Positions 1-64,000 of a stretch of DNA of 64,000 nucleotides are shown here, piece after piece. The first letter of the stretch is position 1; the number at the start of each line of letters is the position of its first letter. Below the pieces are notes generated by a model that was given only the letters and a program-made list of their open reading frames with translations, was not told the DNA's origin and made no database searches. Made by a program: the position numbers and the translations under genes. Location of the stretch: positions 4,123,603 through 4,187,602 of the forward strand of contig NC_057756.1 of the NCBI RefSeq assembly GCF_004010195.1. Reading direction: 5' to 3'. The DNA comes from Chiloscyllium plagiosum. Taxonomy: Eukaryota.

Positions 1-362
1 GTGTAGAGGGATTGGATATCTATGGTGAAGATGAGGCGTTGGGGGCCGGGGGAACGGAAGTCTTGGAGGAGGTGGAAGGCGTGGGTGGTGTCTCCAACGT
101 ATGTGGGGAGTTCCTGGACTAGGGGGGATAGGACAGTGTCAAGGTAGGTAGAGATGAGTTCAGCGGAGCAGGAGCATGCTGAGACAATGGGTCGGCCAGG
201 GTGGTCAGGCTTGTGGATCTTGGGAAGGAGGTAGAACCGGGCAGTGCGGGGTTCCCGGACTATGAGGTTGGAAGCTTGGGTGTGCGCCAGACTACCACTG
301 CGCCCCCTTATCCGCTGGCTTGATGGTGAGGTTGGAATTGGAGCAGAGGGATTGGAGGGCTG
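1..362 (-). mobile_element. Penelope-like element RT fragment (runs off the window edge)
   Basis: minus strand encodes TIKPADK and FYLLPKIHKPDHPGRPIVS, typical PLE RT N-terminal motifs. Confidence 0.85.
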
Positions 363-365
363 TGC

Positions 366-700
366 TTGTTCCATATGGTAACCACTCTCTGCGTAAAAAT
401 GTTGCTACTTAGGTCCCTTTTAAAACGTTCTCCTCTCAACTTAAATCAACTCCGTCTCGTTCTGGACTACCCTGCCCACGGGTGAAGAACTAGGCTTTTC
501 ATCCTATCCACGCCACTCATTATACTAGAAAAATCTGTAAGGCAATTCTCAGTCTCCGACTCTCCAGGCAAAATAGCATCCGCTCATTCTGTCCCTCCGA
601 ATAACTCAAACCCTCGAAACATGCCAACACATCCTTCTAAATCTTGTCTGAAACGTTCAATTTTCAAACATTCTTCATATGACAGGGATACTAGAATTAC
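366..700 (-). mobile_element. degenerate CR1 LINE 3' fragment
   Basis: resembles the reverse complement of the CR1 ORF2 C-terminus/3' end seen at 31000-31350. Confidence 0.6.
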
Positions 701-1469
701 AGAACGTTTCATTACTTCGTGGATCTGTTAGTAATGCAGCATTACTGAAAACTTCTGTTAAAACAATGCGTGTCTAGTCTGCTCTGGATTTTTTTCAATT
801 TTTTTTCATGAGTTTGATTCTATGAGGACATCTATTTGCATTTAGTGCAAATCCATAATTGCACTCGAGCTGATAATTTGCTTGTTCAAAGACTCCATGT
901 GTTGTACGGGTAGAAATCTCTGTTTGGAAGGATGTCCTAGAATTTGAAGCATGGCATTGATTAAATGGTGATACGGATCTATGTGACTGTGATCCCTGGC
1001 CGATTTTGAATTGAAACGTGTTGACATCGCCATGCAATGCTGTCAATGTTCCTTTTGGTGGTAAAATGAATTTGGGTTTGAATCGTACTTTTCAAAGAGT
1101 CTGCTTGAGTTGTTCTAGTTTAAGTGGTACAGACTATCGTGTCAATTCGACAATAGCAGCAAACAAAAAAAGAATCCGCATAACATATAAGCTGGACTGC
1201 AGATTAAATGCACAACTTTGTCTATGAGTGTTTCCAAATTCAATGGTGATACTGGAACTGAGCTTATGGCATGATGTGAACTGTAATCGAACAAAGGTTT
1301 GACATGTGGCTTTCCAAAACTGGACAAGTTTTGGTGTATCAGCAGGTGAACTTTTCACAGCAGAATCATAAGTTCAGATCTGTTATTTTGCTCAAACTAA
1401 TTGGACAGTTCATTCGGTTCGTGGTTCTTCTGGTCAGCTCCGAGAAATTGCTTGGGCGAGCGGAGCACA

Positions 1470-1501
<32 letters not shown>
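1470..1501. repeat. G32 homopolymer
   Basis: direct read. Confidence 0.95.
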
Positions 1502-1502
<1 letters not shown>

Positions 1503-2039
1503 GGGGGGCGGTGGCGGTGGTGTGATGTTGGTATTTCGGAATTGTTGTTTTGATTGCCGAAGATTGAACTTATTGGAGAGCTTCATTGCCTAGAAATCGG
1601 TTAATGTAGTTGTTTATTTGTCGATTCGTTGTTGGTAAGTCTGTTTTAGCTCCTCAGTGTAGTGTTTGACTTTGCTGCGGCTTTAGTAAGTGTATTTGAT
1701 ATTTGTAAGAAAAGTTTTAATGCAGAGGCAGTGAGCAGTGTAGAACAGTCAATAAGGTTAGCAGTTTGTGATATTAATGCATCCTGAATTGTTGTGGTCA
1801 ACCTCCCACTGTATCAGGAATTTTCGTTTTAGATTTCAGTAGCAAATGTTGAGCTCTTGACATAGAGGACTTTGTTTTTGCATTTCTCGCGTCCAACAAA
1901 AAGCTGAGCTTGTTTTTCGTTCTGCCACTTCAGTTGCATGCAAGCCAATTTGTATCCTGAATTTGCCTTTTGTCTGGTGGTGGGAATATGAAATGTTCTA
2001 TAGTGGAACAGTTGATAAATAATATATAACAGTACTTAA

Positions 2040-2280
2040 TATTGTTTTAATGTTTTGCACAAGAGTCCCAGTCCATCTTTTATTGTTGTTGAATATTAAA
2101 CTTCATGAATAAATACCGAGTGTCTTGCTAAAATCATGTAGTTTAATAATCTAGCTCCATCTGGATGCAACACTTTGCATTTAGTTTTAAAATAGGAAAA
2201 TGTTAGAGCTTGGGTTAGCTTTTGAATATTTTGAATGCGGATGGGCTGGGCCAAAACAAATTGAGGTCTATTCTCGGGAT
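2040..2280 (+). mobile_element. 3' part of the 5' LTR plus degenerate tRNA-Pro primer-binding site of a Gmr1-like element
   Basis: LTR ends ...gggctgggccaaaaca (2258), like ...ggcctggtccgtaaca (7469) and the reverse complement near 48940-48960; followed by tgaggtctattctcgggat, similar to TGGGGGCTCGTCCGGGAT; left boundary not resolved. Confidence 0.55.
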
Positions 2281-2361
2281 CAAATCTCCAAATTCACATG
2301 GCATCCAGATTGTTGGGCTCAAAAGCAGCGAGTTGTAAGTTTTACTGTGTTTTAAATTGTA

Positions 2362-2666
2362 TTAGACCCTCTACGATGGGGAAAAAGATCCTTTGGCCTA
2401 ATAAGTCCACACCGCCCCTCCGAAGATAAACCCACCCAGAACCATTTCCCTCTGACTAATGCATCTAACTCTATGGGGAATTTAGCATGGCCAATTTATC
2501 TGACCTGCACATCTTTGGACTGTGGGAGGAAATCAGAGCACCCGGGGGAAACCCACGCAGACATGGGGAGAACCTGCAAACTCCACATAGGCAATCGCCC
2601 GAGGCTGCAATTCAACCTGAGACCCTGGTGCTGTGAGGCAGCAGTGCTAACCACTGAGCCACCGTT
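2362..2666 (-). mobile_element. HE1-like tRNA-derived SINE
   Basis: reverse complement reads cggtggctcagtggttagcactgctgcctcacagc... with a B-box-like ggttgaattgc and the core tggagtttgca.gttctcccc; several copies in the window. Confidence 0.85.
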
Positions 2667-2769
2667 AACTTTGCTGAGGTGAACTTTTGTGTATTAATAC
2701 ATTTGTCACTTACTGTGAGATTGGCGGGCAAGAGTTCAATTTGGGACTTATACAAAAAGTGATCAAGCC

Positions 2770-5700
2770 AAAGACTTCCGAATTTATAAAAACTTTGGCG
2801 TGCCTGTGTCGGTGAGAAAAGAGACATGGTTTTAGAAATCCTGGAGCATTTCCAACTGGCAGAAATGTCATTAAAATCGTCGGAAATGGCTCCACGTTAT
2901 CTGCGAATGAAGCAGATATAATTAGGCACAATGTTATGGGAAATACCAAAGAAAGTAAAAACACTAACTGCACAACAACAAAAAAAAGGCACTGGCTAAA
3001 CAGGAAGAAAGAGAAAATGAAATGAAACATTATGAATTACAATTGAAAGTAGAGAATGTAGAAAAGTCATGAAAGGACCATAGCAGATGAAACAGCAGAA
3101 TAAAGTGAGGGTTTGAACGTCAGAGGTTGGCAATTGGAGAGGACAGCCGACATAACAAGGTGCAGCCGAAGGTAGAAAGTTGACTTATCTTGGAGGATAG
3201 TGATGTTGAATTAATCCATCTTAGGTCATAACCCATTGGTTTCAGTCCAATTATGTACAAGTGTTGCTTCGAAGCTTTTCTTTCTAATTTCAAAAGAGAA
3301 ATGGCTAATCAAATGAAATGCTCAGTGAGCATTTGGATATCGTTTATCCAAAACACATTTGCGGCACAGCGAGTGAGATATTTGCAAATTTGCCAGAGAG
3401 TGCAGCTGGGATTTGTAATGACGTGACAAATGCTATGTCAAGTGCATATCTGCGAGAACCAGAAGTCTTCAAGCAACGTTTCACGAATCTAAGGAGTGAC
3501 TCTGACCGAATGTACATTGAGTTTGAAAAGACAAAACGAAGTGTTTTTGTTCAGTGGGCAAGGACATTGAAAATAGGGAAGACATACGACATTCTTAGAG
3601 AGACGATTAATTTTGAGGTGTTCAAAATTCACCTCGTTAAATAACGAAAACCCATGTGGAAAAGGCGATAGTGCAATCTGTGTGACTCATAACAGAAGAG
3701 GCACACAGTCTTCAGGTGGTTCTTAGATCAAAGTTCGACGTTTGACATGAATTTCATTATGTGAATCGTTCAAATTTGAGTAAAGAGAAACCCTTTAGTA
3801 GTCAGAGGACAGGCGATTACGTTGCAGATCGTAAAGATTGTTTATCACGTGATTAAAATGGAACCTCATGAGGGGGAAAGGGGAGTAAAACATCTTAGGT
3901 GTTCTCACTGCAATAATGTAGGTCATATGAAGTCGCAGTTTTCCCTTTTTTTGAAAATTCGGTCTGAGAAATAAAAAGATAAGCTCGTGTATTTTGCTGA
4001 AATAGTAAAGTAAAGCACAATGGAGTTTAAACGTTGTCACATAATGTACAGCCTGACCAGAGACTGGATGAGAACAAAGTGCCAGATCTCTTCAACGAAT
4101 TTAATTGTGAGGTAATTGTTGAATCAAAAGGCAGAAGTAGCAGGTAAGGCAGTGACAATTTTAAGAGGACTGGAACAAGCCAAACATTCATGTTGAGAGT
4201 TAAAGTGAAATCTAAATCACTAGTATTACTTAAAAAAAGGTGTTTGTATGGAGAATTCATTGTGAAATTAGCGTTTTCCCGTTATATAAAGTAAGGTCAG
4301 AGGGTCTTGTAAAAAGTGATGAAGGGTTGACCGGACAAACAGAGGAATCCTCGCTTCCAGCAATACAATTTTCCTTGGCAATGATATAGTTGGATCAAAG
4401 GTCGGAGCGTTGCCCACTGCCCTTGAAATCCGATAGAAAAACAGACAGCTGATGTGATACAAGAAGGATATTCTGGCGTTCGTTTTGCTGACAGTAAGAG
4501 AAAAAAAACTTCACAAAGTCACAAGTTGAAGCAGGAGGACATTTCAAAGAATAAAGACAATAAATTTGAGGTTCATTTTTCAAAGAATATGCATGATAAA
4601 ATGGTCGAGAAAGTACAAGAACAATCGAAAGGCATAGTTCTTAGCTCATCAATAATAACTGACTTGCATCAGAAATGTATGAGTCTAAAGCAGCTTGCAT
4701 CAAAAAAGCAACCGCAGAAGATGAATATGAGTCTATCCTGGAATATTACTGTCTTCAAAACAAAGTGTTGTAAAGGAAAGAGAAACCAACACATGTGCAG
4801 GCAGACGACAAATGAGGAGAAACTCATCAAATGTCATGCTCGGTGGAATGAAAAAAGGAAGCGTTGTTGGATAACACACGAACTTTCATTAAGACGCCAT
4901 TTGTGGCTAAGGAAAACTCCATCTAAAAAACAAAATGTAGCTTCAGAGGACTGCACTGAATAAGGGTGTGGTTGAATTTACCAACTGTGCTTTCTTTTAC
5001 CATTTCAACAAAACTCATTGACTTGTTCTGTTTTCACATATATGTAAGTCAAGTAGAGAACCTAAGTCAGTGATAAAACCATCACACTAAATAATCAATC
5101 CCACATTTGAGGAATCGGTTTAGACATCTAAATAAATAAAAAGGTGAAAATCAGTCGTTGTTGAACATAAGGGATGTGTCTTCTTGGTTCTCGGGACAAC
5201 TCCGTTCTGTATTATCACGGAGAAAAGGATTTTATAAGAGATTCTCTTTTTTAAAAATCTAGATATGGATTATCCACGGATATACAATCAGGTCAAGGGC
5301 CATACTTTATGAGAAAATCACGCCAGGAAGCTATGGATAGCTTAGTAATAGAGTAATTCGAATCCACTACTTACCACATCATCTCGCAGTCGGCTAAACA
5401 CAGTGGATTCAAACGTTATATATTCTATTCAGTGCTTAAAATGAAGACAATGCAGAGGATTGGGACAAATTATTTCCATTTATACATTTTGCAATTAATC
5501 TAGGAGGATCACTACAATTTACTGATGATTAATTGCTGAGTCAGAGGTCAGAGACCACACAATTGATCCAGGTTTTTGGTAATGATTAAGAAGAACATGT
5601 GAGTTGGTTCCACATCATTGAAAGGTAACACAACATGCGATGAAATAGGAAGCAGACAAGAAATAGCAGATGGCACAATTTTGAAACTGGAGATGCTGTC

Positions 5701-7469
5701 TCCCTTTTTATTTCCATACAATATCAAGAGGAAGTTGAGTAATGTGAATTGATTGATAAGTACAAGGAGATATGAATCCCAATAGAAAGAAAAGCAAAAA
5801 GAACACTACAGCTCAGAAATAGGCCTTCTTGCACTCGAAGCCTGCGCCGAATTCTCAAGGAAAAAGAATAAATCTCTGAGTTACCTTCAATATCGAAATC
5901 AAAATTATCTGAAATCGTTATCAAACTCAAATGGGGAGCTATGTGGGAATAATTTGGAACGGCCTAAACTAAATACACATAATCAGAGATGCTATTACAA
6001 TTAAGCAACATTCTTACAGATTGCGCTCTGAAAATTGAGCACAAGTTCCAAAAGAGATTTAATACGTTTTCAAAGACAACATAATAGAAGTGCGTAGCAA
6101 TGATTGAAGTTCAACTGTGTTCATGGATCAAAAGCAGATGGCATCCAGTGATAATTTGTGGCTTGGCACAATGTCAATGCAGTTGCAAAATCTGATTCAT
6201 ATTCAAATCCACGTTTGGAAGAAGTCATTGAGAAAGTCGGATGAATACCTTATATTTCTGAATTGGTCTGACACAAAGGATACTAGTCAGTAACATTTTT
6301 TTAAAAAGAGCGAAGACAGTTTCGGATTCTGTACCACCAAATGAACAGCACCAGTCAAAATTCATGCCATTTTATAGGAAAAAATATGTCAGCAACATTA
6401 CAAACACCAACTGATGCAGTCAATTCGGAATTATCTAAATATCCAGTGTGCATTAATGGTCTGATCATTTATTTCACGAACGTATAGAATTTTGTAGCAT
6501 TTGTATGAATTGTGTGTTCACATTGGGAGGTGAGCTGGTAACAAACATGTCTAAAAATTAAGTGTGCAAAATCCCAAGTCACTTTCCTGGGCAATGTCAA
6601 TGGACATCGAAAGATGGCCTTAAAAGATGTGAAGACAAAGTGTTTTTGTAGAGTTTGCCACAACATGGCCAAAGTGTTCAGTGCTAAGGTCCCGGGGGTT
6701 GAGTGTATGTTTTAATTTTACTGGAATGTTGTCGAGAATTTTAGCAGGATAGTTGCTCCACTGACTGAGGACTTGAAGATGTGCCGAAATTGTCAGTGGG
6801 TAGATAACTCTCAGAAGGCATTTGATAGCCTGAGAACTGCAATAACTATTTTTCCATTAAAAAACACAGCTCATAATGCAAAGAAATTAAAGTTGGCTAT
6901 CGATGCCAGTGATGTGGGTGGTTTAGTTGTTCTCTTACAAGTAGGAGGTGAGAAGATTTTAAAAAAAAATCTCCTGGGTTTTTTTTTCCCAGAAAACGAA
7001 ACGATCATCACCATAAATATTCCACAATTGAGACAAAGACCTTGAAGTAGGCACTGGTGTTGGAACGGTTCAACAGTTTTATTGGCAGTAATCTGTCCAA
7101 GACAATCTGACTGTACGAAACATGACTCCTTAATATTTTCGTGAATAAAAAAGATAACATTCCAAATTGTTTAGATGGACATTACTATTGTAGGCATTCA
7201 AACTGAAAATTACACGTGTGGCAAGGGGGGAATGCAATTGCCTAAGTAGGAAGAAATTCATTGGCAGGAAAAAGTGACTGAAATAGAATGTGGTAGTGAA
7301 TGATGTATGTTAAGAATCAATGTATCATATACGTATGGTGCACTAGCGTAATACTAAAAGTTTTTATTTAAATGAATCCATATGTGTACATTTGCTTTCA
7401 TCATAAGAAAAAGTTAAATTCTAAAATATCGTCTGAATATTTTGAGAAACGTTGGCCTGGTCCGTAACA
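2770..7469 (+). mobile_element. decayed Gmr1-type Gypsy LTR retrotransposon (gag-PR-IN-RT-RH)
   Basis: gag SAYLREPEVFKQRFTNLR...YDILRETINFEVFK (3318-3644); zinc-knuckle remnant CSHCNNVGHMKS (~3900); protease VTILR (~4150); integrase remnants 4830-5330; RT IKQHSYRL (~6000); RNase H KLAIDASDVG (~6890); LTR end at 7469; many stops and frameshifts. Confidence 0.8.
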
Positions 7470-8818
7470 AGTAGAAGGCTGAGCTAACCAGCATTCAGTT
7501 GTTTGAATGAATGGGGCATGATTTAGCACAGAGAAACTGTCAAAGTGAAATGAAACATTAGTTTTATTCCTCACTTCCAGAAGCTGCTTCAGTTTGTCTA
7601 TAAGTAGATGTGGCGGATCAACTCTGAGAACGATTTACCTGATTTAGCGACATATTTGATAGTAATAAGTTCCTTTCTATGTATTTTTTCCCTGCTAATC
7701 GATCCTGGCCAGTATTTTGTTCCTCTGTGTGCAGAGTTGGGGAGGACAAAAATATCATTTGCAAGTTGTTTTGTTTTACTTCGTGATGTACAAATTGCTT
7801 ACCAACTCAAACTATTCTGCAAAGAAACATGCAAATACTTTATAAAGTAGTTAGCTTCATGCTCATGAATCTTATTTCTATTAATGTTCTGACACATATC
7901 AAGAATATACTTTCGATTTAAGTTTTTTATTAAATGGGTGAAGAAAATCCAGATTACACATTTGGTTCGCACATATAATTGCATTATCATTTCTATGGCA
8001 TCACATGAGGTGGATGGCGAAAGTTTCATGCTATCTACCAACTTTTTTTTTCAATCACCAGGTTCCATGGGGGTGTTCTACTTTCATTTTGCGTAGCTAT
8101 TTCAAGACTCATCACGCATCCCTTTCTAAAGAGGAACGTTATTAACACTTGTTTCGTCCCTCCACAAACTTTAGGAAGTTGGATTATATATATTGTAGGG
8201 TGTCTCAAGGAGATCATTTACACCTGCAGTCCTCTCAATGTACATAAAATGCAATTCAAATCGAGATAATTGACAAAATTGTGTGTTGTGTTAATTTATA
8301 ATTAATGTTTTTATTTAGTTCCATAAAATGAAAACGTTGCTTGCTGTATCACAGACGCTGGAGGTTAGGTTTGATAAATACAAAGAAATTTGTTGCTCTA
8401 ATGAAAGGCCAACGTCCGTCTATTCAAGAGGGACAAGGATAGGAAATAATATACCGTATATCTCACAGAGCTAAAAGTATCCATTTTAAATGGTGAAGAA
8501 GAGTTCAATTAAACATTTTTGCACAGAGGGGAAAAAGCAAGCCCACAAGATGTTAAGGGAGACATTACTGATTTTCAAACTCAATAATAGAACATGATAG
8601 TTGAGTATTGTGTATTTCAAACGAAGTAAATATATTTTCCATTATTTATTAAGCGTCTGTACGTACAACAAGCAGCACATAATATAGAAGATAATTGTGA
8701 TGATCACAATGTAATTGTTTGTACTAACTATACAAAATCAAAACTACATTTCACAATTTTAGATATTCTTCTGACTTCCTTAGTTTTCCAATTGAGTTAA
8801 TATTGTCACTTCTTTAAG

Positions 8819-8845
8819 GTTGCAGTGATCTCTTCGATGATTTGG
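8819..8845 (+). CDS. 27-nt phase-1 microexon 1 of an unnamed coiled-coil gene (xCSDLFDDL)
   Basis: tattgtcacttctttaag|GTTGCAGTGATCTCTTCGATGATTTGG|gtgaga; open in phase 1; heptad register continues into the next exon. Confidence 0.65.
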
Positions 8846-11800
8846 GTGAGATTGTTTTTTTTTTATTTCTGAATACTAAGTTGTAACTGCATTAAGGCAA
8901 TTTCTTCATAGATGAAAACTTGGAATAATTTAGGGTTTTAACGATCTCTGCAATGAAGGAACGATTGCTTTTATTCTGAGAGTTGATTGTATGTGGCGAT
9001 ATCGGCATTGACATAATTGCAGTAGAGATTTTACCCATACATTACTTTTTTCACTCGTAACTGCACTGTCATTTAGAAAGAAAACACACGGAAATGCGAA
9101 CAGAAATTAAATATTTGAATTAGCCGAATCAATTTCCTAAACCAGAATTAATTCTTTCCCAAGAGAGACAAAAGCTAAAGAAAGTTAAAACAAAGTGGGA
9201 TCTTTGCTGAATTGTTGACGTGTCGCGTTACTGAGGTTCAAAACATTACTAGCTAGTACTTCAACCAGCTTAATGTAAGAAAGTCTCTGATGAAATAAAT
9301 GTCAAAACACAAGGGCTAACCCCTCAAACAGGGAGAGTTGCACAGCTTCTCAGCTCAGGTGGCTGCGTAGCTAATTTTCAAGGCTGAGTAATGTAAACAT
9401 GAAGATCCAATCCTACTTCTCAAACTGTCCCTTCACCAAATGTTTGTTAACCCTTACGTTGAAACATGATAGACAATCACTCCGGTCTGCAATGCAAACT
9501 TAAGCTGCAACCTATTCAATTTTCGTCTCGAAAACGATAACATTTGGGTGAATATGATCGAGGTAACATGGAGTAAGAAAATAAAAGCAGTATACTGAGA
9601 ATGTTCGGAGTACTGTTATCATGATGCCATAGAGATGACTTTCGAGTGCAATTCTCCGACAGAGACAAATCAAATACACAACATCTGGTTTACAAACTAT
9701 GCTTCATTTATTTATTTTTTGTGGAAAGTTCAGGAGAAATGCTCTTCTGAGTTTGAATGTCATTTCATGTCTAAGTGAAACGAAACCTGATTCAGCATTG
9801 TTTTCTCAGGATCTGGCTTCCCATGTAATCAATAAGAATACAGCACTTATCGTGAATAATTTTAAACTTGATAGATTTCAAATTATCCCGATCATAAATG
9901 GGCTGTGTTTATTCTTTTTTTCTATGTGACAATTAGATATATTAACCATTTCAACAGCCTCTTCCATACCTTTTCAATACTGAAAAGGGGCATTTCGGGA
10001 TTTGATTACTGAAGCTCCACTTAAATTTAGTAAACTTGGCATCATCAAGTGGAGAGCATCATATTTGTTTGGCACTCGATTACTGCCTTCACTAATCTCT
10101 CCATTCACCATGAAAGCACAGTGGAATCATTGAGAACAAATGATTTGGATTGCATCAAACAATCATTTTCAAAGCTGTGATCTTTAAGAAAGACAGGGGC
10201 AGCGGATTTAAGGGAACAGTGTAACGTGCGACACATTGTCCCAACTTTAAATCAAAGATACAGTAAATACGTTGAATAGGTATTCAGTTCTGCACTGATA
10301 TTCAATATGATTATGGATGATTATCCAATTCAGAACTCCGTTTACTTTTTACTTCATTATTTTTCTAATTTCTTCATATCCAGTGATTCAGCTTTACGAT
10401 CAGTCAATACCTCCTTCAGTCAGCATTCGGCCTTGGCAATTTATGAGGTTCATCAATCCCAAAGCTCATTTTCCCCTGGTTAAAGAAATTTATCCTCATC
10501 ACAGATGTAAATGACTCACCCAACATACATGATCCGCCACCTCTGGTTCTGTACTCCCCAGTCATCGGGAAAGTGTTCCCATTTTTAGCCGGCCTAGTGC
10601 TGTTAGAATTTTATTGGTTTCTATGAGATTTCCACTCAGTGTCCTAAATTTCAGTGCATATAGCCCTAAATGATCCAAACTCTTTTCTTTACTCAGTCCT
10701 GTCATTAGAAGAATCAGACTGTAAAATATTTTTCTTCACTTTTTCCAAAGCCAGAAAATCCCGCCTTCAACAAGGATAGGTCCTGGTCATAACCTGGAGT
10801 AGGGGGTATACCCCCATCCTAACAGTGACTCCAGTATAAAACTTGGAAATATATTCTGAACAAAGCTGTGGGTGTCACGGTCCAGATGAGCCTGTTGTGT
10901 TTAAAAAGCTGGACGTCCCATCTGCCTGTGGGTTATCCATGGGCAGCAAATTACCGTCTAGTCAATGATACTATGATTAAAGATTAAATGTTAGGAATGG
11001 CAATTGAAGCCTTTAGTAAATCGTTCACACTGCACCTGGATCAGCACAATGGTAGTGAACAATGCAGTCATTGTCATATCACAGGGAAATTCACTTTATC
11101 ACATTGAGTCGGCACAGATTTATTTTGCTGATTTATTTTATATGTGTGACTACGTGTTGCGTGTGTATGTGTTGCATGAGTGGAAGAGAGAGAAAGACAA
11201 GGAGAGAAATTGACAGAAAGATTGAAAGAGAGAGACTTGCAGTTTAAATAATAATTTAATACCTACATCAATGCATAAACATGTAACTGATTCTTATAAA
11301 AATAATATTTTTTTCCTAAGTTTGCTTGGCATCCTTCCACGACTCTGGACAATGAAGTTTCCATTACACGTTTACTCTCGTTTGCTCTGCTATCGGTTAG
11401 CAATATGCATATCCCTTTAGATTATTTCTGCTTTGCTTGATGGTACACATTCCGAGGTTTGAATGTTAACATAACAGCATTAAATGGCAGGTTTATGGTC
11501 CTTCACTGCAGATCAGGTATTTTCTTTGTTTCTGTAGCTGATACTGGAGATTGACTTGATTCCTAGAGTTCACGCTTGAACGGTCCATTTTTCTGTCCTA
11601 AAAATGCTGCTGATAATTTCCACCATCTTTCCCATAACAGCCCAAAATATTTCTATATTTATTTGAACTGTTACCGTCTGTATATACCTAAGGTAAACAT
11701 AGAGCATCCTTTTATGTTCCTGCACAGTAGTAATTCGTCTGCTTATCGGTCTTCTTTTTATTTAACCATTATGCTTCCCTCAGACATTTCGTTTTTTCAA

Positions 11801-12014
11801 TTATTCATGTCGCTACATGAAATATTTTGTTTGATTCCTTGTTTGGATTGCATTCAAAAATGGAATGTCTTCCTATGAGATTGTGTGTCTCTGCTGGAAA
11901 AAAATAATGATTGTGCACACTCTTTTTATATGGGAAACGTACAACTCAAATACATGACTGAATTGTCTCAAACAATGTTTTTATTGACATAAATAATTAT
12001 TTATCTGTTTGCAG

Positions 12015-12041
12015 CACGGTCACTTTTGGAGAAGGATAAGG
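12015..12041 (+). CDS. 27-nt phase-1 microexon 2 (ARSLLEKDK)
   Basis: ttatctgtttgcag|CACGGTCACTTTTGGAGAAGGATAAGG|gtaatg; peptide resembles exon 9 (LLEKDK vs LLKKNK). Confidence 0.8.
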
Positions 12042-12499
12042 GTAATGTGCCACATTTAATTCTTCAATGTGTATACATACACACATAAGCACATACAGAC
12101 ACAAACACACATACATATATGTAACAAGACGCAAGTGTAAATGTACTTCACATTACTCTCATCGTGATATTGCTTGTGAAAGTGTCAGGAAACATACAGT
12201 AGTGATGGCAGTTTGTGTGACTGAAGACGATTCCGCAGTGGCATTCTACTGGATTAGTGCTGGGTCTCGAGTTACTTGTGATATTCAGAGATGACACAGA
12301 GTAGAAAGTGGATATGGCAAGAATTAACGAGAAGGGCACGAAGACTCGCTGGTGCTTGACAGTAAGGATGCTGCTGAGATACACAAGATTGGAGCTGATT
12401 GATCAGAGGGGCGTGTGAGTGGCAGATGATATTTGAAGCCATTAAACAGGACTTTGGAAGAAAGGACGGGACAAGGGATAACTCAATGAATAGCAAAAA

Positions 12500-13045
12500 T
12501 CTTGGAATTTCAAAGGAAAAAGTGGACTACTCATGGTGGCAAGACAAGTTAATATGTAATCAAGAAGTATAGGGAATGTTAACTGTGTGAATTGGAGCAT
12601 ATATAACGAAACTCTGGCGGTCACGTTGTCGATATACCGAAATTTGGTAAGGCTTAAATTGGAGTACTGTTGTCCAGTTTAGTCAAAACACAAAAGGAAG
12701 AATGCGTTTATCACTCAAGTTGTGCAAAAGGATATTCAACAGTATGTTGCAAGGAATGGAACGTTTTGCATATGAAGAGAATCTGGATAAAATCGTATTG
12801 TTTTCCTTGGAGCAGGGACAGTGGCCGAGGACACGGTCGAGGTATAGACTATTATGGACCCATGGACAATGTAAATTGAAAGCAGGTTTTCTTGGTTAAA
12901 GTGGAAGTTAAAATGAGACGTGACTTTAAAATTAAACTCAAAGAGTTTTTTGGCTAATTCAAAACAAATCTTTGCTGTCAGAAATTTGTGCAACTATGGT
13001 TGGAGCGGAACACATCACAACATGAATCACGTTTGAGTGTCACAA
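12500..13045 (+). mobile_element. highly degenerate CR1 3' fragment
   Basis: ttggtaaggcttaaattggagtactgttgtccagttt corresponds to the LVRPxLEYCVQF motif. Confidence 0.55.
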
Positions 13046-13049
13046 CATT

Positions 13050-13850
13050 CAGGTCATGCAGGAAACCGCAAAAGATTCAGTACTGAATGCAGTGCAATGT
13101 CGGTCTGAGGCAACATGAAGGCTTCGACAGGTTTGCTTAGAATTTTTAGACAGGTCCACACTCAACAAGACAGCAGATAACCTAATAGAATACATCATTG
13201 CTGTTATAGACGTCATTAGTACATGTTTAGAAGGCTGCATATTGAAGACGTTAATTCAAGTGTTCCCCAAATTGAAACTGTGGAAGAAACAGGTGACCAA
13301 CCCTTACTGAATTCCACCTCTGAGCCGTTCAGATCAGGTAATCCTGACTTATAAAGGAAATCCAGGTCTGATCTTCGTATGGCCATCAGACATGTCAAAA
13401 GGCATACTAAATTGAAACTGAAACCAAGAGCAACCATTCGAATATCCTATGATTGTATCAAGATTTAAAATATATCATAATTTACTATGGACATGCTTGA
13501 CAATACGTTCAGTGCATTCTACGTATGCATTGAACAGATGGACATTGAAACGATGCCCCCTCTCCAAACAACCTCGGATGAATCTGTACCCACGTTAGGT
13601 TGAGAGTGAAGCTGTGAAATGAGAATGAACACGATGGAGTTCTGGGCCGTGTGCTCAGATTCTGTGCAGACCAGTTAGCGGGAGATTTTTGCAGACATTT
13701 AAATTCTTCTTACAACAATCCCATGTCCCCACTTGCTTCTTAAATACAAGCATCATCCCACCACAAAAGAAATGTCATGCAGTGTACCTCATGACTGCCA
13801 CCCGGTGGCCCTGAACTCCACAATTGTGAAGTCCTTTCAGATGTTAGACA
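13050..13850 (+). mobile_element. Rex1/Babar-type LINE fragment
   Basis: remnants of IQVFPKLKLW, FRSGNPDLYRKSRSDLRMAIR, GRVLRFCADQLAG and DCHPVALNSTIVKSF, matching the Rex1 region upstream of RT. Confidence 0.7.
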
Positions 13851-13871
13851 ATTCAAGGTACCTTCGGGCAA

Positions 13872-13990
13872 GGAATCTGAAGAAGGGCTTATGCCTGAAA
13901 CGTCGATTCTCCTGTTCCTTGGATGCTGCGCTTTTGCAGCAACACATTTTCAGCTCTGATCTCCAGCATCTGCGGTCCTCATTTTCATTA
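13872..13990 (+). mobile_element. short Penelope-derived terminal repeat with hammerhead-like core
   Basis: ctgaagaagggcttatgcctgaaacgtcgattctcctg..., same family as 38158-38279, 46317-46422 and 50830. Confidence 0.75.
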
Positions 13991-13994
13991 CGTA

Positions 13995-16660
13995 CATAAT
14001 CCAACTGGGGAAGGGGCCTCATAGGAAAGAGTCACACTGAACATGGGAAATGAGCCCAGCGAGGTGGTTGAAGTTTCAGACGGGGTTATTTTGGGAATAG
14101 TGATGACAATTCCATATGTTTTAGAATACACATGGACAATAACACGTGTAGTTGTGAAGGAAGCGTGCTAACTTGGGGGAAGGCCAACGGTAACACCATC
14201 TGGCAGAAGCTGGAAAATGTCAATTGGGAGCAGCTGTTTGAAGGGAAATCCATATTCTATATTTGGGAGGCTTTCAAAGAAAGGTTGATTTGAGTTCAGG
14301 AGAATTTTGGTGCTGTGAAAATGAGGAATAGAAATTGCAAGATTAGGAAGTTTAGATTAGATTACTTACAGTATGGAAACAGGCCCATCAGCCCAACAAG
14401 TCCACACCGCCCCGCCGAAGCACAACCCACCCATACCCCTACATTTACCCCTTACCTAACACGACGGGCAATTTAGCATGGCCAATTCACCTTACCTGCA
14501 CATCTTTTGGACTGTGGGAAGAAACCGGAGCACCCGGAGGAAACACACGCAGACACGGGGAGAACGTGAAAACTCCACACAGTCAGTCGCCTGAGGCGGG
14601 AATTCAACCCGGGTCTCTGGCGCTGTGAGGCAGCAGTGCTAACCACTGTGCCACTGTGCCGCCCGCACTGAACATGGGAAATGATGGATGGCAGGTGAAA
14701 TTGTGAGGCTAGCGAAGAGGACAAAGGATGCAGACATAAGTCGGGGTGAATGAAGACAGATGAAGCTTTGGAAGAATATTGGGAATGTGGGACCAATCTC
14801 AAACGAGGAATTAACAGGGGTAAATGTGGTTAGGAGATATCCTTCACGAGCAGGGTTAAGTAAAACCTCAAAGTCTTTTTATTTTAATATAAGATGCAAG
14901 GCGGTAAATAGGTAAATGATTGGTTACTCAAGGAGAAAGGAGTAATGATTTGCCTGGTATCAGAGAAAATGGATGAGTACTTTGCAAACGTATTCATGGA
15001 GGATAGGGACATAGCAGACGGTGAAGTTAGGTGTAGATCTTTGGTTACTTGAGGTTAGTCGGCATAAGGAGGGAGGAGGTTTGAGTATTCTAAAAGTCAC
15101 CAAGGTGGACAAGTCCCAAGGTTCGGATGGGATCCATCGCAGGTGGCTGAGGAAAGCGAGAGATAAAATAGCTGGGAATTTACCAAACAGCTTTGCAGCA
15201 TTCTTGAACACGCGGGAGGTCCAAGAGGACTGGAAATGTGCTATTGTTGTCTGCTTGTTTAAGAAGGATAGCAGGAATAATCCACGCAAATAAAGACCAG
15301 TGAGCCTTATGTTAGTGGGAGAGAAGCTACTGGAGATGATACGGAGGGATAGTATATATACCCATTTGGAAGAAAATTGGCTTATCTGTGATTCGCAACA
15401 TGGGTAATATCACGATATACATAAGTGTTAAAATTCGTTAACGTGGTGACAAAGTTGATTGATGAGGGAGGGATGGAGACGTCATGTACATGGACTTTAT
15501 ACGGTTATTTCAAAGGTTTCCCTTTGGTAGGTTGATGAAAATGGTGAAGTCGCATGGGGTCCAGGGTGGTCTACCTAGGTCAATAGAGATGTGGTTGGAC
15601 AATAGAAGACAGTCAGTAGTTTGGAAGTGAGCTTTTCCAAATGGACCCCTGGGACCAGTGGTGTGCCACAGGGTTCCATGCTTTGACAGCTGTTGTTTGT
15701 GATATACTTAAATTATTTGGAGGAAGGTGTAGTTTGCCTCATTAGCAGATAACATTAAGATTGGTAGAGTAGCAGATAGTGAAGGGGATTGTCAGAGAAT
15801 ATAGCTGAGTATAGATAGATTGGAGATTTGGCCAAAGAAATTGCAAATGGAGATCAAACTGGATAAATGTGAGGTGGTGCGTTTGGAAGGTCCAATTCAA
15901 GAGCGAAGTATACGTAAATGGAAATATCGAAAGGAAAATTGGTGAACAGAATGATCTGGATATTGAGGTACATTGTTCCGTGAAGGTGGCAAGCATGTTA
16001 GTAGAGTGGTCAGGAAGGCTGACAAGCATGCTTTCCTTCGTTGGAAGGGATATTGAGTACAAGAGTTGGCAGGTTATGATACAATTGTAAAAGACTTTTG
16101 TTCGGCCACTTTGGCCATTTGGAATACTGTGTACAGTTCTGATCGCCACATCACCAAATTTAAGTGGATGTTTTGGAGAGGTTTCAGAGGACGTACATCA
16201 GGATTTTGCCTGGTATGGAGGGAACGAGCTATGAGGAGAGGTTGAGTGAATTAGGGTTATTTTCATTGAGAAGGAGCTTGAGACGGGACCTGCTTGATGT
16301 ATACAAAATCATAAGAAATTAAGACAGAGTTGATAGCAAGAAACGTTTTTCTTCCCCAGAGTGAAGGACTCACTTACTAAGGACTACGAGTTCAAAGTGA
16401 GAAGGGAAAAGTTTAGGGGAGATATGCGTGGTAAGTTCTTCATGCAGAGGGTGGTGAGTGTCTGGAATACGTTGTCAGCAAAGGTGGCAGTGGCGGGAAT
16501 GATAGCATCGTTTAAGATACGTGTAGACAGATTCATGAATGGGCAGGGAGCAAAGGGATACAGATTCTCAGAAAATAGACGACAGGTTAAGATAAAGGAT
16601 GTGGTTCAGCGCAAATTTGGAGTGCTGAATGGCCTGTTCCTGTGCTGTAATGTTCTTTGT
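13995..16660 (+). mobile_element. degenerate CR1 LINE ORF2 (EN end, RT, 3' end)
   Basis: KVDKSQGSDGIH, EDWKCAIVVCLFKK, SGVPQGS and FFMQRVVSVWN motifs; interrupted by a SINE at 14351-14665. Confidence 0.9.
14351..14665 (-). mobile_element. HE1-like SINE, well preserved
   Basis: reverse complement starts gggcggcacagtggcacagtggttagcactgc; B box ggttgaattcc; (ttaga) tail repeats at 14351. Confidence 0.9.
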
Positions 16661-16689
16661 TTTAGGCGTGGCTAAAAAAAGAAAACTGG

Positions 16690-16959
16690 TTTAGATTACA
16701 TATTGTGTGGACACAGGCTATTCGGCCAAACAAATCTGCATGGAACCTCCAAAGAGTAGCCCACCCATACCCATTGTCCGACTAATGCACCTAACACTCT
16801 ACACGCAATTTTCTTGACCTGCATACATTTGGACTGTTGGAGGAAGCCCAATCAGACATAGACAGAATGTGCAAACTCCACACAGAGAGTTACCCATGGC
16901 TGGAGCTGAACGTGAGCTGTAAGGTAATAGTGCTAACCACTGAGCCTCCGTGCTGCCCT
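16690..16959 (-). mobile_element. HE1-like SINE, degenerate
   Basis: gcaaactccacacag and gtgctaaccactgagcc blocks shared with other copies. Confidence 0.75.
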
Positions 16960-17199
16960 AAAGTGGAGGGAGATCTTAAGACATTTAGATCACGAGGATT
17001 TTTCTGTGGACAGGAGGGATGCTCAAGAAAGAAAGTATGTAGTTAAACCGAAGGGCCACGAGCAGGTGGTTGGAAGGTTTAAAATAAAGTGGCTGGGATG
17101 TGCGAATGGAGCAGCAGTTGAGAACGTTTCCTGGTTGAGGAGAAATTCACATTAAGTTAAATAATTTCTATAGGAAGAACAGATGGTGAATGAACAGTA

Positions 17200-18180
17200 G
17201 AGCGTTTAAGTGTACTTACAAGGAATATAGCTGGTAACACAGAAGAGCTTAGAGCGGCATTAGCACATGCAAATACGATGTACTACCCATAAAAAAAAGC
17301 TTTGCTGAATGAATTGTTCCAGTTTTTGTCTGTTTCAAACCAGGTAGAAACGGATATACCAAGAGTGTGGGAGCTGCATAAATGATGAAAGAGAATTTCA
17401 CAGCTGTACTAAGATAGTACATCTTGGTGGACTACTTTTGTAAGGTCACAGGAGCAGAACTTGTTTTTAAAGTGTAATCACTGTTGGGGTAAGCTAAATG
17501 TGTTCCAAAAATTAGTGGAAGATAGAGGAATCATTATATAAGCGGATCGTGAAAGAATGTAAAAGCATAACTGTTTTAGAAGTGGGAGCTTTTAAGTTCC
17601 ACAACAAGGGATTATTTTCAACAGAATTTGTCAGGCGCATCTAAGTCAGTTCTTGAAAAAAAAAATGTCAATAACCCAAAAACGGAAGAGATTTTCCAGA
17701 CCTGCGACTGGGAAGCGTTTGACCAGTTGATTGAACTTAAACTGGGATCACATTTGGGAATATTGGTCATAAGTCTGTATATTTTAACAAAGTATGGACA
17801 AGGGTTATACTTCTCTGGTGAGAGTTTTAAATCTTGCCAAGGCAATTTATAACAGTAATAGAGAGAAACTGGAGAAATTATGTTGTGACCTGCTTTTCGA
17901 AGGTAAATCCATATCTGAGATTTGGGTGTCATTTTAAGGCAAATCGATCAGACTTCAGGATGAACATGTTGCTGGAAGGATGAGAAGTAAGAAAGTGAAG
18001 ATTACAGAAAATTGAATGACAACAGGTTTTTGAAGTTTCGTCAAAAGGGCAACAGGAAGCACTTGCAACTTCAGCGAACTAAAATCAAGCACATGTGTTA
18101 AAGAATACAAAGGAAGCAAGAGAGATATAAGCAGGAGATTAGGAGATTCAGAAGTGGACACGAAATGCCCTTTTCACATA
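17200..18180 (+). mobile_element. highly degenerate CR1 endonuclease-region fragment
   Basis: remnants resembling the CR1 EN start and the VGDFNFP motif (gtgggagcttttaagttcc). Confidence 0.45.
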
Positions 18181-18282
18181 GGATTCAGGGTGAGGTTTGT
18201 GAAACTAAAATCAAGGTAGACGCTTGAGGAAGGAAAGAAAGCGGAAAAGAAACGAAAGAAAAGAGGAAAACATCCACGTAAT

Positions 18283-18620
18283 TTAGGAGAAAGTGAAGAC
18301 TGCTGGTTCTGCAGATCAGAGTCAAAAAGTGCCATTCTGGAAAATCACAGTCGGTTAGGCAGCGTTGGAAGAGCAGGAGAGACGAAGTTTTGAGCTTAAC
18401 CTCTTCAGCAAGAATGTAGGGGAGGCCCAAGCGTGCTGACAGATAAATGGGAGCGGAGTAGGGCTGTTGAGAGATTACCTGGAAATGTGATAGGTAGATG
18501 GAGGTGCTGTGTGCGTGATGGTGATAGGTCGGAACGAATGGTGGAGCAGATAAGTGGGAAAGAAGATGTGCAGCTACAACAGATCAAGAGGGTGGTGCCA
18601 AATTGAAGCATTAGATGTAA
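18283..18620 (-). mobile_element. Penelope-like 3'/terminal repeat fragment
   Basis: reverse complement matches 29800-29930 and 31455-31650. Confidence 0.7.
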
Positions 18621-19789
18621 GTATCAGCATTTGGAGTTGAGACAGCTGTCCTGAGATTTCAAAGTTTCTTTCCCTCTTCTAATATTCTACATTAACTATT
18701 TGTTCATCTGAGAATGGATAAAGTGGAGGCCATAGTATATAAGTGTATTTGTTAATGAATATTCTAATGGGATATATCTGCTTCTTGTGGTCTGCTTACT
18801 TTAAGTGTGAAAATGTCTTTTTAATAATAAAACTATTTGATAGGTACGAAAATACAGGAACTGATAAGAGACTTTCAACTGTGCTGTAAACTAAGTGCAG
18901 TTATGCACAGACACTCAAAACTCGTGAGAACAAAATTTGCAGGAAATCACCAACGTCTGTCTCTGCCAAATAAAATTAAATATTCAGGATTCCTTCCGTG
19001 TACAGATAATTTCAAGTAAGACACATACTTGGCATAAAGATCTGTGTTTTAAAAAGAAAATCTGGGGTAAATGTTGATTTTCCAGCAGAACTGTGAAGAC
19101 TAATGACTGCGAAGCAAGTACTATGTTAGGAACCGTGTTGAAGATGGCGAGGGCAGATCCAGACTGGCTAGCAGCCAACTCTCTCGAAAAATGACGTTTG
19201 GTGCGAGTTTTCAACTCACAATAGTAAAGGAAAATGGTTGTGATATCTCAAACATGTGTTCTATGCATTTCGGTGTTTAATAAATGAATTGAATTTTCTT
19301 GAGCTACCATTGAATCCGGACTACCCTTATCCTGTCTATATTGTTGCCTCATCGAAACGGGCAACAGATCTTCCCGTTCCTCCGTGGGTGTCACTAACAT
19401 GGACGCACATGCTTTAGGTGGACAAAAGCATTGGAAAAAAAAGCAGCAGTTGCATTTCCAATTAGTTGAGTATCAGAGCAGTAGTCAGAGATGAAATAAC
19501 AGAAGCATCATTCAGTGAGGCTTTGTGGGTGTAGAGAATAAATGTGAATGAAATGGTGACGTCATTGGCATTGGGGTCTTGGCCCCAAATAGTCAAAGGG
19601 AATCAGAGGAATAAACAGGTGGGGAGATTGTGCAGACTAGCAGGAGCATTCGGGCTGTCACACTGGGAATGTAAATTTTTCCAACATAGACTGCCACTGT
19701 CATAATTTTAGGGGCTTAGATAGTTTGGAATTTCTTAAAATGTTCAGGAAAGTTTCGACAAGAAACACAAAAAATGGAGAGGCAAAACC

Positions 19790-21482
19790 TGTAGCACTCG
19801 TTCCCACAACTAGACTCGTACCCACCACTAGAAAACCAAGACATATCCTTTTTGAAAATACTTCAGAAATCATGAGATATGAACAAGGCAGACTTCCAAA
19901 AAAATGAAACTAAATGGATACAATACACCGTGCTTCCACGGATTATCGACAGTACACAAAACAGGACGCACTCCCAGACCAACAGTCTCACTACCTGGAA
20001 CACCAACGTACAGAGTAGCCAAGGAACTCCACGGAAAGCTAAAACACCTCGAAGACGACTCACGCCACTCCATTCACTCCAACCAAGAATTACTGAGCAC
20101 CATCAAAGACACCATTATAGGATAGGATGAAATAATGGTCTGCTTTGACGTGAGAGTCCTGTTCATATCAATTAACATTCACCTGGCTAAACGAACGCTG
20201 AGTGCACTAATAGAAGAACTAAGGACACAAACACCAGCCAGCGCCAATTCTATCAGCAAAGTTAACACTGTCAAGGTAGCAGAGCTGTGCCTCACCACCT
20301 ACTTCACGTTCATAAACAAGACCGACAAAAAAATCAATGGAACTCAGCTGGGATGACGAATATCAGGGTATTTTGCATAAGTAATAATGCAGGGACAAGT
20401 AGCCCGACTAACAATACAAGTTAACTTTGGGTCCGCGACATGCATGACACCTTTATAATCAAAAAGCAGAACAAATTATAGGAAACCTGCAACAGCATCA
20501 AGAATATCTTGACTGGCATGAAATTGACAAAGCAGGTGGAGAAAGACCATAGGTTTCCATTCCTACATGTGACAGTAGAACGAAGAGTTAATGCAAATCT
20601 TCAAACTAGCATCTACAGGAAGAAAGAACACAAACCAAACAAATACCTAACTATATAAGCAATCATCCCAACACCTATAAATGGAGCTGCATCAGGACAT
20701 TGTTTGAACGATTCACAACACACCGTATCACCCAAAAACTACGTATAGCAGCAGAAAAATACCTATACAGCGTATTCAAGAACAATGATTATCCAGTAAA
20801 CACCGTCCAACAATTCCTCATCAACAAACCCAAACAAGCTGACACAAAGCGCCCAGAAACGCTAGCGACATTACTTTACATCAAATTCATCTCTGAAATG
20901 ACTTCCAGATTACTCAGACCACATGGCATTTAATAGATCTCAGTGCTACCAACACACGGAAACAGCGACTAATGAACCTAATGAATGTCAAAAACAACCA
21001 ACAAAGCGCAAATCATGTCCAAAATAACATGCAAATCTGTATCAAGCGGTACATCGGAAAAACAGGCAGGACAACCGCCATCAGGATAGATGCACGCCAA
21101 CTAGCCAACAGAAGACATGAATCACTGTCACTAGTATTCTTACATACAGACGAAGAAGGACAATACTTTGACATCCAACCAAGGACGTGCTAAACAAGGA
21201 CATGCTCGAGAATTCCGAGAGGCGTGGCATTCCAAACGGAACTCCATCAATAAAGACATTTATTTGAAGCCCATCTACCACCCTCTAAGGAAACAAACCG
21301 GAAATAACATCACCAAACTTAGGAAACCAAGATGTATAAATAGAAGCAGGGCATAGCACCAGCACTTCACCGGAAGGTCAGTGATGATGTTACCTAGTAT
21401 GATGACGAAACATGTTGAAACGAACCTTCATGCTCAGCAAACAAACTTGCATTCAGAACCTCAATCGGAGCTATAAATCTCA
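19790..21482 (+). mobile_element. Penelope-like element (Poseidon-like), RT plus GIY-YIG, degenerate
   Basis: TPTYRVAKEL, MVCFDVRVLFISI and YIGKTGR motifs; 3' end has a degenerate hammerhead-like gtgatgatgttacc...gacgaaac (~21381-21411). Confidence 0.85.
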
Positions 21483-21747
21483 GCAGTCCCTAACACTTGA
21501 CATGATCTTGGGAAATACGGCAGGATTGGTGACTGAGGTAACAGTGTTAAAGTACATTGGGAGCAAAGACCATAGACCATGGTTTCGAAATAGTTATACA
21601 GGTGAATAAGACTGTTCCGTCATTTCAAGTTCTAAAATAGGGAAAGACGAACCTTGATGGAATTAGGCATGAGCTTACACGCTTTGACTGGAATAGTTTG
21701 TTTGCAGGAAAAGGGACTGCAAGCAAGAGGAAGGTCTTTAAGAGTGA

Positions 21748-21978
21748 ACAAAATTAAAAATCACACAACACCAGGTTATAGTCCAACAGGTTTAATTGGA
21801 AGCACACCAGCTTTCTGAGCGACGCTCCTTCATCGGGTGATTGCCACAATCACCTGATGAAGGAGCGTCGCTCCGAAAGCTAGCGTGCTACCAATTAAAC
21901 CTGTTGGACTATAACCTGGTGTTGTGTGATTTTTAACTTTGTACACCCCAGTCCAACACCGGCATCTCCGAATCATGA
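21748..21978. mobile_element. palindromic short element with inverted hammerhead-like cores, probably Penelope-derived
   Basis: arms of about 100 bp centred on 21845; CTGATGAaGGAGCgtcGCTCCGAAAgcta at 21854-21882; flanked by tctttaagagtga and tcttgaaaagtga. Confidence 0.8.
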
Positions 21979-24239
21979 TCTTGAAAAGTGAGATAGCTAA
22001 AGTTCAAGGTTTTTGTTTTCCTGTAAGGGTGAATGACATGGTTGGCAGGAAGAGAGAATCATCAATGGCACGTGTTATTGATGCTTTGACCAGAAAAAGA
22101 AAGGAGGCATAGTTCTGCCGCAGGCAACAGGGATCAAGGGAATCCTTGAATGTGTATCGGCAATATAACATAAGGAAATCAGGAGGGCGAAAAGTTGGAA
22201 CGATATACGCTAGGCTGTGAAAATTAAGGTGAAACCAAAGAGGCTGTCTCAGTATATTAAAGGAAAAATAATAACCGGAGAGAGAATAGGACGATAGTGG
22301 TCATGTATGTGTGGAATCGAAAGGGATGATATTTTTACAAAGAAGAAATACATTAGACTTGCGAACTTGGGCAATTCATGGTGATATTTTGGGGACAGCC
22401 TGTATCACAGTAGCAAGAGGTGTTGGACATATTAGTATATATGTATGTTGATAAATCTCCTGGTCCTGACCCGATATACTCAAGAGTACTGAAAGAGACG
22501 AAACAAGAATTTGCGGTGGTGCTGGCTGATACTTTTGCATCATCGTTAGCCACGGTGAGATCCCCGAATATCAGAGGGTATTGAAAGTTGTGCCTTTATT
22601 CAAAATGGGCTGCAAAGTATAACAATTTCCGCCACAAACAGTGACCTGCTACGGGTAAGTTAGTTCAGAATATTTTGAGATACAAGTATTTGGAAAGATA
22701 GGGTTTAGTGAGGTGAATTCAGAATAGCTTCGTGCGTGGCAGATTACACCTCACAAATGTCTGTGATGAAGTGTGCAGAATGATTGGTGAGGACAGGGCA
22801 GTCGGTATGGATGTCACTAAGGCCTTTGGTAGGCTATTCTGTAAGCTTGCATCACATGGAATCGAGGTGAAGCTGACAAATTGACTTGATGGTTGGAAGC
22901 ATAGAATAATGATGGAAGGATGCTAGTCGGACTAGAGTCATGTGACTACTGGAGTGCCTCAGGGGCGGTCAAGATCCCATTGCTGGTTGTTATCAATATC
23001 AATGACTTTAATGAGAATGTACAAGGCATTGCGCATAAGTTTGCAAATGGCGCATAAATCAGCGATATCTTGGGCTCTGAGGAAGGTACAATTGCAAAAA
23101 TTGCAAAAGGATCTTGATCAGCTGAGGAGGTAGACTGAGAAATGAAAATAGAGTTTCATATAGGCATGTGTGAGGGCTTGCATTCTGGAAAGTCAAATCA
23201 AGATAGGGGTTTCATGTAGTATGGTAGTGATTTAAGAAGTGTCACTTAACAGACAGAAATTGAAATTCAGGTGCACGCTTCTCTGAAAGTGGAGTCACAA
23301 GCAGTCAGGGCAGTGAAAATGACATTTGGCACACTGGCTTTCATCAGTCAGTGCATTTACGATAGAATTTGGAAGTTATGTTGGAGTTCTAAAGGACGTT
23401 GGTAAGGTCGCACTTACATTATCGATTTCAGTTATGGACAACTTGCAATAGGAAGAATGGTCTTAAAGTAGAATTCGTGCAAATAAGGTTATCAGTGTTT
23501 TGCAGGAATCCATGGTCTGAATTCTTGGGAAGGGTTGGAAAAGCTAAGGGATATTTTACAGCATAGCGGACTAAAGGGGATATTACAGAATTCTAGGGTG
23601 AATGCATTCAAGGTTGGGGTATGGAGAGTGAGAAAACATCAGTTTAAGGTTAGAGAAGAAAGAATAAAAGGGAACCGGAATAGCAATTGTTTTGCACAGC
23701 TGGTCCTTCAGCCAGAGGATTAGTTGACTGTGGAACCTGTTATGGAGGTTACATTAAACGCATTTCAAAGGCATTTGGACAAATACACGGATAGGAAACG
23801 TTTAGAAGGATGTGGGCTACGTGCAGGAAGATGGAGTTAGCACGGGTGGATATTTTGGTCAGCATGGACCAGTTGGGTCGAATGACCTGCCTCCATGTTA
23901 TGGGACTTTATGAATCTGACTATTGAATGAAACTTATATTTGATCATTGAATATTGCAAGAATCACTGTTCTGGTGTTGGTCTCAGGTTGCAGGTTCAAT
24001 CAAAAAAGCACGTACGTTCGGAGACGGTGGTGGAGGCGTTTCAATATTTTGAGGAGGCACACTAAATGTCTATTTTATAAGTTTTTGAATATTTAACATA
24101 ATTTAAAGTAATTTTACTTTGCTTTGCATCGCTTGTTTTAAAATCACTCACGTTAAAATGTTATCTCCAACTTTTCTTTTGTAGAGCGTTATGAAAAAGC
24201 TTTACATTTCTCAATTCTATCCCATTACTTGCTGTTCAG

Positions 24240-24275
24240 AAATACGCAACTTAAATGAAGCACTGAGGAATTCCG
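24240..24275 (+). CDS. 36-nt phase-1 microexon 3 (EIRNLNEALRNS)
   Basis: ttacttgctgttcag|AAATACGC...GGAATTCCG|gtacgt; same length and hydrophobic pattern as exon 7. Confidence 0.8.
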
Positions 24276-25172
24276 GTACGTATAATTAACAAGTTCAAAA
24301 ATTTTAACACCAGAACTGGATAAAATGCATTTCGGACAATTTAGCATAAATTCGATTGAGAAATTACCATTGACATTTGGAAAGTCTGCAAATAGTATTG
24401 ATATATTCATTCATTTTAAGCTAATTTGATTCAACATTCAGTTTAAGGCCATGAAAAGAAGAAGGAGCTGAGATGCAAAAGTATATAACATTAGTTCCTT
24501 CAAAAACAAAATTCCTGCCTGTAAATGCTACCATTAAAAAAGAAGTACGTGTTATATACAAAAACATGCAAACACTGAAACTGAAAATAAAATCGTGAAC
24601 TGACAGCGGCAAAACAGAATATTGGAAACGTCATCAGATTATTAATATCAACAAATATTTTACATTTCGTAATGCAAGCTGACCTCACACCAAATTAATG
24701 AGACTTTGTCATGGTGAAGAGCACGTTCAGGTAGACGCTGACAAGAAAGTTACTTTCATACGAAGCTAATTTTGAAAAAAAAAGTTCATACTTTGAATAC
24801 TTGAGCACTCACATAAAATTGAAATTTGAAACAGACTCTTTCACATAGGAAAATAATTAACAGAATTCGCTTCACTCGTATTTGCAGAAGGCAAATATAC
24901 AGCTGATATCGAAAGATGAGATTTCCTGACATTATGAATATGAAGGGACGATGAGAGCTGCGTGAATTCATTAGTGATCAAATTGAATAGATTAGCAATG
25001 TTGACGGATTTCATCGGCATTCCTCCTCATTTTCTTTGTGTTCTTATGTACTGACATCAACATAGAGGGGACAAGTGTGGGGAAAAGATAGCTGCTTCAT
25101 CAAGCATAATGGTCTAAATAGCCATTTGCACATTCTCTGAAATAAAGATTTAAATATTATAATGTTTAATAG

Positions 25173-25199
25173 AGCAAAAGCTGCATCAATACAAGGAAG
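25173..25199 (+). CDS. 27-nt phase-1 microexon 4 (EQKLHQYKE)
   Basis: aatgtttaatag|AGCAAAAGCTGCATCAATACAAGGAAG|gtaaga; strong donor. Confidence 0.8.
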
Positions 25200-25794
25200 G
25201 TAAGAAAAAACAGCATTCAGACAGGTCTGTCCAATATTAAAGAGGCATTTTATGATTCATAGGCACTTTTTGGTAAAAGTCCAAAGAACATTCACAACCA
25301 TTTTTAGGGTAATCGTTCATGCCTCCACTGATATTCAGTAATGCCAACAATTTTGATGATAAGCCTCTGTATTTCTTTTTTTCTGAATCTGCGATATTCC
25401 ATTTATGCAGAAATCTGATTTCTCACTCTTGACAATTTTCACCAGTTAAACCCATTTTTCCATTTTGAAGCAAAGAATTTCAAAATGTCATAAAATTCAA
25501 GGGGGAATAATGCCCCTGAAATCTACATGACTTGCATGATCTTGTAAAAGTAATCTATTCCAAGTACGGTGGAAACCTTCTCCAATACCCTTACAACGTT
25601 TTGGAAAGCTTTTTTCTCCGAATGCTCTTGTTCTTAGCTGATACAATCTCACTACCACTCATAAGTTACAATTTTCAAGAAATGAATTCTAAATAGTTTT
25701 ATCTGCCTTTTTAGTGCATACATCTTGATCATTTACTTTCTAACAATTCAGTGCATTTATTCCTCTCTCTCTGTCTGTCTCTCTCTCTTCACAG

Positions 25795-25821
25795 AACTAA
25801 ATGAGTGCTCAAAAAGTGATG
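25795..25821 (+). CDS. 27-nt phase-1 microexon 5 (ELNECSKSD)
   Basis: long CT tract ...ctctctcttcacag|AACTAAATGAGTGCTCAAAAAGTGATG|gtgagt; near-consensus sites. Confidence 0.85.
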
Positions 25822-26810
25822 GTGAGTAAAACACAGAAACTCTGTCAGAGTTGAGTATTCAGCGCCCGTGTATTTCACATGCCAATATTATAACTGTGTT
25901 AATCACATTACAACCATTGTTGATTGGAAATTCAAACATTCATTGGAGTTGCTCAATATACACAATGCAGAAAACGAAAAGATCTGCTAATGTAATTCCA
26001 CCTACGAGTAACTGCATATGTTTACCCATACACAGGTATTTAGGTATAATTTTGTGCACCCGTATATCCTAAGCACCATTTGTACAATTCGTCTGAGCCA
26101 ATAAGATATGTAGTGCGTGGACAACGAAAGAATAAAAAAAAAATTCCAAGAGAAAGCAATAAAGTAAGAAGAAATTGTTATCTACCAATGTGAAAACAGA
26201 CAGCATGATATTCTGCAGGTAGTTACATAAGGATAGATTAAGTAGATTGACTGGTGGTCTTCCAGAGTGCGTCTAAGGATATATTCGCAGATCACAAGGA
26301 AATAACAGAATAAATTATTTTTTCATGAGCTCTTCAATGCAAAGTACAATCGTTTAACAAATAGAGACTGTAATGACATTAAATGCAAGAATGTGTTGAA
26401 AGAGAAATTTAGACTGTTCATCGGAAAGTTTTCTGCAAATGGTTACATATTTATTTTATAACTCGTTAGAAGTTCCTTAGACATTCTGTGTTTATGATTA
26501 GCATTGGCTGCATGTCTTCATACCATTGATTCTGTACAAAGGCAGTACATAACTTCGGTGGCAGGAGTGTCACATTACACACAATTACTTCTGATGCACA
26601 ACTTCTACTTGTATAAATTAATATATGTGATGTAAACAGAAAAAGATTATCGTGTTGTGACTTATCAGGATTTTTTACGTAACCTGTATAATCACTGAAA
26701 AATTAGATATCTGATCATCTTCTCAAAGTATTAGTTTGGTGTGATGATCTTTCTTCAATTATTGCCAGAACTTATCAAATATTATGTGTTTTTGCACATG
26801 TGTACATCAG

Positions 26811-26837
26811 ATGAAAGACTGCAACAAGCAAAATCAG
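26811..26837 (+). CDS. 27-nt phase-1 microexon 6 (DERLQQAKS)
   Basis: tgtgtacatcag|ATGAAAGACTGCAACAAGCAAAATCAG|gtaaag. Confidence 0.8.
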
Positions 26838-27409
26838 GTAAAGAAAGAAAAATAAAATAGTTGCACACAAGTTTCAAAATTATTGTTATTGGAAAGAAAG
26901 CATTGCAACTGCATGTTTTGTTTGGGTAACACCTAACAAGACATTCGTCAGAATGTAAAAGTGTTTATATTCATGCTCTGCCACCCTCTCCTCTCAGGAC
27001 ACGGAATCCTATCAATCTGTTCATGAACTGTCATTTATCTGTACATCCTAAATTACACTTTAATTGAAAATTTTGTTGGAACAACTTGCATTCTTGAGTG
27101 TGAGGTAGGGGATCAGACCTACAGAGATATAGAGAAAGAGAAATTGTGGGAGACTCTGATTAGTATTCATACACTGCTCATGTAACTGCACAGAAGTGTG
27201 CGAATATATGCATAAAGGTCCAAAGACAGGCACAGGCACACTCACAGACACACAAACACACACACACAAACATTCACACATCTGTTTGTCTCTCACTGTA
27301 CGTTTCCCATATAGGTAATGCTAATTTATGCTGATACTATGCATTTTTATCATAAATAATTGTTGAGAGACAGGTCCGAGCAGTCTACTCTGAAAGAATA
27401 AAGTATTTT

Positions 27410-27925
27410 TTAAAACAGGTTGGAACATTACAACAGCCTGAACGGGTGTGGTCGAGCTCACAAAGAACCTGAGCTTTTCATTTTAACTAGCTGAATTTGC
27501 TGGAGTCTTGAAACCTGATGTGGAAGTTCCTATTACTCTCTCTCTGACAGCAAAGGGCTGATATTCACTTCTTGCTGCTGGAGTTGCGTGCAAGATAATC
27601 TGTTCCATCAGCTTGTCTTTGCCAAGCGTGTACTCTGTGGGATATAATCATGCAGCAAAGAGAGATTAGTAGTAGATAATGTATCAATTATTTTGTAAGC
27701 GTTACAACAACACTTCAGTTAAGGCAATAATTTTCTTATCGGTTTATTTTGCTTGCATTTTAGCTGCAGTACAAAAATAAAGTATGTTTAGCTTAATGAT
27801 GAATTCTTTGACCATTCGCATTGCATCTGCAGTGCAAACACTTACACTTACCATTTAATAACTAAAAGTTAGGATCTAGACTAGCTCATTAATATAATTT
27901 GGAGGGGTTTTGGATCGCTGGAAAA
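27410..27925 (+). mobile_element. solo LTR-like fragment related to the Gmr1-type LTRs
   Basis: 3' part (gcatctgcagtgcaaacactt...aaagttaggatctagactagct...tttggaggggtttt) parallels 2155-2250. Confidence 0.5.
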
Positions 27926-28079
27926 GAAACACATGGTTCCATGTCAACGCTGATTGATTAATTCAAAAAGCCAACTAATGAAATATAAAAAGCAAAACGT
28001 GATTCACTAGCAGCATTACTGAAAGTTATGTCATGCTTTTTTTCACATAATTGGCCAGGCGTCGCATCAGATTTGAAGA

Positions 28080-28299
28080 GGTTCAGTACTCATGGTCATA
28101 ACATCGAAGTTTTGAAAACAGTTTACATTACTGAGGAGGAAGTGCTAGAAGTCTTAGAAAATGTTAAGGTGGATAAATGTCCAGGACTTGATCTGTTGTT
28201 TTGCAGGAATCTGTGGGAAATCGGGGAGGAAATTGCGGGGCACGTGACAAGAATGTCTGGATCAACAATCACTCGGGTGACGTGTCCAATGACTGAAGC
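28080..28299 (+). mobile_element. CR1 fragment
   Basis: ITEEEVLEVLENVKVDKCPGLD. Confidence 0.8.
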
Positions 28300-31200
28300 A
28301 TGGATAATCTGAACCTCATCACCTCTCGGGATTTCCAATCTCATACTCTGATAACGCCCCACTGCCAGTTTCACCTCCTACCTAAGATTCGCAAACCTGA
28401 CTGTCTCCATCGACCTAATGTCTCAGTCTGCTCCAGCTCCACTGAACTCATTTCTGCATACCTTGACATCGTTCTGTCTCCCTTATTCCAGCAACATTCT
28501 ACCGACGTTCACGACACCACCCACGCTGTAATCCTCCTCCAAGACTTTCGATTGCCCTGTCAAATGCCTTATCTTCCACATGGGCATCCAGTCCCTGTAC
28601 ACATCCATCCACCAAGACAAAGTCCTCCAAGCCCTCTGGGTTTTGTCTTTTACGCTGAACTAATCTTTATTTACCCTTCCACTGACGCTCACACTTGCCT
28701 AGCTTCCTCCAAACCAAATCGGCAGCCATTGGCTACCAAATGGGACCCAGCTATGACTACCTCTTCATCGGGTAACTCGAACAGTCCATCTTCTGCAGCT
28801 ACACCGACACCATTTGCCAATTTTTTCACCGCTTCATCGATGAAAATATTGACATGACCTCGTCCTTCCATGAGGAGGTTTCGCAATTTATCAACTTCAA
28901 AAACATCTTCCATTTCCACCTCATTTTCACCTGGACCATCGCAGATACATCCCTCCTTATTCTGGGCCTCTTTATCTCCACCTCTGGTGATCAACTAAAG
29001 GTGGGCATTTTCTATTAACCCACGGATTCAGACAGATACCTTGACGATACCTCCTCCCAACCTGCGTCTTGTAAAAACACCATGCCTTATTCACATTTCC
29101 TCTGCCTCTGTCACATCTGTACTCTGGAGGATAAAATTTCAACCGAGAATTTCCTAGATGGCCTCTCTGTGCAAAGACTGCAATTTCCTCTCCTATGTGG
29201 TGCCCTCCACAGCACATCCTCCAATTCCCGCAACTCTGCACTTGAGGCCCGCCCCACCAATCGCAACAATGACAAATTCGTCCAGTCCTCACTTCCAAAC
29301 CACCAACCTCTGGATACATTGCAACATCTTTTTCTACATCCCCCAACTGCAAACAGACCCTACCACTCGGGTATATTTCCCTCCCACCGCTATCAGCTCT
29401 TCGAAGAGACCATTACCTCTGCAACTCCCTTGCCAGTTTCACGCCACAATCCCCTCCCCCCGCTCCGGCACCTTCCCCTGCCATTGCAAGAAGTGCAAAA
29501 CCAGCGGCCGCACCTCCCGCTCACTTCTGCCCAAAACCACAAAGGATCCTTCAACATTCGTCAAAAATTTGCTTGTACTTCCACACACATCATGGACTGT
29601 TTCCGTTGGCTGCCTCGTGGCTGAACACTTCATATCCCCCTGCTCTGCCACCAATGACACGCAGGTCCTCGGCCTCCTGTATCGCCAAACCCTAAACACT
29701 GGATGTTTGGAGGAAGAAAGCTGCCTCTTCCACCTTGAGACTTTGCAACCACCGCAGATCATTGTGGATTTCATCAGTTTCCCCACATCCCCTCTCCACC
29801 TTATCCCAGTCTGAAGCCGCAAACTCAGCACCGCTGTCTGGAAATGTCCATCTTCTTTCCCATCTATCTGCTCCATTTTCCTCTCTCACCTATCACTTTC
29901 ACCTAACCTTCATCTACCTCTCACATTACCTCTCTCTACCTCGGCTGCTTTGGGAAACGACAAATGCAATTGCTTCGCCACTTGCGAAGATCTTTGCATC
30001 CTCGCTCTCCACTGGAGTCGAACCTGAGGACTGGAGAGAGGGAAATGTAATTCCTCTCTTCAGGAAAGGAAATAGGGAAATCGCCGGCAATTACAGACCA
30101 GTAAGTCTCACGTATGTCGTCTGCAAGATGTTAGAAAGGATTCTGAGGGAAAGGATATATGACCATCTGGAAGAGCATGGCTTGATTAAATGCAGTCAAC
30201 ACGGCTTTGTGAGGGGCAGGTCATGCCTCACAAACCTTATCGAGTTCTTTGAGGATGTGACTAGAAAACTTGATGAGAGTCGAGCTGTGGATGTAGGGTA
30301 TACGGACTTCAGCAAGAAATTTGATAAGGTTCCCCATGGTAGGCTCATTCAGAAGGTCAGGAGGAATGGGATTCAGGGGAACTTAGCTGTCTGGATACAG
30401 AATTCGCTGGCCAACAGAAGACAGCGCGTGGTAATAGAAGGAAAATATTCTGCCTGGAAGTCAGTGGTGAGTGGTGTTCCACAGGGCTCTGTCCTTGGGT
30501 CTCTACTCGTTGTAATTTTTATTAATGACTTGGATGAGGGAATTGAAGGATGGGTCAGCAAGTTTGCAGACGACACAAAGGTTGGAGGTGTCTTTGACAG
30601 TATAGAGGGCTGTTGTAGGCTGCAGCAGGACATTGACAGGATGCGGAGATGGGCTGAGAGGTGGTAGATGGCGTTCAACCTGGCTAAATGCGAGGTGATG
30701 CATTTTGGAAGATCGAATTTGAAAGCTGAGTATAGGATTAAGGATAGGATTCTTGGCAGTGTTGAGGAACAGAGGGATCTTGGTGTGCAAGTACATAGAT
30801 CCCTTAAAATGGCCACCCAACTGGAAAGGGTTGTTTAGAAAGCATGTGGTGTTTTGGCTTTCATTAATAGGGGGATTGAGTTTAAGAGTCGTGAGATCTT
30901 GTTGCAGCTCTATAAAACTTTGGTCAGCCCGCACTTGGAATACTGTGTCCAGTTCTGGTCGTCCTGTTACAGGAAAGATGTGGATGCTTTGAAGAGGGTT
31001 CAGAGGAGGTTTACCAGGATGCTGCCTGGACTGGAGGGCATATCTTATGAAGAGAGGTTGACTGAGCTCGGACTTTTTTCATTGGAGAAAAGGAGGAGGA
31101 GAAGGGTCCTAATTGAGGTGTACAAGATAATGAGAGGCATAGATAGAGTCGATAGCCGAGACTATTTCCCAGGGCAGAAATTACTAACACGAGGGTTCAT

Positions 31201-31651
31201 AGTTTTAAGCTGGTTGGAGGAAAGTATAGAGGGGATGTCAGAGGTGGGTTCTTTACACAGAGAGTTGTGAGAGCATGGAATGCGTTGCCAGCAGCAGTTG
31301 TGAAAACAAGGTCATTGGGGACATTTAAGAGACTACTGGACATGCATATGGTCTCAGACATTTGACAGTGCATACATGAGGATCAGTGGTCGGCACAACA
31401 TCGTGGGCTGAAGGGCCTGTTCTGTGTTGTACTGTTCTATGCTCTATGTTCTATTACCAGCTACCTTGCCCCAGACCAACCCACACCCATTTATCTCTCA
31501 GACCTCCTGGCACACAAACCTCATTCCTCATGACGGCTTTCTGCCCGAAAGTCGATTCACCTCTTTCTTGGATGTTGTCTAACCTACTGTGATTATGCAG
31601 CATCAGACTCTTGACACTGAACTGCAGCATCTGCAGTCGTCACTTTCTCCC
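28300..31651 (+). mobile_element. Penelope-like element (Neptune-like) with a CR1 inserted at about 29935-31453
   Basis: FHLLPKIRKPD..RPNVS, ELISAYLD and SGTFPCHCKKCKT motifs; terminal repeat resumes at 31454. Confidence 0.85.
29935..31453 (+). mobile_element. 5'-truncated CR1 LINE, relatively young
   Basis: NYRPVSLT, QHGFVRGRSCLTNL, SGVPQGSVLG and KFADDTKVGG; stop at 30665; (ttctatg)n tail; possible TSD attacc at 29925 and 31453. Confidence 0.95.
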
Positions 31652-31679
31652 AATGAAGAATGTTGCCTATAATCGCAAA

Positions 31680-32820
31680 GATATCCTAACAAAAGCAGTT
31701 CACGAACTAAACAGTGGCAGATGATGTATAATTTTTGACCAATGCGAGTTATAGCATTTTGGAAAAAACAACAAGTACAGGGGTTAGACAGTAAAAGTTA
31801 CGGGGTTGCGTAATGATGGAGAACAGAGATTCTGAAGGATTGGGAGCATAATTCTTCGAAATGTGCTTCTCATATAGATCGGGTGGTTAAGAAGTGCTTG
31901 AATCTTTACTGCTCTGACGTTGTGAAGTTAAATTGAGGTTGAACAGGACTATAGCGGGGTCTCTCGTGGTGTATTATCTGTAAATCTGGTCGCACTTATT
32001 TATGAAGGGCATTAGTATCCTGGAGATGGTTCAGAGGAGATTTAACTGGAATTACCTGGTTATTATTATTCATTCAGGTAACGATGGCGTCACTGTCCAT
32101 GCCAGCAAACCCAAATTCTCAGAGAGCATTTAAGAGATATCCATAATGCTGTGGTTCAGAGTATCGATGAGGTAAGGCTGGCACTTTTCTTCACTAAAGG
32201 AAATTATTGAATCAGATTTTTTTCACTTGTTGCCATTGACAACAGATTCATGGAAATTAAACACTTAATTCCAGAATTTAATGGAAATCAAATCCTGCAT
32301 TCTGCCATAATATGTTTTGAGCCAAGATTCCCACATCATAATTGGTGTCTCTGTAATGACAGTTCAGCCAAAATACCACGAGGTCATCCCCTCTCAGGTT
32401 GTTGCCAGCAGCGGGGTGTTTGTGTTCTGGGGAGGCGTGGATAAGTGGACCATAAGAGTCTGAGCAGTGACCTTCTAGTGGTTCACAAAATGAAGAGTAG
32501 AATAGGCAATGGCAATAACAGGTGCCATCTCCCAAGTGTGGGTGATTACAAGACTGGAGAAACACATTTAAGGTGAGAGTACAAAGTTTTAAAAAGAAAA
32601 GGAATATGGGATGTCTCTGAATGGTTAGAGTATGGAATAAAATCCCAGAATAAATGTTGGAAGCGATTGCAGGTGCATTGTTTTTAAGATATTCATTTCG
32701 GTACTTGATTTTGTAATGTTTGGTGTGATATGGGCCCCGCACAGACATTTGGGAATATGTCAGTTTGGGATTATGGTTCGACCAAAGTGTGTACTTCAGT
32801 TCGATGAATCTAACCAAAAG
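31680..32820 (+). mobile_element. degenerate CR1 3' fragments with another short repeat inserted at about 32060-32390
   Basis: gcgagttatagcattttggaa, gttcagaggagattta and a CR1-type 3' end near 32800. Confidence 0.55.
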
Positions 32821-33204
32821 TTTCGTATGCATATTCACTGCGGATTTGCTGCAAGACTTATTGACTATTTGCATGACTTCCTCGTGTCTGTCTGCCTGCA
32901 ATATTTCATGAAATTAAAAGACTTAAGAAGAAAAATCTTTATTTATGCCTGGTTGGGTATCATAGTCCCTACCAAGTTATAAAAGTTGAGTTGGATAGTT
33001 TCCAAGAAGACGACTGTGGCTCCGAATGGAAATTCACGTCGGCTCAATGCATTCAGTGGTGAATGTATGTTTGCTCTTGACATTATTGAGCGGAGAATTC
33101 CTTTCTGTGTGCATGAAACCAAGTACTGAAATAATAGGAAAACTGTCATACCAAATAATTGCTACTGAAATTGGGAAATTCAAAATAAATCTCCTTTTCA
33201 GAAA

Positions 33205-33825
33205 AGATATGGCGGCAAAATAAGGCACCCAAGCCACAGCACCTCCACTCCAAACAGGTTTTTCTTCCTTTCTCGACTTCTTCCTTTGTTTTGGCTGTTT
33301 TAAAAATAGTTTCCTTGCAATCTCCTTATATCTGGAGGACGTTCCATTGTGGAGACAGTAGATGCAATGGCGACGGTAAGGGTAGTGGCTGGAGACCACA
33401 GCAGGGAATGTTCCCATCGAACATCGCACTTTTCTTATGAACTCTGGCTGTTGGCAGCATCGTGGTGAGGCTGTTGATGAGCCCCATCGTGCTTGGCTTC
33501 AGGACAGCAAGTACAGTGCTGAAGAGAGATCAAGCCCTCGTGGTAAAAGCCATTGTGGATTGCTTGCAGGTTAATGACTAAACAAAATCTGCGACTTGGA
33601 ACATGTAACTTTATTTCCAATTTAAAACTTTACACTGACAGGAACAATAACTTTAAGTGTAGTACTGTTGTTTTTTTTTCAAAATGAGCCGGGATTTACC
33701 ATGTATCTAAGATTTTGTACTTAGATACCTTGCACCTCAATAGTGCCATGAAGCGCGACACTGGTCAGTGAACTCTTATATCCGTGTTCTTAAGTAAACG
33801 CCAAAATCAACCCTAATTCTAATTA
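33205..33825 (+). repeat. probable non-autonomous interspersed repeat
   Basis: starts aagatatggcggc, has a GC-richer body and ends ctaattctaatt; family assignment is from recall only. Confidence 0.4.
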
Positions 33826-33847
33826 TAGTCCTATTTAGAAAAGTTCT

Positions 33848-34096
33848 GAGTGTGGTGCTGGAAAAGCACAACAGGTCAGGCAGCATCCGAGGAGCAGGAT
33901 AATCGCGTATCAGGAATAAGCCATTCCTCTCCTATTCCTCAGATGCTGCCTGATCTGCTGTGCATTCCCAGCACCACTCTCTTGCTTCTTGTGTGATGCC
34001 TCCCCAGCTCCTCGAATGCTACCTGATCTGCTGTGCTTTACCAGCACTACACTTTCCGCTCTTATCTCCAGCATCTGCAGTTCCGAAGTTCTCTCA
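33848..34096. mobile_element. inverted plus tandem copies of the Penelope-derived terminal repeat
   Basis: caggtcaggcagcatccgagga followed by tcctcagatgctgcctgatctg and a third copy. Confidence 0.7.
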
Positions 34097-35239
34097 TTTC
34101 TAAAAGTATTCTAGCAAAACAAAAATTCCTCCTGTAAACACTGCCATACGTTCAAAATGGCAGATATTTGACATGGTCAATGACAACATTGTGAACGGAT
34201 AGCCCAGGAGGGTGACATCGACCATTAATTTGGCGCAATTCATTTGGAAACTACGATCCTGTCTTGAATTACCTTTTTTATTTGACAAAGTAATTTGAAA
34301 ACAATCCACCTGAGCCATTTGCACCGTGGGACCACGTGAAGTGAACAGCAGGAAAAAAGGCCTCCATAAACAGTGTTACAAAAAGTAGGGGCTTCAGCTT
34401 ATGCACTATGCAACCAGTAAAAGGAGAAATCTAAACTTCTTTCTTGGGAGAGGCAACTAAGGATTGGCTGACTGCAGAGTATTTATGACATTTATATATT
34501 ATTAAAAGAAAAGTAAACTTTGAAATGGTTGTTTCTGTTTGGCGAGATAGTATTTATGAAGCAAAAGCTGAAGTAACAAAGCTACAATGTGAAACAATGT
34601 TAATTAAGGAAATATTAAGGCATTAATAATAAGGTGCATGTTTAACCGTTTTAATGTTTGCACATTGACAAGTGATTCTGAGTTTGGTAAATGACTTTGA
34701 AGTGAAAATGTCGACGTTGTTGAAATAACGCGTGGCCTAAATATTGTAATTTGATTTACTGCATCCAAATGTACCGACATACAGTGAAACATTTTGTTTT
34801 CCGAGTAATAAAGCAGATCATAGCAACCAAGGACATACAGATCACAGGGTGTTCAGACAGAGCGAGGCACAAAGGTTATTCAACTCAGGAGGTGTACAAA
34901 GCAAGAAGAATATTGGTAGGATAATCTGATTAAGTCAAACCGAAACTAAAGACAGAATGGATCATGATCACCAACACTGGAAAGAAAAGCAATATTTGGG
35001 TCCATGTCTGAACTTATCTCAACAAGGATAGTACAATGTAAAACAAATCTCTTACATATTTGGGTGGTGTGTTCAACTATTTCTATACACGTATTGAAAT
35101 ATTATTTTATTAATTTAAGACTTAAATTACGTGCATTGATCGTTTTCGAGAAAATCAGTCTTGCCGAACTGAACTCTCACTATTGTTGTTCTGGAGAAGT
35201 TACTCATCCAGTCTGTGTCAGAGAATAGGTGAGCATATG

Positions 35240-35525
35240 GGGCATGGCACGATGGCTCAGCCGCTAGTACAGCTGTATTACAATGTCAGGAACCCGGCTC
35301 GATTCCAGCCTCAAGCGACTGTTTGCGGGGAGTTTGTAGATACTGCTGTGTCTGCATGAGTTACCTCCACTTTCCTTTTACTGTCTGAAGATGTGCAAGC
35401 TAAGTGAATTGGTCATGCAAAATTGCCAATACTGTATAGGGTTGTACAAGTTGCGTGCATTACTCATGGGAAATGTAGAGTAATATGGTGGGTGAATGGG
35501 TCTGGGTGTGATATTATTCAGTGCT
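35240..35525 (+). mobile_element. HE1-like SINE, degenerate
   Basis: gggcatggcacgatggctcag...acccggctcgattccagcc...ggagtttg. Confidence 0.75.
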
Positions 35526-35539
35526 TTTTTTCTTTTGGA

Positions 35540-36475
35540 ATGGGCTGCAGGTTTCAATTAATTAATATGTAAATCCCAGAACTTCTTTCATGTCACACTC
35601 CCGAGGTACCATAAGATTTAACTTAAAAAAAGGTGATATTTCAGCTCAGCCAATGCGTTAAACTTGTGAGGTTCGCGACTCTCTGGAACCCAATTTTGTG
35701 TCAGAGTGGCTCTATTTCCACAGTAAGAATTACTAAAATTTCATATTAATTGACTGGCTGCATTGACTGCCTGCAGTTTGTGTACATTTTTATCAAAATA
35801 CAACGCATCTACAAATACAATTTTGCAAATGCCAATATACCCATCGACTGAAATGTGTGTGTGCATGCATGAGAGGGAAAGAGAGAGAGAGAGAGTATGC
35901 ACGCACGTGCATGTAGGAGAACGTGTGCGTGGGAGTTTGCGAAGGTTTGTCAGTATTTGCACGTGACTGTATGCGTGTGGATGCTCTTGTGAAAAAGTAT
36001 GACTCAGTAAGTTGGAAAATCAACCTGTGATGTGTGTGAGAGTGTGGGTGTGCATGTGTGTGTCTCAGACAGAGTGTGTGTAGGAGACAGTGTCTGCGTG
36101 AGTGTGTGAATATGTAAGAGCATATTTTTGTAATAGTTCTTGTGTATGAGTATGTGTGCGAGTGGGTAGTGCAATGGGGTCACCTGCAGTGTGACATAAG
36201 CCCAAGGTCTCTGTTGAGGCCATCCTCATGGGTATTGAATGGCAATCAGACTTTGCAGGACTATTTTGCGTTTTTGCTTATCCTGAAGTCTGCCTTGGAG
36301 GACAGTCATCCAAAGATCTGAGGCTGAATGTCCCTGACGGCTGAAGTGTTCAGGGATGCAACGTCCCTGTCTGGCGACTGTTGCTTGGCATCCACTCACG
36401 CATTGTCATAGACTATGCTTGTTCCTGGCAATGTACCATGCCACTGGGCATTCATGCCTGAAGCGTATGATGTTG
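35540..36475 (-). mobile_element. probable Penelope-like 3' region containing a (GT/GA) low-complexity tract at 35850-36165
   Basis: reverse complement of 36230-36470 resembles a GIY-YIG C-terminal region (Cys-containing segment, HFS..GHS, LQG); imperfect dinucleotide tract read directly. Confidence 0.5.
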
Positions 36476-38086
36476 GGAATGCTCGGACATATTTAATAAG
36501 ATCATCGCTGGGCCTTAGGTTGTTCTGGTTTTGCTTATCAACACTACCCTTCTCAATGAGTCAACATGCAACCTCCGCCTCCGCCCTTTAAAATCGACTT
36601 TCGTCTCATGTTGCAGAGGTCTGATGTTGAAATTCTCTTTGTTTCTGCTTTTCATCTGATGAAACCTTCCACTTATTTTCTCTTTCATCTGCTTTCAATT
36701 GCAGTTCAAACTGTTTCATTTATTCCTTTTGTTTTTAGCTTTTCGTTGTCTTTTTTGGGTTTCATTGCCTGCACCTGAAGCTGCTTTATTTGCAATCAAA
36801 GTTTAGCAATTTGCTGGAACTACAATGGCCTTCATGTTCATTACAAAGTTACATTTTTCACAAGGACAGGCAATCCCAATCCAACTTTTATGTCAACTCT
36901 AAAAGTCTTGCCTTTTTCACGTGTTGCAAAACTCCAAAAGTGATCCTTCCACCAACAGGAACCTTTTTGTAAATGAGTGCGCCATTGCTATAAAGACAAA
37001 CTGAATAAACCAAACGAATTCAACATTCGAAGAAAGGGATTAAACGTTAAAACTTGCTCCCTTTGATTCTAAAAATCCAAACGTCAATCTGGAAATAGAG
37101 ATTTTGATTACAACAGCTCTCAGTTTCTAAAGGACGAGACAAAATACTCTCAAAATATTCAGAAGATAATCTTGACCATTTATTTGTCTTCTTTTACCGG
37201 TACATGCAGGGATTTGCATTCCAGATGCAATCCAATTGGTAAAACGATCGAATATAAAGCAAACCACATTTTTTTATGCACTATCAGTGAACTGCAACCA
37301 AAGAAAGTCAGAATTGGAATAACTTTACTGGAAATCTTAAAGGAATCATGGATAGAATAACTATTATTAATTAACGATTCCAGTGTAACAATACCACATA
37401 AACCTCTTGGGAAAAGGCAAATTCAGAGAACAAATTATCTCATACGTGACTGCCACAGTAAGAAAATAACCTCCAGCTTTCATCTGCAACTGGGAGATGA
37501 AAAGCAAAAAATAATTCAAATTTCTGCACGATCTGATGAGCAACTGTTGAAAGCAAAAGGTTAACATCCTAGTTGTGTGGGAGCATGACCATATCCATTT
37601 CGGTTATGCCAACGTCCTAATGTTAAAACCACATTACAAACAGTTTGTGCAAGTGCGTGATAATGTTTTCACTTTAAATAGGTTATTTTGTCCTTTGATT
37701 TTTATTCCACGAGACGTTGTAAAGGAAGAGGTGCAGAGATGTCTGACCACTTACATAATCATTGAAAGATATAAATCAGTTCCGGTTATATCTAGTTTGT
37801 TTCAGCTTTAACAGAAGCAGCTATAGTATAAAATGTTTCCTTGCTTCCACAGATGATCCCTAGTTGAGTACATCTTTAAAATATCCCCTGCCAGTCCGGA
37901 CCACTGTTTGAAATAACCTTTTTCCAAGGGATTTATTATGCAATGTTACAGAAAATGGGACAGATCCTTAGTTAATTTGCTCTACTGAGTCATTTCGGTT
38001 TTTTTAATTATTTGGTAATTCTAATTTCCGTTTTCTTTTGTCTGTGTTTCAACTGTGGTGTTTAAACAAATTCTGTTTTACTTAAA

Positions 38087-38290
38087 AAGAGAAACTGAGG
38101 ACTGCAGATGCTGGAGACCAGAGTTGAAAAGTGTGGTGCGGGAAAAGCGCAGCAAGCCAGGCAGCATCCGAGGAGCAGGAGAATCGACGTTTCGGGCATA
38201 AGCCCATCTTCAGGAATGCATTCCTGAAGAAGGTCTTATGCCCGAAAATTCGATTCTCCTGCTCCACGGATCCTGCCTCGCCTGCTGTTT
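38087..38290. mobile_element. head-to-head palindrome of the Penelope-derived repeat with hammerhead-like cores
   Basis: gacgtttcgggcataagcccatcttcaggaatg|cattcctgaagaaggtcttatgcccgaaa, centre at 38218/38219. Confidence 0.8.
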
Positions 38291-38382
38291 TACTTAATGA
38301 CGAGTGTTTTGATCAACTGCATCACACCCGCAATATCTACTTCATATTTGAGGATTTTAAATTTAAAACTGAAACAGCCTAG

Positions 38383-40345
38383 TGTTACGATGCAGAGGTG
38401 GAACCCTTACGTTAACTAAAACCCAAGGCCCAGAAAAGCCCACCTCGTTTCGTGATCTGTAGACAGAGAACTTCTAACTTCAGGATTAAAAGAAAAGAAA
38501 ATATTTTTTTCCTAATTCAAATAGTGAACATTAAGCAGAAACTATTCACAAATCTGACTCCCGTGTTTCTTAATTACTATCGGACTCAAACTCTATAAAA
38601 ATTCTGTTCCCACAACACAGTCAGTCAAAATGAGATTAACTTAATGTGGCAGAAATTAAATGGACTCGACACAACTGCTAGCAAGAGCAAAGAACAAGCT
38701 TTATTTTTAACCATTGCATGCAGGATCAATAAAATTGGCAAAAACACATTGTGTAACGGCCATGAACAAAATTCACATATTCTTTCTTATACTATTCTTG
38801 TCACACGCTGAAAGACAAGGTCGAGTTTTTATTTTGTCATTCCCTTGCCGAGGACATAACTGTCTTTATGTTTTCCTTAACTGTTTTGCTGAATTCGAAT
38901 GCAGGCAAGGCTAGGTTGAACGTTTACAAAATTCAGCAAAGACAAGCTGCCTCTGCGAATGCAGAATTAAACAAAGTGTTTGCAAAGTTCATAAACGTAC
39001 TAAATTTAGCAAAGCCTTCTCTTTCAGATTTCACAGTAAATGTTAATTTTGTTAATTTTCCATTGAACTTAATCTCAAGACCAAACAGTCTTTCTTTTCT
39101 CCATTACCTTCAGTATTCTGTCTGCTGTTCTCCCGGAATTGTCTTCTTTCATTTTACTACGAGAATATTTTAGACAATAGACAATAGATGCAGGAGTAGG
39201 CCATTCTGCCCTTCGAGCCTGTACCACTATTCAATATGATCATGGCTGATGATCCTTAATCAGCATCCTGTTCCTGGCTTATCTCCATAACCCTTGATTC
39301 CACTATCCTTGAGAGCTCTATCCAACATCTTTCTTAAATGAATCCAGAGACTGGGCCTCCACTGACTTCTGGAGCTGAGCATTCCACACAGCCACCACTC
39401 TCTGGGTGAAGAAGTTTCTCCTCATCTCTGTCATAAATAGTCTACCCCGTATTTTTAAGCTGTGTCCTCTGGTTTGGCACTCATCCTTCAGTGGAAACAT
39501 GTTTCCTGCCTCCAGAATGTCCAATCCTTTAATAATCTTATATGTCTCAATCAGATCCCCTCTCAGTCTTCTAAACTCAAGTGTATACAAGCCCAGTCGC
39601 TCCAGTCTTTCAGCATAGGGTAGTCCCGCCATTCCAGGAATTGACCTCGGGAACCTACGCTGCACTCCCTCAATAGCCAGAATGTCTTTCCTCAAATTTG
39701 GAGACGAGAACTGCACACAATACTCCATGTGTGGCCTCACCAGGGCCCTGTTCAGTTTTACATGGAAAGATACCTTAAATGGAGAGATGTTTTCTACATT
39801 ATTCTCCAAGATGTTAGATGGCAAATAGCTGGCTCTATGGCACTTGCTCTCTCTGACCAATTTACAAAATGCCGATTTTTTATAAGCCATCCCCCTCTTC
39901 AAATTTTGGTCTCATTGGTCTATGTTGCCAAAACAATTGATTCAATCTCTTTTGCATTTTAGTAACCTGGGGATAATTTTCGCAAATTGGTTAATTTCGA
40001 ATCGTTGTCAAAACGAGAACCAAAACTCTGGTGTCCATTTCGCAGCCTTTCACGACATGTATCTATTTTGAGTCATTTCGTCGCCGAGATTTCCAATTTG
40101 GGCAGCTGAGCCTGCACTTGAAGTTTACTTCGAAATTCAGAAAACACCTCCTATATAACAGTTAACATACGTGCTTTTGATTGATAATATGAGGCTAGAT
40201 TATTGAAACAATTTGAGTGGCTCTCAACTCGTTCAGAACAAGTGGCTGTGGTAGACTACTAACTAACTCACCCTCAAAAGCTGTCTTCAAAAAAAAAGAG
40301 AGAACACACCTCTTAAAGCTGAAGCATTATCATTGTCGTCCGCAC
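38383..40345 (-). mobile_element. fragmented LTR-like sequence (38383-38640 and about 39750-40345)
   Basis: begins tgttacga (reverse complement ends ...taaca like the other LTR ends); continuity is inferred. Confidence 0.3.
39171..39751 (-). mobile_element. young 5'-truncated CR1 3' end
   Basis: ALVRPHMEYCVQF...RRLRGDLIETYKI...FFTQRVVAVWN; tail repeats tagacaatagacaatag. Confidence 0.95.
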
Positions 40346-40449
40346 CTAGTTTAAACTAAAAATAATTCATCTATAATCATTTTCGCTGTGATGCTGCATA
40401 AACAAAATGGCCTCTGAAAAGGCAATAACACATCTTCTTTATTAAACGG

Positions 40450-43400
40450 GAACTGATTCCGACGTATTCAATTAAGGGTCGTGTAAAAGTATCCTCAAAA
40501 GCAAAAAATGAGTGTTCAGGGTGTTGGTTTTTTCACTACCTGAGGCACTCCCGTTAACTGACAAGTATGACGATGCTGTAGGATTCAGAGGTTAATTTAT
40601 CTTTTTTGTAAAGAAAGGTGGAACGTTAGGTGGTGAGTTATCTGGAATAAAGTGAAGAGCTTGTGATACGTTGGGGAGTATAATGAAGTGAAATTGATGT
40701 CTTAAGTGCATATGAGCCAGGATTAGAAGCCTACGGACGAAGTTTCAACAATTTAATGGTGCAACCTGGTCAAATGTACATCGAGTATGAAAGGATCATG
40801 CAAAGTAATTTTGTTCGTTCGATAACGATATTGAAAAAAATGTGACGTCCATGGCGGTCTTATTGTAGAGTACTTCAAAAATTCACTTCGTGAAGTAATG
40901 AAAAGATAGAACGCAACAGCACAATGACCGCTATTCAGCCCTCGATGTTGTGCCGAACTTTATCCTACTCTAAGACCAAACTTAGCTGCATAACCTTTAT
41001 TTTCCTGCGATCTATGTTCCTATGCAAGAGTGACTCAAATTTCCAGAATGTAGTAAATCTACAATCACTGCTGCCAGTATAGTACAAGCAAACACCACTG
41101 TCTGTGAAAGGAAATTACCTCTGATATCTCCCCTAAACGTTCCACCAATCACCTTAAAATTATATCGCCTTGTGATAGCCATTATTGCCCTGGGAAAAAG
41201 TCTTTGAATATTCAATCTATCTACTATTTCCACAACTCTATTGAGCCACCTCTCATCCTTTAGTTACGAGGAGAAAAGCATAACCTCGTCAGCCTTCCTT
41301 CATAAGGCATGCACTCCAATCCAGGCAACATTCTGATAAACTTCCTCTGCACCTTCTCTAAAGTTGATATATACTTTCTATAATGAGCCGTTGTAGAACT
41401 CAACAGAATATTTCAAATGTCCTCTCGCCAGGGCTCTATCGATCTGCAGCATACACTCATGGCTTTTAAACTCAGTCCCCCGTTAATGAAAGCCTTCTTA
41501 ACCACCCTATCTAATTGGTGTAGAAAAGTTGAGGGAGCTATGTTCCTGTACCCCAAGATCCATCTTTTTCTCCACACTGCCAAGCATCCCCCATTTAACA
41601 TTGAATTCTGCATGCAATTTCTATTTTCCAAAATGAATCACTTCACAATTTCCCAGGTCGAACCATATTTGACACTTCTCAGCCCAGCTCTGCATCCACT
41701 CACTGTCCCGTAGCAACATACAACAATCTGGCACACTCTTCACTTCTCTACTAACTTCGTGTCATTGGTAAACTTCCTAACCCAACCATCCACTTCCTCA
41801 TCCAAGTCATTTATAAAAATTGCAAAGAGCAGATATCCCAGAACAGATCCCTGCGGAACACCACTGGTCACCAAACTCGAGGCTGAATACTTTCCATCTA
41901 CTACTATCCTTCTCTCTTCTACGGACCATTCAATTCTGTATCCACACTGCAAATTTCCCTGTACCACATGCCTCCGCACTGACTGAATGAGCCTACCGTA
42001 GGGATACTTATTAAACGCTTTACTAAAATCCATGTACACCACATCCACTGCTTTACCTTCAGCAATGTGCTCTGTCACATCTTCAAACAATTGAATAAGT
42101 ACTGTGAGGCATGACCTGCCTCTCAGGAAGCCATGGTGACTATCTCGAATCAATCTATAGCTTTCCCAGAAATCACAAATCCGAATCTTATCCAATAATT
42201 TCCCTACCACAGAGGTAAGGTAGTCCAGTCAGTAATTCTCGCGATCATCACAATTCCCTTTCTTGAATTCTTGCCAAAGAGCACAGACCAAAATATGCAA
42301 GATTAGCTGTGCAACAACTTATTATCAGTTGTTTGAAAAATCAAAGCATGGCTCCCTACATCAGTTTCAGTGGTGAGGGATAGAAATTGGAGAAAAGAGA
42401 GATCCTCTGGTGATAAAGGAAAAGGATACCTCATTGTAGAATAAGAAATATTGTACCACAGGCTGAATAGGAAACCCATAAGTGGAAAACGGAAGTAAAT
42501 AAGCTCAGAGTGTTCTTTTTTAAGTGCAATAAAATAGGCTATATGAAGTTCACTGTTTATGCTTTAGTGAAAATACAGATAAGACTGACGTGGGAAAATA
42601 GTATAAGCCAATGTGTTTTGTGGAAGTTTAAAGGAAAGCACAGTTTATGCTTTAAAGCTTCAACATAACATACACGGGGTGGTTGAGAAGAAGGTGCCAG
42701 ATATCCATAACGAATTTACTTATGAGGTTATGGTTCACTGCTATTCGCCAACAGGAGCAGGTGATGAACCGAAAACTTTAATGTTCGATGGTGATATATG
42801 AACAGACAAGTAATTGAGCAGGATTATTGCGAGGAAAAGTGGCAATGAGTTTAATTCATTGTGAGAGGAGCAGGCCTCCATCATATCGACTGAATTTGGA
42901 TAAGCAGTCAAAAATGATGAAATGGTTGTCGAAAGAGTGGAACATTTCTCTGGTTCACAAATACAACTTGTACTTGATAACGATATAGCGATATCACAGT
43001 TCAAAATGATTTGCACTGTATGGCAATAACGAGTGCAACATCAGACAATTGAGGTTCTACAGAAAGCATATTCTGAGACTTTTCCTGATGGTGTGATAAC
43101 AAGGTCACAAAGTCATAGACTGATGTAAGAGGAGAAATCAAGGATTAAGGTTAAATAAGTTGAAGTGCAATTATCCGAGACCATGTTTGATTAAATAGTG
43201 GAACAAAGAAAATAAAAACAAGAACAGATGGAGAACAAATTTCAGAGAAAGTAATTCAATAAGCCAATAGAACGATGAAAGCATGCACAGAAAAAAAAAA
43301 CTGACTGCATTCCAGCATGTTAGTATTTGAAAAGCAAAGTCTTCATGAGCAAATTGAAACCATCACATAATAGGGTGGATGCAAAATGGGCACATTTTCA

Positions 43401-44060
43401 TCAAGTTATATTTGTGGCAGGCTTTCGAAAGTAAGTGCTGCGGGTAGACCATGAATTATTTGCAGGATGCATTTTGAGAGTAAAGAATATTCAAGTCAAT
43501 GTACAAAAACAATTTTATGATTTGCAATGCACAAGGATATTTTTGAATTTTGTCAGGAAGTGATAAAACCAGGACCTTTAACACCTGGTTGCATTACGAC
43601 CCCAGTACGCAATCAATTCGACCCCTACATAAAAGAAAAAAAGGTGGGAATCAGTCCTGTTGCCCATAATGGATGTGTCCACTAGCTTTCCAGAGGCCAA
43701 TTCATTATGCAATGTTAAGTCTCAAAGAATTGCCGAAGATTTGCACAACTTCTTCACCAGAAATCGGCTACCAACAGAGATGCAATCAGATCAAGGAAAA
43801 ATGTTGTATTAAAATTAAAACATTAAACCATTGGTTGCTGTAACCCAAAGACCTGGTGATCGTTAGTTACACATGGAATGAATATAGGCAGCATCTAACG
43901 CAATTATTGGCTTGTCTCTGAGCAGCGGGTTTGGCGATAAACCTATTGGCTTAGAGGGAATTGGCAACAACTTAAGTCACATTGCTGGGCCATGTTATTG
44001 GACGTGGACGATTGCTCCACGTGCTGGAAACACAAAGGTTATTGGAGAGTTTCCCATATG
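40450..44060 (+). mobile_element. decayed Gmr1-type element (gag-PR-IN and an RT remnant); RNase H continues at about 49290-49560
   Basis: LSAYEPGLEAYGRSFNNL gag remnant; FPDGVITRSQS; IMDVSTSFPEA integrase; LGHVIGRG RT; FKLAIDASNVGIGA at about 49340. Confidence 0.75.
40905..42268 (-). mobile_element. CR1 LINE RT/3' fragment inserted in Gmr1 gag
   Basis: HGFLRGRSCLT, YMDFSKAF, SGVPQGSVLG and KFTNDTK. Confidence 0.9.
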
Positions 44061-47000
44061 ACCTGTTTCAGACTGTCTTTCTCCTGCCACTGAACGCCTC
44101 TGTTTCTCATTCAGGCCCAGCCATAATGTTTTCTCATTCTGCCACATGCACAATTTTCAAATTGAGTGGCTTTAACAACAAGTTCATTCTAAACAGCCTG
44201 CCATTTTTGTCATTGAATTTCTCCACAAAGTTCAATGGGTGATGGTCACTGTATATTATTGTCTCAGATACGTAAGTGGTAACATAAACAATGAAATTTG
44301 TAACGCCAACACCAAGCTCAAAGTCTCCTTCTCGACTGTCGAATATTTTTGCTAATTGATATTCAGTTTCCCAGAGAAATACCTGACACGTCTTTCTGTC
44401 CTCTTGTTGACTTCCTGCAAGGCCATAGCATCGATATCCACATCACTTGCATCGATAGCCACCTTTAACAGCTCTACATAATTAGGTCTGCCTAACATTG
44501 TGGCAGTTATTAACACAGTTTCCAGTCAGATACCTTTAGACAGTCCTCTGTACATTGAAGCCTCTTGCTTTTCTTTTGCTGTTCAATGAGTGAAGCACCC
44601 ACAATACTAACATTTGGAACGAACTTTTGATAAAATCCACTTAAGCTCCTGAACCACAGTACTTCTCTTTTAGTTGATGGCATGTAAAAATTCCCCAATT
44701 ATCTTTGTTTTTGCGTCACGTGGATATTTGTCCGTGTCCAATATACTGGCCAAGGAAGGTGACTTGGCCTTTCACAAATTCACGTTTAGACAAATATATC
44801 ACAAGCCTGCCTTCTGAAGTCGATGGAACAAGTCCGATAAATGTTGAAAATGCTCCTTCCAGATTTAAGCAGAAATCACCACGTCATCTACATACGTGAC
44901 AAGATTGGGTAATTCAGCAGTGAATTGTTTGGTTAATCTCTGAAAAATGGCAGGTGCAATTTTCATAATATATGGCATGAGTTAAACTGATGCAGTCATT
45001 TCTGTGTTACAAAAGCCGAAGTTACCTTTTCTTTTTCGCACTAAGTTATGGACCAGTATCCTCTGAGCAATCCGACATAGACATACAAGTTGCATGTCCC
45101 AACTTTTGAACACAGACTTACAAATGCAAACTCGGACATGCATCAGTCTTTCTAACTGCATTGACTTTGCGATAGTCTGCATATGACCTTTGGGTGCCAT
45201 CTGGTTTTGTTACCGCTAGTATCGGTGGGCTTCAGTCGTTGTAACCCTAGTTATGTCATTTGGAGCATGTGTTTAATCTCCTTTTGAACCTGTGCCAACT
45301 GCAGAAGGTTATGCATGCCAGCATGTTGTTTAAACAGAATAGGATCTCTTGTGTCTACATCATACACAATTAGTTGAGTACTTCCTAGCTTATTTCCACA
45401 TACCTCCCCATGTATTACCAATAATTCTTTCAGATCATTTCGATTGTTCTCTGGGGGGGTAAATTAATAATTTAGAACGATTTATGATCACTTCCTCATT
45501 GTTCAATTTATTTTGTCTAATGTTCAATTCAGAATCCTCTGAAATTGGTTCTTTGCTCTGTGTTGGAATTAATAACGCAGCCTCCTGCGGCTTTGCTTTC
45601 CTGCGACAATACCTTTTCAGTATATTCACAGAACACACTCTGTGAGATCTCTTTCTGTCTGGAGCCCTTATGAATTAGTTCAGCTCTCTGAAGTTCCTTT
45701 TGCCTTGATTATGTACACAAAACATTTTTTAAAGATTCACCTATTACTGGAAATAATATAAACACGTTCTCCCCGCCAGCAAAGTTGCGATTTTTTGGTG
45801 TCTTATCTGCTTCCTTCTTCATTTTATGTTGTGGTACTTTTAAATGCTGTCTCACCATCTCTCCAGCTCAATTTAATCGTTCCCGAAAATTTGACGCATA
45901 ATCTAAATGTGCGTCTCTGAATTCTGAATAAATAATTTCTCCTTCCTCAATATTGGCACCTCATGCCAAAAAAAACTAATTCAAATGGACTGAATTCGGT
46001 TCAAATTATTTGTTACTTCCCTGATCCTAAAAGTCCAAAGGGAATTCCGTTATCCCAATTATCTGGATAGTTTTCACTGTAAGCTCTAATTATGGTTTTC
46101 AATGTCCGATGTCACCTTTCAACCTTGTTTTAAGACCATAAGACCATAAGCTCTCAATATGACACTTGAATAATTTTACTGTGAAGTTTGAGCCTTGTTC
46201 TGATTGGGTATCTGTATCTAGTCAAATACTGGAGCAATTCCTCTACAGTCTTGTTAGCTGTGATATTGTGTAACAGGACGGTCTCTGCAAATCTAGTGGA
46301 CACATCCATTCTTATCGGACACTTTCCTCATTCCTGAAGAAGTGCGTATGCCCGAAACGTCGATTCTCCTGTTCCTTGGATGCTGCCTGACCTGCTGCGC
46401 TTTTCCAGCAACACATTTTCAGCACATCCATTCCTATCAACAAGTACTGATTTTATATTTCAAGTAAGGGTCTAATGCAATCAATTAAGACTCTTGTAAA
46501 TGATTGCTCAAATACAGATTTAGGTATAAAGGATGGGGCATTTAATACTGCCTATGTATGACATGTCTGACAAAACTGAACTAAATCTTTGTGCAGTCCA
46601 GTCCAGAAATAAAAGATTTCCATTTTAGCTTGAGATTTTATCAGTCCTAAAATTCTCCATTAGGTTCGCTTGTGTGTCACTCGCAATACCACCTTTCTCT
46701 TACCCACTGGCAAATCTATTTGATGAGCTTTTCTGCATTTCTCGTCTGCCTGAATCGATGATGGTCTGCATTAACCCATTAAGACATCTTTTTTGAATGA
46801 TAATAACATTCAGGTATATATTGGGATTTTTTTTTCTGTTTATGCCTTTTGATATACCAGCTTTAAAGTTTCGTCTTTCTGATGCAAATCAGTTAATTTC
46901 TCTGAGCTGAAGATGTCTGCTGTGCCAACTATCTACTCCTCGCTTGTCTCAAATATCTGATTAAATACGATCTCTGCTAGTGGCACTTAAACTTTCTTAT

Positions 47001-49160
47001 CTGGACGCTTTGATCTCTCATATTTCAACTGGTGACTTTGTGACCTTGGTATCACGCAGTCAGGAAAATTCCCAGAATATGTGTTCTGCAATGGTACAGT
47101 TGCCGGAATTTCAACTGGCTTTTCAAACACAGTAGTCAGCACTGCCCCCGGTGAATCAGCGACATCATTATCAAATACAAATTGTATTCCTGGAGCTGAC
47201 AGTTTGTCCAATACTTCTAACATGTCTTCTGCACTGTTCACTGCCCTGTTTACATAATTTAGCGCTTCTTGTCATACATGAATTCCCATTGCTCCTAGCA
47301 TTGTCTGCAATAATCCTTCACAGATTCATGTCCTCTCATCTTTCAACATCACAGATTGACAGGATCCTTTATCTCTTAAAAATGCAAACTCTTTACGTGC
47401 TGGTCCAGGCCCATTTGAATAAACGTTATCTTCGCAGGTACATTGTTTGAAAAGTTCTGGCACTTCCTTATTAACCAATGTCTGACCAGCTTGTACATTC
47501 TGGTGCAGCTTTTTAGCCTCCACTGTGCTTTCTGTTACCATGACGACAAAATTCACTGGCTTACCCAGTTTTGCGAAAGCTGGCTTCCCAGTTTATTTTC
47601 CCCCTAACCAACCAATACTATGATTTCATTTGGGCAAAGTTATTGCAGTGAAATCACTGGAGCGTTTAGCCTTCTCACTCTTTTCAAGCTTTTCCTTTTT
47701 ACCATGTGGTGAGTTATCCTAATGATCTTCACCATGATCTGTCTTATCCTTTTCACTTGAATATTTCTCTTCTTCCCAATTTCTGCACCTCATGAATGAA
47801 ATTGATGTTGGAAGCCAAGTTTCGATTTATGGACTTGTAATCATCAGCCATTTCAGCTGTTAACCTTGCCGGTTTTTTTTTTCTCTGCCCTTTCAAATGA
47901 GTCTGCACTACTTCAGGAAGTGAATTTTGAACTCCTCCAAAATAATCATCTCACAATTTGTTAGATACTTTCAAAATCTTTGTAGATTTGAACAGGGCGC
48001 ATTCTTTGGTTACTGAAACCTTGTCTGCAGATTATTGGCACAAGATCATATGCACTTAAAATGACTTTCTTCACCACTTCAGATGCACCAGATTTCGCAT
48101 CTTATAGTGATGCAAATACCTGGCTAGCTCTACCTACAATTTTCTTTGGATCAACAGAACCCAAACGTCACTGGCCACTACGTTTGTTTATCGACCATTT
48201 AAATTGAGAAGAAAAAGGCTTCAAATTTAAGCTATGATGGAAAATATTTAAACACTTTCTCAACAGATCGTTGGCTACCTTGGTTTCGTTCATTCTGACT
48301 CTCTTCCTCACGAAGTCCTCCTTCAGCCTTCAGTTCCGTCCTTCTAACTTGACTTTACTGACTAAGTGTCAATTTTGAAGTTCCAAACTCCTCTTTTTCT
48401 TCCTTCCATCTCTCTCCTTTTCACTCTCAGCTGCCACGCTTTCTCTCCCTCTTTCTCTCTTTGCTGTATCTCCTTTTGAATTTTTGGCTCGTTCTTCTCT
48501 CTCTCTCTCTCTCTCTATCTTTCCTCTGATTTTAAAGGTAATTCATAGTATTTTGCGTCGAACTCAAGCTGCTTCACTTTTAATTGAATATTAGCCATCT
48601 CTGAAGATTCTGACGGCGTTTCAGGCAAATTTAATTGTTGAGCTACTGCACTAATTATCTCTGTTTTACGTACTGAAGGAGGCAGCTCCAGCTCCAGCTG
48701 ACCTACTATCTCCAGAAGCTTGGCCTTGACCTCATTTTGTAAAACACGCAAGTTTACTTCTTCCACTGCTAAAAATCTCCTGATGACAGAAGGAGTCATT
48801 GCTATCCCAAGCACTGCTTAAACCAACCGAATTCAACACCCAGGACAAGAGACACTAACACATGCCTCTGTCTGACTTTGAGTCCCATAACCCCATTCTT
48901 AAATTGGAACTACAAGAAAAATCCCTAAAGATCCCCAATCTTTTAGGGACCAGGCCAGACACCTCAAAAGATTTCAAGAAAGTAGACTTGTTTTAAGTAT
49001 GTGTAAGGTGAATATTCCAAGAGAGTTGCCGGTGGTCTTTTTATTTAGTTTTAAACATGACAGATGTTATTTATCATTTACCATATAAAACACAAGCACA
49101 AGAGAACGAAATACAGAATATGTTAACATATCAGAGAACTCAAAGATTATTCCAACTTGA
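44060..49160 (-). mobile_element. near full-length decayed Gmr1-type Gypsy element with PBS and 5' LTR remnant
   Basis: gag start ORF 48515-48814; protease FLRDKGSCQSVM (~47360); FPDCVIPRSQS; integrase about 46720-45900; RT about 45340-44500; RNase H VAIDASDV (~44450); reverse complement ttggggatctttagggat at about 48920-48940 resembles a tRNA-Pro PBS. Confidence 0.85.
46317..46422 (+). mobile_element. 106-bp hammerhead-bearing Penelope-derived insert with a 16-bp target-site duplication
   Basis: TSD cacatccattcttatc (46301-46316) and cacatccattcctatc (46423-46438); core ctgaagaagtgcgtatgcccgaaacgtc. Confidence 0.85.
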
Positions 49161-49694
49161 TGTTGCTCTACCAAATTTTCGGAGTTTATGCGGTGGAGAC
49201 CATCGTCGACCACATCAGAGGGGAAATTGTGGTCTTTGAAGAAGGAGGCCATTCGGGTTGTTCGGTAGATTTGAATTCACTGGAAAAAATAAGCCAAAGA
49301 CAGCATAGCTTTGTCAAAGGAGTAGCATCGGCGCAGAATTCAAGCTGGCTATTGATGCAAGTAATGTAGGCATTGGTGCTAAACTCTTACAAGAAGACGA
49401 AGAGCAGATAGAAAGACGCATTGGTATTTATTTCCAAAACAAAATCACGTAAAGATATAATCCACTTTTGAGAAGGAAACTTTTGGTATTAATGTTACAA
49501 CATTTCAATATCTATATTTGCAGCAACGTGTCTGAGCCAATTGTAAGCACTAAACAGAGCAGGACAATCGAACATAATGAGCAGCACAATGTAACAGCTT
49601 GGATGAAGAAAGCTGGAGGCATTCAGTGGCAGGAGCAGTTCAACTGAAGTAGACTGCAGTGATGATGATGTGCATGCTGAGAATCAATGTAATG

Positions 49695-50868
49695 TGTAGT
49701 GGAATTGGTCCTCTTGGGAGCAGATGCGGTGGAGGCGAACGAATTCGGAATACATGATGGCGTTTTTACAGGGGGCAGGGTGGGAGGAGGTGTAATCTGG
49801 GTAGCTGTGGGATTAGGTTGGTTTGTAGTAATCTGCATCTGCTCGCAAGCGGACCTATTCCACTATCGAACAACCCAAATGGCCTCCTTCTTCAAAGACC
49901 ACAATTTCCCCTCTGATGTGGTCGACGATGCGTTCCACCGCATCTCCTCTACTTCCTGCACCTCCGCTCTTGAACGCTGCCCCTCCAAACGCCACCAGGA
50001 CAGAACCCCGCTGGTCCTCACCTTCCACCCCACCAACCTCCGGATACATCGTATCATCCATCGTCATTTCTGCCACCTCCAAACAGACCCCACCACCAGG
50101 GATATATTTCTCTCCCCCCTCCCCGCTCCATATCAGCGTTCCGGAGAGACCACTCCCTCCGCGACTCCTTCGTCAGGTCCACAACCCCCCACAACCCCTC
50201 CTCCGCTCCCTGCACCTTCCCCTACAAACGCAAGAAGTCCAAAACGTATGCTCACACCTCCCCCTCACCTCCCTCCAAGGCTCCAATGGATCCTTCCATA
50301 TCCATCGCAAATTCATCTGCACCTCCACATACATCATTTATGTATGCACCCGATATGGCCTCCTCTACATTGGGGAGACAGGCCGCCCACTTGCGGAACG
50401 TTTCAGGGAACATCTCTGGGACACCCGCACCAATCAACCCAACCGCCCGTGGCTGAATACTTTAACTCCCTCTCCCATTCCGCCAAGGACATGCAGGTCC
50501 TTGGCCTCCTCCATCGCCAGACCCTGACCACATGACGCCTGGAGGAAGAGCACCTCATCTACAGCCTAGGAATCCTCCAACCACACGGGATAAATGTAGA
50601 GTTCTCCAGCTTCCTCATTTCTCCTCCCCCACCTTATCTCAGTCCCATCGCCCGGATTCACCACTGCCCTCTTGACCTGCAATCTTCTTCCCGACCTCTC
50701 CGCCCCCACCCCATCTCCAGCCTATCACCCTCACCCTCACCTCTTTCCACCTATCGTATTCCCAGCGCCCCTCCCCAATGTTCCCTCTCCCCTACCCTTT
50801 ATCTCAGCCCGCTTGGCACACCAGCCTCATTCCTGAATAAGGGCCTATTTCTGAAACGTCGATTCTCA
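49695..50868 (+). mobile_element. Penelope-like element 3' half with GIY-YIG endonuclease and an inverted 5' segment
   Basis: CTRYGLLYIGETGRPLAERFREH; 49695-49829 is antisense RT-thumb sequence; terminal repeat ttcctgaataagggcctatttctgaaacgtcg. Confidence 0.9.
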
Positions 50869-51175
50869 AGTAAAATCTAATAACTTATTTTGAGAATAAT
50901 CAATGAAGTGGCTTTGAAGTTGTTCTATCCATTTACTCCAAGTAATGGTTTGTATCTTGATTTAGCAGACAGTTCTATCAATGGCAAATTACTGGTTAAA
51001 TGCATGTGTGCACCCACCTTCATATACAACCATATATAATTTTGTTGATTGGCATATCCAACTCATCATTCACAGAGATAAATGTCTCCGTAAACTTCAT
51101 TACACGATAATTTTGTAAGTTTTTAAATTTTCTGTGTGACTGCATCATGTTGAAATTTAAAGTACTCAAGTTAAT

Positions 51176-51376
51176 TCTGAGATGCTGGTGTTGGAAACGG
51201 GTGTACAAAGTTAAAAATCACACATCACCATCTTATTGTCCAACACGTTTAATTGGAATGACTAGCTTTCGAAGTGCTGCTCCTTCACAACAACCTAACG
51301 AAGCAGCTGCCATCCGATGCTAATGCTTCCAATTATACCTGGAGGATTATAACCTGATGTTGTGTGATTTTTAACT
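51176..51376. mobile_element. diverged second copy of the 21748-21978 palindromic element
   Basis: gttaaaaatcacac...gtgtgatttttaac inverted arms. Confidence 0.75.
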
Positions 51377-52212
51377 CAATTTAATTCAAATTTTGTTTCT
51401 CTTATTGTCGTTGGCATCGACGACTTCATCATATATTTTCACCAGCTTTTGTTCAAATGGTTTCAGTATCCATTTCACAGCTATTATCCTCTCATCTTAG
51501 TTTGTAACTTCAGGAGCAACCTTTAGGAAATTAGTCGAGTTTCTGAATCCTTGATAACAACTTCAGCCGTAGGCATAGATTCACTAAGAATCTGCCAAGC
51601 AAATTTCACAACTGGGAAAAGGAATTTTTTGCAGTTCTCCATCACATCCTGCATCAAGTATTCTGGGCACATTAACTCAATCATGCAGTGTGAGCGAGTC
51701 TGGAGAGACGCTTTCTTATTTTTCGTAACCTCGACCTGATTTTCTCTAGTCAACCAGCATTCCCTATTCGCAGCAGCCTTTCCTTTTACCCCAACAGGAA
51801 TATTGTATACTGTCTCTGGACCACATTTATCTCATTTTACAATGATAAAGGTTGCATTCTCTCAAAATGGAAACTCCCCAATTCCTCCATCTCGTGAAAC
51901 TGGAAACTGCCACTTGAGAATAATGAAAAAATAAAGAGTATTCCAAACGAATGCTTTGATGAGGTGAGCTCTGGTCAGTCATTTAGATCCGTAGGTTACC
52001 ACTTGCACAGAGAATGCTTTCTACCAAAGCAGCACCAGGTCAGTGTCAGACACACAGACAGAATGGGCAAATAGTTTCAGATCTGAACTCACATCACCTA
52101 GCCGAGGTATCGGAAGCTGTGTTCACCTATTCTGGTAAAGATCTCCAAAGTTATGTCATCAAGATCGGCCCAATAGTGCGATATAAAAAAAATCCATTAT
52201 TCAAAATTGCAT

Positions 52213-52420
52213 TCCTTCAGGATACACAACCTTTTCTCAGTCCCATCCTGCAGGTTCAACAAACCAATCTCGGTCCCATCCTTCAGGATACACAACCCAT
52301 TGTTGGTCCAAACCTAAAGATTCTATGAATCCCACTACCTCTATCCTCCTGCAGGATCCATGTCCCTTCCTACATTTCTACCTTCCTCCAGGTTTTGCAT
52401 CCCTTCCTACCTTGGCAAAA
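52213..52420. repeat. degenerate 33-bp minisatellite
   Basis: tccttcaggatacacaaccttttctcagtccca / tcctgcaggttcaacaaaccaatctcggtccca / tccttcaggatacacaacccattgttggtccaa, then decayed units. Confidence 0.8.
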
Positions 52421-52729
52421 TGGCCCAGACTCTAAAACTCTTCTTCCCCTGCATTGTTCGACAGAAGGGCATTGGAGGGTGGCGGGGCTTACAGAGATAA
52501 GGAGGGATATCAGAACGGGAGGGTTATGCAGCTTTTAGGTATATCGTAGTGGCAAAAAAGAAACTTCGGTAATTTTGAGGGTCCATTCTAATAAATGAGG
52601 TAACAGAGCTAAGGAGGAGTGTAGCCACTGGAAGAGATTTCACAGTTTTTCAGTTACAGGGACTTGAGCAAGTTACTAAAATAGGGAAGGTTTAAGATTG
52701 AAGGATTTTGCAGAAACTCTTTACAGGGT

Positions 52730-53625
52730 TAAAGACAGGATTCTTGCGTTGTGTGGAGTTACAGAAAACTTTCGTGGTCCACGTCCACAGATCCCACAAA
52801 GTTGCTACCTAAGTTGATAGTGGTGTTAAGAAGGTATATGATGTTTTGGCTTTCATTAGCAGGGACATTGAGTTTAAGAGCCGTGAGGTTATGCTGCTGC
52901 TCTGTAGAGCCCTGGTTAGACCACATTTGGAATGTTATGTTCAGTTCTGGTTGCCTCATTACATGAAAGATGTGAAGGCTTAGCAGAGGGTGCAGAGATT
53001 TTTCAGGATGCTGTCTGTACTGGTGGGCACGTCGAATGAAGAAAGGTCAGGTGAGCCAGGGCTTTTCATCAGGTTTTATTAGGTTTCATTCCCTACAGTG
53101 TGGAAACAGGCCCTTCTGCCCAGCAAGTGCAGAACACCAACCCTCCAAAGAGTAGCCCACCTAGACCTATTCACCGTAACCAATGCACCTACTTCTATGG
53201 GAAACTTAGCAATACCAATTAACCTTACCTTCACAACTTTGGACTGTGGGAGGAAACCCACATAGACACAGGAAGAATGTGCAAACTCCACACAGACTGG
53301 AGGCTGGAATCGACCCCGGGTCCCTGGCGCTGTGAGGCAGCAGGGATAACCGCTGAGCCACCATGCCACCCCATTTTCTCATTGGAATGTAAAAGGAAGT
53401 GAGGTGACCTGATTGAGGTGTACGAGTTGATGAGCGCATGCATAGAGTGGATGGCCCAATAAGTTTCCCATTGTGAAAATGGCTATAACGAGGGAGCATA
53501 ATTTAAAGGTAATTGGCGGAAGGGTCAAGGAGATATCAGAGGTAGATTCTATGCACAGAGACTAGTGGGTGAGGGAATGCATTGCCAGCGTTAGTGCAAG
53601 TTTCAGATACATTACGGGCATTCAT
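52730..53625 (+). mobile_element. CR1 3' fragment with an antisense HE1-like SINE at 53078-53371
   Basis: ctggttagaccacatttggaa (LVRPHLE); the CR1 resumes after the SINE at ttttctcattgga. Confidence 0.85.
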
Positions 53626-54329
53626 AAATCCACAGCTTGGGTTCTGCGAGGCACACTGAGGTCCTGATCTCATTTTGTCTTTCATTCAAGCGTGCACAAA
53701 CAAGCAAATCCCAGAGCTAAGATGTGAATGACAGCATTTGACATCAAGGTCATGTTATCTTGATGAAGCAAATCCTGAGGTAATAGTTATCAGGGCCAAA
53801 ACATTCTCATAGTTGGAGCCATATTCAGAAACATAAGTAGGTTAGTTACCTCAACTTTAAGACATCTCTGCAATCGAACTGTTTTTACATGTATGAGACC
53901 CACATTTCGTCTGTTGCTTTAAAACTGACTTTAATTTAAAAACGGATTTAACTAAAAGGTCAAAGGTGAAGATGGTTAACAAATATTGCAAGTGTTGAAT
54001 GCAATTTGTGACCTTTGACACGAAAGCAGCTCATGTGCAACAATATCAATACCCAAATATATTCCGGCAGTGGTTTCAAAATTGTGAAATCACAATCGTC
54101 CTACACACGGGCCAGGTAAAAGCTATTTCCAACATCAGTGAATCAACACATTGCAAATACTTATTTAATTGTGTCATCCTCACAAAATCGCAAACTATCA
54201 AAAGTCTATATGTTAACTATTGTTCAGAAGTTGAACTGGAGAATCGATATCAACAGAGTGTCTGTGAGAGCAATCCGGAATCAATGAATTGTGCAGTATA
54301 TTAGTAATCCCTTCTTTCTGCAAAGCTTA

Positions 54330-54870
54330 TCCAACATGTATCAGGCGTAAATCAGGAGCATATTGGAATGCTGCCAATTAGCCTCAGTGAGTGAAGTTCC
54401 AAGATCACTCAAAAATCTTAACAATATCCAGGATTGGCAAGGCATCTATGTACATCCAATCTTTCCAGTACTGAAGCGCAGTGGCAGCAGTGTATACCAT
54501 CTGCACAGTGTACAGCAGAAATTCGGCTTGGCTCAGCTGTAAGGATCTTCTGAACAAACAATTAATTCAAACTAGAAAGTCAATTCGACCTGATATAAGC
54601 GAAAACCATCACTTGCATGTTATCCTCGTGGCACTTATCATATTTACTGTGAAATACCTGACAGGTCCTTCTGCGTCAAAGTTTTGGAACTTACCCTCAC
54701 GCCCTCCCACTGCCTCCACCTTCACCGCACTAGGGAACTATCTACAGAACAGCAACTACAGGGATTGAAGGAGACAGTTCACGACACATTCTCAGGGGAA
54801 TCTAGGAAAAAGCCGACATGTTTGTGCAGCCAGCATCTTCGAGAACCCATCAGTGAAAACATGATTAAAT
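54330..54870 (+). mobile_element. probable L2-type LINE 3' fragment
   Basis: gcgcagtggcagcagtgtataccatct and tcaaagttttggaacttaccctc resemble L2-type 3' ends; from recall only. Confidence 0.4.
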
Positions 54871-56174
54871 AAGTAAACACATAGTATAAATGATGTGAGC
54901 AAAAGTGTGCAAAATGTTATGGATTAGCCATGTTGCATTCAACACAAATACAGGTATCATGATGAATTAAAAATAGTCTTATTGAGGTCGTGTGTTCTCT
55001 TGTTTTTGACTAAAATATTTTAATTTGACAAGAATATAAATGCAGACACTAAAGTTCACCATAAAGCATGCAATCTGATTGAATTGAATTGAGTAGACGT
55101 TGTAGTTACTATTCTGTCAATATGTCTTTACTGTTGACCAGAAAAACGGTGGTTACTTTGTCCTTAATTGCAAAATGACGTATGTGCACTTAAAATGCCT
55201 TTTTGATGGCAGATGTTGTTGTCCTGCTTTTGAGACACGAATTTCACGTCCAATTCGTTTATAGGCCTTGATGATTTACGAAAACGCCCCCATTACAAAG
55301 TGAAATAGAATAATTTGCTCCTTCCAAGTCTTTAAGTATCATCTCATGGTAGGTGGTGGCAGTTTTAGTCATTCAAAACCGTCGATTTTCGAGCATTAGC
55401 ATTCATACCTCACTAACTACAAACAAGTGTAAATGTTAAAGTTCGCCAAGCAACACCACATTGAGGAACTGTGCCGAAACACTTTGGTTGTATGCTGCAT
55501 TAATTAGCTGAACACCAATTATATAAAATTGTTGCCAACACGATATTATACTGCATATGCCTGCAGTGATTTCTGAAACTGATATTTTATTGAATTTATA
55601 ATCAATATTAGGATATTGCAGATTGGTCCCACTGACAGAAACATAGAGAAAATAAAGCGAAGTTTTTTATTCGTGGAACAGCAAATAGGAGTCGATTTGC
55701 ATTTTGAATTAAATATTTCTGTACATTGAGGACCTAAATGAAGTATGAACAAACTCATGTGCACTTCAATAATGTGAGTCCTGATAAATACAAAACAGAT
55801 ATGTCCACAGATTTTAACACCAGAGACTGGTAATATCGGGTGTAGAATGTTATTCTATGCTTTATCTGGAATCGAATGGAGACCATGACTCTTAATTATT
55901 GCGCAAATGTGCAATACATTTTGTCAAAGTTAACAATATTTTATCGTTAAACATGCCTGAAGTAATGTTCTTCACAAAATAAAACCGGGAGACGGATGAA
56001 CATCAAGGGCAGTTGAATGGAATGACCGACTAACGTGTGAATTAATTGCAGAATTGGTCGAAAAAATCTGTTCAATCTGCTTTTGTTTCTTTGTCTGATA
56101 CAATCATAGTTCTTCACTATGAAGTAAATGTGGCTACGATCGATAAGTAACATTTTATGTAATCATCTTATTAG

Positions 56175-56210
56175 ATCTGAATAAGCTCCGAGAAGATCTA
56201 AGAAATAAAG
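56175..56210 (+). CDS. 36-nt phase-1 microexon 7 (DLNKLREDLRNK)
   Basis: aatcatcttattag|ATCTGAATAAGCTCCGAGAAGATCTAAGAAATAAAG|gtgaaa; resembles exon 3 (shared L..E.LRN pattern). Confidence 0.8.
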
Positions 56211-56598
56211 GTGAAAGACATTTCAGTGTTATTCATTCTGCAGTGGATTTTTTTAAATGGCATATATTATACGTGAAGTACAGAATTATCCATTAATTAA
56301 TTCCAAATAAAGAATGCATATTGAGCAGAATGAGCCTTTATTTCAAGTGACATATTTCATTTTTAATGAGAATATTTTTCATTCATAATTTTGTGAAAAA
56401 CCTGAGAACTCAGTTCTTTATCCAGCTGAATTTTTATTCAAGCCAACAAGCCATGATCTGCATATCAACAACATATCGTTACAATAGAGAAATTGTCAAG
56501 TAAAGTTTTGCCAGAGCCTCTTTATTTATTGAAATGCAACTTTTTTTCTCTCATCTGTGCGATAAGAAGACAATATTTCTCACATAATTTATTTTATA

Positions 56599-59275
56599 AC
56601 ATAGAACATAGAACATTACAGCGCAGTACATGCCCTTCGGCCCTCTATGTTGCGCATAACTGTCATACCAATCTGAAGCCCATCTAAACTATACCATTCC
56701 ATGTACTTGTCCATATGCTTGTCCAATGACGACTTAAATGTACTAAAAGTTGGCGAATCTAGTACCGTTGCAGGCAAAACATTCCATACCCTTACTACTC
56801 TCTGACTAAAGAAACTACCTCTGACATCTGTCCTATATCTATCACCCCTCAATTTAAAGCTATGCCCCCTCGTGCTCGACGTCACTATTCTTGGAAAAAG
56901 GCTCTCCCTGTCCACCCTATCTAACCCTCTGTTTATCTTATATGTCTCTATTAAATCACCTCTCAACCTTCTTCTCTCTGACGAAAACAGCCTCAAGTCC
57001 TCAGCCTTTCCTCATAAGACGTTCGCTCCATACCAGGCAAAATCCTAGTAAATCTCTTCTGCACCATTTCCAAAGCTTCCGCATCCTTCTTATAATGTGA
57101 TGACCTGAAATGTACACAATACACCAAATGCAGCCGCACTAGAGTTTTGTACAGCTGTAGCATTACCTCATGTTTCCGGAACCCGATCCCTCTATGAATA
57201 AAAGCTAAAACATTGTATGCATTCTTAACAACCCTGTCAACCTGAGTGGCAACTTTGAAGGATTTGAATACCTGGGCAACGAGATGTCTCTGCTCATCTA
57301 CACTACCAAGAATCTTACCATTAGCCCAGTACTTTGCATTCCGGTTACTCTGACCAAAGTGAATCACCTCACACTTGTCCGCATTAAACTCCATTTGCCA
57401 CCTCTCAGCCCAGCTCTGCAGCTTATCTATGTCTCTCTGTAACCAACAACATCGTTCGTCATTATCCACGACTCCACCAACCTTAGTGTCATCTGCAAAT
57501 TTATTAACTCACCCTTCTACGCCCTCATCCAGGTCATTTATAAAATGATGAACAGCAGTGGACCCAACACCGACCCTTGTAGTACAGCACTGGTAACTGG
57601 ACTCCAGGATGAACATTTCCCATCAACACCACCCTCTGTCTTCTTTCAATAAGCCATTTACTGATCCAAACTGCTATATCTCCTAAAATCCCATTTTGTA
57701 CAACAGCCTACTTTGGGGAACCTTATCGAACGCCTTGCTGAAATCCATATACACCATATCAACCGGTTTGCTCTCATCTACCTGTGTTGTCGCCTTCTCA
57801 AAGAACTCAATACGTTTTGTGAGGCACGACCTACCCTTCACAAAACCGTGCTGACTATCCCTAATCAAATTATTATTTTCTAGAGGATTATAAATCCTAT
57901 CTCTTATAACCTTTTCCAACATTTTTCCAAAAACTGAAGTGAGGTTCACTGATCTATAATTACCAGGATTGTCTCTATTCCCCTTCTTGAACAGGGGAAC
58001 TACATTTGCTATCCCCCAGTCTTCTCCCACTATTCCTGTAGACAGTGACGATTTAAAGATCAATGCCAAAGGCTCGACAATCTTCTCCCTGGCTTCCCAG
58101 AGGATCCTAGGATAAATCTCATCCGGCCCGAGGGACTTATCTATTTTCAGACTCTGCAGGATTTCTAATACCTCTTCCTTGTGAAGCTCAATCACACCTC
58201 TTCCAGTAGCTTGTATCTCAGTAATCTCCTCGACATCATTGTCGCTTTCTAGAGTGAACACTGTTGACAAATATTCATTTAGTGCTTCCCCTATCTCCTC
58301 TGACTCCACACAAACTTCCCAATACTATCCTTGATTGGCCCTAATCTTACTCTCGTCATTCTTGTATTCCTTAAATACCTATAGAAAGCCTTAGTGTTTA
58401 CCATGATCCTATCCGATAACAACTTCTCAAGTCTCCTCCTGGCTCTTCTAAGCTCTCTCTTTAGGTCTTTCCTGGCTACCTTGTAACCCTTTAGCGCCAG
58501 AACTGAGCGTTCAAATCTCATCCTAACATAAGCCTTCTTCTTCCTCTTGACCAGAGATTCCACTTCCTTCGTAAACCACGGCTCCCGTGCACTACAGCTG
58601 CCTCCCTGCCTGACAGTTACATACTTATCAAGGACACACAGTAGCTTTTCCTTGAATAAGCTCCACATTTCTAATGTGCTTATCCCCTGCAGTTTCCTTC
58701 TCCATCCTATGCTTCTTAAATCTTGCTTAATCGCATCGTAATTGTCTTTCCCCCAGCTGTAACTCTTGCCCAGTGGTATACACCTATCCCTTTCTATCAT
58801 TAAAGCAAACATAACAGAATTGTGATCGCTATCACCAAAGAGCTCACCTACTTGCAAGTCTAACACCTAGTCTGGCTCATTACCCAGTACCAAATCTAAT
58901 GTGGCTTCGCCCCTTGTGGGGCCTGTCTACATACTGTGTCAGGAGGCTCTCCTGCACACACTGGACAAAAACTGACCTATCTATAGTACTCGTACTATAG
59001 TGTTCCCAGTCAATATTTGGAGAGTTGAAGTCCCCCAGGTCAACTATCCTGTCTCTCTCACTCCGATCGAGAAATATCTTTCCTATCCTTTCCTCTTCAT
59101 CTCTGGAACTATTCGGAGGCCTTTAGAAAACTCCCAACACGGTGATCTCTCCTTTCCTGTTTCTAACTTCAGCCCATACTACCTCAGTTGACGAGTCCCC
59201 AAACATCCTTTCTGCAACTGTAATACTGTCCTTTACGAACAATGCCACACCTCCCCCAGTTTTACCATCTCCTCT
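56599..59275 (-). mobile_element. CR1 LINE ORF2 (EN to 3' tail) with few disablements
   Basis: FGDSDHNS, EPWFTKEV, QHGFVKGRSCLT, YMDFSKAFDKVP and RRLRGDLIETYK; tail acatagaacatagaaca is the reverse complement of (ttctatg)n. Confidence 0.95.
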
Positions 59276-60318
59276 CCTTTACCATCTTTTCATTGTGGAT
59301 TTGCCTCACCGCAAAGATGTCCTGTGTCTATGCAGTGTTTTTTTTGAGCCTGAGGAATTTTTAAAGTTTTTTTTCAGATATTGTAAATTTGAACCTAAAA
59401 TGAATACAGATGAAAAGTCACATCTAATAGATAGTTCACAATGATGGCGCTCAAACTGCCATGATTATCCTTTGATTATGTGAAGTAGAAAGAAATCAAT
59501 CAATTGTCCAGCGCACTGAAGGGGAGGCTACTTTACGATCGATTGCAATGAAACGCCTAACGTTTGTGGAGATATCATATTTTGTTCAGCAAATTTGTTT
59601 GCTTCTCTGTATCTACGTTTGTGGTGATTATAATCTTCATCACTGCTGTTTATTGTAGCAGTTAATTATCACTGCACTGGGTATGCCATAGCTTTTATCT
59701 GTCATCACAACGGGAACAATCAAAATAACATGTTATCTATGTCTATCTGCATCAGCGAAGATTCAATGCGTTTTAACAAAATATTTAAATATTCAAAGTG
59801 GATAAAATTAAATCAACTTCAAACTATATTATTGTCACTTGCTGGATAGGTGTTGTCACTGTGATGTGATCGATAGACCAGTAATTCATTGACCAAGATA
59901 ATATTCTGAGAAGACACGTTTTGATTCGTGCCAAAGCAGGCGGTAGAAGTTTAATTCCATTTTATGAAAAAAACGTCTAATTCTTCCAATTTCATCACTG
60001 CCGGTTAACAGAAGAGAGAGAGAAAAGGATCACTTATCGACTTCAGCGAAGGAACTTGCCCTAATTAGTCTGAGGAAGTTGTGACTCCAGACCAAAAACA
60101 ATGTGGTCTTCTCTGAAATGCTGACTGCGCAATAAGGAATGAGCAAATAATTCAGAAATGGACAGTGATGTCCGAATTCTGGATTAAAAAAAAAACAATT
60201 ATAACAGTTGAATAAAGAGGGTGACATTTTTTGCATTTATTTCAACAATAGAACATCGCTAACGTTAGAAAATTCACTGTCTTGAAAATAACTTATTCGT
60301 ACATATCATGCTTTTCAG

Positions 60319-60345
60319 ATGAGGAGCTAAACCGTTGTGACACTG
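60319..60345 (+). CDS. 27-nt phase-1 microexon 8 (DEELNRCDT)
   Basis: catgcttttcag|ATGAGGAGCTAAACCGTTGTGACACTG|gtaaat. Confidence 0.85.
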
Positions 60346-60463
60346 GTAAATTGTTTGGAATTGCTTCATGTTAGAACTTCAGTCCTTAAATATTCACACA
60401 TTGCTGTTTACTTCTCACAATTTTATAAATGTCTTTCATTTGCATTTTGTTCTTGGCTCACAG

Positions 60464-60490
60464 ATGCAGAATTGCTCAAGAAAAACAAAG
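60464..60490 (+). CDS. 27-nt phase-1 microexon 9 (DAELLKKNK)
   Basis: ttttgttcttggctcacag|ATGCAGAATTGCTCAAGAAAAACAAAG|gtaaca; 118-nt intron from exon 8. Confidence 0.85.
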
Positions 60491-61497
60491 GTAACAAACA
60501 CAGTCCTCATGCAAGTTTATCTGCATATTTCTGTATGTTACTTCGTGACAGCTCAGTGATAAACACTAATCAGATTATTATAGTTCCTGTTAGTTTCTGA
60601 GGCCAGCATTATAGAGAAGTGAACCTTGCACAGCATATCGAAAAGTAAGTTTTGAGATTGCAATACCTTTAACTCTCCCTGAAATCAACGATTCTGGCAT
60701 TTCAAATATAAGCAAAATCATTTCTGCTATATTCATACGAATACAGCTAAAACGTTCGTGAGCGTTGGGGCATCAAACAGATTGGCAGTTTAGGTCCTCA
60801 ACCCAGATGTAAATCTTCTTCTTCGCACCTCTCTATCATCTATTTTGATTCTTTCTCCTTTTTGATATCAATACATGAGTCATGTTACAAAATTTTGAAT
60901 TTATGCAAATTAGAATATACTCATTGCATTTCACACAATGACTTTTTAATGATTGATATAGAGCGTTTGAAACGCAGAATATAGGAGTAGGGTTGAACAC
61001 TCGGCCGATTAAGCCTACTCCTCTGTCAACATGATCAGGACAAATCATGCAACTCACGAACTCTTACCTGTTCTGTTACAATTTACTTTGATCACATTAG
61101 TTGAGACGATTTCATTCACATTTCCTTATGAAAGTGTTAACTTTTTGGGCTCAATAATTTCCTGTCTCCTCAACAATTCTACAGTACAACTCATTCTATT
61201 TTAAGAGATGTCGCCCGACGGATGTCCTTAAAAACATTTTCTGCCACTTATTGTTCCACAACTGATTTTGGTATGGAATGTAAAGTTATGAAGATTATCA
61301 TTCCTGCATAGGTCCTTGATGGTAACATGTGGGATATGCTGCAAAGGTCGAATTGTCGACATATGTTTCCACATTCCAGTCGTTTGCTCCAACGTAAGTT
61401 ATTAACACTAATGACAGACAAGCTAAACGTGTGAACAACATTTTTGGATGAATGTTTTTTATCCTTCTTTCTCTGCGCATTTTTTCCTACCTTTCAG

Positions 61498-61524
61498 AAC
61501 TACAAGATGCTTTGGAGAAATTAT
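61498..61524 (+). CDS. 27-nt phase-1 microexon 10 (ELQDALEKL)
   Basis: long pyrimidine tract ...tttttcctacctttcag|AACTACAAGATGCTTTGGAGAAATTAT|gtaaga. Confidence 0.85.
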
Positions 61525-61699
61525 GTAAGACATGCAGATTAAATGCATACATCTTATTAAATTAACATATTGCTCGATCTGGTGATACTTGACTGAGCAC
61601 AAACTCGATCAAATGTTGCAAGCGATTTCAACACACATATAAACACTAGAGTAGAAGTCACATGAGATGACTCTAAGGGATAAGATATATATCTCGCAC

Positions 61700-62897
61700 T
61701 CACAGTCACACACGGCTGACACGGTAAAAGTGGCAGACATCGTCTCTATGGATTTCTGTTTGGCCTTTGATAAGTTTCCGCATTATATGCTGCTCTGGAA
61801 GATGGGATTGCATGAAATCCAGGGCGAGCTGTCAAACTGGATACAAAAGTACTTGTTGGTCGGAAGCAAAGGGCAGTATTGTGCGTATCCTTGTCAGGTT
61901 GGAGGCCTGTGACCAGCAGACAGCCTCGGCGTTTGGTGCTGGGCTCATTACTGTTTGTTATCTGTATAAAAGATTTGACAAGGACAAGGCAAGATTAATA
62001 AGTTTGATAACAACACTAAAATAGGCGGTATAAGCGTATCAGAAATTGCTGCAGGAATTTGATCAGCTGGGTAAGTCAGCCGAAAAATGGAAATTGGAAT
62101 GTCATATAGATAAGTGTGATAAGTGTGCATTTAGAAAGTCAAACCAAAGTAAGATTTTTATGGTGAATGGTAGGGCCTCCGGGAGGGTAGTGGAACAGAG
62201 GAATCTTGGAGTTCGTGTTTCACTGTAATTGGATTCACAGATAGGTAGGGCAGTGAAGAAACGTTTTGGCACAGTCGCCTCCTGTGAGTATGGAAGTTGG
62301 AAAGTTATGTTGCATTTATTCAACACATTGACAAGGCCGCACTTGTTATATAGTACTCAGTTTTGCTCACCATATCATATGAAGAATATTATAAATCTGG
62401 AAAGTGAGCAGAAGAAATTTACAAGAATATCGCCTGGACTCAATGCTCTGAATTCTAGCGAGAATTTGATCAAGATAGTACATATTGTTTAGAGAGTAGG
62501 AGACAGAAAGTGAATGTTGTAGAAGTGTATAAGGTCGCTAGAGGTATGGATAGGGTGAAGGCACTCAGTCTTTTTTCTCAGGGTTAGGGAATTGAAGACT
62601 GAAGAACATCAGTTTATGGGTAGAGAACAAAGCATCAAAGTGAACCTGAGGAGTCATTTTTTTCCAAAGAAGGTGTGACACATATGGAATGAGCTGCCAG
62701 CGGAAATGGTTCTGGCCAGTGCGTTATAAAAATTTAAAAGGCGTTTGGACAAGAACATGAATAGAAAGTTTAGAAGGATATGAGCCAAATACCTGTAAAT
62801 AGCATTAGAATGGATGGACATTTTCATCGGCACAGGACAGGTTTGGGCCAAATGGTCCTTCTCTGTGCTGTGAGACTCTATGATTTTATGACTCTCT
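61700..62897 (+). mobile_element. degenerate CR1 RT/3' fragment
   Basis: ADIVSMDFCLAFDKFPH and LTRPHLLYSTQF; tail gactctatgattttatgactct. Confidence 0.85.
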
Positions 62898-63329
62898 AAC
62901 AATTAAAAAAAAAATTGAACTATGACTAACACCATTGTTGACCAAAAAGATAATTAGAAATTTCTGGGACCACTATTCTCGGTCCCTTTGTTCGAATATT
63001 CATTTTTTAAAAAAAGCTCATCTTGACATATACATCATCAGTAGCAATATATTTGAACACAAGACTTGTACACATTTTTTTATACCTTGCAACAAGTAAA
63101 TAAATCATTTGGCTGATCTTGTCGAAAGTAGAAACGGTGAATTAAAATCAGCTAGTTATTAATTCAGTGTGAGGAAACACTGTTGTCATTGAATATATGG
63201 AATCATAAAATTGAGATGACATAGTGTGTTAATGGCAAATATAAAGCATACCAGGTCGTTGGTATGCTCGTTGAGATGTTGGGTTTGTTTTCAGAAGTTT
63301 CGTCAACATGATAGGTAAAGTGATTAGTG

Positions 63330-64000
63330 AGTCTCTGGTAAAGTGTTCGTGATGTATCCCGTTTGCTTTTTATGTGTTATGGATTGCTGTCGTTGGTGAT
63401 ATTATTCTATCTCTGAGAGGTTAGGAAATGAGTTCCAATTCCAAATATTTGTTAATGACGTTCCAGTTTAAATGTCAGGCCAATACACCTTTTCATCTGC
63501 GTGTATGGATACCAGTGATGGTTCGTTATTCTTATCATCTTTATCAAACACGATAAACGAGAAGAAACGCACAGCCTCAGCAAATATTCAACCAGCTTAA
63601 AATTCACAAAATATAGAGAGACTAATAACTGATTCTCCTTCTTGCACGTCATGTCACAACCGTTTACAGGAAAGCCATAGGCATTGAAAACATACTGAAC
63701 TACAGAAACAACCATCCCGAGTACACAGCTACATCTGAACACTTTTTAAACGAGCCACAACATACTGCAGCACACCGCAACTATGAGAAGCGAGGATAAA
63801 CACCTATCAAACATATTCAGGAACAATGGCTTTCCGGGAAGCACAATCCAGCAAATTATGTACAAAAAACATAAACAGGATGACACAACATGCCCATAGA
63901 ATCGAGTCGACCTATGATACATAAAATACAATTCAGAGATTACCAACAAAGTAGACCAGCCACTGGGCATCGTGATAGTCCTCAAAATGCTACCACATTT
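63330..64000 (+). mobile_element. Penelope-like (Poseidon-like) fragment with a short inverted left part
   Basis: aaccatcccgagtacacagctac and atattcaggaacaatggctttcc parallel 20660-20800. Confidence 0.65.

Follow-up and report, generated by a model that had tools for sequence, protein, structure and literature searches.

Ten segments of 27 or 36 nucleotides, each bounded by AG and GT, are strung along the plus strand of a 64,000-nt stretch of the Chiloscyllium plagiosum genome (contig NC_057756.1, called C47 below, positions 4,123,603 to 4,187,602; hereafter "the window"). Are they parts of a gene built from exons almost too small to see? Most likely they are real coding microexons which jointly encode a coiled coil, and it is highly probable that the window lies inside a very large plus-strand protein-coding gene made of microexons and encoding a coiled-coil rod. 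The observations that bear on this answer are the exon signals, a strand bias, the continuity of the heptads, the substitution pattern, and the presence of paralogous arrays. The exons would be spliced consecutively, their product would assemble as a dimeric or trimeric rod, and this rod would act as a spacer, stalk, or tail linking domains encoded outside the sequence examined.

The ten microexons and their splice signals

An earlier note on this DNA had proposed ten exons with phase 1 at both ends, of which eight measure 27 nt and two 36 nt, 288 nt together. Every one of their peptides is encoded on the plus strand exactly where it had been placed (Table 1), which confirms lengths and phases alike. 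Nine of the ten exons end in G and the last in T, so that the first codon of each exon is split 1+2; the T that closes 61498-61524 thus opens the codon of the next exon, at window +65372, which reads FDTLLGKEK. The least certain member of the set is 8819-8845, which failed the charge filter, and heptad continuity neither gains nor loses by its inclusion.

Table 1. Candidate microexons of the window (positions counted from its first base; rank by splice score among 265 plus-strand candidates).
Peptide	Position	Strand	Length (nt)	Rank	Remark
GCSDLFDDL	8819-8845	+	27	6	phase 1
ARSLLEKDK	12015-12041	+	27	5	
EIRNLNEALRNS	24240-24275	+	36	4	
EQKLHQYKE	25173-25199	+	27	7	donor GTAAGA
ELNECSKSD	25795-25821	+	27	1	Cys at Leu+3
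DERLQQAKS	26811-26837	+	27	15	
EVELENRYQQSV	54228-54263	+	36		doubtful candidate; weak sites, score -1.8
DLNKLREDLRNK	56175-56210	+	36	20	
DEELNRCDT	60319-60345	+	27	9	L-x-x-C class
DAELLKKNK	60464-60490	+	27	3	matches LLxKxK pattern
ELQDALEKL	61498-61524	+	27	2	

The spacing of the exons is very uneven: only 118 nt separate 60319-60345 from 60464-60490, and the intron before 56175-56210 runs to 29.3 kb packed with LINE and Penelope debris (transposon domains by Pfam). That the exons lie in repeat-poor sequence, as had been claimed, holds for those at 8.8-27 kb, where the depth of a DNA run is about 8-25, as for single-copy sequence, against 1e5-1e6 in repeat bins. The genome contains a single copy of 24100-27000, and a retrocopy of exon 3 was rejected, its 36-mer (24240-24275) being found once at up to 3 mismatches. 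For the open reading frame at 4427-4960 (plus strand), a search of proteins of 97-312 residues gave no relative at E≤0.001.

How much of this could arise by chance? The window holds 265 open phase-1 AG-N27/36-GT candidates on the plus strand and 261 on the minus strand, so the mere existence of a candidate says little. Splice-site scoring, a check that the earlier note had suggested, separates them: by a score blind to the peptide, albeit a crude one whose matrix frequencies were approximate rather than trained, the ten exons rank 1-7, 9, 15, and 20 of 265. When splice signal and composition are combined in a filter, the window yields 10 passes on the plus strand versus 3 on the minus strand, and 20 dinucleotide shuffles average 0.9 passes and never exceed 3. 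The ten passes are nine of the proposed exons together with 54228-54263, a candidate which is probably false: strong hydrophobic residues fall in register in 4 of 9 cases when it is included and in 6 of 6 when it is left out. Over 324 kb with flanks the same filter passes 46 segments on the plus strand versus 4 on the minus strand (ten dinucleotide shuffles: mean 6.7, maximum 11), from which roughly 4-7 of the 46 passes could be chance hits. The comparison with minus strand and shuffles, which had been named beforehand as able to sink the proposal, therefore leaves it standing.

The excess is also confined to particular lengths. Plus versus minus counts are 24 versus 2 at 27 nt, 16 versus 1 at 36 nt, and 9 versus 4 at 18 nt, while the strands are roughly equal at the remaining lengths within 12-63 nt (3 versus 1 at 21 nt, 5 versus 2 at 24 nt). 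Splice consensus is conventional at the 48 sites of the longer array described below, with a CAG acceptor in 37 of 48 and a GT[A/G]A donor. Neuronal microexons of the SRRM4 type have a UGC motif a short way before their acceptor; this class was set aside, TGC being present at -25..-3 of 20 of the 48 acceptors versus 39% of 1810 control acceptors, which is no enrichment.

A longer array and its predicted coiled-coil product

The proposal of coding microexons stands, but their extent had been understated: the ten come from within an array that counts at least 48 exons and spans at least 322 kb of the plus strand of C47, and related arrays lie on the same contig at 0.51-0.61 Mb and 3.13-3.19 Mb. 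Exons of this array measure 27 or 36 nt, with a few of 18 nt, and occur about once per 7 kb; all are phase 1-1, and none of the 48 has lost its open frame or either splice site. Between paralogous units the exons alone still align, an 18-nt exon with conserved splice sites among them, the introns having diverged past alignment. ARSLLEKDK has the paralogues ASRLLDKEK (window +104208), ASKLLEKEK (L033), and ANTLLNKEK (L032), the 24240-24275 exon is matched by EIRKLKDDMSNK at window +107285, and DERLQQAKS by DERLINAKD at window +99282; the L-x-x-C class to which ELNECSKSD (25795-25821) belongs is repeated along the array. Unplaced contigs carry exon copies of 87% and 73% identity which preserve AG, GT, and open frame. 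The array probably grew as short blocks of exons, roughly 27-36-27(-27), were duplicated in tandem long ago, with at least one recent duplication added.

Nothing larger was found to accompany these exons. A scan of 324 kb for phase-1 exons of 39-600 nt that combine good splice sites with a protein-like translation came up empty, and the longest open reading frames of the window and its flanks match transposon domains only in Pfam. Among the 150 longest of the window's 405 open reading frames there is no Ig, lectin, or B30.2 domain, in agreement with what had been noted from the letters alone, and no extracellular domain exon was detected in 334 kb (longest open reading frames by Pfam). The 10 kb upstream of these 324 kb are transposon debris; start codon, stop codon, and gene ends were not found in the sequence examined, and a CpG-island scan gave no clear island. 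The coding sequence over at least 322 kb would be made of 27- and 36-nt exons (and a few of 18 nt) alone, all phase 1-1. Annotation based on open reading frames would miss such exons.

Spliced in genomic order, the exons would give a highly charged, proline-poor alpha-helix with running heptads, at least 486 residues long. The 486-residue chain of the 48 exons contains, in percent, K 19, L 16, E 15, D 9, P 0.2, and G 1.4; K, E, D, and R together make up 48%, and helix breakers are few. Its strongest hydrophobic period is 3.46, close to the 3.5 residues of a heptad pattern, and the register runs across the proposed junctions: when genomic exon order is compared with random orders for single-register a/d occupancy, p is 0.0004-0.0008 for the 48 exons and 0.011 for the window's ten alone. 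Within the latter, the four exons of 25795-60345, with 26837 joined directly to 56175, place 6 of 6 strong hydrophobic residues in a single register. Some register shifts (stutters) persist along the chain in genomic order. Period, composition, and order permutation thus agree with the coiled coil first proposed. The suggestion that any exon could be skipped to tune the length of the rod finds no support in that form: the reading frame would be kept, but the loss of 9 or 12 residues shifts the heptad register by 2 or 5, and since the hydrophobic pattern runs across junctions in genomic order, skipping of a single exon would break the coil. The charge is balanced and no N-x-S/T sequon occurs in the 486 residues. 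Ten of the 13 cysteines lie three residues after a hydrophobic residue, at core positions, from where they could staple chains together if the rod stands outside the cytosol.

Known designs and competing readings

Exons of non-fibrillar collagens measure 27, 36, 45, or 54 nt and start with a split glycine codon, and the shark exons resemble them in being multiples of 9 nt, phase 1-1, and G-ended. Collagen was nevertheless rejected: lengths of 18, 27, and 36 nt fit, but glycine amounts to 1.4%, Gly-X-Y triplets are absent, and the helix is heptad-patterned. The stalk of CD23/FCER2 is made of repeated 63-nt exons, each encoding 21 residues of coiled-coil neck; its copy number varies across species, and the shark array shares the principle of one module per exon, 27+36 nt also giving 21 residues. 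CD23, however, has three or four such exons followed by a C-type lectin domain, whereas a lectin receptor with a coiled-coil neck finds no candidate on the shark contig: C47 carries none of the genome's 43 Lectin_C matches (all 133 candidates scored). Schistosome micro-exon genes (PMC10526429) consist mostly of short symmetric exons (3-81 bp) with long introns, as does the array. They encode small secreted proteins of flatworms, an unrelated taxon, that are not coiled coils, and there is no sign of homology.

Might the exons instead encode an intracellular structural coiled-coil protein of the golgin, centrosome, or synaptonemal type, non-immune, its rod split into microexons in this lineage? 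This possibility, which we hold only tentatively, fits a K/E/L/D/Q-rich chain of balanced charge lacking sequons over 486 residues, the absence of extracellular domain exons from 334 kb, and that of Lectin_C from C47. It sits less easily with the cysteines that recur at the core (10 of 13, as above), with several paralogous arrays sharing a contig with B7-type Ig exons, and with the uniform phase 1-1, which is generally commoner among shuffled modules of extracellular or immune-type proteins. No vertebrate rod protein is known to us with such an exon structure.

Chicken BG genes are compact, lie in the MHC, and have their IgV and transmembrane exons directly before the short ones; the shark introns, in contrast, average about 7 kb in an array of more than 320 kb, and neither exon was found among the longest open reading frames of 334 kb. 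Rhodes, in 2001, is the work reportedly cited for the 'heptad' exons of butyrophilins. The cytoplasmic tail of chicken BG, a member of the butyrophilin family, comprises 13-36 exons of 21 or 24 nt (PMC4046983). BG and shark array share a long run of tiny frame-neutral exons jointly encoding a heptad coiled coil, membership in a multigene family, and an exon number altered by duplication; they differ in that BG devotes one heptad to each exon, the shark's 27, 36, and 18 nt being out of step with heptads. In butyrophilins, very short 'heptad' exons separate the transmembrane exon from B30.2; their number varies, and some may be skipped (PMC6790196, PMC12841164). The array resembles them in its very short coiled-coil exons and in a B30.2-type exon downstream on the same strand, of putative linkage, but butyrophilins have about four heptad exons versus at least 48, and no IgV/IgC exon was found upstream of the array in the sequence searched.

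This raises the question of whether the array forms the cytoplasmic tail of 'heptad' exons in a butyrophilin/BG-type gene whose last exon would be the B30.2 exon at C47:4,577,660, a reading that we regard as rather unlikely and that would refine the coiled-coil microexon gene proposed here without replacing it. With the flanks included, no Ig, transmembrane, lectin, or B30.2 exon was found among the longest open reading frames of 334 kb, but farther on a SPRY match (C47:4577660-4577983, plus strand, E 1.1e-14, in a 177-aa open frame) lies 261 kb downstream of the last microexon examined, putatively linked. A generic microexon pattern meant to span this gap was set aside, its held-out sensitivity being 0.3-6% at useful specificity. 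It is the single SPRY match on C47 among the 150 scored, and the chance of such a placement is roughly estimated at ~0.01. Architecture speaks for the connection as well, with several heptad exons between transmembrane and B30.2 exons in butyrophilins (PMC6790196), BG tails of 13-36 exons of 21/24 nt (PMC4046983), and butyrophilins reported in cartilaginous fish (PMC12841164). C2-set_2, the B7/butyrophilin-type IgC, has 11 of its 67 genome matches on C47, yet none below 5.69 Mb; nor is there a V-set match nearby (among 150 of 1319 candidates scored) or a PRY match on C47 (among 150 of 292 scored), and neither sister array has a listed SPRY match downstream of it. C47 has none of the 45 MHC_I matches, most of which are on C37; unplaced contigs, too, carry MHC class I exons. 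This comparison is at the level of contigs, which are not chromosomes. With exons of 27/36/18 nt instead of 21/24 nt, no Ig exon found upstream, and MHC class I on another contig, the comparison with BG and butyrophilins that the earlier note had drawn holds as an analogy, with membership in the family no more than putative.

Returning to the coding microexon array itself, is it still alive? A relic, exon-like islands of an old gene whose splicing ceased or which was never expressed, seems improbable. No RNA run was listed as containing the stretch. Over window positions 8000-27999, reads from two runs of single-cell RNA and from a third that is possibly RNA fall on repeats only, with zero depth in unique exon bins, a result that speaks neither for nor against expression; DNA run X1 covers the region with no joints at exons. 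The introns, moreover, are heavy with LINE and Penelope insertions. Against this, 48 of 48 exons are open with both splice sites while introns have diverged beyond alignment, the recent duplicate and the 73%-identity copies are intact, and substitutions are frame-specific and mainly synonymous. In the predicted frame, 14 paralogous exon pairs give pS 0.74, pN 0.29, and pN/pS 0.40 (Fisher 2e-12), versus pN/pS of 0.82 and 1.99 in the other two frames, and five inter-locus pairs give 0.30 versus about 1.0, although pN is biased downward by pairs partly picked by peptide likeness or third-position-degenerate patterns. Purifying selection would thus maintain the array. Chance, meaning ten picks among hundreds of open AG-N27/36-GT frames, is scarcely credible, for although such frames abound on both strands, splice ranks, strand asymmetry, shuffles, length spectrum, and heptad continuity all contradict it, as do colinear paralogous exon islands 3.6 Mb away.

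Implications for shark genes and microexon splicing

No relevant report of coiled-coil arrays of 27/36-nt exons was found in a limited search of the literature, and the shark array would be an extreme and, within that search, undescribed form of the plan on which chicken BG and butyrophilin genes are built. If transcribed as predicted, it would comprise at least 48 consecutive 27-/36-nt exons, each isolated within a transposon-rich intron of about 7 kb, and would be among the most extreme vertebrate microexon genes known to us. Ordinary exon definition hardly accommodates runs of 27-nt exons set between multi-kb introns, which weighs against the gene as read here; if transcribed, the array would challenge such models and offer a test case for how the spliceosome joins dozens of microexons across multi-kb introns.

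A still more speculative and unlikely proposition is a shark gene family whose loci reach at least half a megabase, with a coiled coil of 500-800 residues encoded entirely by 18/27/36-nt phase-1 microexons and a B30.2 end. Were the array to end in B30.2, it would show the butyrophilin/BG heptad-exon tail at its extreme in cartilaginous fish; the expansion of BG-like tails would then be far older than birds, or would have had two origins, and exon lengths that are without exception multiples of 9 nt would hint at an origin from exons of the collagen type.

The array is hidden from ORF-based and from most homology-based annotation, and it points to a family of such loci which shark genome annotations probably miss or mis-model. 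If transcribed as predicted, it would provide a second, independent case beside chicken BG of a coiled coil built exon by exon and evolving through exon duplication, and it may extend the butyrophilin/BG tail design into cartilaginous fish.

Ten microexons against the background of chance

All ten peptides predicted in the earlier note are present on the plus strand between AG and GT; eight of the exons measure 27 nt and the other two 36 nt, for a total of 288 nt. The claim of a shared phase 1 at both ends also holds, with two leading bases completing a codon and one trailing base opening the next. The final base is G in nine of the ten, which is why nearly every module starts with D, E, A or G. 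Between 8.8 and 27 kb the DNA around the exons is single-copy, and no retrocopy of the third exon was found in the genome at up to 3 mismatches. The first exon is the least secure of the ten: its composition is odd and its heptad test neutral.

Features of the window, in window coordinates
Feature	Position	Strand	Remarks
Microexon	8819-8845	+	27 nt, AG before, GT after
Microexon	12015-12041	+	27 nt, AG before, GT after
Microexon (exon 3)	24240-24275	+	36 nt, AG before, GT after
Microexon	25173-25199	+	27 nt, AG before, GT after
Microexon	25795-25821	+	27 nt, AG before, GT after
Microexon	26811-26837	+	27 nt, AG before, GT after
Microexon	56175-56210	+	36 nt, AG before, GT after
Microexon	60319-60345	+	27 nt, AG before, GT after
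Microexon	60464-60490	+	27 nt, AG before, GT after
Microexon	61498-61524	+	27 nt, AG before, GT after
LINE reverse-transcriptase fragments and Penelope-like element	27989-31300 (+), 39321-42228 (-), 49693-50877 (+), 56619-59122 (-)		weak GIY-YIG match (Penelope-like element)
Open frame	3309-3644	+	111 aa, intronic
Open frame	4427-4963	+	178 aa, intronic
33-nt tandem repeat	52213-52309		2.9 copies, 73% matches

The bare pattern is common, as the window contains 265 open phase-1 AG-N27/36-GT candidates on the plus strand and 261 on the minus strand. When the 265 were ranked by a splice-site score blind to the peptide, with approximate matrix frequencies, the ten exons occupied ranks 1-7, 9, 15 and 20. 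A filter (splice score > -3, at least 45% E/K/D/R/Q/N, at most one of P/G/W/F/Y) passes 10 plus-strand and 3 minus-strand candidates in the window, and a mean of 0.9 (maximum 3) in 20 dinucleotide shuffles of it. The length spectrum over 324 kb shows a plus-strand excess only at 27 nt (24 versus 2) and 36 nt (16 versus 1); 18 nt gives 9 versus 4, and for every other length divisible by three between 12 and 63 nt the strands are about equal. The splice ranks, the filter counts, the length-confined excess and the single-copy DNA show that the ten exons are not a random pick, and the array is very probably real. One more candidate, 54228-54263, satisfies the filter and yet disrupts the heptad register, so the earlier note was right to omit it. 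Over window 8000-27999, the reads of three runs (two of single-cell RNA, one possibly of RNA) fall on repeats only and say nothing either way.

Extent of the array and the predicted coiled coil

The window (G000:C47:4123603-4187602, in a 3.56-Gb genome) was read together with 130 kb on either side, or 324 kb, and with one further 10-kb piece upstream. Across the 324 kb, the same filter passes 46 exons on the plus strand and 4 on the minus strand, the mean of ten shuffles being 6.7. With the manual inclusion of exon 8819 and two weak members, the filter exons form a 48-exon chain from window -128574 to +193046, which is 322 kb at about one exon per 7 kb. The array of the earlier note therefore survives, but it is far larger than the window (at least 48 exons and at least 322 kb). 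Splice signals are ordinary in 48/48, with CAG acceptors in 37 and GT[A/G]A donors.

A search of the flanks and window for bigger exons and host protein domains found none, only LINE, Penelope and LTR debris. The tabulated remnants occupy array introns of 29.3 kb and 4.1 kb. The two intronic open frames, on the gene's strand, have no Pfam match, and a search of proteins 97-312 residues long found no relative for the 178-aa frame; both are probably non-coding. A run of 1178 N (G000:C47:4122425-4123602) abuts window base 1 and reflects an assembly gap or else withheld sequence, and others of 500 and 333 N lie at window -98601 and +86735.

Conceptually joined, the 48 exons yield 486 residues, 96 of them from the window. 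Their composition (K 19%, L 16%, E 15%, D 9%, P 0.2%, G 1.4%) and their strongest hydrophobic period, 3.46 residues, together make a coiled-coil signature. The ten exons of the window have a stronger 3.5-residue signal in genomic order than in 98.9% of random exon orders, and in the whole chain the occupancy of one a/d register by neighbouring exons beats permutations at p 0.0004-0.0008. This heptad pattern spanning the junctions is the best evidence here that the exons, which we infer to be spliced, would be joined in genomic order; it also shows that single exons are not structural modules of the predicted protein. The proposal that any exon could be skipped without a frameshift is correct for the frame but not for the coil, since 9 or 12 residues move the heptad register by 2 or 5; the only register-neutral unit is a 27+36 pair (21 residues). 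Thirteen exons carry a single cysteine, which in 10 of them stands three residues past a strong hydrophobic residue, a core position. The 486 residues contain no N-x-S/T sequon, against about two expected by our estimate.

Exon classes and sister loci

Exons recur in classes (xxxLLxKxK, EI[RQ]xLxxxLxxx, ExxLxxCxx, DERLxxAKx) whose local order is repeated. Paralogous exons are 48-74% identical, and their flanking introns are no more alike than random, except for one recent duplicate (+178121 and +184597; exons 89% and flanks 87% identical). In the predicted frame, 14 paralogous pairs give a pS of 0.74 and a pN of 0.29 (ratio 0.40, Fisher 2e-12), a low ratio toward which the choice of several pairs by peptide likeness or third-position-degenerate patterns is biased; the two other frames give 0.82 and 1.99. 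Differences between copies are thus concentrated at synonymous sites of the predicted frame, which is evidence that the exons are under selection. The unit around the ELAExxKxIKDL exon has further copies, 87% and 73% identical, on unplaced contigs (G000:C95580:13250-14050, C92478:7700-8500 and C10281:250-1050); in all of them the exon is intact, with AG, GT and the open frame preserved, and their presence points to haplotypes that were not collapsed or to array units left out of the assembly.

Three degenerate exon-class patterns were also searched against the whole genome. The plus strand of C47, the contig bearing the window and 0.3% of the genome, holds 7/64, 6/65 and 6/29 of the matches, those beyond the known exons falling at 0.513-0.607, 3.130 and 3.187 Mb. 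In 9 kb sampled at 0.524 Mb are EIQRLRMDLKDC, an 18-nt exon, EIEDLLQNI and ASKLLEKEK, ordered as at window +100584, +100870, +101213 and +104208 and spaced in a roughly similar way, while a sample at 3.183 Mb contains ANTLLNKEK and then EIRELKNPVDGK. Only exon islands can be aligned between these loci. The 18-nt microexon (xDKECN / EENACN; window 100870-100887, or L016:6870-6887 in a flank piece, and L033:873-890 in a sister-locus piece) has splice sites strongly conserved between arrays 3.6 Mb apart. Window +73514 and +117557 each hold another 18-nt candidate, the pair forming a single class (AADKS / AEDKS), and the exon lengths of 18, 27 and 36 nt are all multiples of 9. No exon-class pattern match occurs at 3.19-3.99 Mb of C47, which argues for separate loci, probably at least three paralogous ones, rather than one gene.

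Kinship with known genes

The array might belong to an unrelated intracellular rod protein, a possible but doubtful origin. Among the longest open frames of the sequence read, no Ig or transmembrane exon turned up. None of the 43 Lectin_C matches in the genome is on C47. Of the 67 matches to C2-set_2, the B7/butyrophilin-type IgC domain, 11 are on this contig, all at 5.69-10.2 Mb; a V-set exon at 10,206,275 (150 of 1319 V-set candidates were scored) lies 1.8 kb ahead of a C2-set_2 exon at 10,208,040. Among 150 of 293 SPRY (B30.2-type) candidates scored, the sole C47 match is at 4,577,660-4,577,983 (+, E 1.1e-14, an intact 177-aa frame), on the same strand as the array and 261 kb past its last microexon in the sequence read; the 150 PRY candidates scored, of 292, include none from this contig.

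A butyrophilin/BG-type gene is rather unlikely. Butyrophilins are designed in this way, with a series of very short exons for a coiled coil and then a B30.2 exon (PMC6790196, in part); the chance of a SPRY exon so placed is roughly estimated at 0.01, and butyrophilins have been reported from sharks and rays (PMC12841164, in part). Against this, the exons measure 27, 36 and 18 nt and not the 21 or 24 nt of chicken BG, and linkage to the MHC fails at the level of the contig, with 0/45 MHC_I matches on C47. Most of these are on another contig, C37 (about 0.45-17 Mb), which also bears a very large PRY-SPRY exon cluster with dozens of intact ~190-aa frames, mostly at 27.5-34.4 Mb. The likening to BG and butyrophilins remains a fair lead, given the short-exon design and a downstream SPRY exon that may belong to the array, and gives way on exon length and MHC linkage.

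Non-fibrillar collagen genes likewise have exon lengths that are multiples of nine, but the Gly-X-Y of collagen is absent here. As to the predicted large plus-strand gene for a long coiled-coil rod, microexon-only genes with long introns are described for schistosomes (PMC10526429, in part), and a full-text literature search for such coiled-coil microexon arrays found nothing. Assembling a coiled coil step by step from tiny symmetric exons is an already known principle, shared with BG and butyrophilin genes; in chicken BG, such exons, of 21/24 nt, have expanded to 13-36 (PMC4046983, in part). Unlike those of BG, the exon ends here are out of step with the heptads. What differs in this shark is the set of exon lengths (27, 36 and 18 nt), their heptad-independent boundaries, the scale, with no fewer than 48 exons across 322 kb or more, and the apparent presence of several such loci on one contig.

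Follow-up and report, generated by a model that had tools for sequence, protein, structure and literature searches.

Predicted heptad micro-exons of Chiloscyllium plagiosum as a putative part of one very large gene for a segmented coiled-coil rod with a terminal B30.2/SPRY domain

The window, which is the whole 64,000-nucleotide stretch of Chiloscyllium plagiosum DNA analysed here, contains very short segments whose translations continue one heptad pattern across a 29-kb intron. This raises two questions: are the segments joined in the order in which they lie, and to what kind of protein do they belong?

Ten predicted exons of 27 or 36 nt are found, all on the + strand, with AG directly 5' and GT directly 3' of each (Table 1). 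Splicing by coordinates with a script yields 96 aa and no stop codons, and all 24 of the a and d residues named in the initial annotation lie at the positions given. The span assigned there, 12015–60345, leaves out exons 1, 9 and 10. Exon 1 has an AAG acceptor and was dropped by the trained exon profile; it was placed by hand into the exon set for a shuffle test of exon order. In this test, using a score that penalizes register breaks, the real order reaches 34.9 versus 24.0 +/- 5.1 for shuffled orders, and 1.5% of 5,000 shuffles attain this value. With two other break penalties, 1.8% and 2.2% of shuffled orders equal the real order, and when the 27-nt exons only are shuffled, 1.4% match it. 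The best single-register window, taken alone, is not significant, being equalled by 13–25% of shuffled orders. Overall, a heptad register running through ten exons and 96 open codons is confirmed, with the real order scoring above ~98.5% of shuffles. An extra candidate exon at 23366–23401 lowered the register score and introduced one more break, and was rejected.

The long intron between exons 6 and 7 contains no exon-like segments above the opposite-strand control. Three candidates within it (49397, 34889 and 54228) rank under the 5th percentile of true exons, are also outscored by the best candidates on the opposite strand, and were discarded. In addition, the exon 6/7 type of adjacency recurs in two further blocks, where the introns are 1.3 and 4.8 kb, so that exons 6 and 7 are probably adjacent, as had been suggested. 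Of the intron sequence, 51% has at least two further copies in the 1.6 Mb examined.

The entire window (1–64000, + strand) lies inside a predicted host gene that extends past both of its ends. Here, an array called unit B comprises ~167 co-linear, predicted phase-1 micro-exons on the + strand, corresponding to ~1,560 aa over ~1.3 Mb, and the ten window segments are likely the mid-part of one gene more than 1 Mb long. A register that survives one long intron is then an expected consequence of an array design based on register-preserving micro-exons. The exon calls are predictions, with some missed and some false; at one threshold there are 135 on the plus strand versus 5 on the minus strand, and 10 calls were removed by eye before the cysteine, sequon, codon-position, neighbour and g–e counts. 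Conservation is highest at the second codon position, both in 27-nt exons (0.475 versus 0.358 and 0.322) and in 36-nt exons (0.535 versus 0.350 and 0.302). In the 27/36-nt part, which comprises 121 exons, the effect of order on register has z = 7.0, none of 300 shuffles reaches the real order, and about 28 register segments remain. The exon order that the annotation had taken to be real is thus non-random in the window and across the array. Core residues are Leu at a and Leu, Lys, Cys or Ala at d. Introns reach 41 kb and several assembly gaps fall in the array. The similar unit A was covered in part, outside C47 2.31–3.12 Mb, and no SPRY exon belonging to it was found in the covered sequence; units A and B, if joined, could span 2.3 Mb. 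A CpG-rich stretch at C47 2.232 Mb, considered as a promoter, looks more like a mobile-element insertion.

Table 1. Predicted features in and around the window (window numbering, extended outwards for unit B)
Feature	Position	Strand	Type	Remarks
Exon 1	8819-8845	+	27 nt, phase 1	residues 1-9; block-start type; least secure call
Exon 2	12015-12041	+	27 nt, phase 1	
Exon 3	24240-24275	+	36 nt, phase 1	
Exon 4	25173-25199	+	27 nt, phase 1	with exon 3, one three-heptad module
Exon 5	25795-25821	+	27 nt, phase 1	d-position Cys, then polar register break
Exon 6	26811-26837	+	27 nt, phase 1	
Intron between exons 6 and 7	26838-56174	+	29,337 nt	
Exon 7	56175-56210	+	36 nt, phase 1	
Exon 8	60319-60345	+	27 nt, phase 1	d-position Cys
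Exon 9	60464-60490	+	27 nt, phase 1	
Exon 10	61498-61524	+	27 nt, phase 1	opens next exon block
Unit B array	-843,766 to +452,086	+	predicted micro-exons	
Unit B start module	-843,766		27+36 nt	5' end of array
21-nt exons of unit B	about -783 k to -325 k	+	21 nt	
27/36-nt exons of unit B	from about -293 k	+	27 and 36 nt	mostly alternating
Terminal B30.2/SPRY exon	+453,897 to +454,417	+	172 aa	open frame, then stop codon
Unit A	start near contig C47 2.237 Mb			similar to unit B, upstream of it; partly covered

The array is assembled from modules. A 36+27-nt pair, equal to three heptads, proved to be its basic unit, and 36–36 neighbours are avoided (3 observed versus 14 expected, with 0 of 2,000 shuffles that low). 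Growth by duplication of exon blocks, also put forward in the annotation, is supported for the array as a whole, where blocks recur in 48 diagonal runs versus 16.9 in 40 shuffles, and exon 1 has exon 10 as its closest same-length exon (rank 1 of 71). The particular case does not hold: exons 2–5 are not a copy of 6–9, as similarity is confined to exon 3 versus 7 and the suggested comparison of the surrounding introns gave a sole 37-bp match (E 0.086). Exons 5 and 8, which carry the two segment-end Cys, are not homologous either (rank 69 of 71 same-length exons). Introns between array exons have wholly lost alignable similarity, yet the exons have kept their splice sites, lengths, reading frame and heptad register. 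Because all exons are phase 1-1 and form 7- or 21-residue modules, exon-block duplication and cassette splicing can alter the length of the rod and leave frame and register undisturbed.

The array terminates in a B30.2/SPRY exon (Pfam E 4e-18), which is single copy within 1.6 Mb, encodes no Cys and has TRIM58, TRIM21, pyrin and BTN3A1 as its best solved relatives. There are four paralogues of the same build, all with a 27/36-nt array 5' of the SPRY exon; two are on the contig that holds the majority of butyrophilin-type IgC exons, and the host gene and two paralogues include, close to the 3' end, a 24-nt exon with a Cys. Relatives of this coiled-coil–SPRY gene are present in skate, catshark, electric ray and chimaera. 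The spliced 3' end matches the catshark RefSeq model at 37% over 278 columns and the skate model at 33% over 290 columns; three successive predicted exons abut exactly in the catshark model, and RefSeq isoforms of the relatives show internal indels of 9, 6, 9, 9, and 7 plus 9 aa. In a quick, midpoint-rooted SPRY tree, a long branch (SH-aLRT 100) separates the 10 array-family rows from 12 Ig-linked rows. This tree suggests that the SPRY forms its own cartilaginous-fish clade, separate from butyrophilins and TRIMs, and the clade-specific domain is located 3' of a 27/36-nt array. The annotated, unstudied cartilaginous-fish models XP_038668997.1, XP_055510696.1, XP_042191567.1, XP_069775385.1 and XP_038672308.1 fall in the same clade; they have 9-aa cassette isoforms, and the catshark one tested keeps the 3' exon order of the host gene. 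They are just 200–460 aa long and represent no more than the final portion of the array. RefSeq automatically names the relatives 'TRIM-like'. Protein homologue searches for full-length relatives gave one unrelated TRIM in one case, none at 806–2,300 aa in another and one short fragment in a third, all weak negatives, and no description of the family was found in the open-access literature searched.

The explanation that we favour, and rate somewhat better than even, is that the window segments are middle exons of one very large cartilaginous-fish gene, in which 21-, 27- and 36-nt phase-1 micro-exons would specify a segmented coiled-coil rod, 1,500 residues long or longer, that carries a terminal B30.2/SPRY domain and is probably intracellular. 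The chains would pair in parallel, which is favoured by g to e+5 charge pairs in the 27/36-nt part (42 attractive versus 27 repulsive, a result reached by 1% of shuffles). In the 21-nt part, the net figures are -39 of 45 at g and +12 of 44 at e; here the pairing test is not significant (22% of shuffles). If fully extended, the rod would measure ~230 nm and may be a spacer or scaffold that holds out paired B30.2 domains to a target, as a coiled coil with B30.2 does in butyrophilin tails and TRIMs. Its length could be tuned by exon-block duplication and cassette splicing.

Several known systems resemble parts of this design. In class IV TRIMs, a coiled coil is likewise joined to a C-terminal B30.2; in contrast, RING and B-box are absent from five relatives' models and from motif scans of the flanks covered, the host SPRY belongs to a separate clade, and the predicted rod is ~10x longer, encoded by micro-exons and looks parallel. 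Enterophilins combine an extended leucine zipper with B30.2, and ESM Atlas chordate clusters with a long coiled coil and PRY/SPRY (1,277–1,802 aa, scores 0.81–0.91) are leads only; both resemble the predicted host product in combining a long heptad rod with a terminal B30.2, and the clusters mostly have a Pfam PRY match, unlike the host SPRY clade. Enterophilin-1/SNX1 is mentioned in a section of PMC13749957. The chicken BG genes, as described in sections of PMC4046983 and PMC5938342, divide a coiled-coil tail among numerous very small symmetric exons of 21 nt, or in some cases 18 or 24 nt, with the heptad crossing exon junctions and exon number varying. The same sections place butyrophilin and BG heptad tails in the cytoplasm and report conserved, clustered Cys in BG tails. 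BG and the BG-derived soluble 'zipper protein' thus share with the host gene a micro-exon coiled coil, a heptad that spans junctions and tail Cys, but BG as described there has IgV and TM, 13–38 repeats and no B30.2, whereas the host gene has at least ~167 exons, 27/36-nt three-heptad modules and a terminal SPRY, with no Ig or TM found. Since B30.2 and Cys-bearing heptad tails are cytoplasmic in butyrophilin/BG, a cytosolic location of the predicted rod is, by analogy, likelier than an extracellular stalk.

In the annotation, Cys at d positions were thought to end the segments and to fit an extracellular stalk similar to tetherin or a lectin neck. Occupation of d turns out to be general in the array (35 of 43 Cys, each with a hydrophobic residue three positions earlier); when Cys are placed at random, the maxima are 9/14 and 13/29 (2,000 trials). 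Both complete window segments do end in such a Cys, but this is not a rule of the array, as the heptad runs on past Cys in 25 of 35 cases by an i+4 test, which was used instead of an earlier break-distance test that was biased by scoring Cys neutrally. By position, these core residues are suitable for interchain disulfides. In the favoured cytosolic rod, they would probably be core-packing and face the partner chain, normally reduced and open to cross-linking on oxidation, or to acylation; they are not taken as a sign of secretion.

It is unlikely that the product is instead an extracellular or secreted disulfide-linked stalk or fibre, in which an upstream signal peptide or type II anchor would bring both rod and B30.2 to the cell exterior and the d-position Cys would cross-link parallel chains. 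Such strong selection for Cys at d is seen in disulfide-linked extracellular stalks, and the shared 24-nt Cys exon also fits. Snake vespryns are secreted B30.2 proteins, and the bowfin gene model P0073 combines a membrane helix with a glycosylated coiled coil (9 sequons) and PRY-SPRY; this model, if correct, would be an earlier example of B30.2 facing outwards, but it falls outside the SPRY clade. A signal peptide or type II anchor is possible further upstream of the predicted array. The signal-peptide-like frame near -845,445, which precedes the start module of unit B by 1.7 kb, was rejected, as its phase-2 donor misfits the phase-1 array, unit A has no counterpart and the control strand has similar candidates. 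A hydrophobic stretch near -877,900 was not accepted as an exon. The TM-exon candidates that precede the two start modules do no better than the control strand, with none common to units A and B. Membrane-length hydrophobic stretches are absent from the rod model (19-residue hydropathy maximum 0.66) and from five relatives' models (maximum 1.48). No signal or membrane helix stands at the start of the models from catshark, ray and chimaera, which may be 5'-incomplete; the skate model has an N-terminal hydrophobic stretch (10-residue hydropathy 3.26). There is no enrichment of N-glycosylation sequons (3 versus 5.2 expected; 0 versus 1.1 expected), and the SPRY lacks Cys. In the sequence examined, no signal, membrane, Ig, lectin or GPI exons were found; the last micro-exon is followed by SPRY instead of a C-type lectin domain, and then by a stop codon with no GPI anchor. 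Tetherin/BST-2, as portrayed in a section of PMC3235769, has both a type II TM and a GPI anchor, carries N-glycans, and contains three Cys and ~110 extracellular residues. It resembles the host gene in its parallel coiled coil, predicted for the latter, and in Cys able to join two chains, and differs in that neither anchor was found in the host gene, whose C-terminus is SPRY. Neither the tetherin-like pairing of type II TM with C-terminal GPI nor a C-type lectin neck was found in the sequence examined, and the extracellular stalk of the annotation is not borne out.

Quite unlikely, too, is a butyrophilin/BG-type type I membrane receptor, in which Ig and TM exons would lie further upstream and the array would be a hugely extended cytoplasmic tail. 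Genuine shark butyrophilin-like genes (contigs C37 and C3) have IgC, TM (2 of 4), 27-nt phase-1 exons and B30.2, and their exon grammar of phase-1 27-nt heptad exons before a single-exon B30.2 is that of the host gene. Phase-1 heptad micro-exons, a butyrophilin/BG trait, and a terminal B30.2 exon, a butyrophilin trait, are both present; the 21-nt exons of chicken BG tails (in a section of PMC4046983) and the two paralogues on the IgC-richest contig also speak for such a receptor. In butyrophilins, however, IgV/IgC and TM precede only a small number of heptad exons, and in the quick tree the host B30.2 does not group with theirs and stands apart from all 12 Ig-linked rows. None of the butyrophilin IgC2 matches (Pfam C2-set_3; 96 candidates scored, 37 matches) is on C47, and no Ig motif or convincing TM exon was seen in ~125 kb upstream of unit A or in the scanned stretch upstream of unit B.

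That the segments are real but partly decayed, as a pseudogene or unspliced remnant of a once-coding array, is very improbable. In its favour, the terminal exon drew 0 reads from two single-cell RNA runs (~2% and ~6% of the runs sampled, one of them giving no alignments at all), no SPRY belonging to unit A was found in covered sequence, and the long introns and assembly gaps would fit. Against it, the exon features are preserved where introns no longer align, the SPRY frame is open and related models have splice isoforms in other species. Of four runs compared with the 3' end of the gene, raw-read RNA run X5 gave repeat-derived reads only and X6 none, which is no measure of expression.

We consider it doubtful, and clearly speculative, that units A and B are one ~2.3 Mb transcription unit, consisting almost entirely of some 250–300 micro-exons, for a rod of more than 2,500 residues, which core Cys would cross-link into a covalent, B30.2-capped fibre or tether. 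Cassette splicing that keeps the register would then determine its length, and the polymer, structural or immune in role, would be a speciality of cartilaginous fishes. If true, this would be among the longest vertebrate genes. For the favoured intracellular rod, expression as modelled would mean an unstudied gene family common to sharks, rays and chimaeras, of which the public models found cover the last 200–460 residues only. It would be an extreme case of the butyrophilin/BG 'heptad exon' design, with far more than 100 micro-exons over more than 1 Mb. The gene would be a natural test of how the spliceosome orders very many 21–36-nt exons with introns up to 41 kb, and of coiled-coil register as a constraint on exon duplication, and the array-wide d-position Cys may make it a redox-switchable or cross-linked rod that is open to direct test.

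The ten exons of the window belong to a larger array. In 1.0 Mb of upstream and 0.54 Mb of downstream sequence, the same segment type runs on along the + strand throughout. At one threshold, this strand has 135 micro-exon calls and the other has 5; the union set contains 184. Removal of 10 doubtful calls by eye left 167 predicted exons encoding ~1,560 residues (see table). In the 27- and 36-nt exons, conservation is highest at second codon positions. The array opens with a short 27+36-nt start module, continues with 21-nt exons and then mostly alternating 27- and 36-nt exons, and ends in the only SPRY exon within 1.6 Mb. The nearest solved structures to this domain are TRIM58, TRIM21, pyrin and BTN3A1. 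The repeats in the window are presumably shark-type SINE and CR1 LINE copies. The transmembrane exons and Ig-like frames beyond the SPRY exon probably belong to neighbouring Ig-superfamily genes.

Features in and around the array in G000, the C. plagiosum genome (3.56 Gb). Positions extend the window numbering unless a contig is named; C47 contains the window and C37 is another contig.
Feature	Position	Strand	Remark
Window	C47:4123603-4187602		
Exon 1	8819-8845	+	weakest of the ten
Predicted exons (167)	-844 k to +452 k	+	
Terminal B30.2/SPRY exon, 172 residues	starts +453,897	+	Pfam E 4e-18
24-nt Cys-bearing exon	443970-443993		near 3' end; counterparts in two paralogues and catshark model
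Two identical 27-nt exons	296402; 321189		flanks also identical; assembly gaps and CpG-rich repeat between; either recent tandem duplication or assembly artefact
N run, 1.2 kb	-1177 to 0		directly upstream of window; could hide an exon
Assembly gap, 1.7 kb	-794 k		
Retrovirus-like fragments (pol-/env-like frames)	~-898 k to -892 k; -790 k to -788 k; C47 ~2.167 Mb		in or near array
96-nt phase-1 transmembrane exon	534578-534673	+	just downstream of SPRY exon
96-nt phase-1 transmembrane exon	480735-480640	-	65% identical to the preceding, oriented away from it
Ig-like open frames	near 486,500 and 567,800	-	
Upstream 21-nt exons	C47 2.30-2.73 Mb		placed by pattern searches
Start-module homologue	C47 ~2.237 Mb		85% identity over 52 nt
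Paralogous micro-exon array	C47 0.52-1.00 Mb	+	
Paralogous micro-exon array	C47 1.30-1.74 Mb	-	
Paralogous micro-exon array	C37 20.06-22.32 Mb	-	

All ten window segments are phase 1-1, lie on the + strand with AG before and GT after, and measure 27 nt (n = 8) or 36 nt (n = 2); three fall beyond the span of the initial annotation. When joined by coordinate with a script they give 96 residues and no stops, and the 24 a and d residues on which that annotation had based its heptad register were all recovered. With breaks penalised, the true order has two of them and a score of 34.9; 5,000 shuffles of the window score 24.0 ± 5.1, and 1.5% of them equal or beat the true order. The best single-register stretch shows no significant order effect (13–25% of shuffles match). 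Therefore, the order effect within the window is genuine yet modest. Across the 121 exons of the 27/36-nt part, the proposal that exon order is real is borne out (z = 7.0, matched by none of 300 shuffles). In the 21-nt part z is 1.0, which is expected because each 21-nt exon is one heptad.

Exons 6 and 7 had been read as probable true neighbours. Consistent with this, no candidate in the 29.3-kb intron between them scores as high as the 5th percentile for true exons or exceeds the opposite-strand candidates, and the same adjacency is found again in two other blocks of the array. The pairing of 36- and 27-nt exons into a three-heptad module is likewise upheld, as 36-36 neighbours are rare (3 observed, 14 expected). 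Growth by duplication of exon blocks stands in part. Blocks do recur along the array, where diagonal runs of similar exons number 48 against 16.9 in shuffles, although shuffles equal the longest run (6). Exons 2–5 are not a copy of exons 6–9: the match is limited to exon 3 with exon 7, the surrounding introns do not align, and the repeating block begins at exons 1 and 10, not at 2 and 6.

Position a is mostly Leu, and d is Leu, Lys, Cys or Ala. With Cys scored neutrally, Cys occupies d in 14 of 14 cases in the 21-nt part and 21 of 29 in the 27/36-nt part; the maxima in 2,000 random placements were 9 and 13. The heptad goes on past 10 of these 14 and 15 of these 21 d-position Cys, a higher share than past Leu (22 of 46), and therefore Cys does not mark segment ends in general. 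In the 27/36-nt part, 42 of the g to e+5 charge pairs are attractive and 27 repulsive (1% of shuffles reach this), which would favour parallel pairing; the 21-nt part gives no significant result in the same test.

Micro-exons are also present upstream of -844 k. The upstream 21-nt exons and second start module point to a doubled layout, in which start module, 21-nt array and 27/36-nt array occur twice before the SPRY. No SPRY of the upstream unit was found, with C47 2.31–3.12 Mb outside the fetched sequence. The predicted gene length is about 1.3 Mb, or about 2.3 Mb if both units splice together.

Four paralogous SPRY exons (35–62% identity), two on C47 and two on C37, each have the same 27/36-nt array in front, and 30 of 34 genome-wide matches to the 27-nt pattern fall on these contigs. 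The matches at C37 20.06 Mb sit below a 20.72-Mb SPRY on the minus strand and suggest that the family has a sixth member, for which no SPRY turned up. The same SPRY occurs in RefSeq models of skate, catshark, electric ray and chimaera (200–460 aa, automatic TRIM-like names), and Pfam finds SPRY alone in the five models scanned. The spliced 3' end of the array aligns with the catshark and skate models, three array exons adjoin exactly in the former, and isoforms of the relatives' models vary by 6–9-residue cassettes. A quick tree built from 62 SPRY domains has a long branch (SH-aLRT 100) with the family's 10 rows alone on one side; the 12 Ig-linked rows and the 25 TRIM rows lie on the other. 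Genuine shark butyrophilin-like genes have IgC, TM (seen in two of four), a few 27-nt phase-1 exons and B30.2; the array shares their exon grammar, while their B30.2 falls outside the family clade. Long coiled-coil and SPRY clusters in chordate annotation serve as leads only.

On balance, we lean towards a cytosolic location for the SPRY-ended rod. Two papers (PMC4046983, PMC5938342) describe butyrophilin heptads and B30.2 as cytoplasmic, cysteines as conserved and clustered in chicken BG tails, and a soluble cytoplasmic protein made of a BG tail. The tetherin- or lectin-neck-like extracellular stalk proposed initially is not supported, as the C-terminus is SPRY, neither a lectin domain nor a GPI tail; tetherin requires both TM and GPI anchor (PMC3235769). 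Any extracellular or secreted form is unlikely: the predicted rod has no hydrophobic stretch and no sequon enrichment, and the SPRY has no Cys, against which stand the striking Cys placement, a hydrophobic stretch at the start of the skate model and a 5' end of the gene not found in the stretches scanned. A bowfin gene model (P0073, MBN3300211.1), which lies outside the family clade, also favours such a form: it combines a membrane helix at the N-terminus with a repeated coiled coil rich in glycosylation sites and PRY-SPRY. It may represent a type II membrane protein whose B30.2 faces outwards, or it may be a fusion of gene models. In the stretches scanned upstream of both start modules, no exon for an Ig domain, RING, signal peptide or TM helix rose above control level. 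A butyrophilin-type receptor tail is slightly less likely still. A decayed gene is very improbable.

BG/butyrophilin heptad exons and B30.2 are already known; the novelty lies in the scale, in the 27+36 module and in a SPRY clade of its own, and no description of this cartilaginous-fish family was found in the open-access literature, supplements excluded. The predicted product, for which the RNA reads sampled on the 3' end of the gene showed no transcript, would form a parallel rod, segmented and ~230 nm long, bearing paired B30.2 domains. Core cysteines of the paired chains would lie opposite one another, and oxidation could cross-link them. With symmetric 7- and 21-residue modules, duplication and cassette splicing would alter the length of the rod while keeping frame and register.
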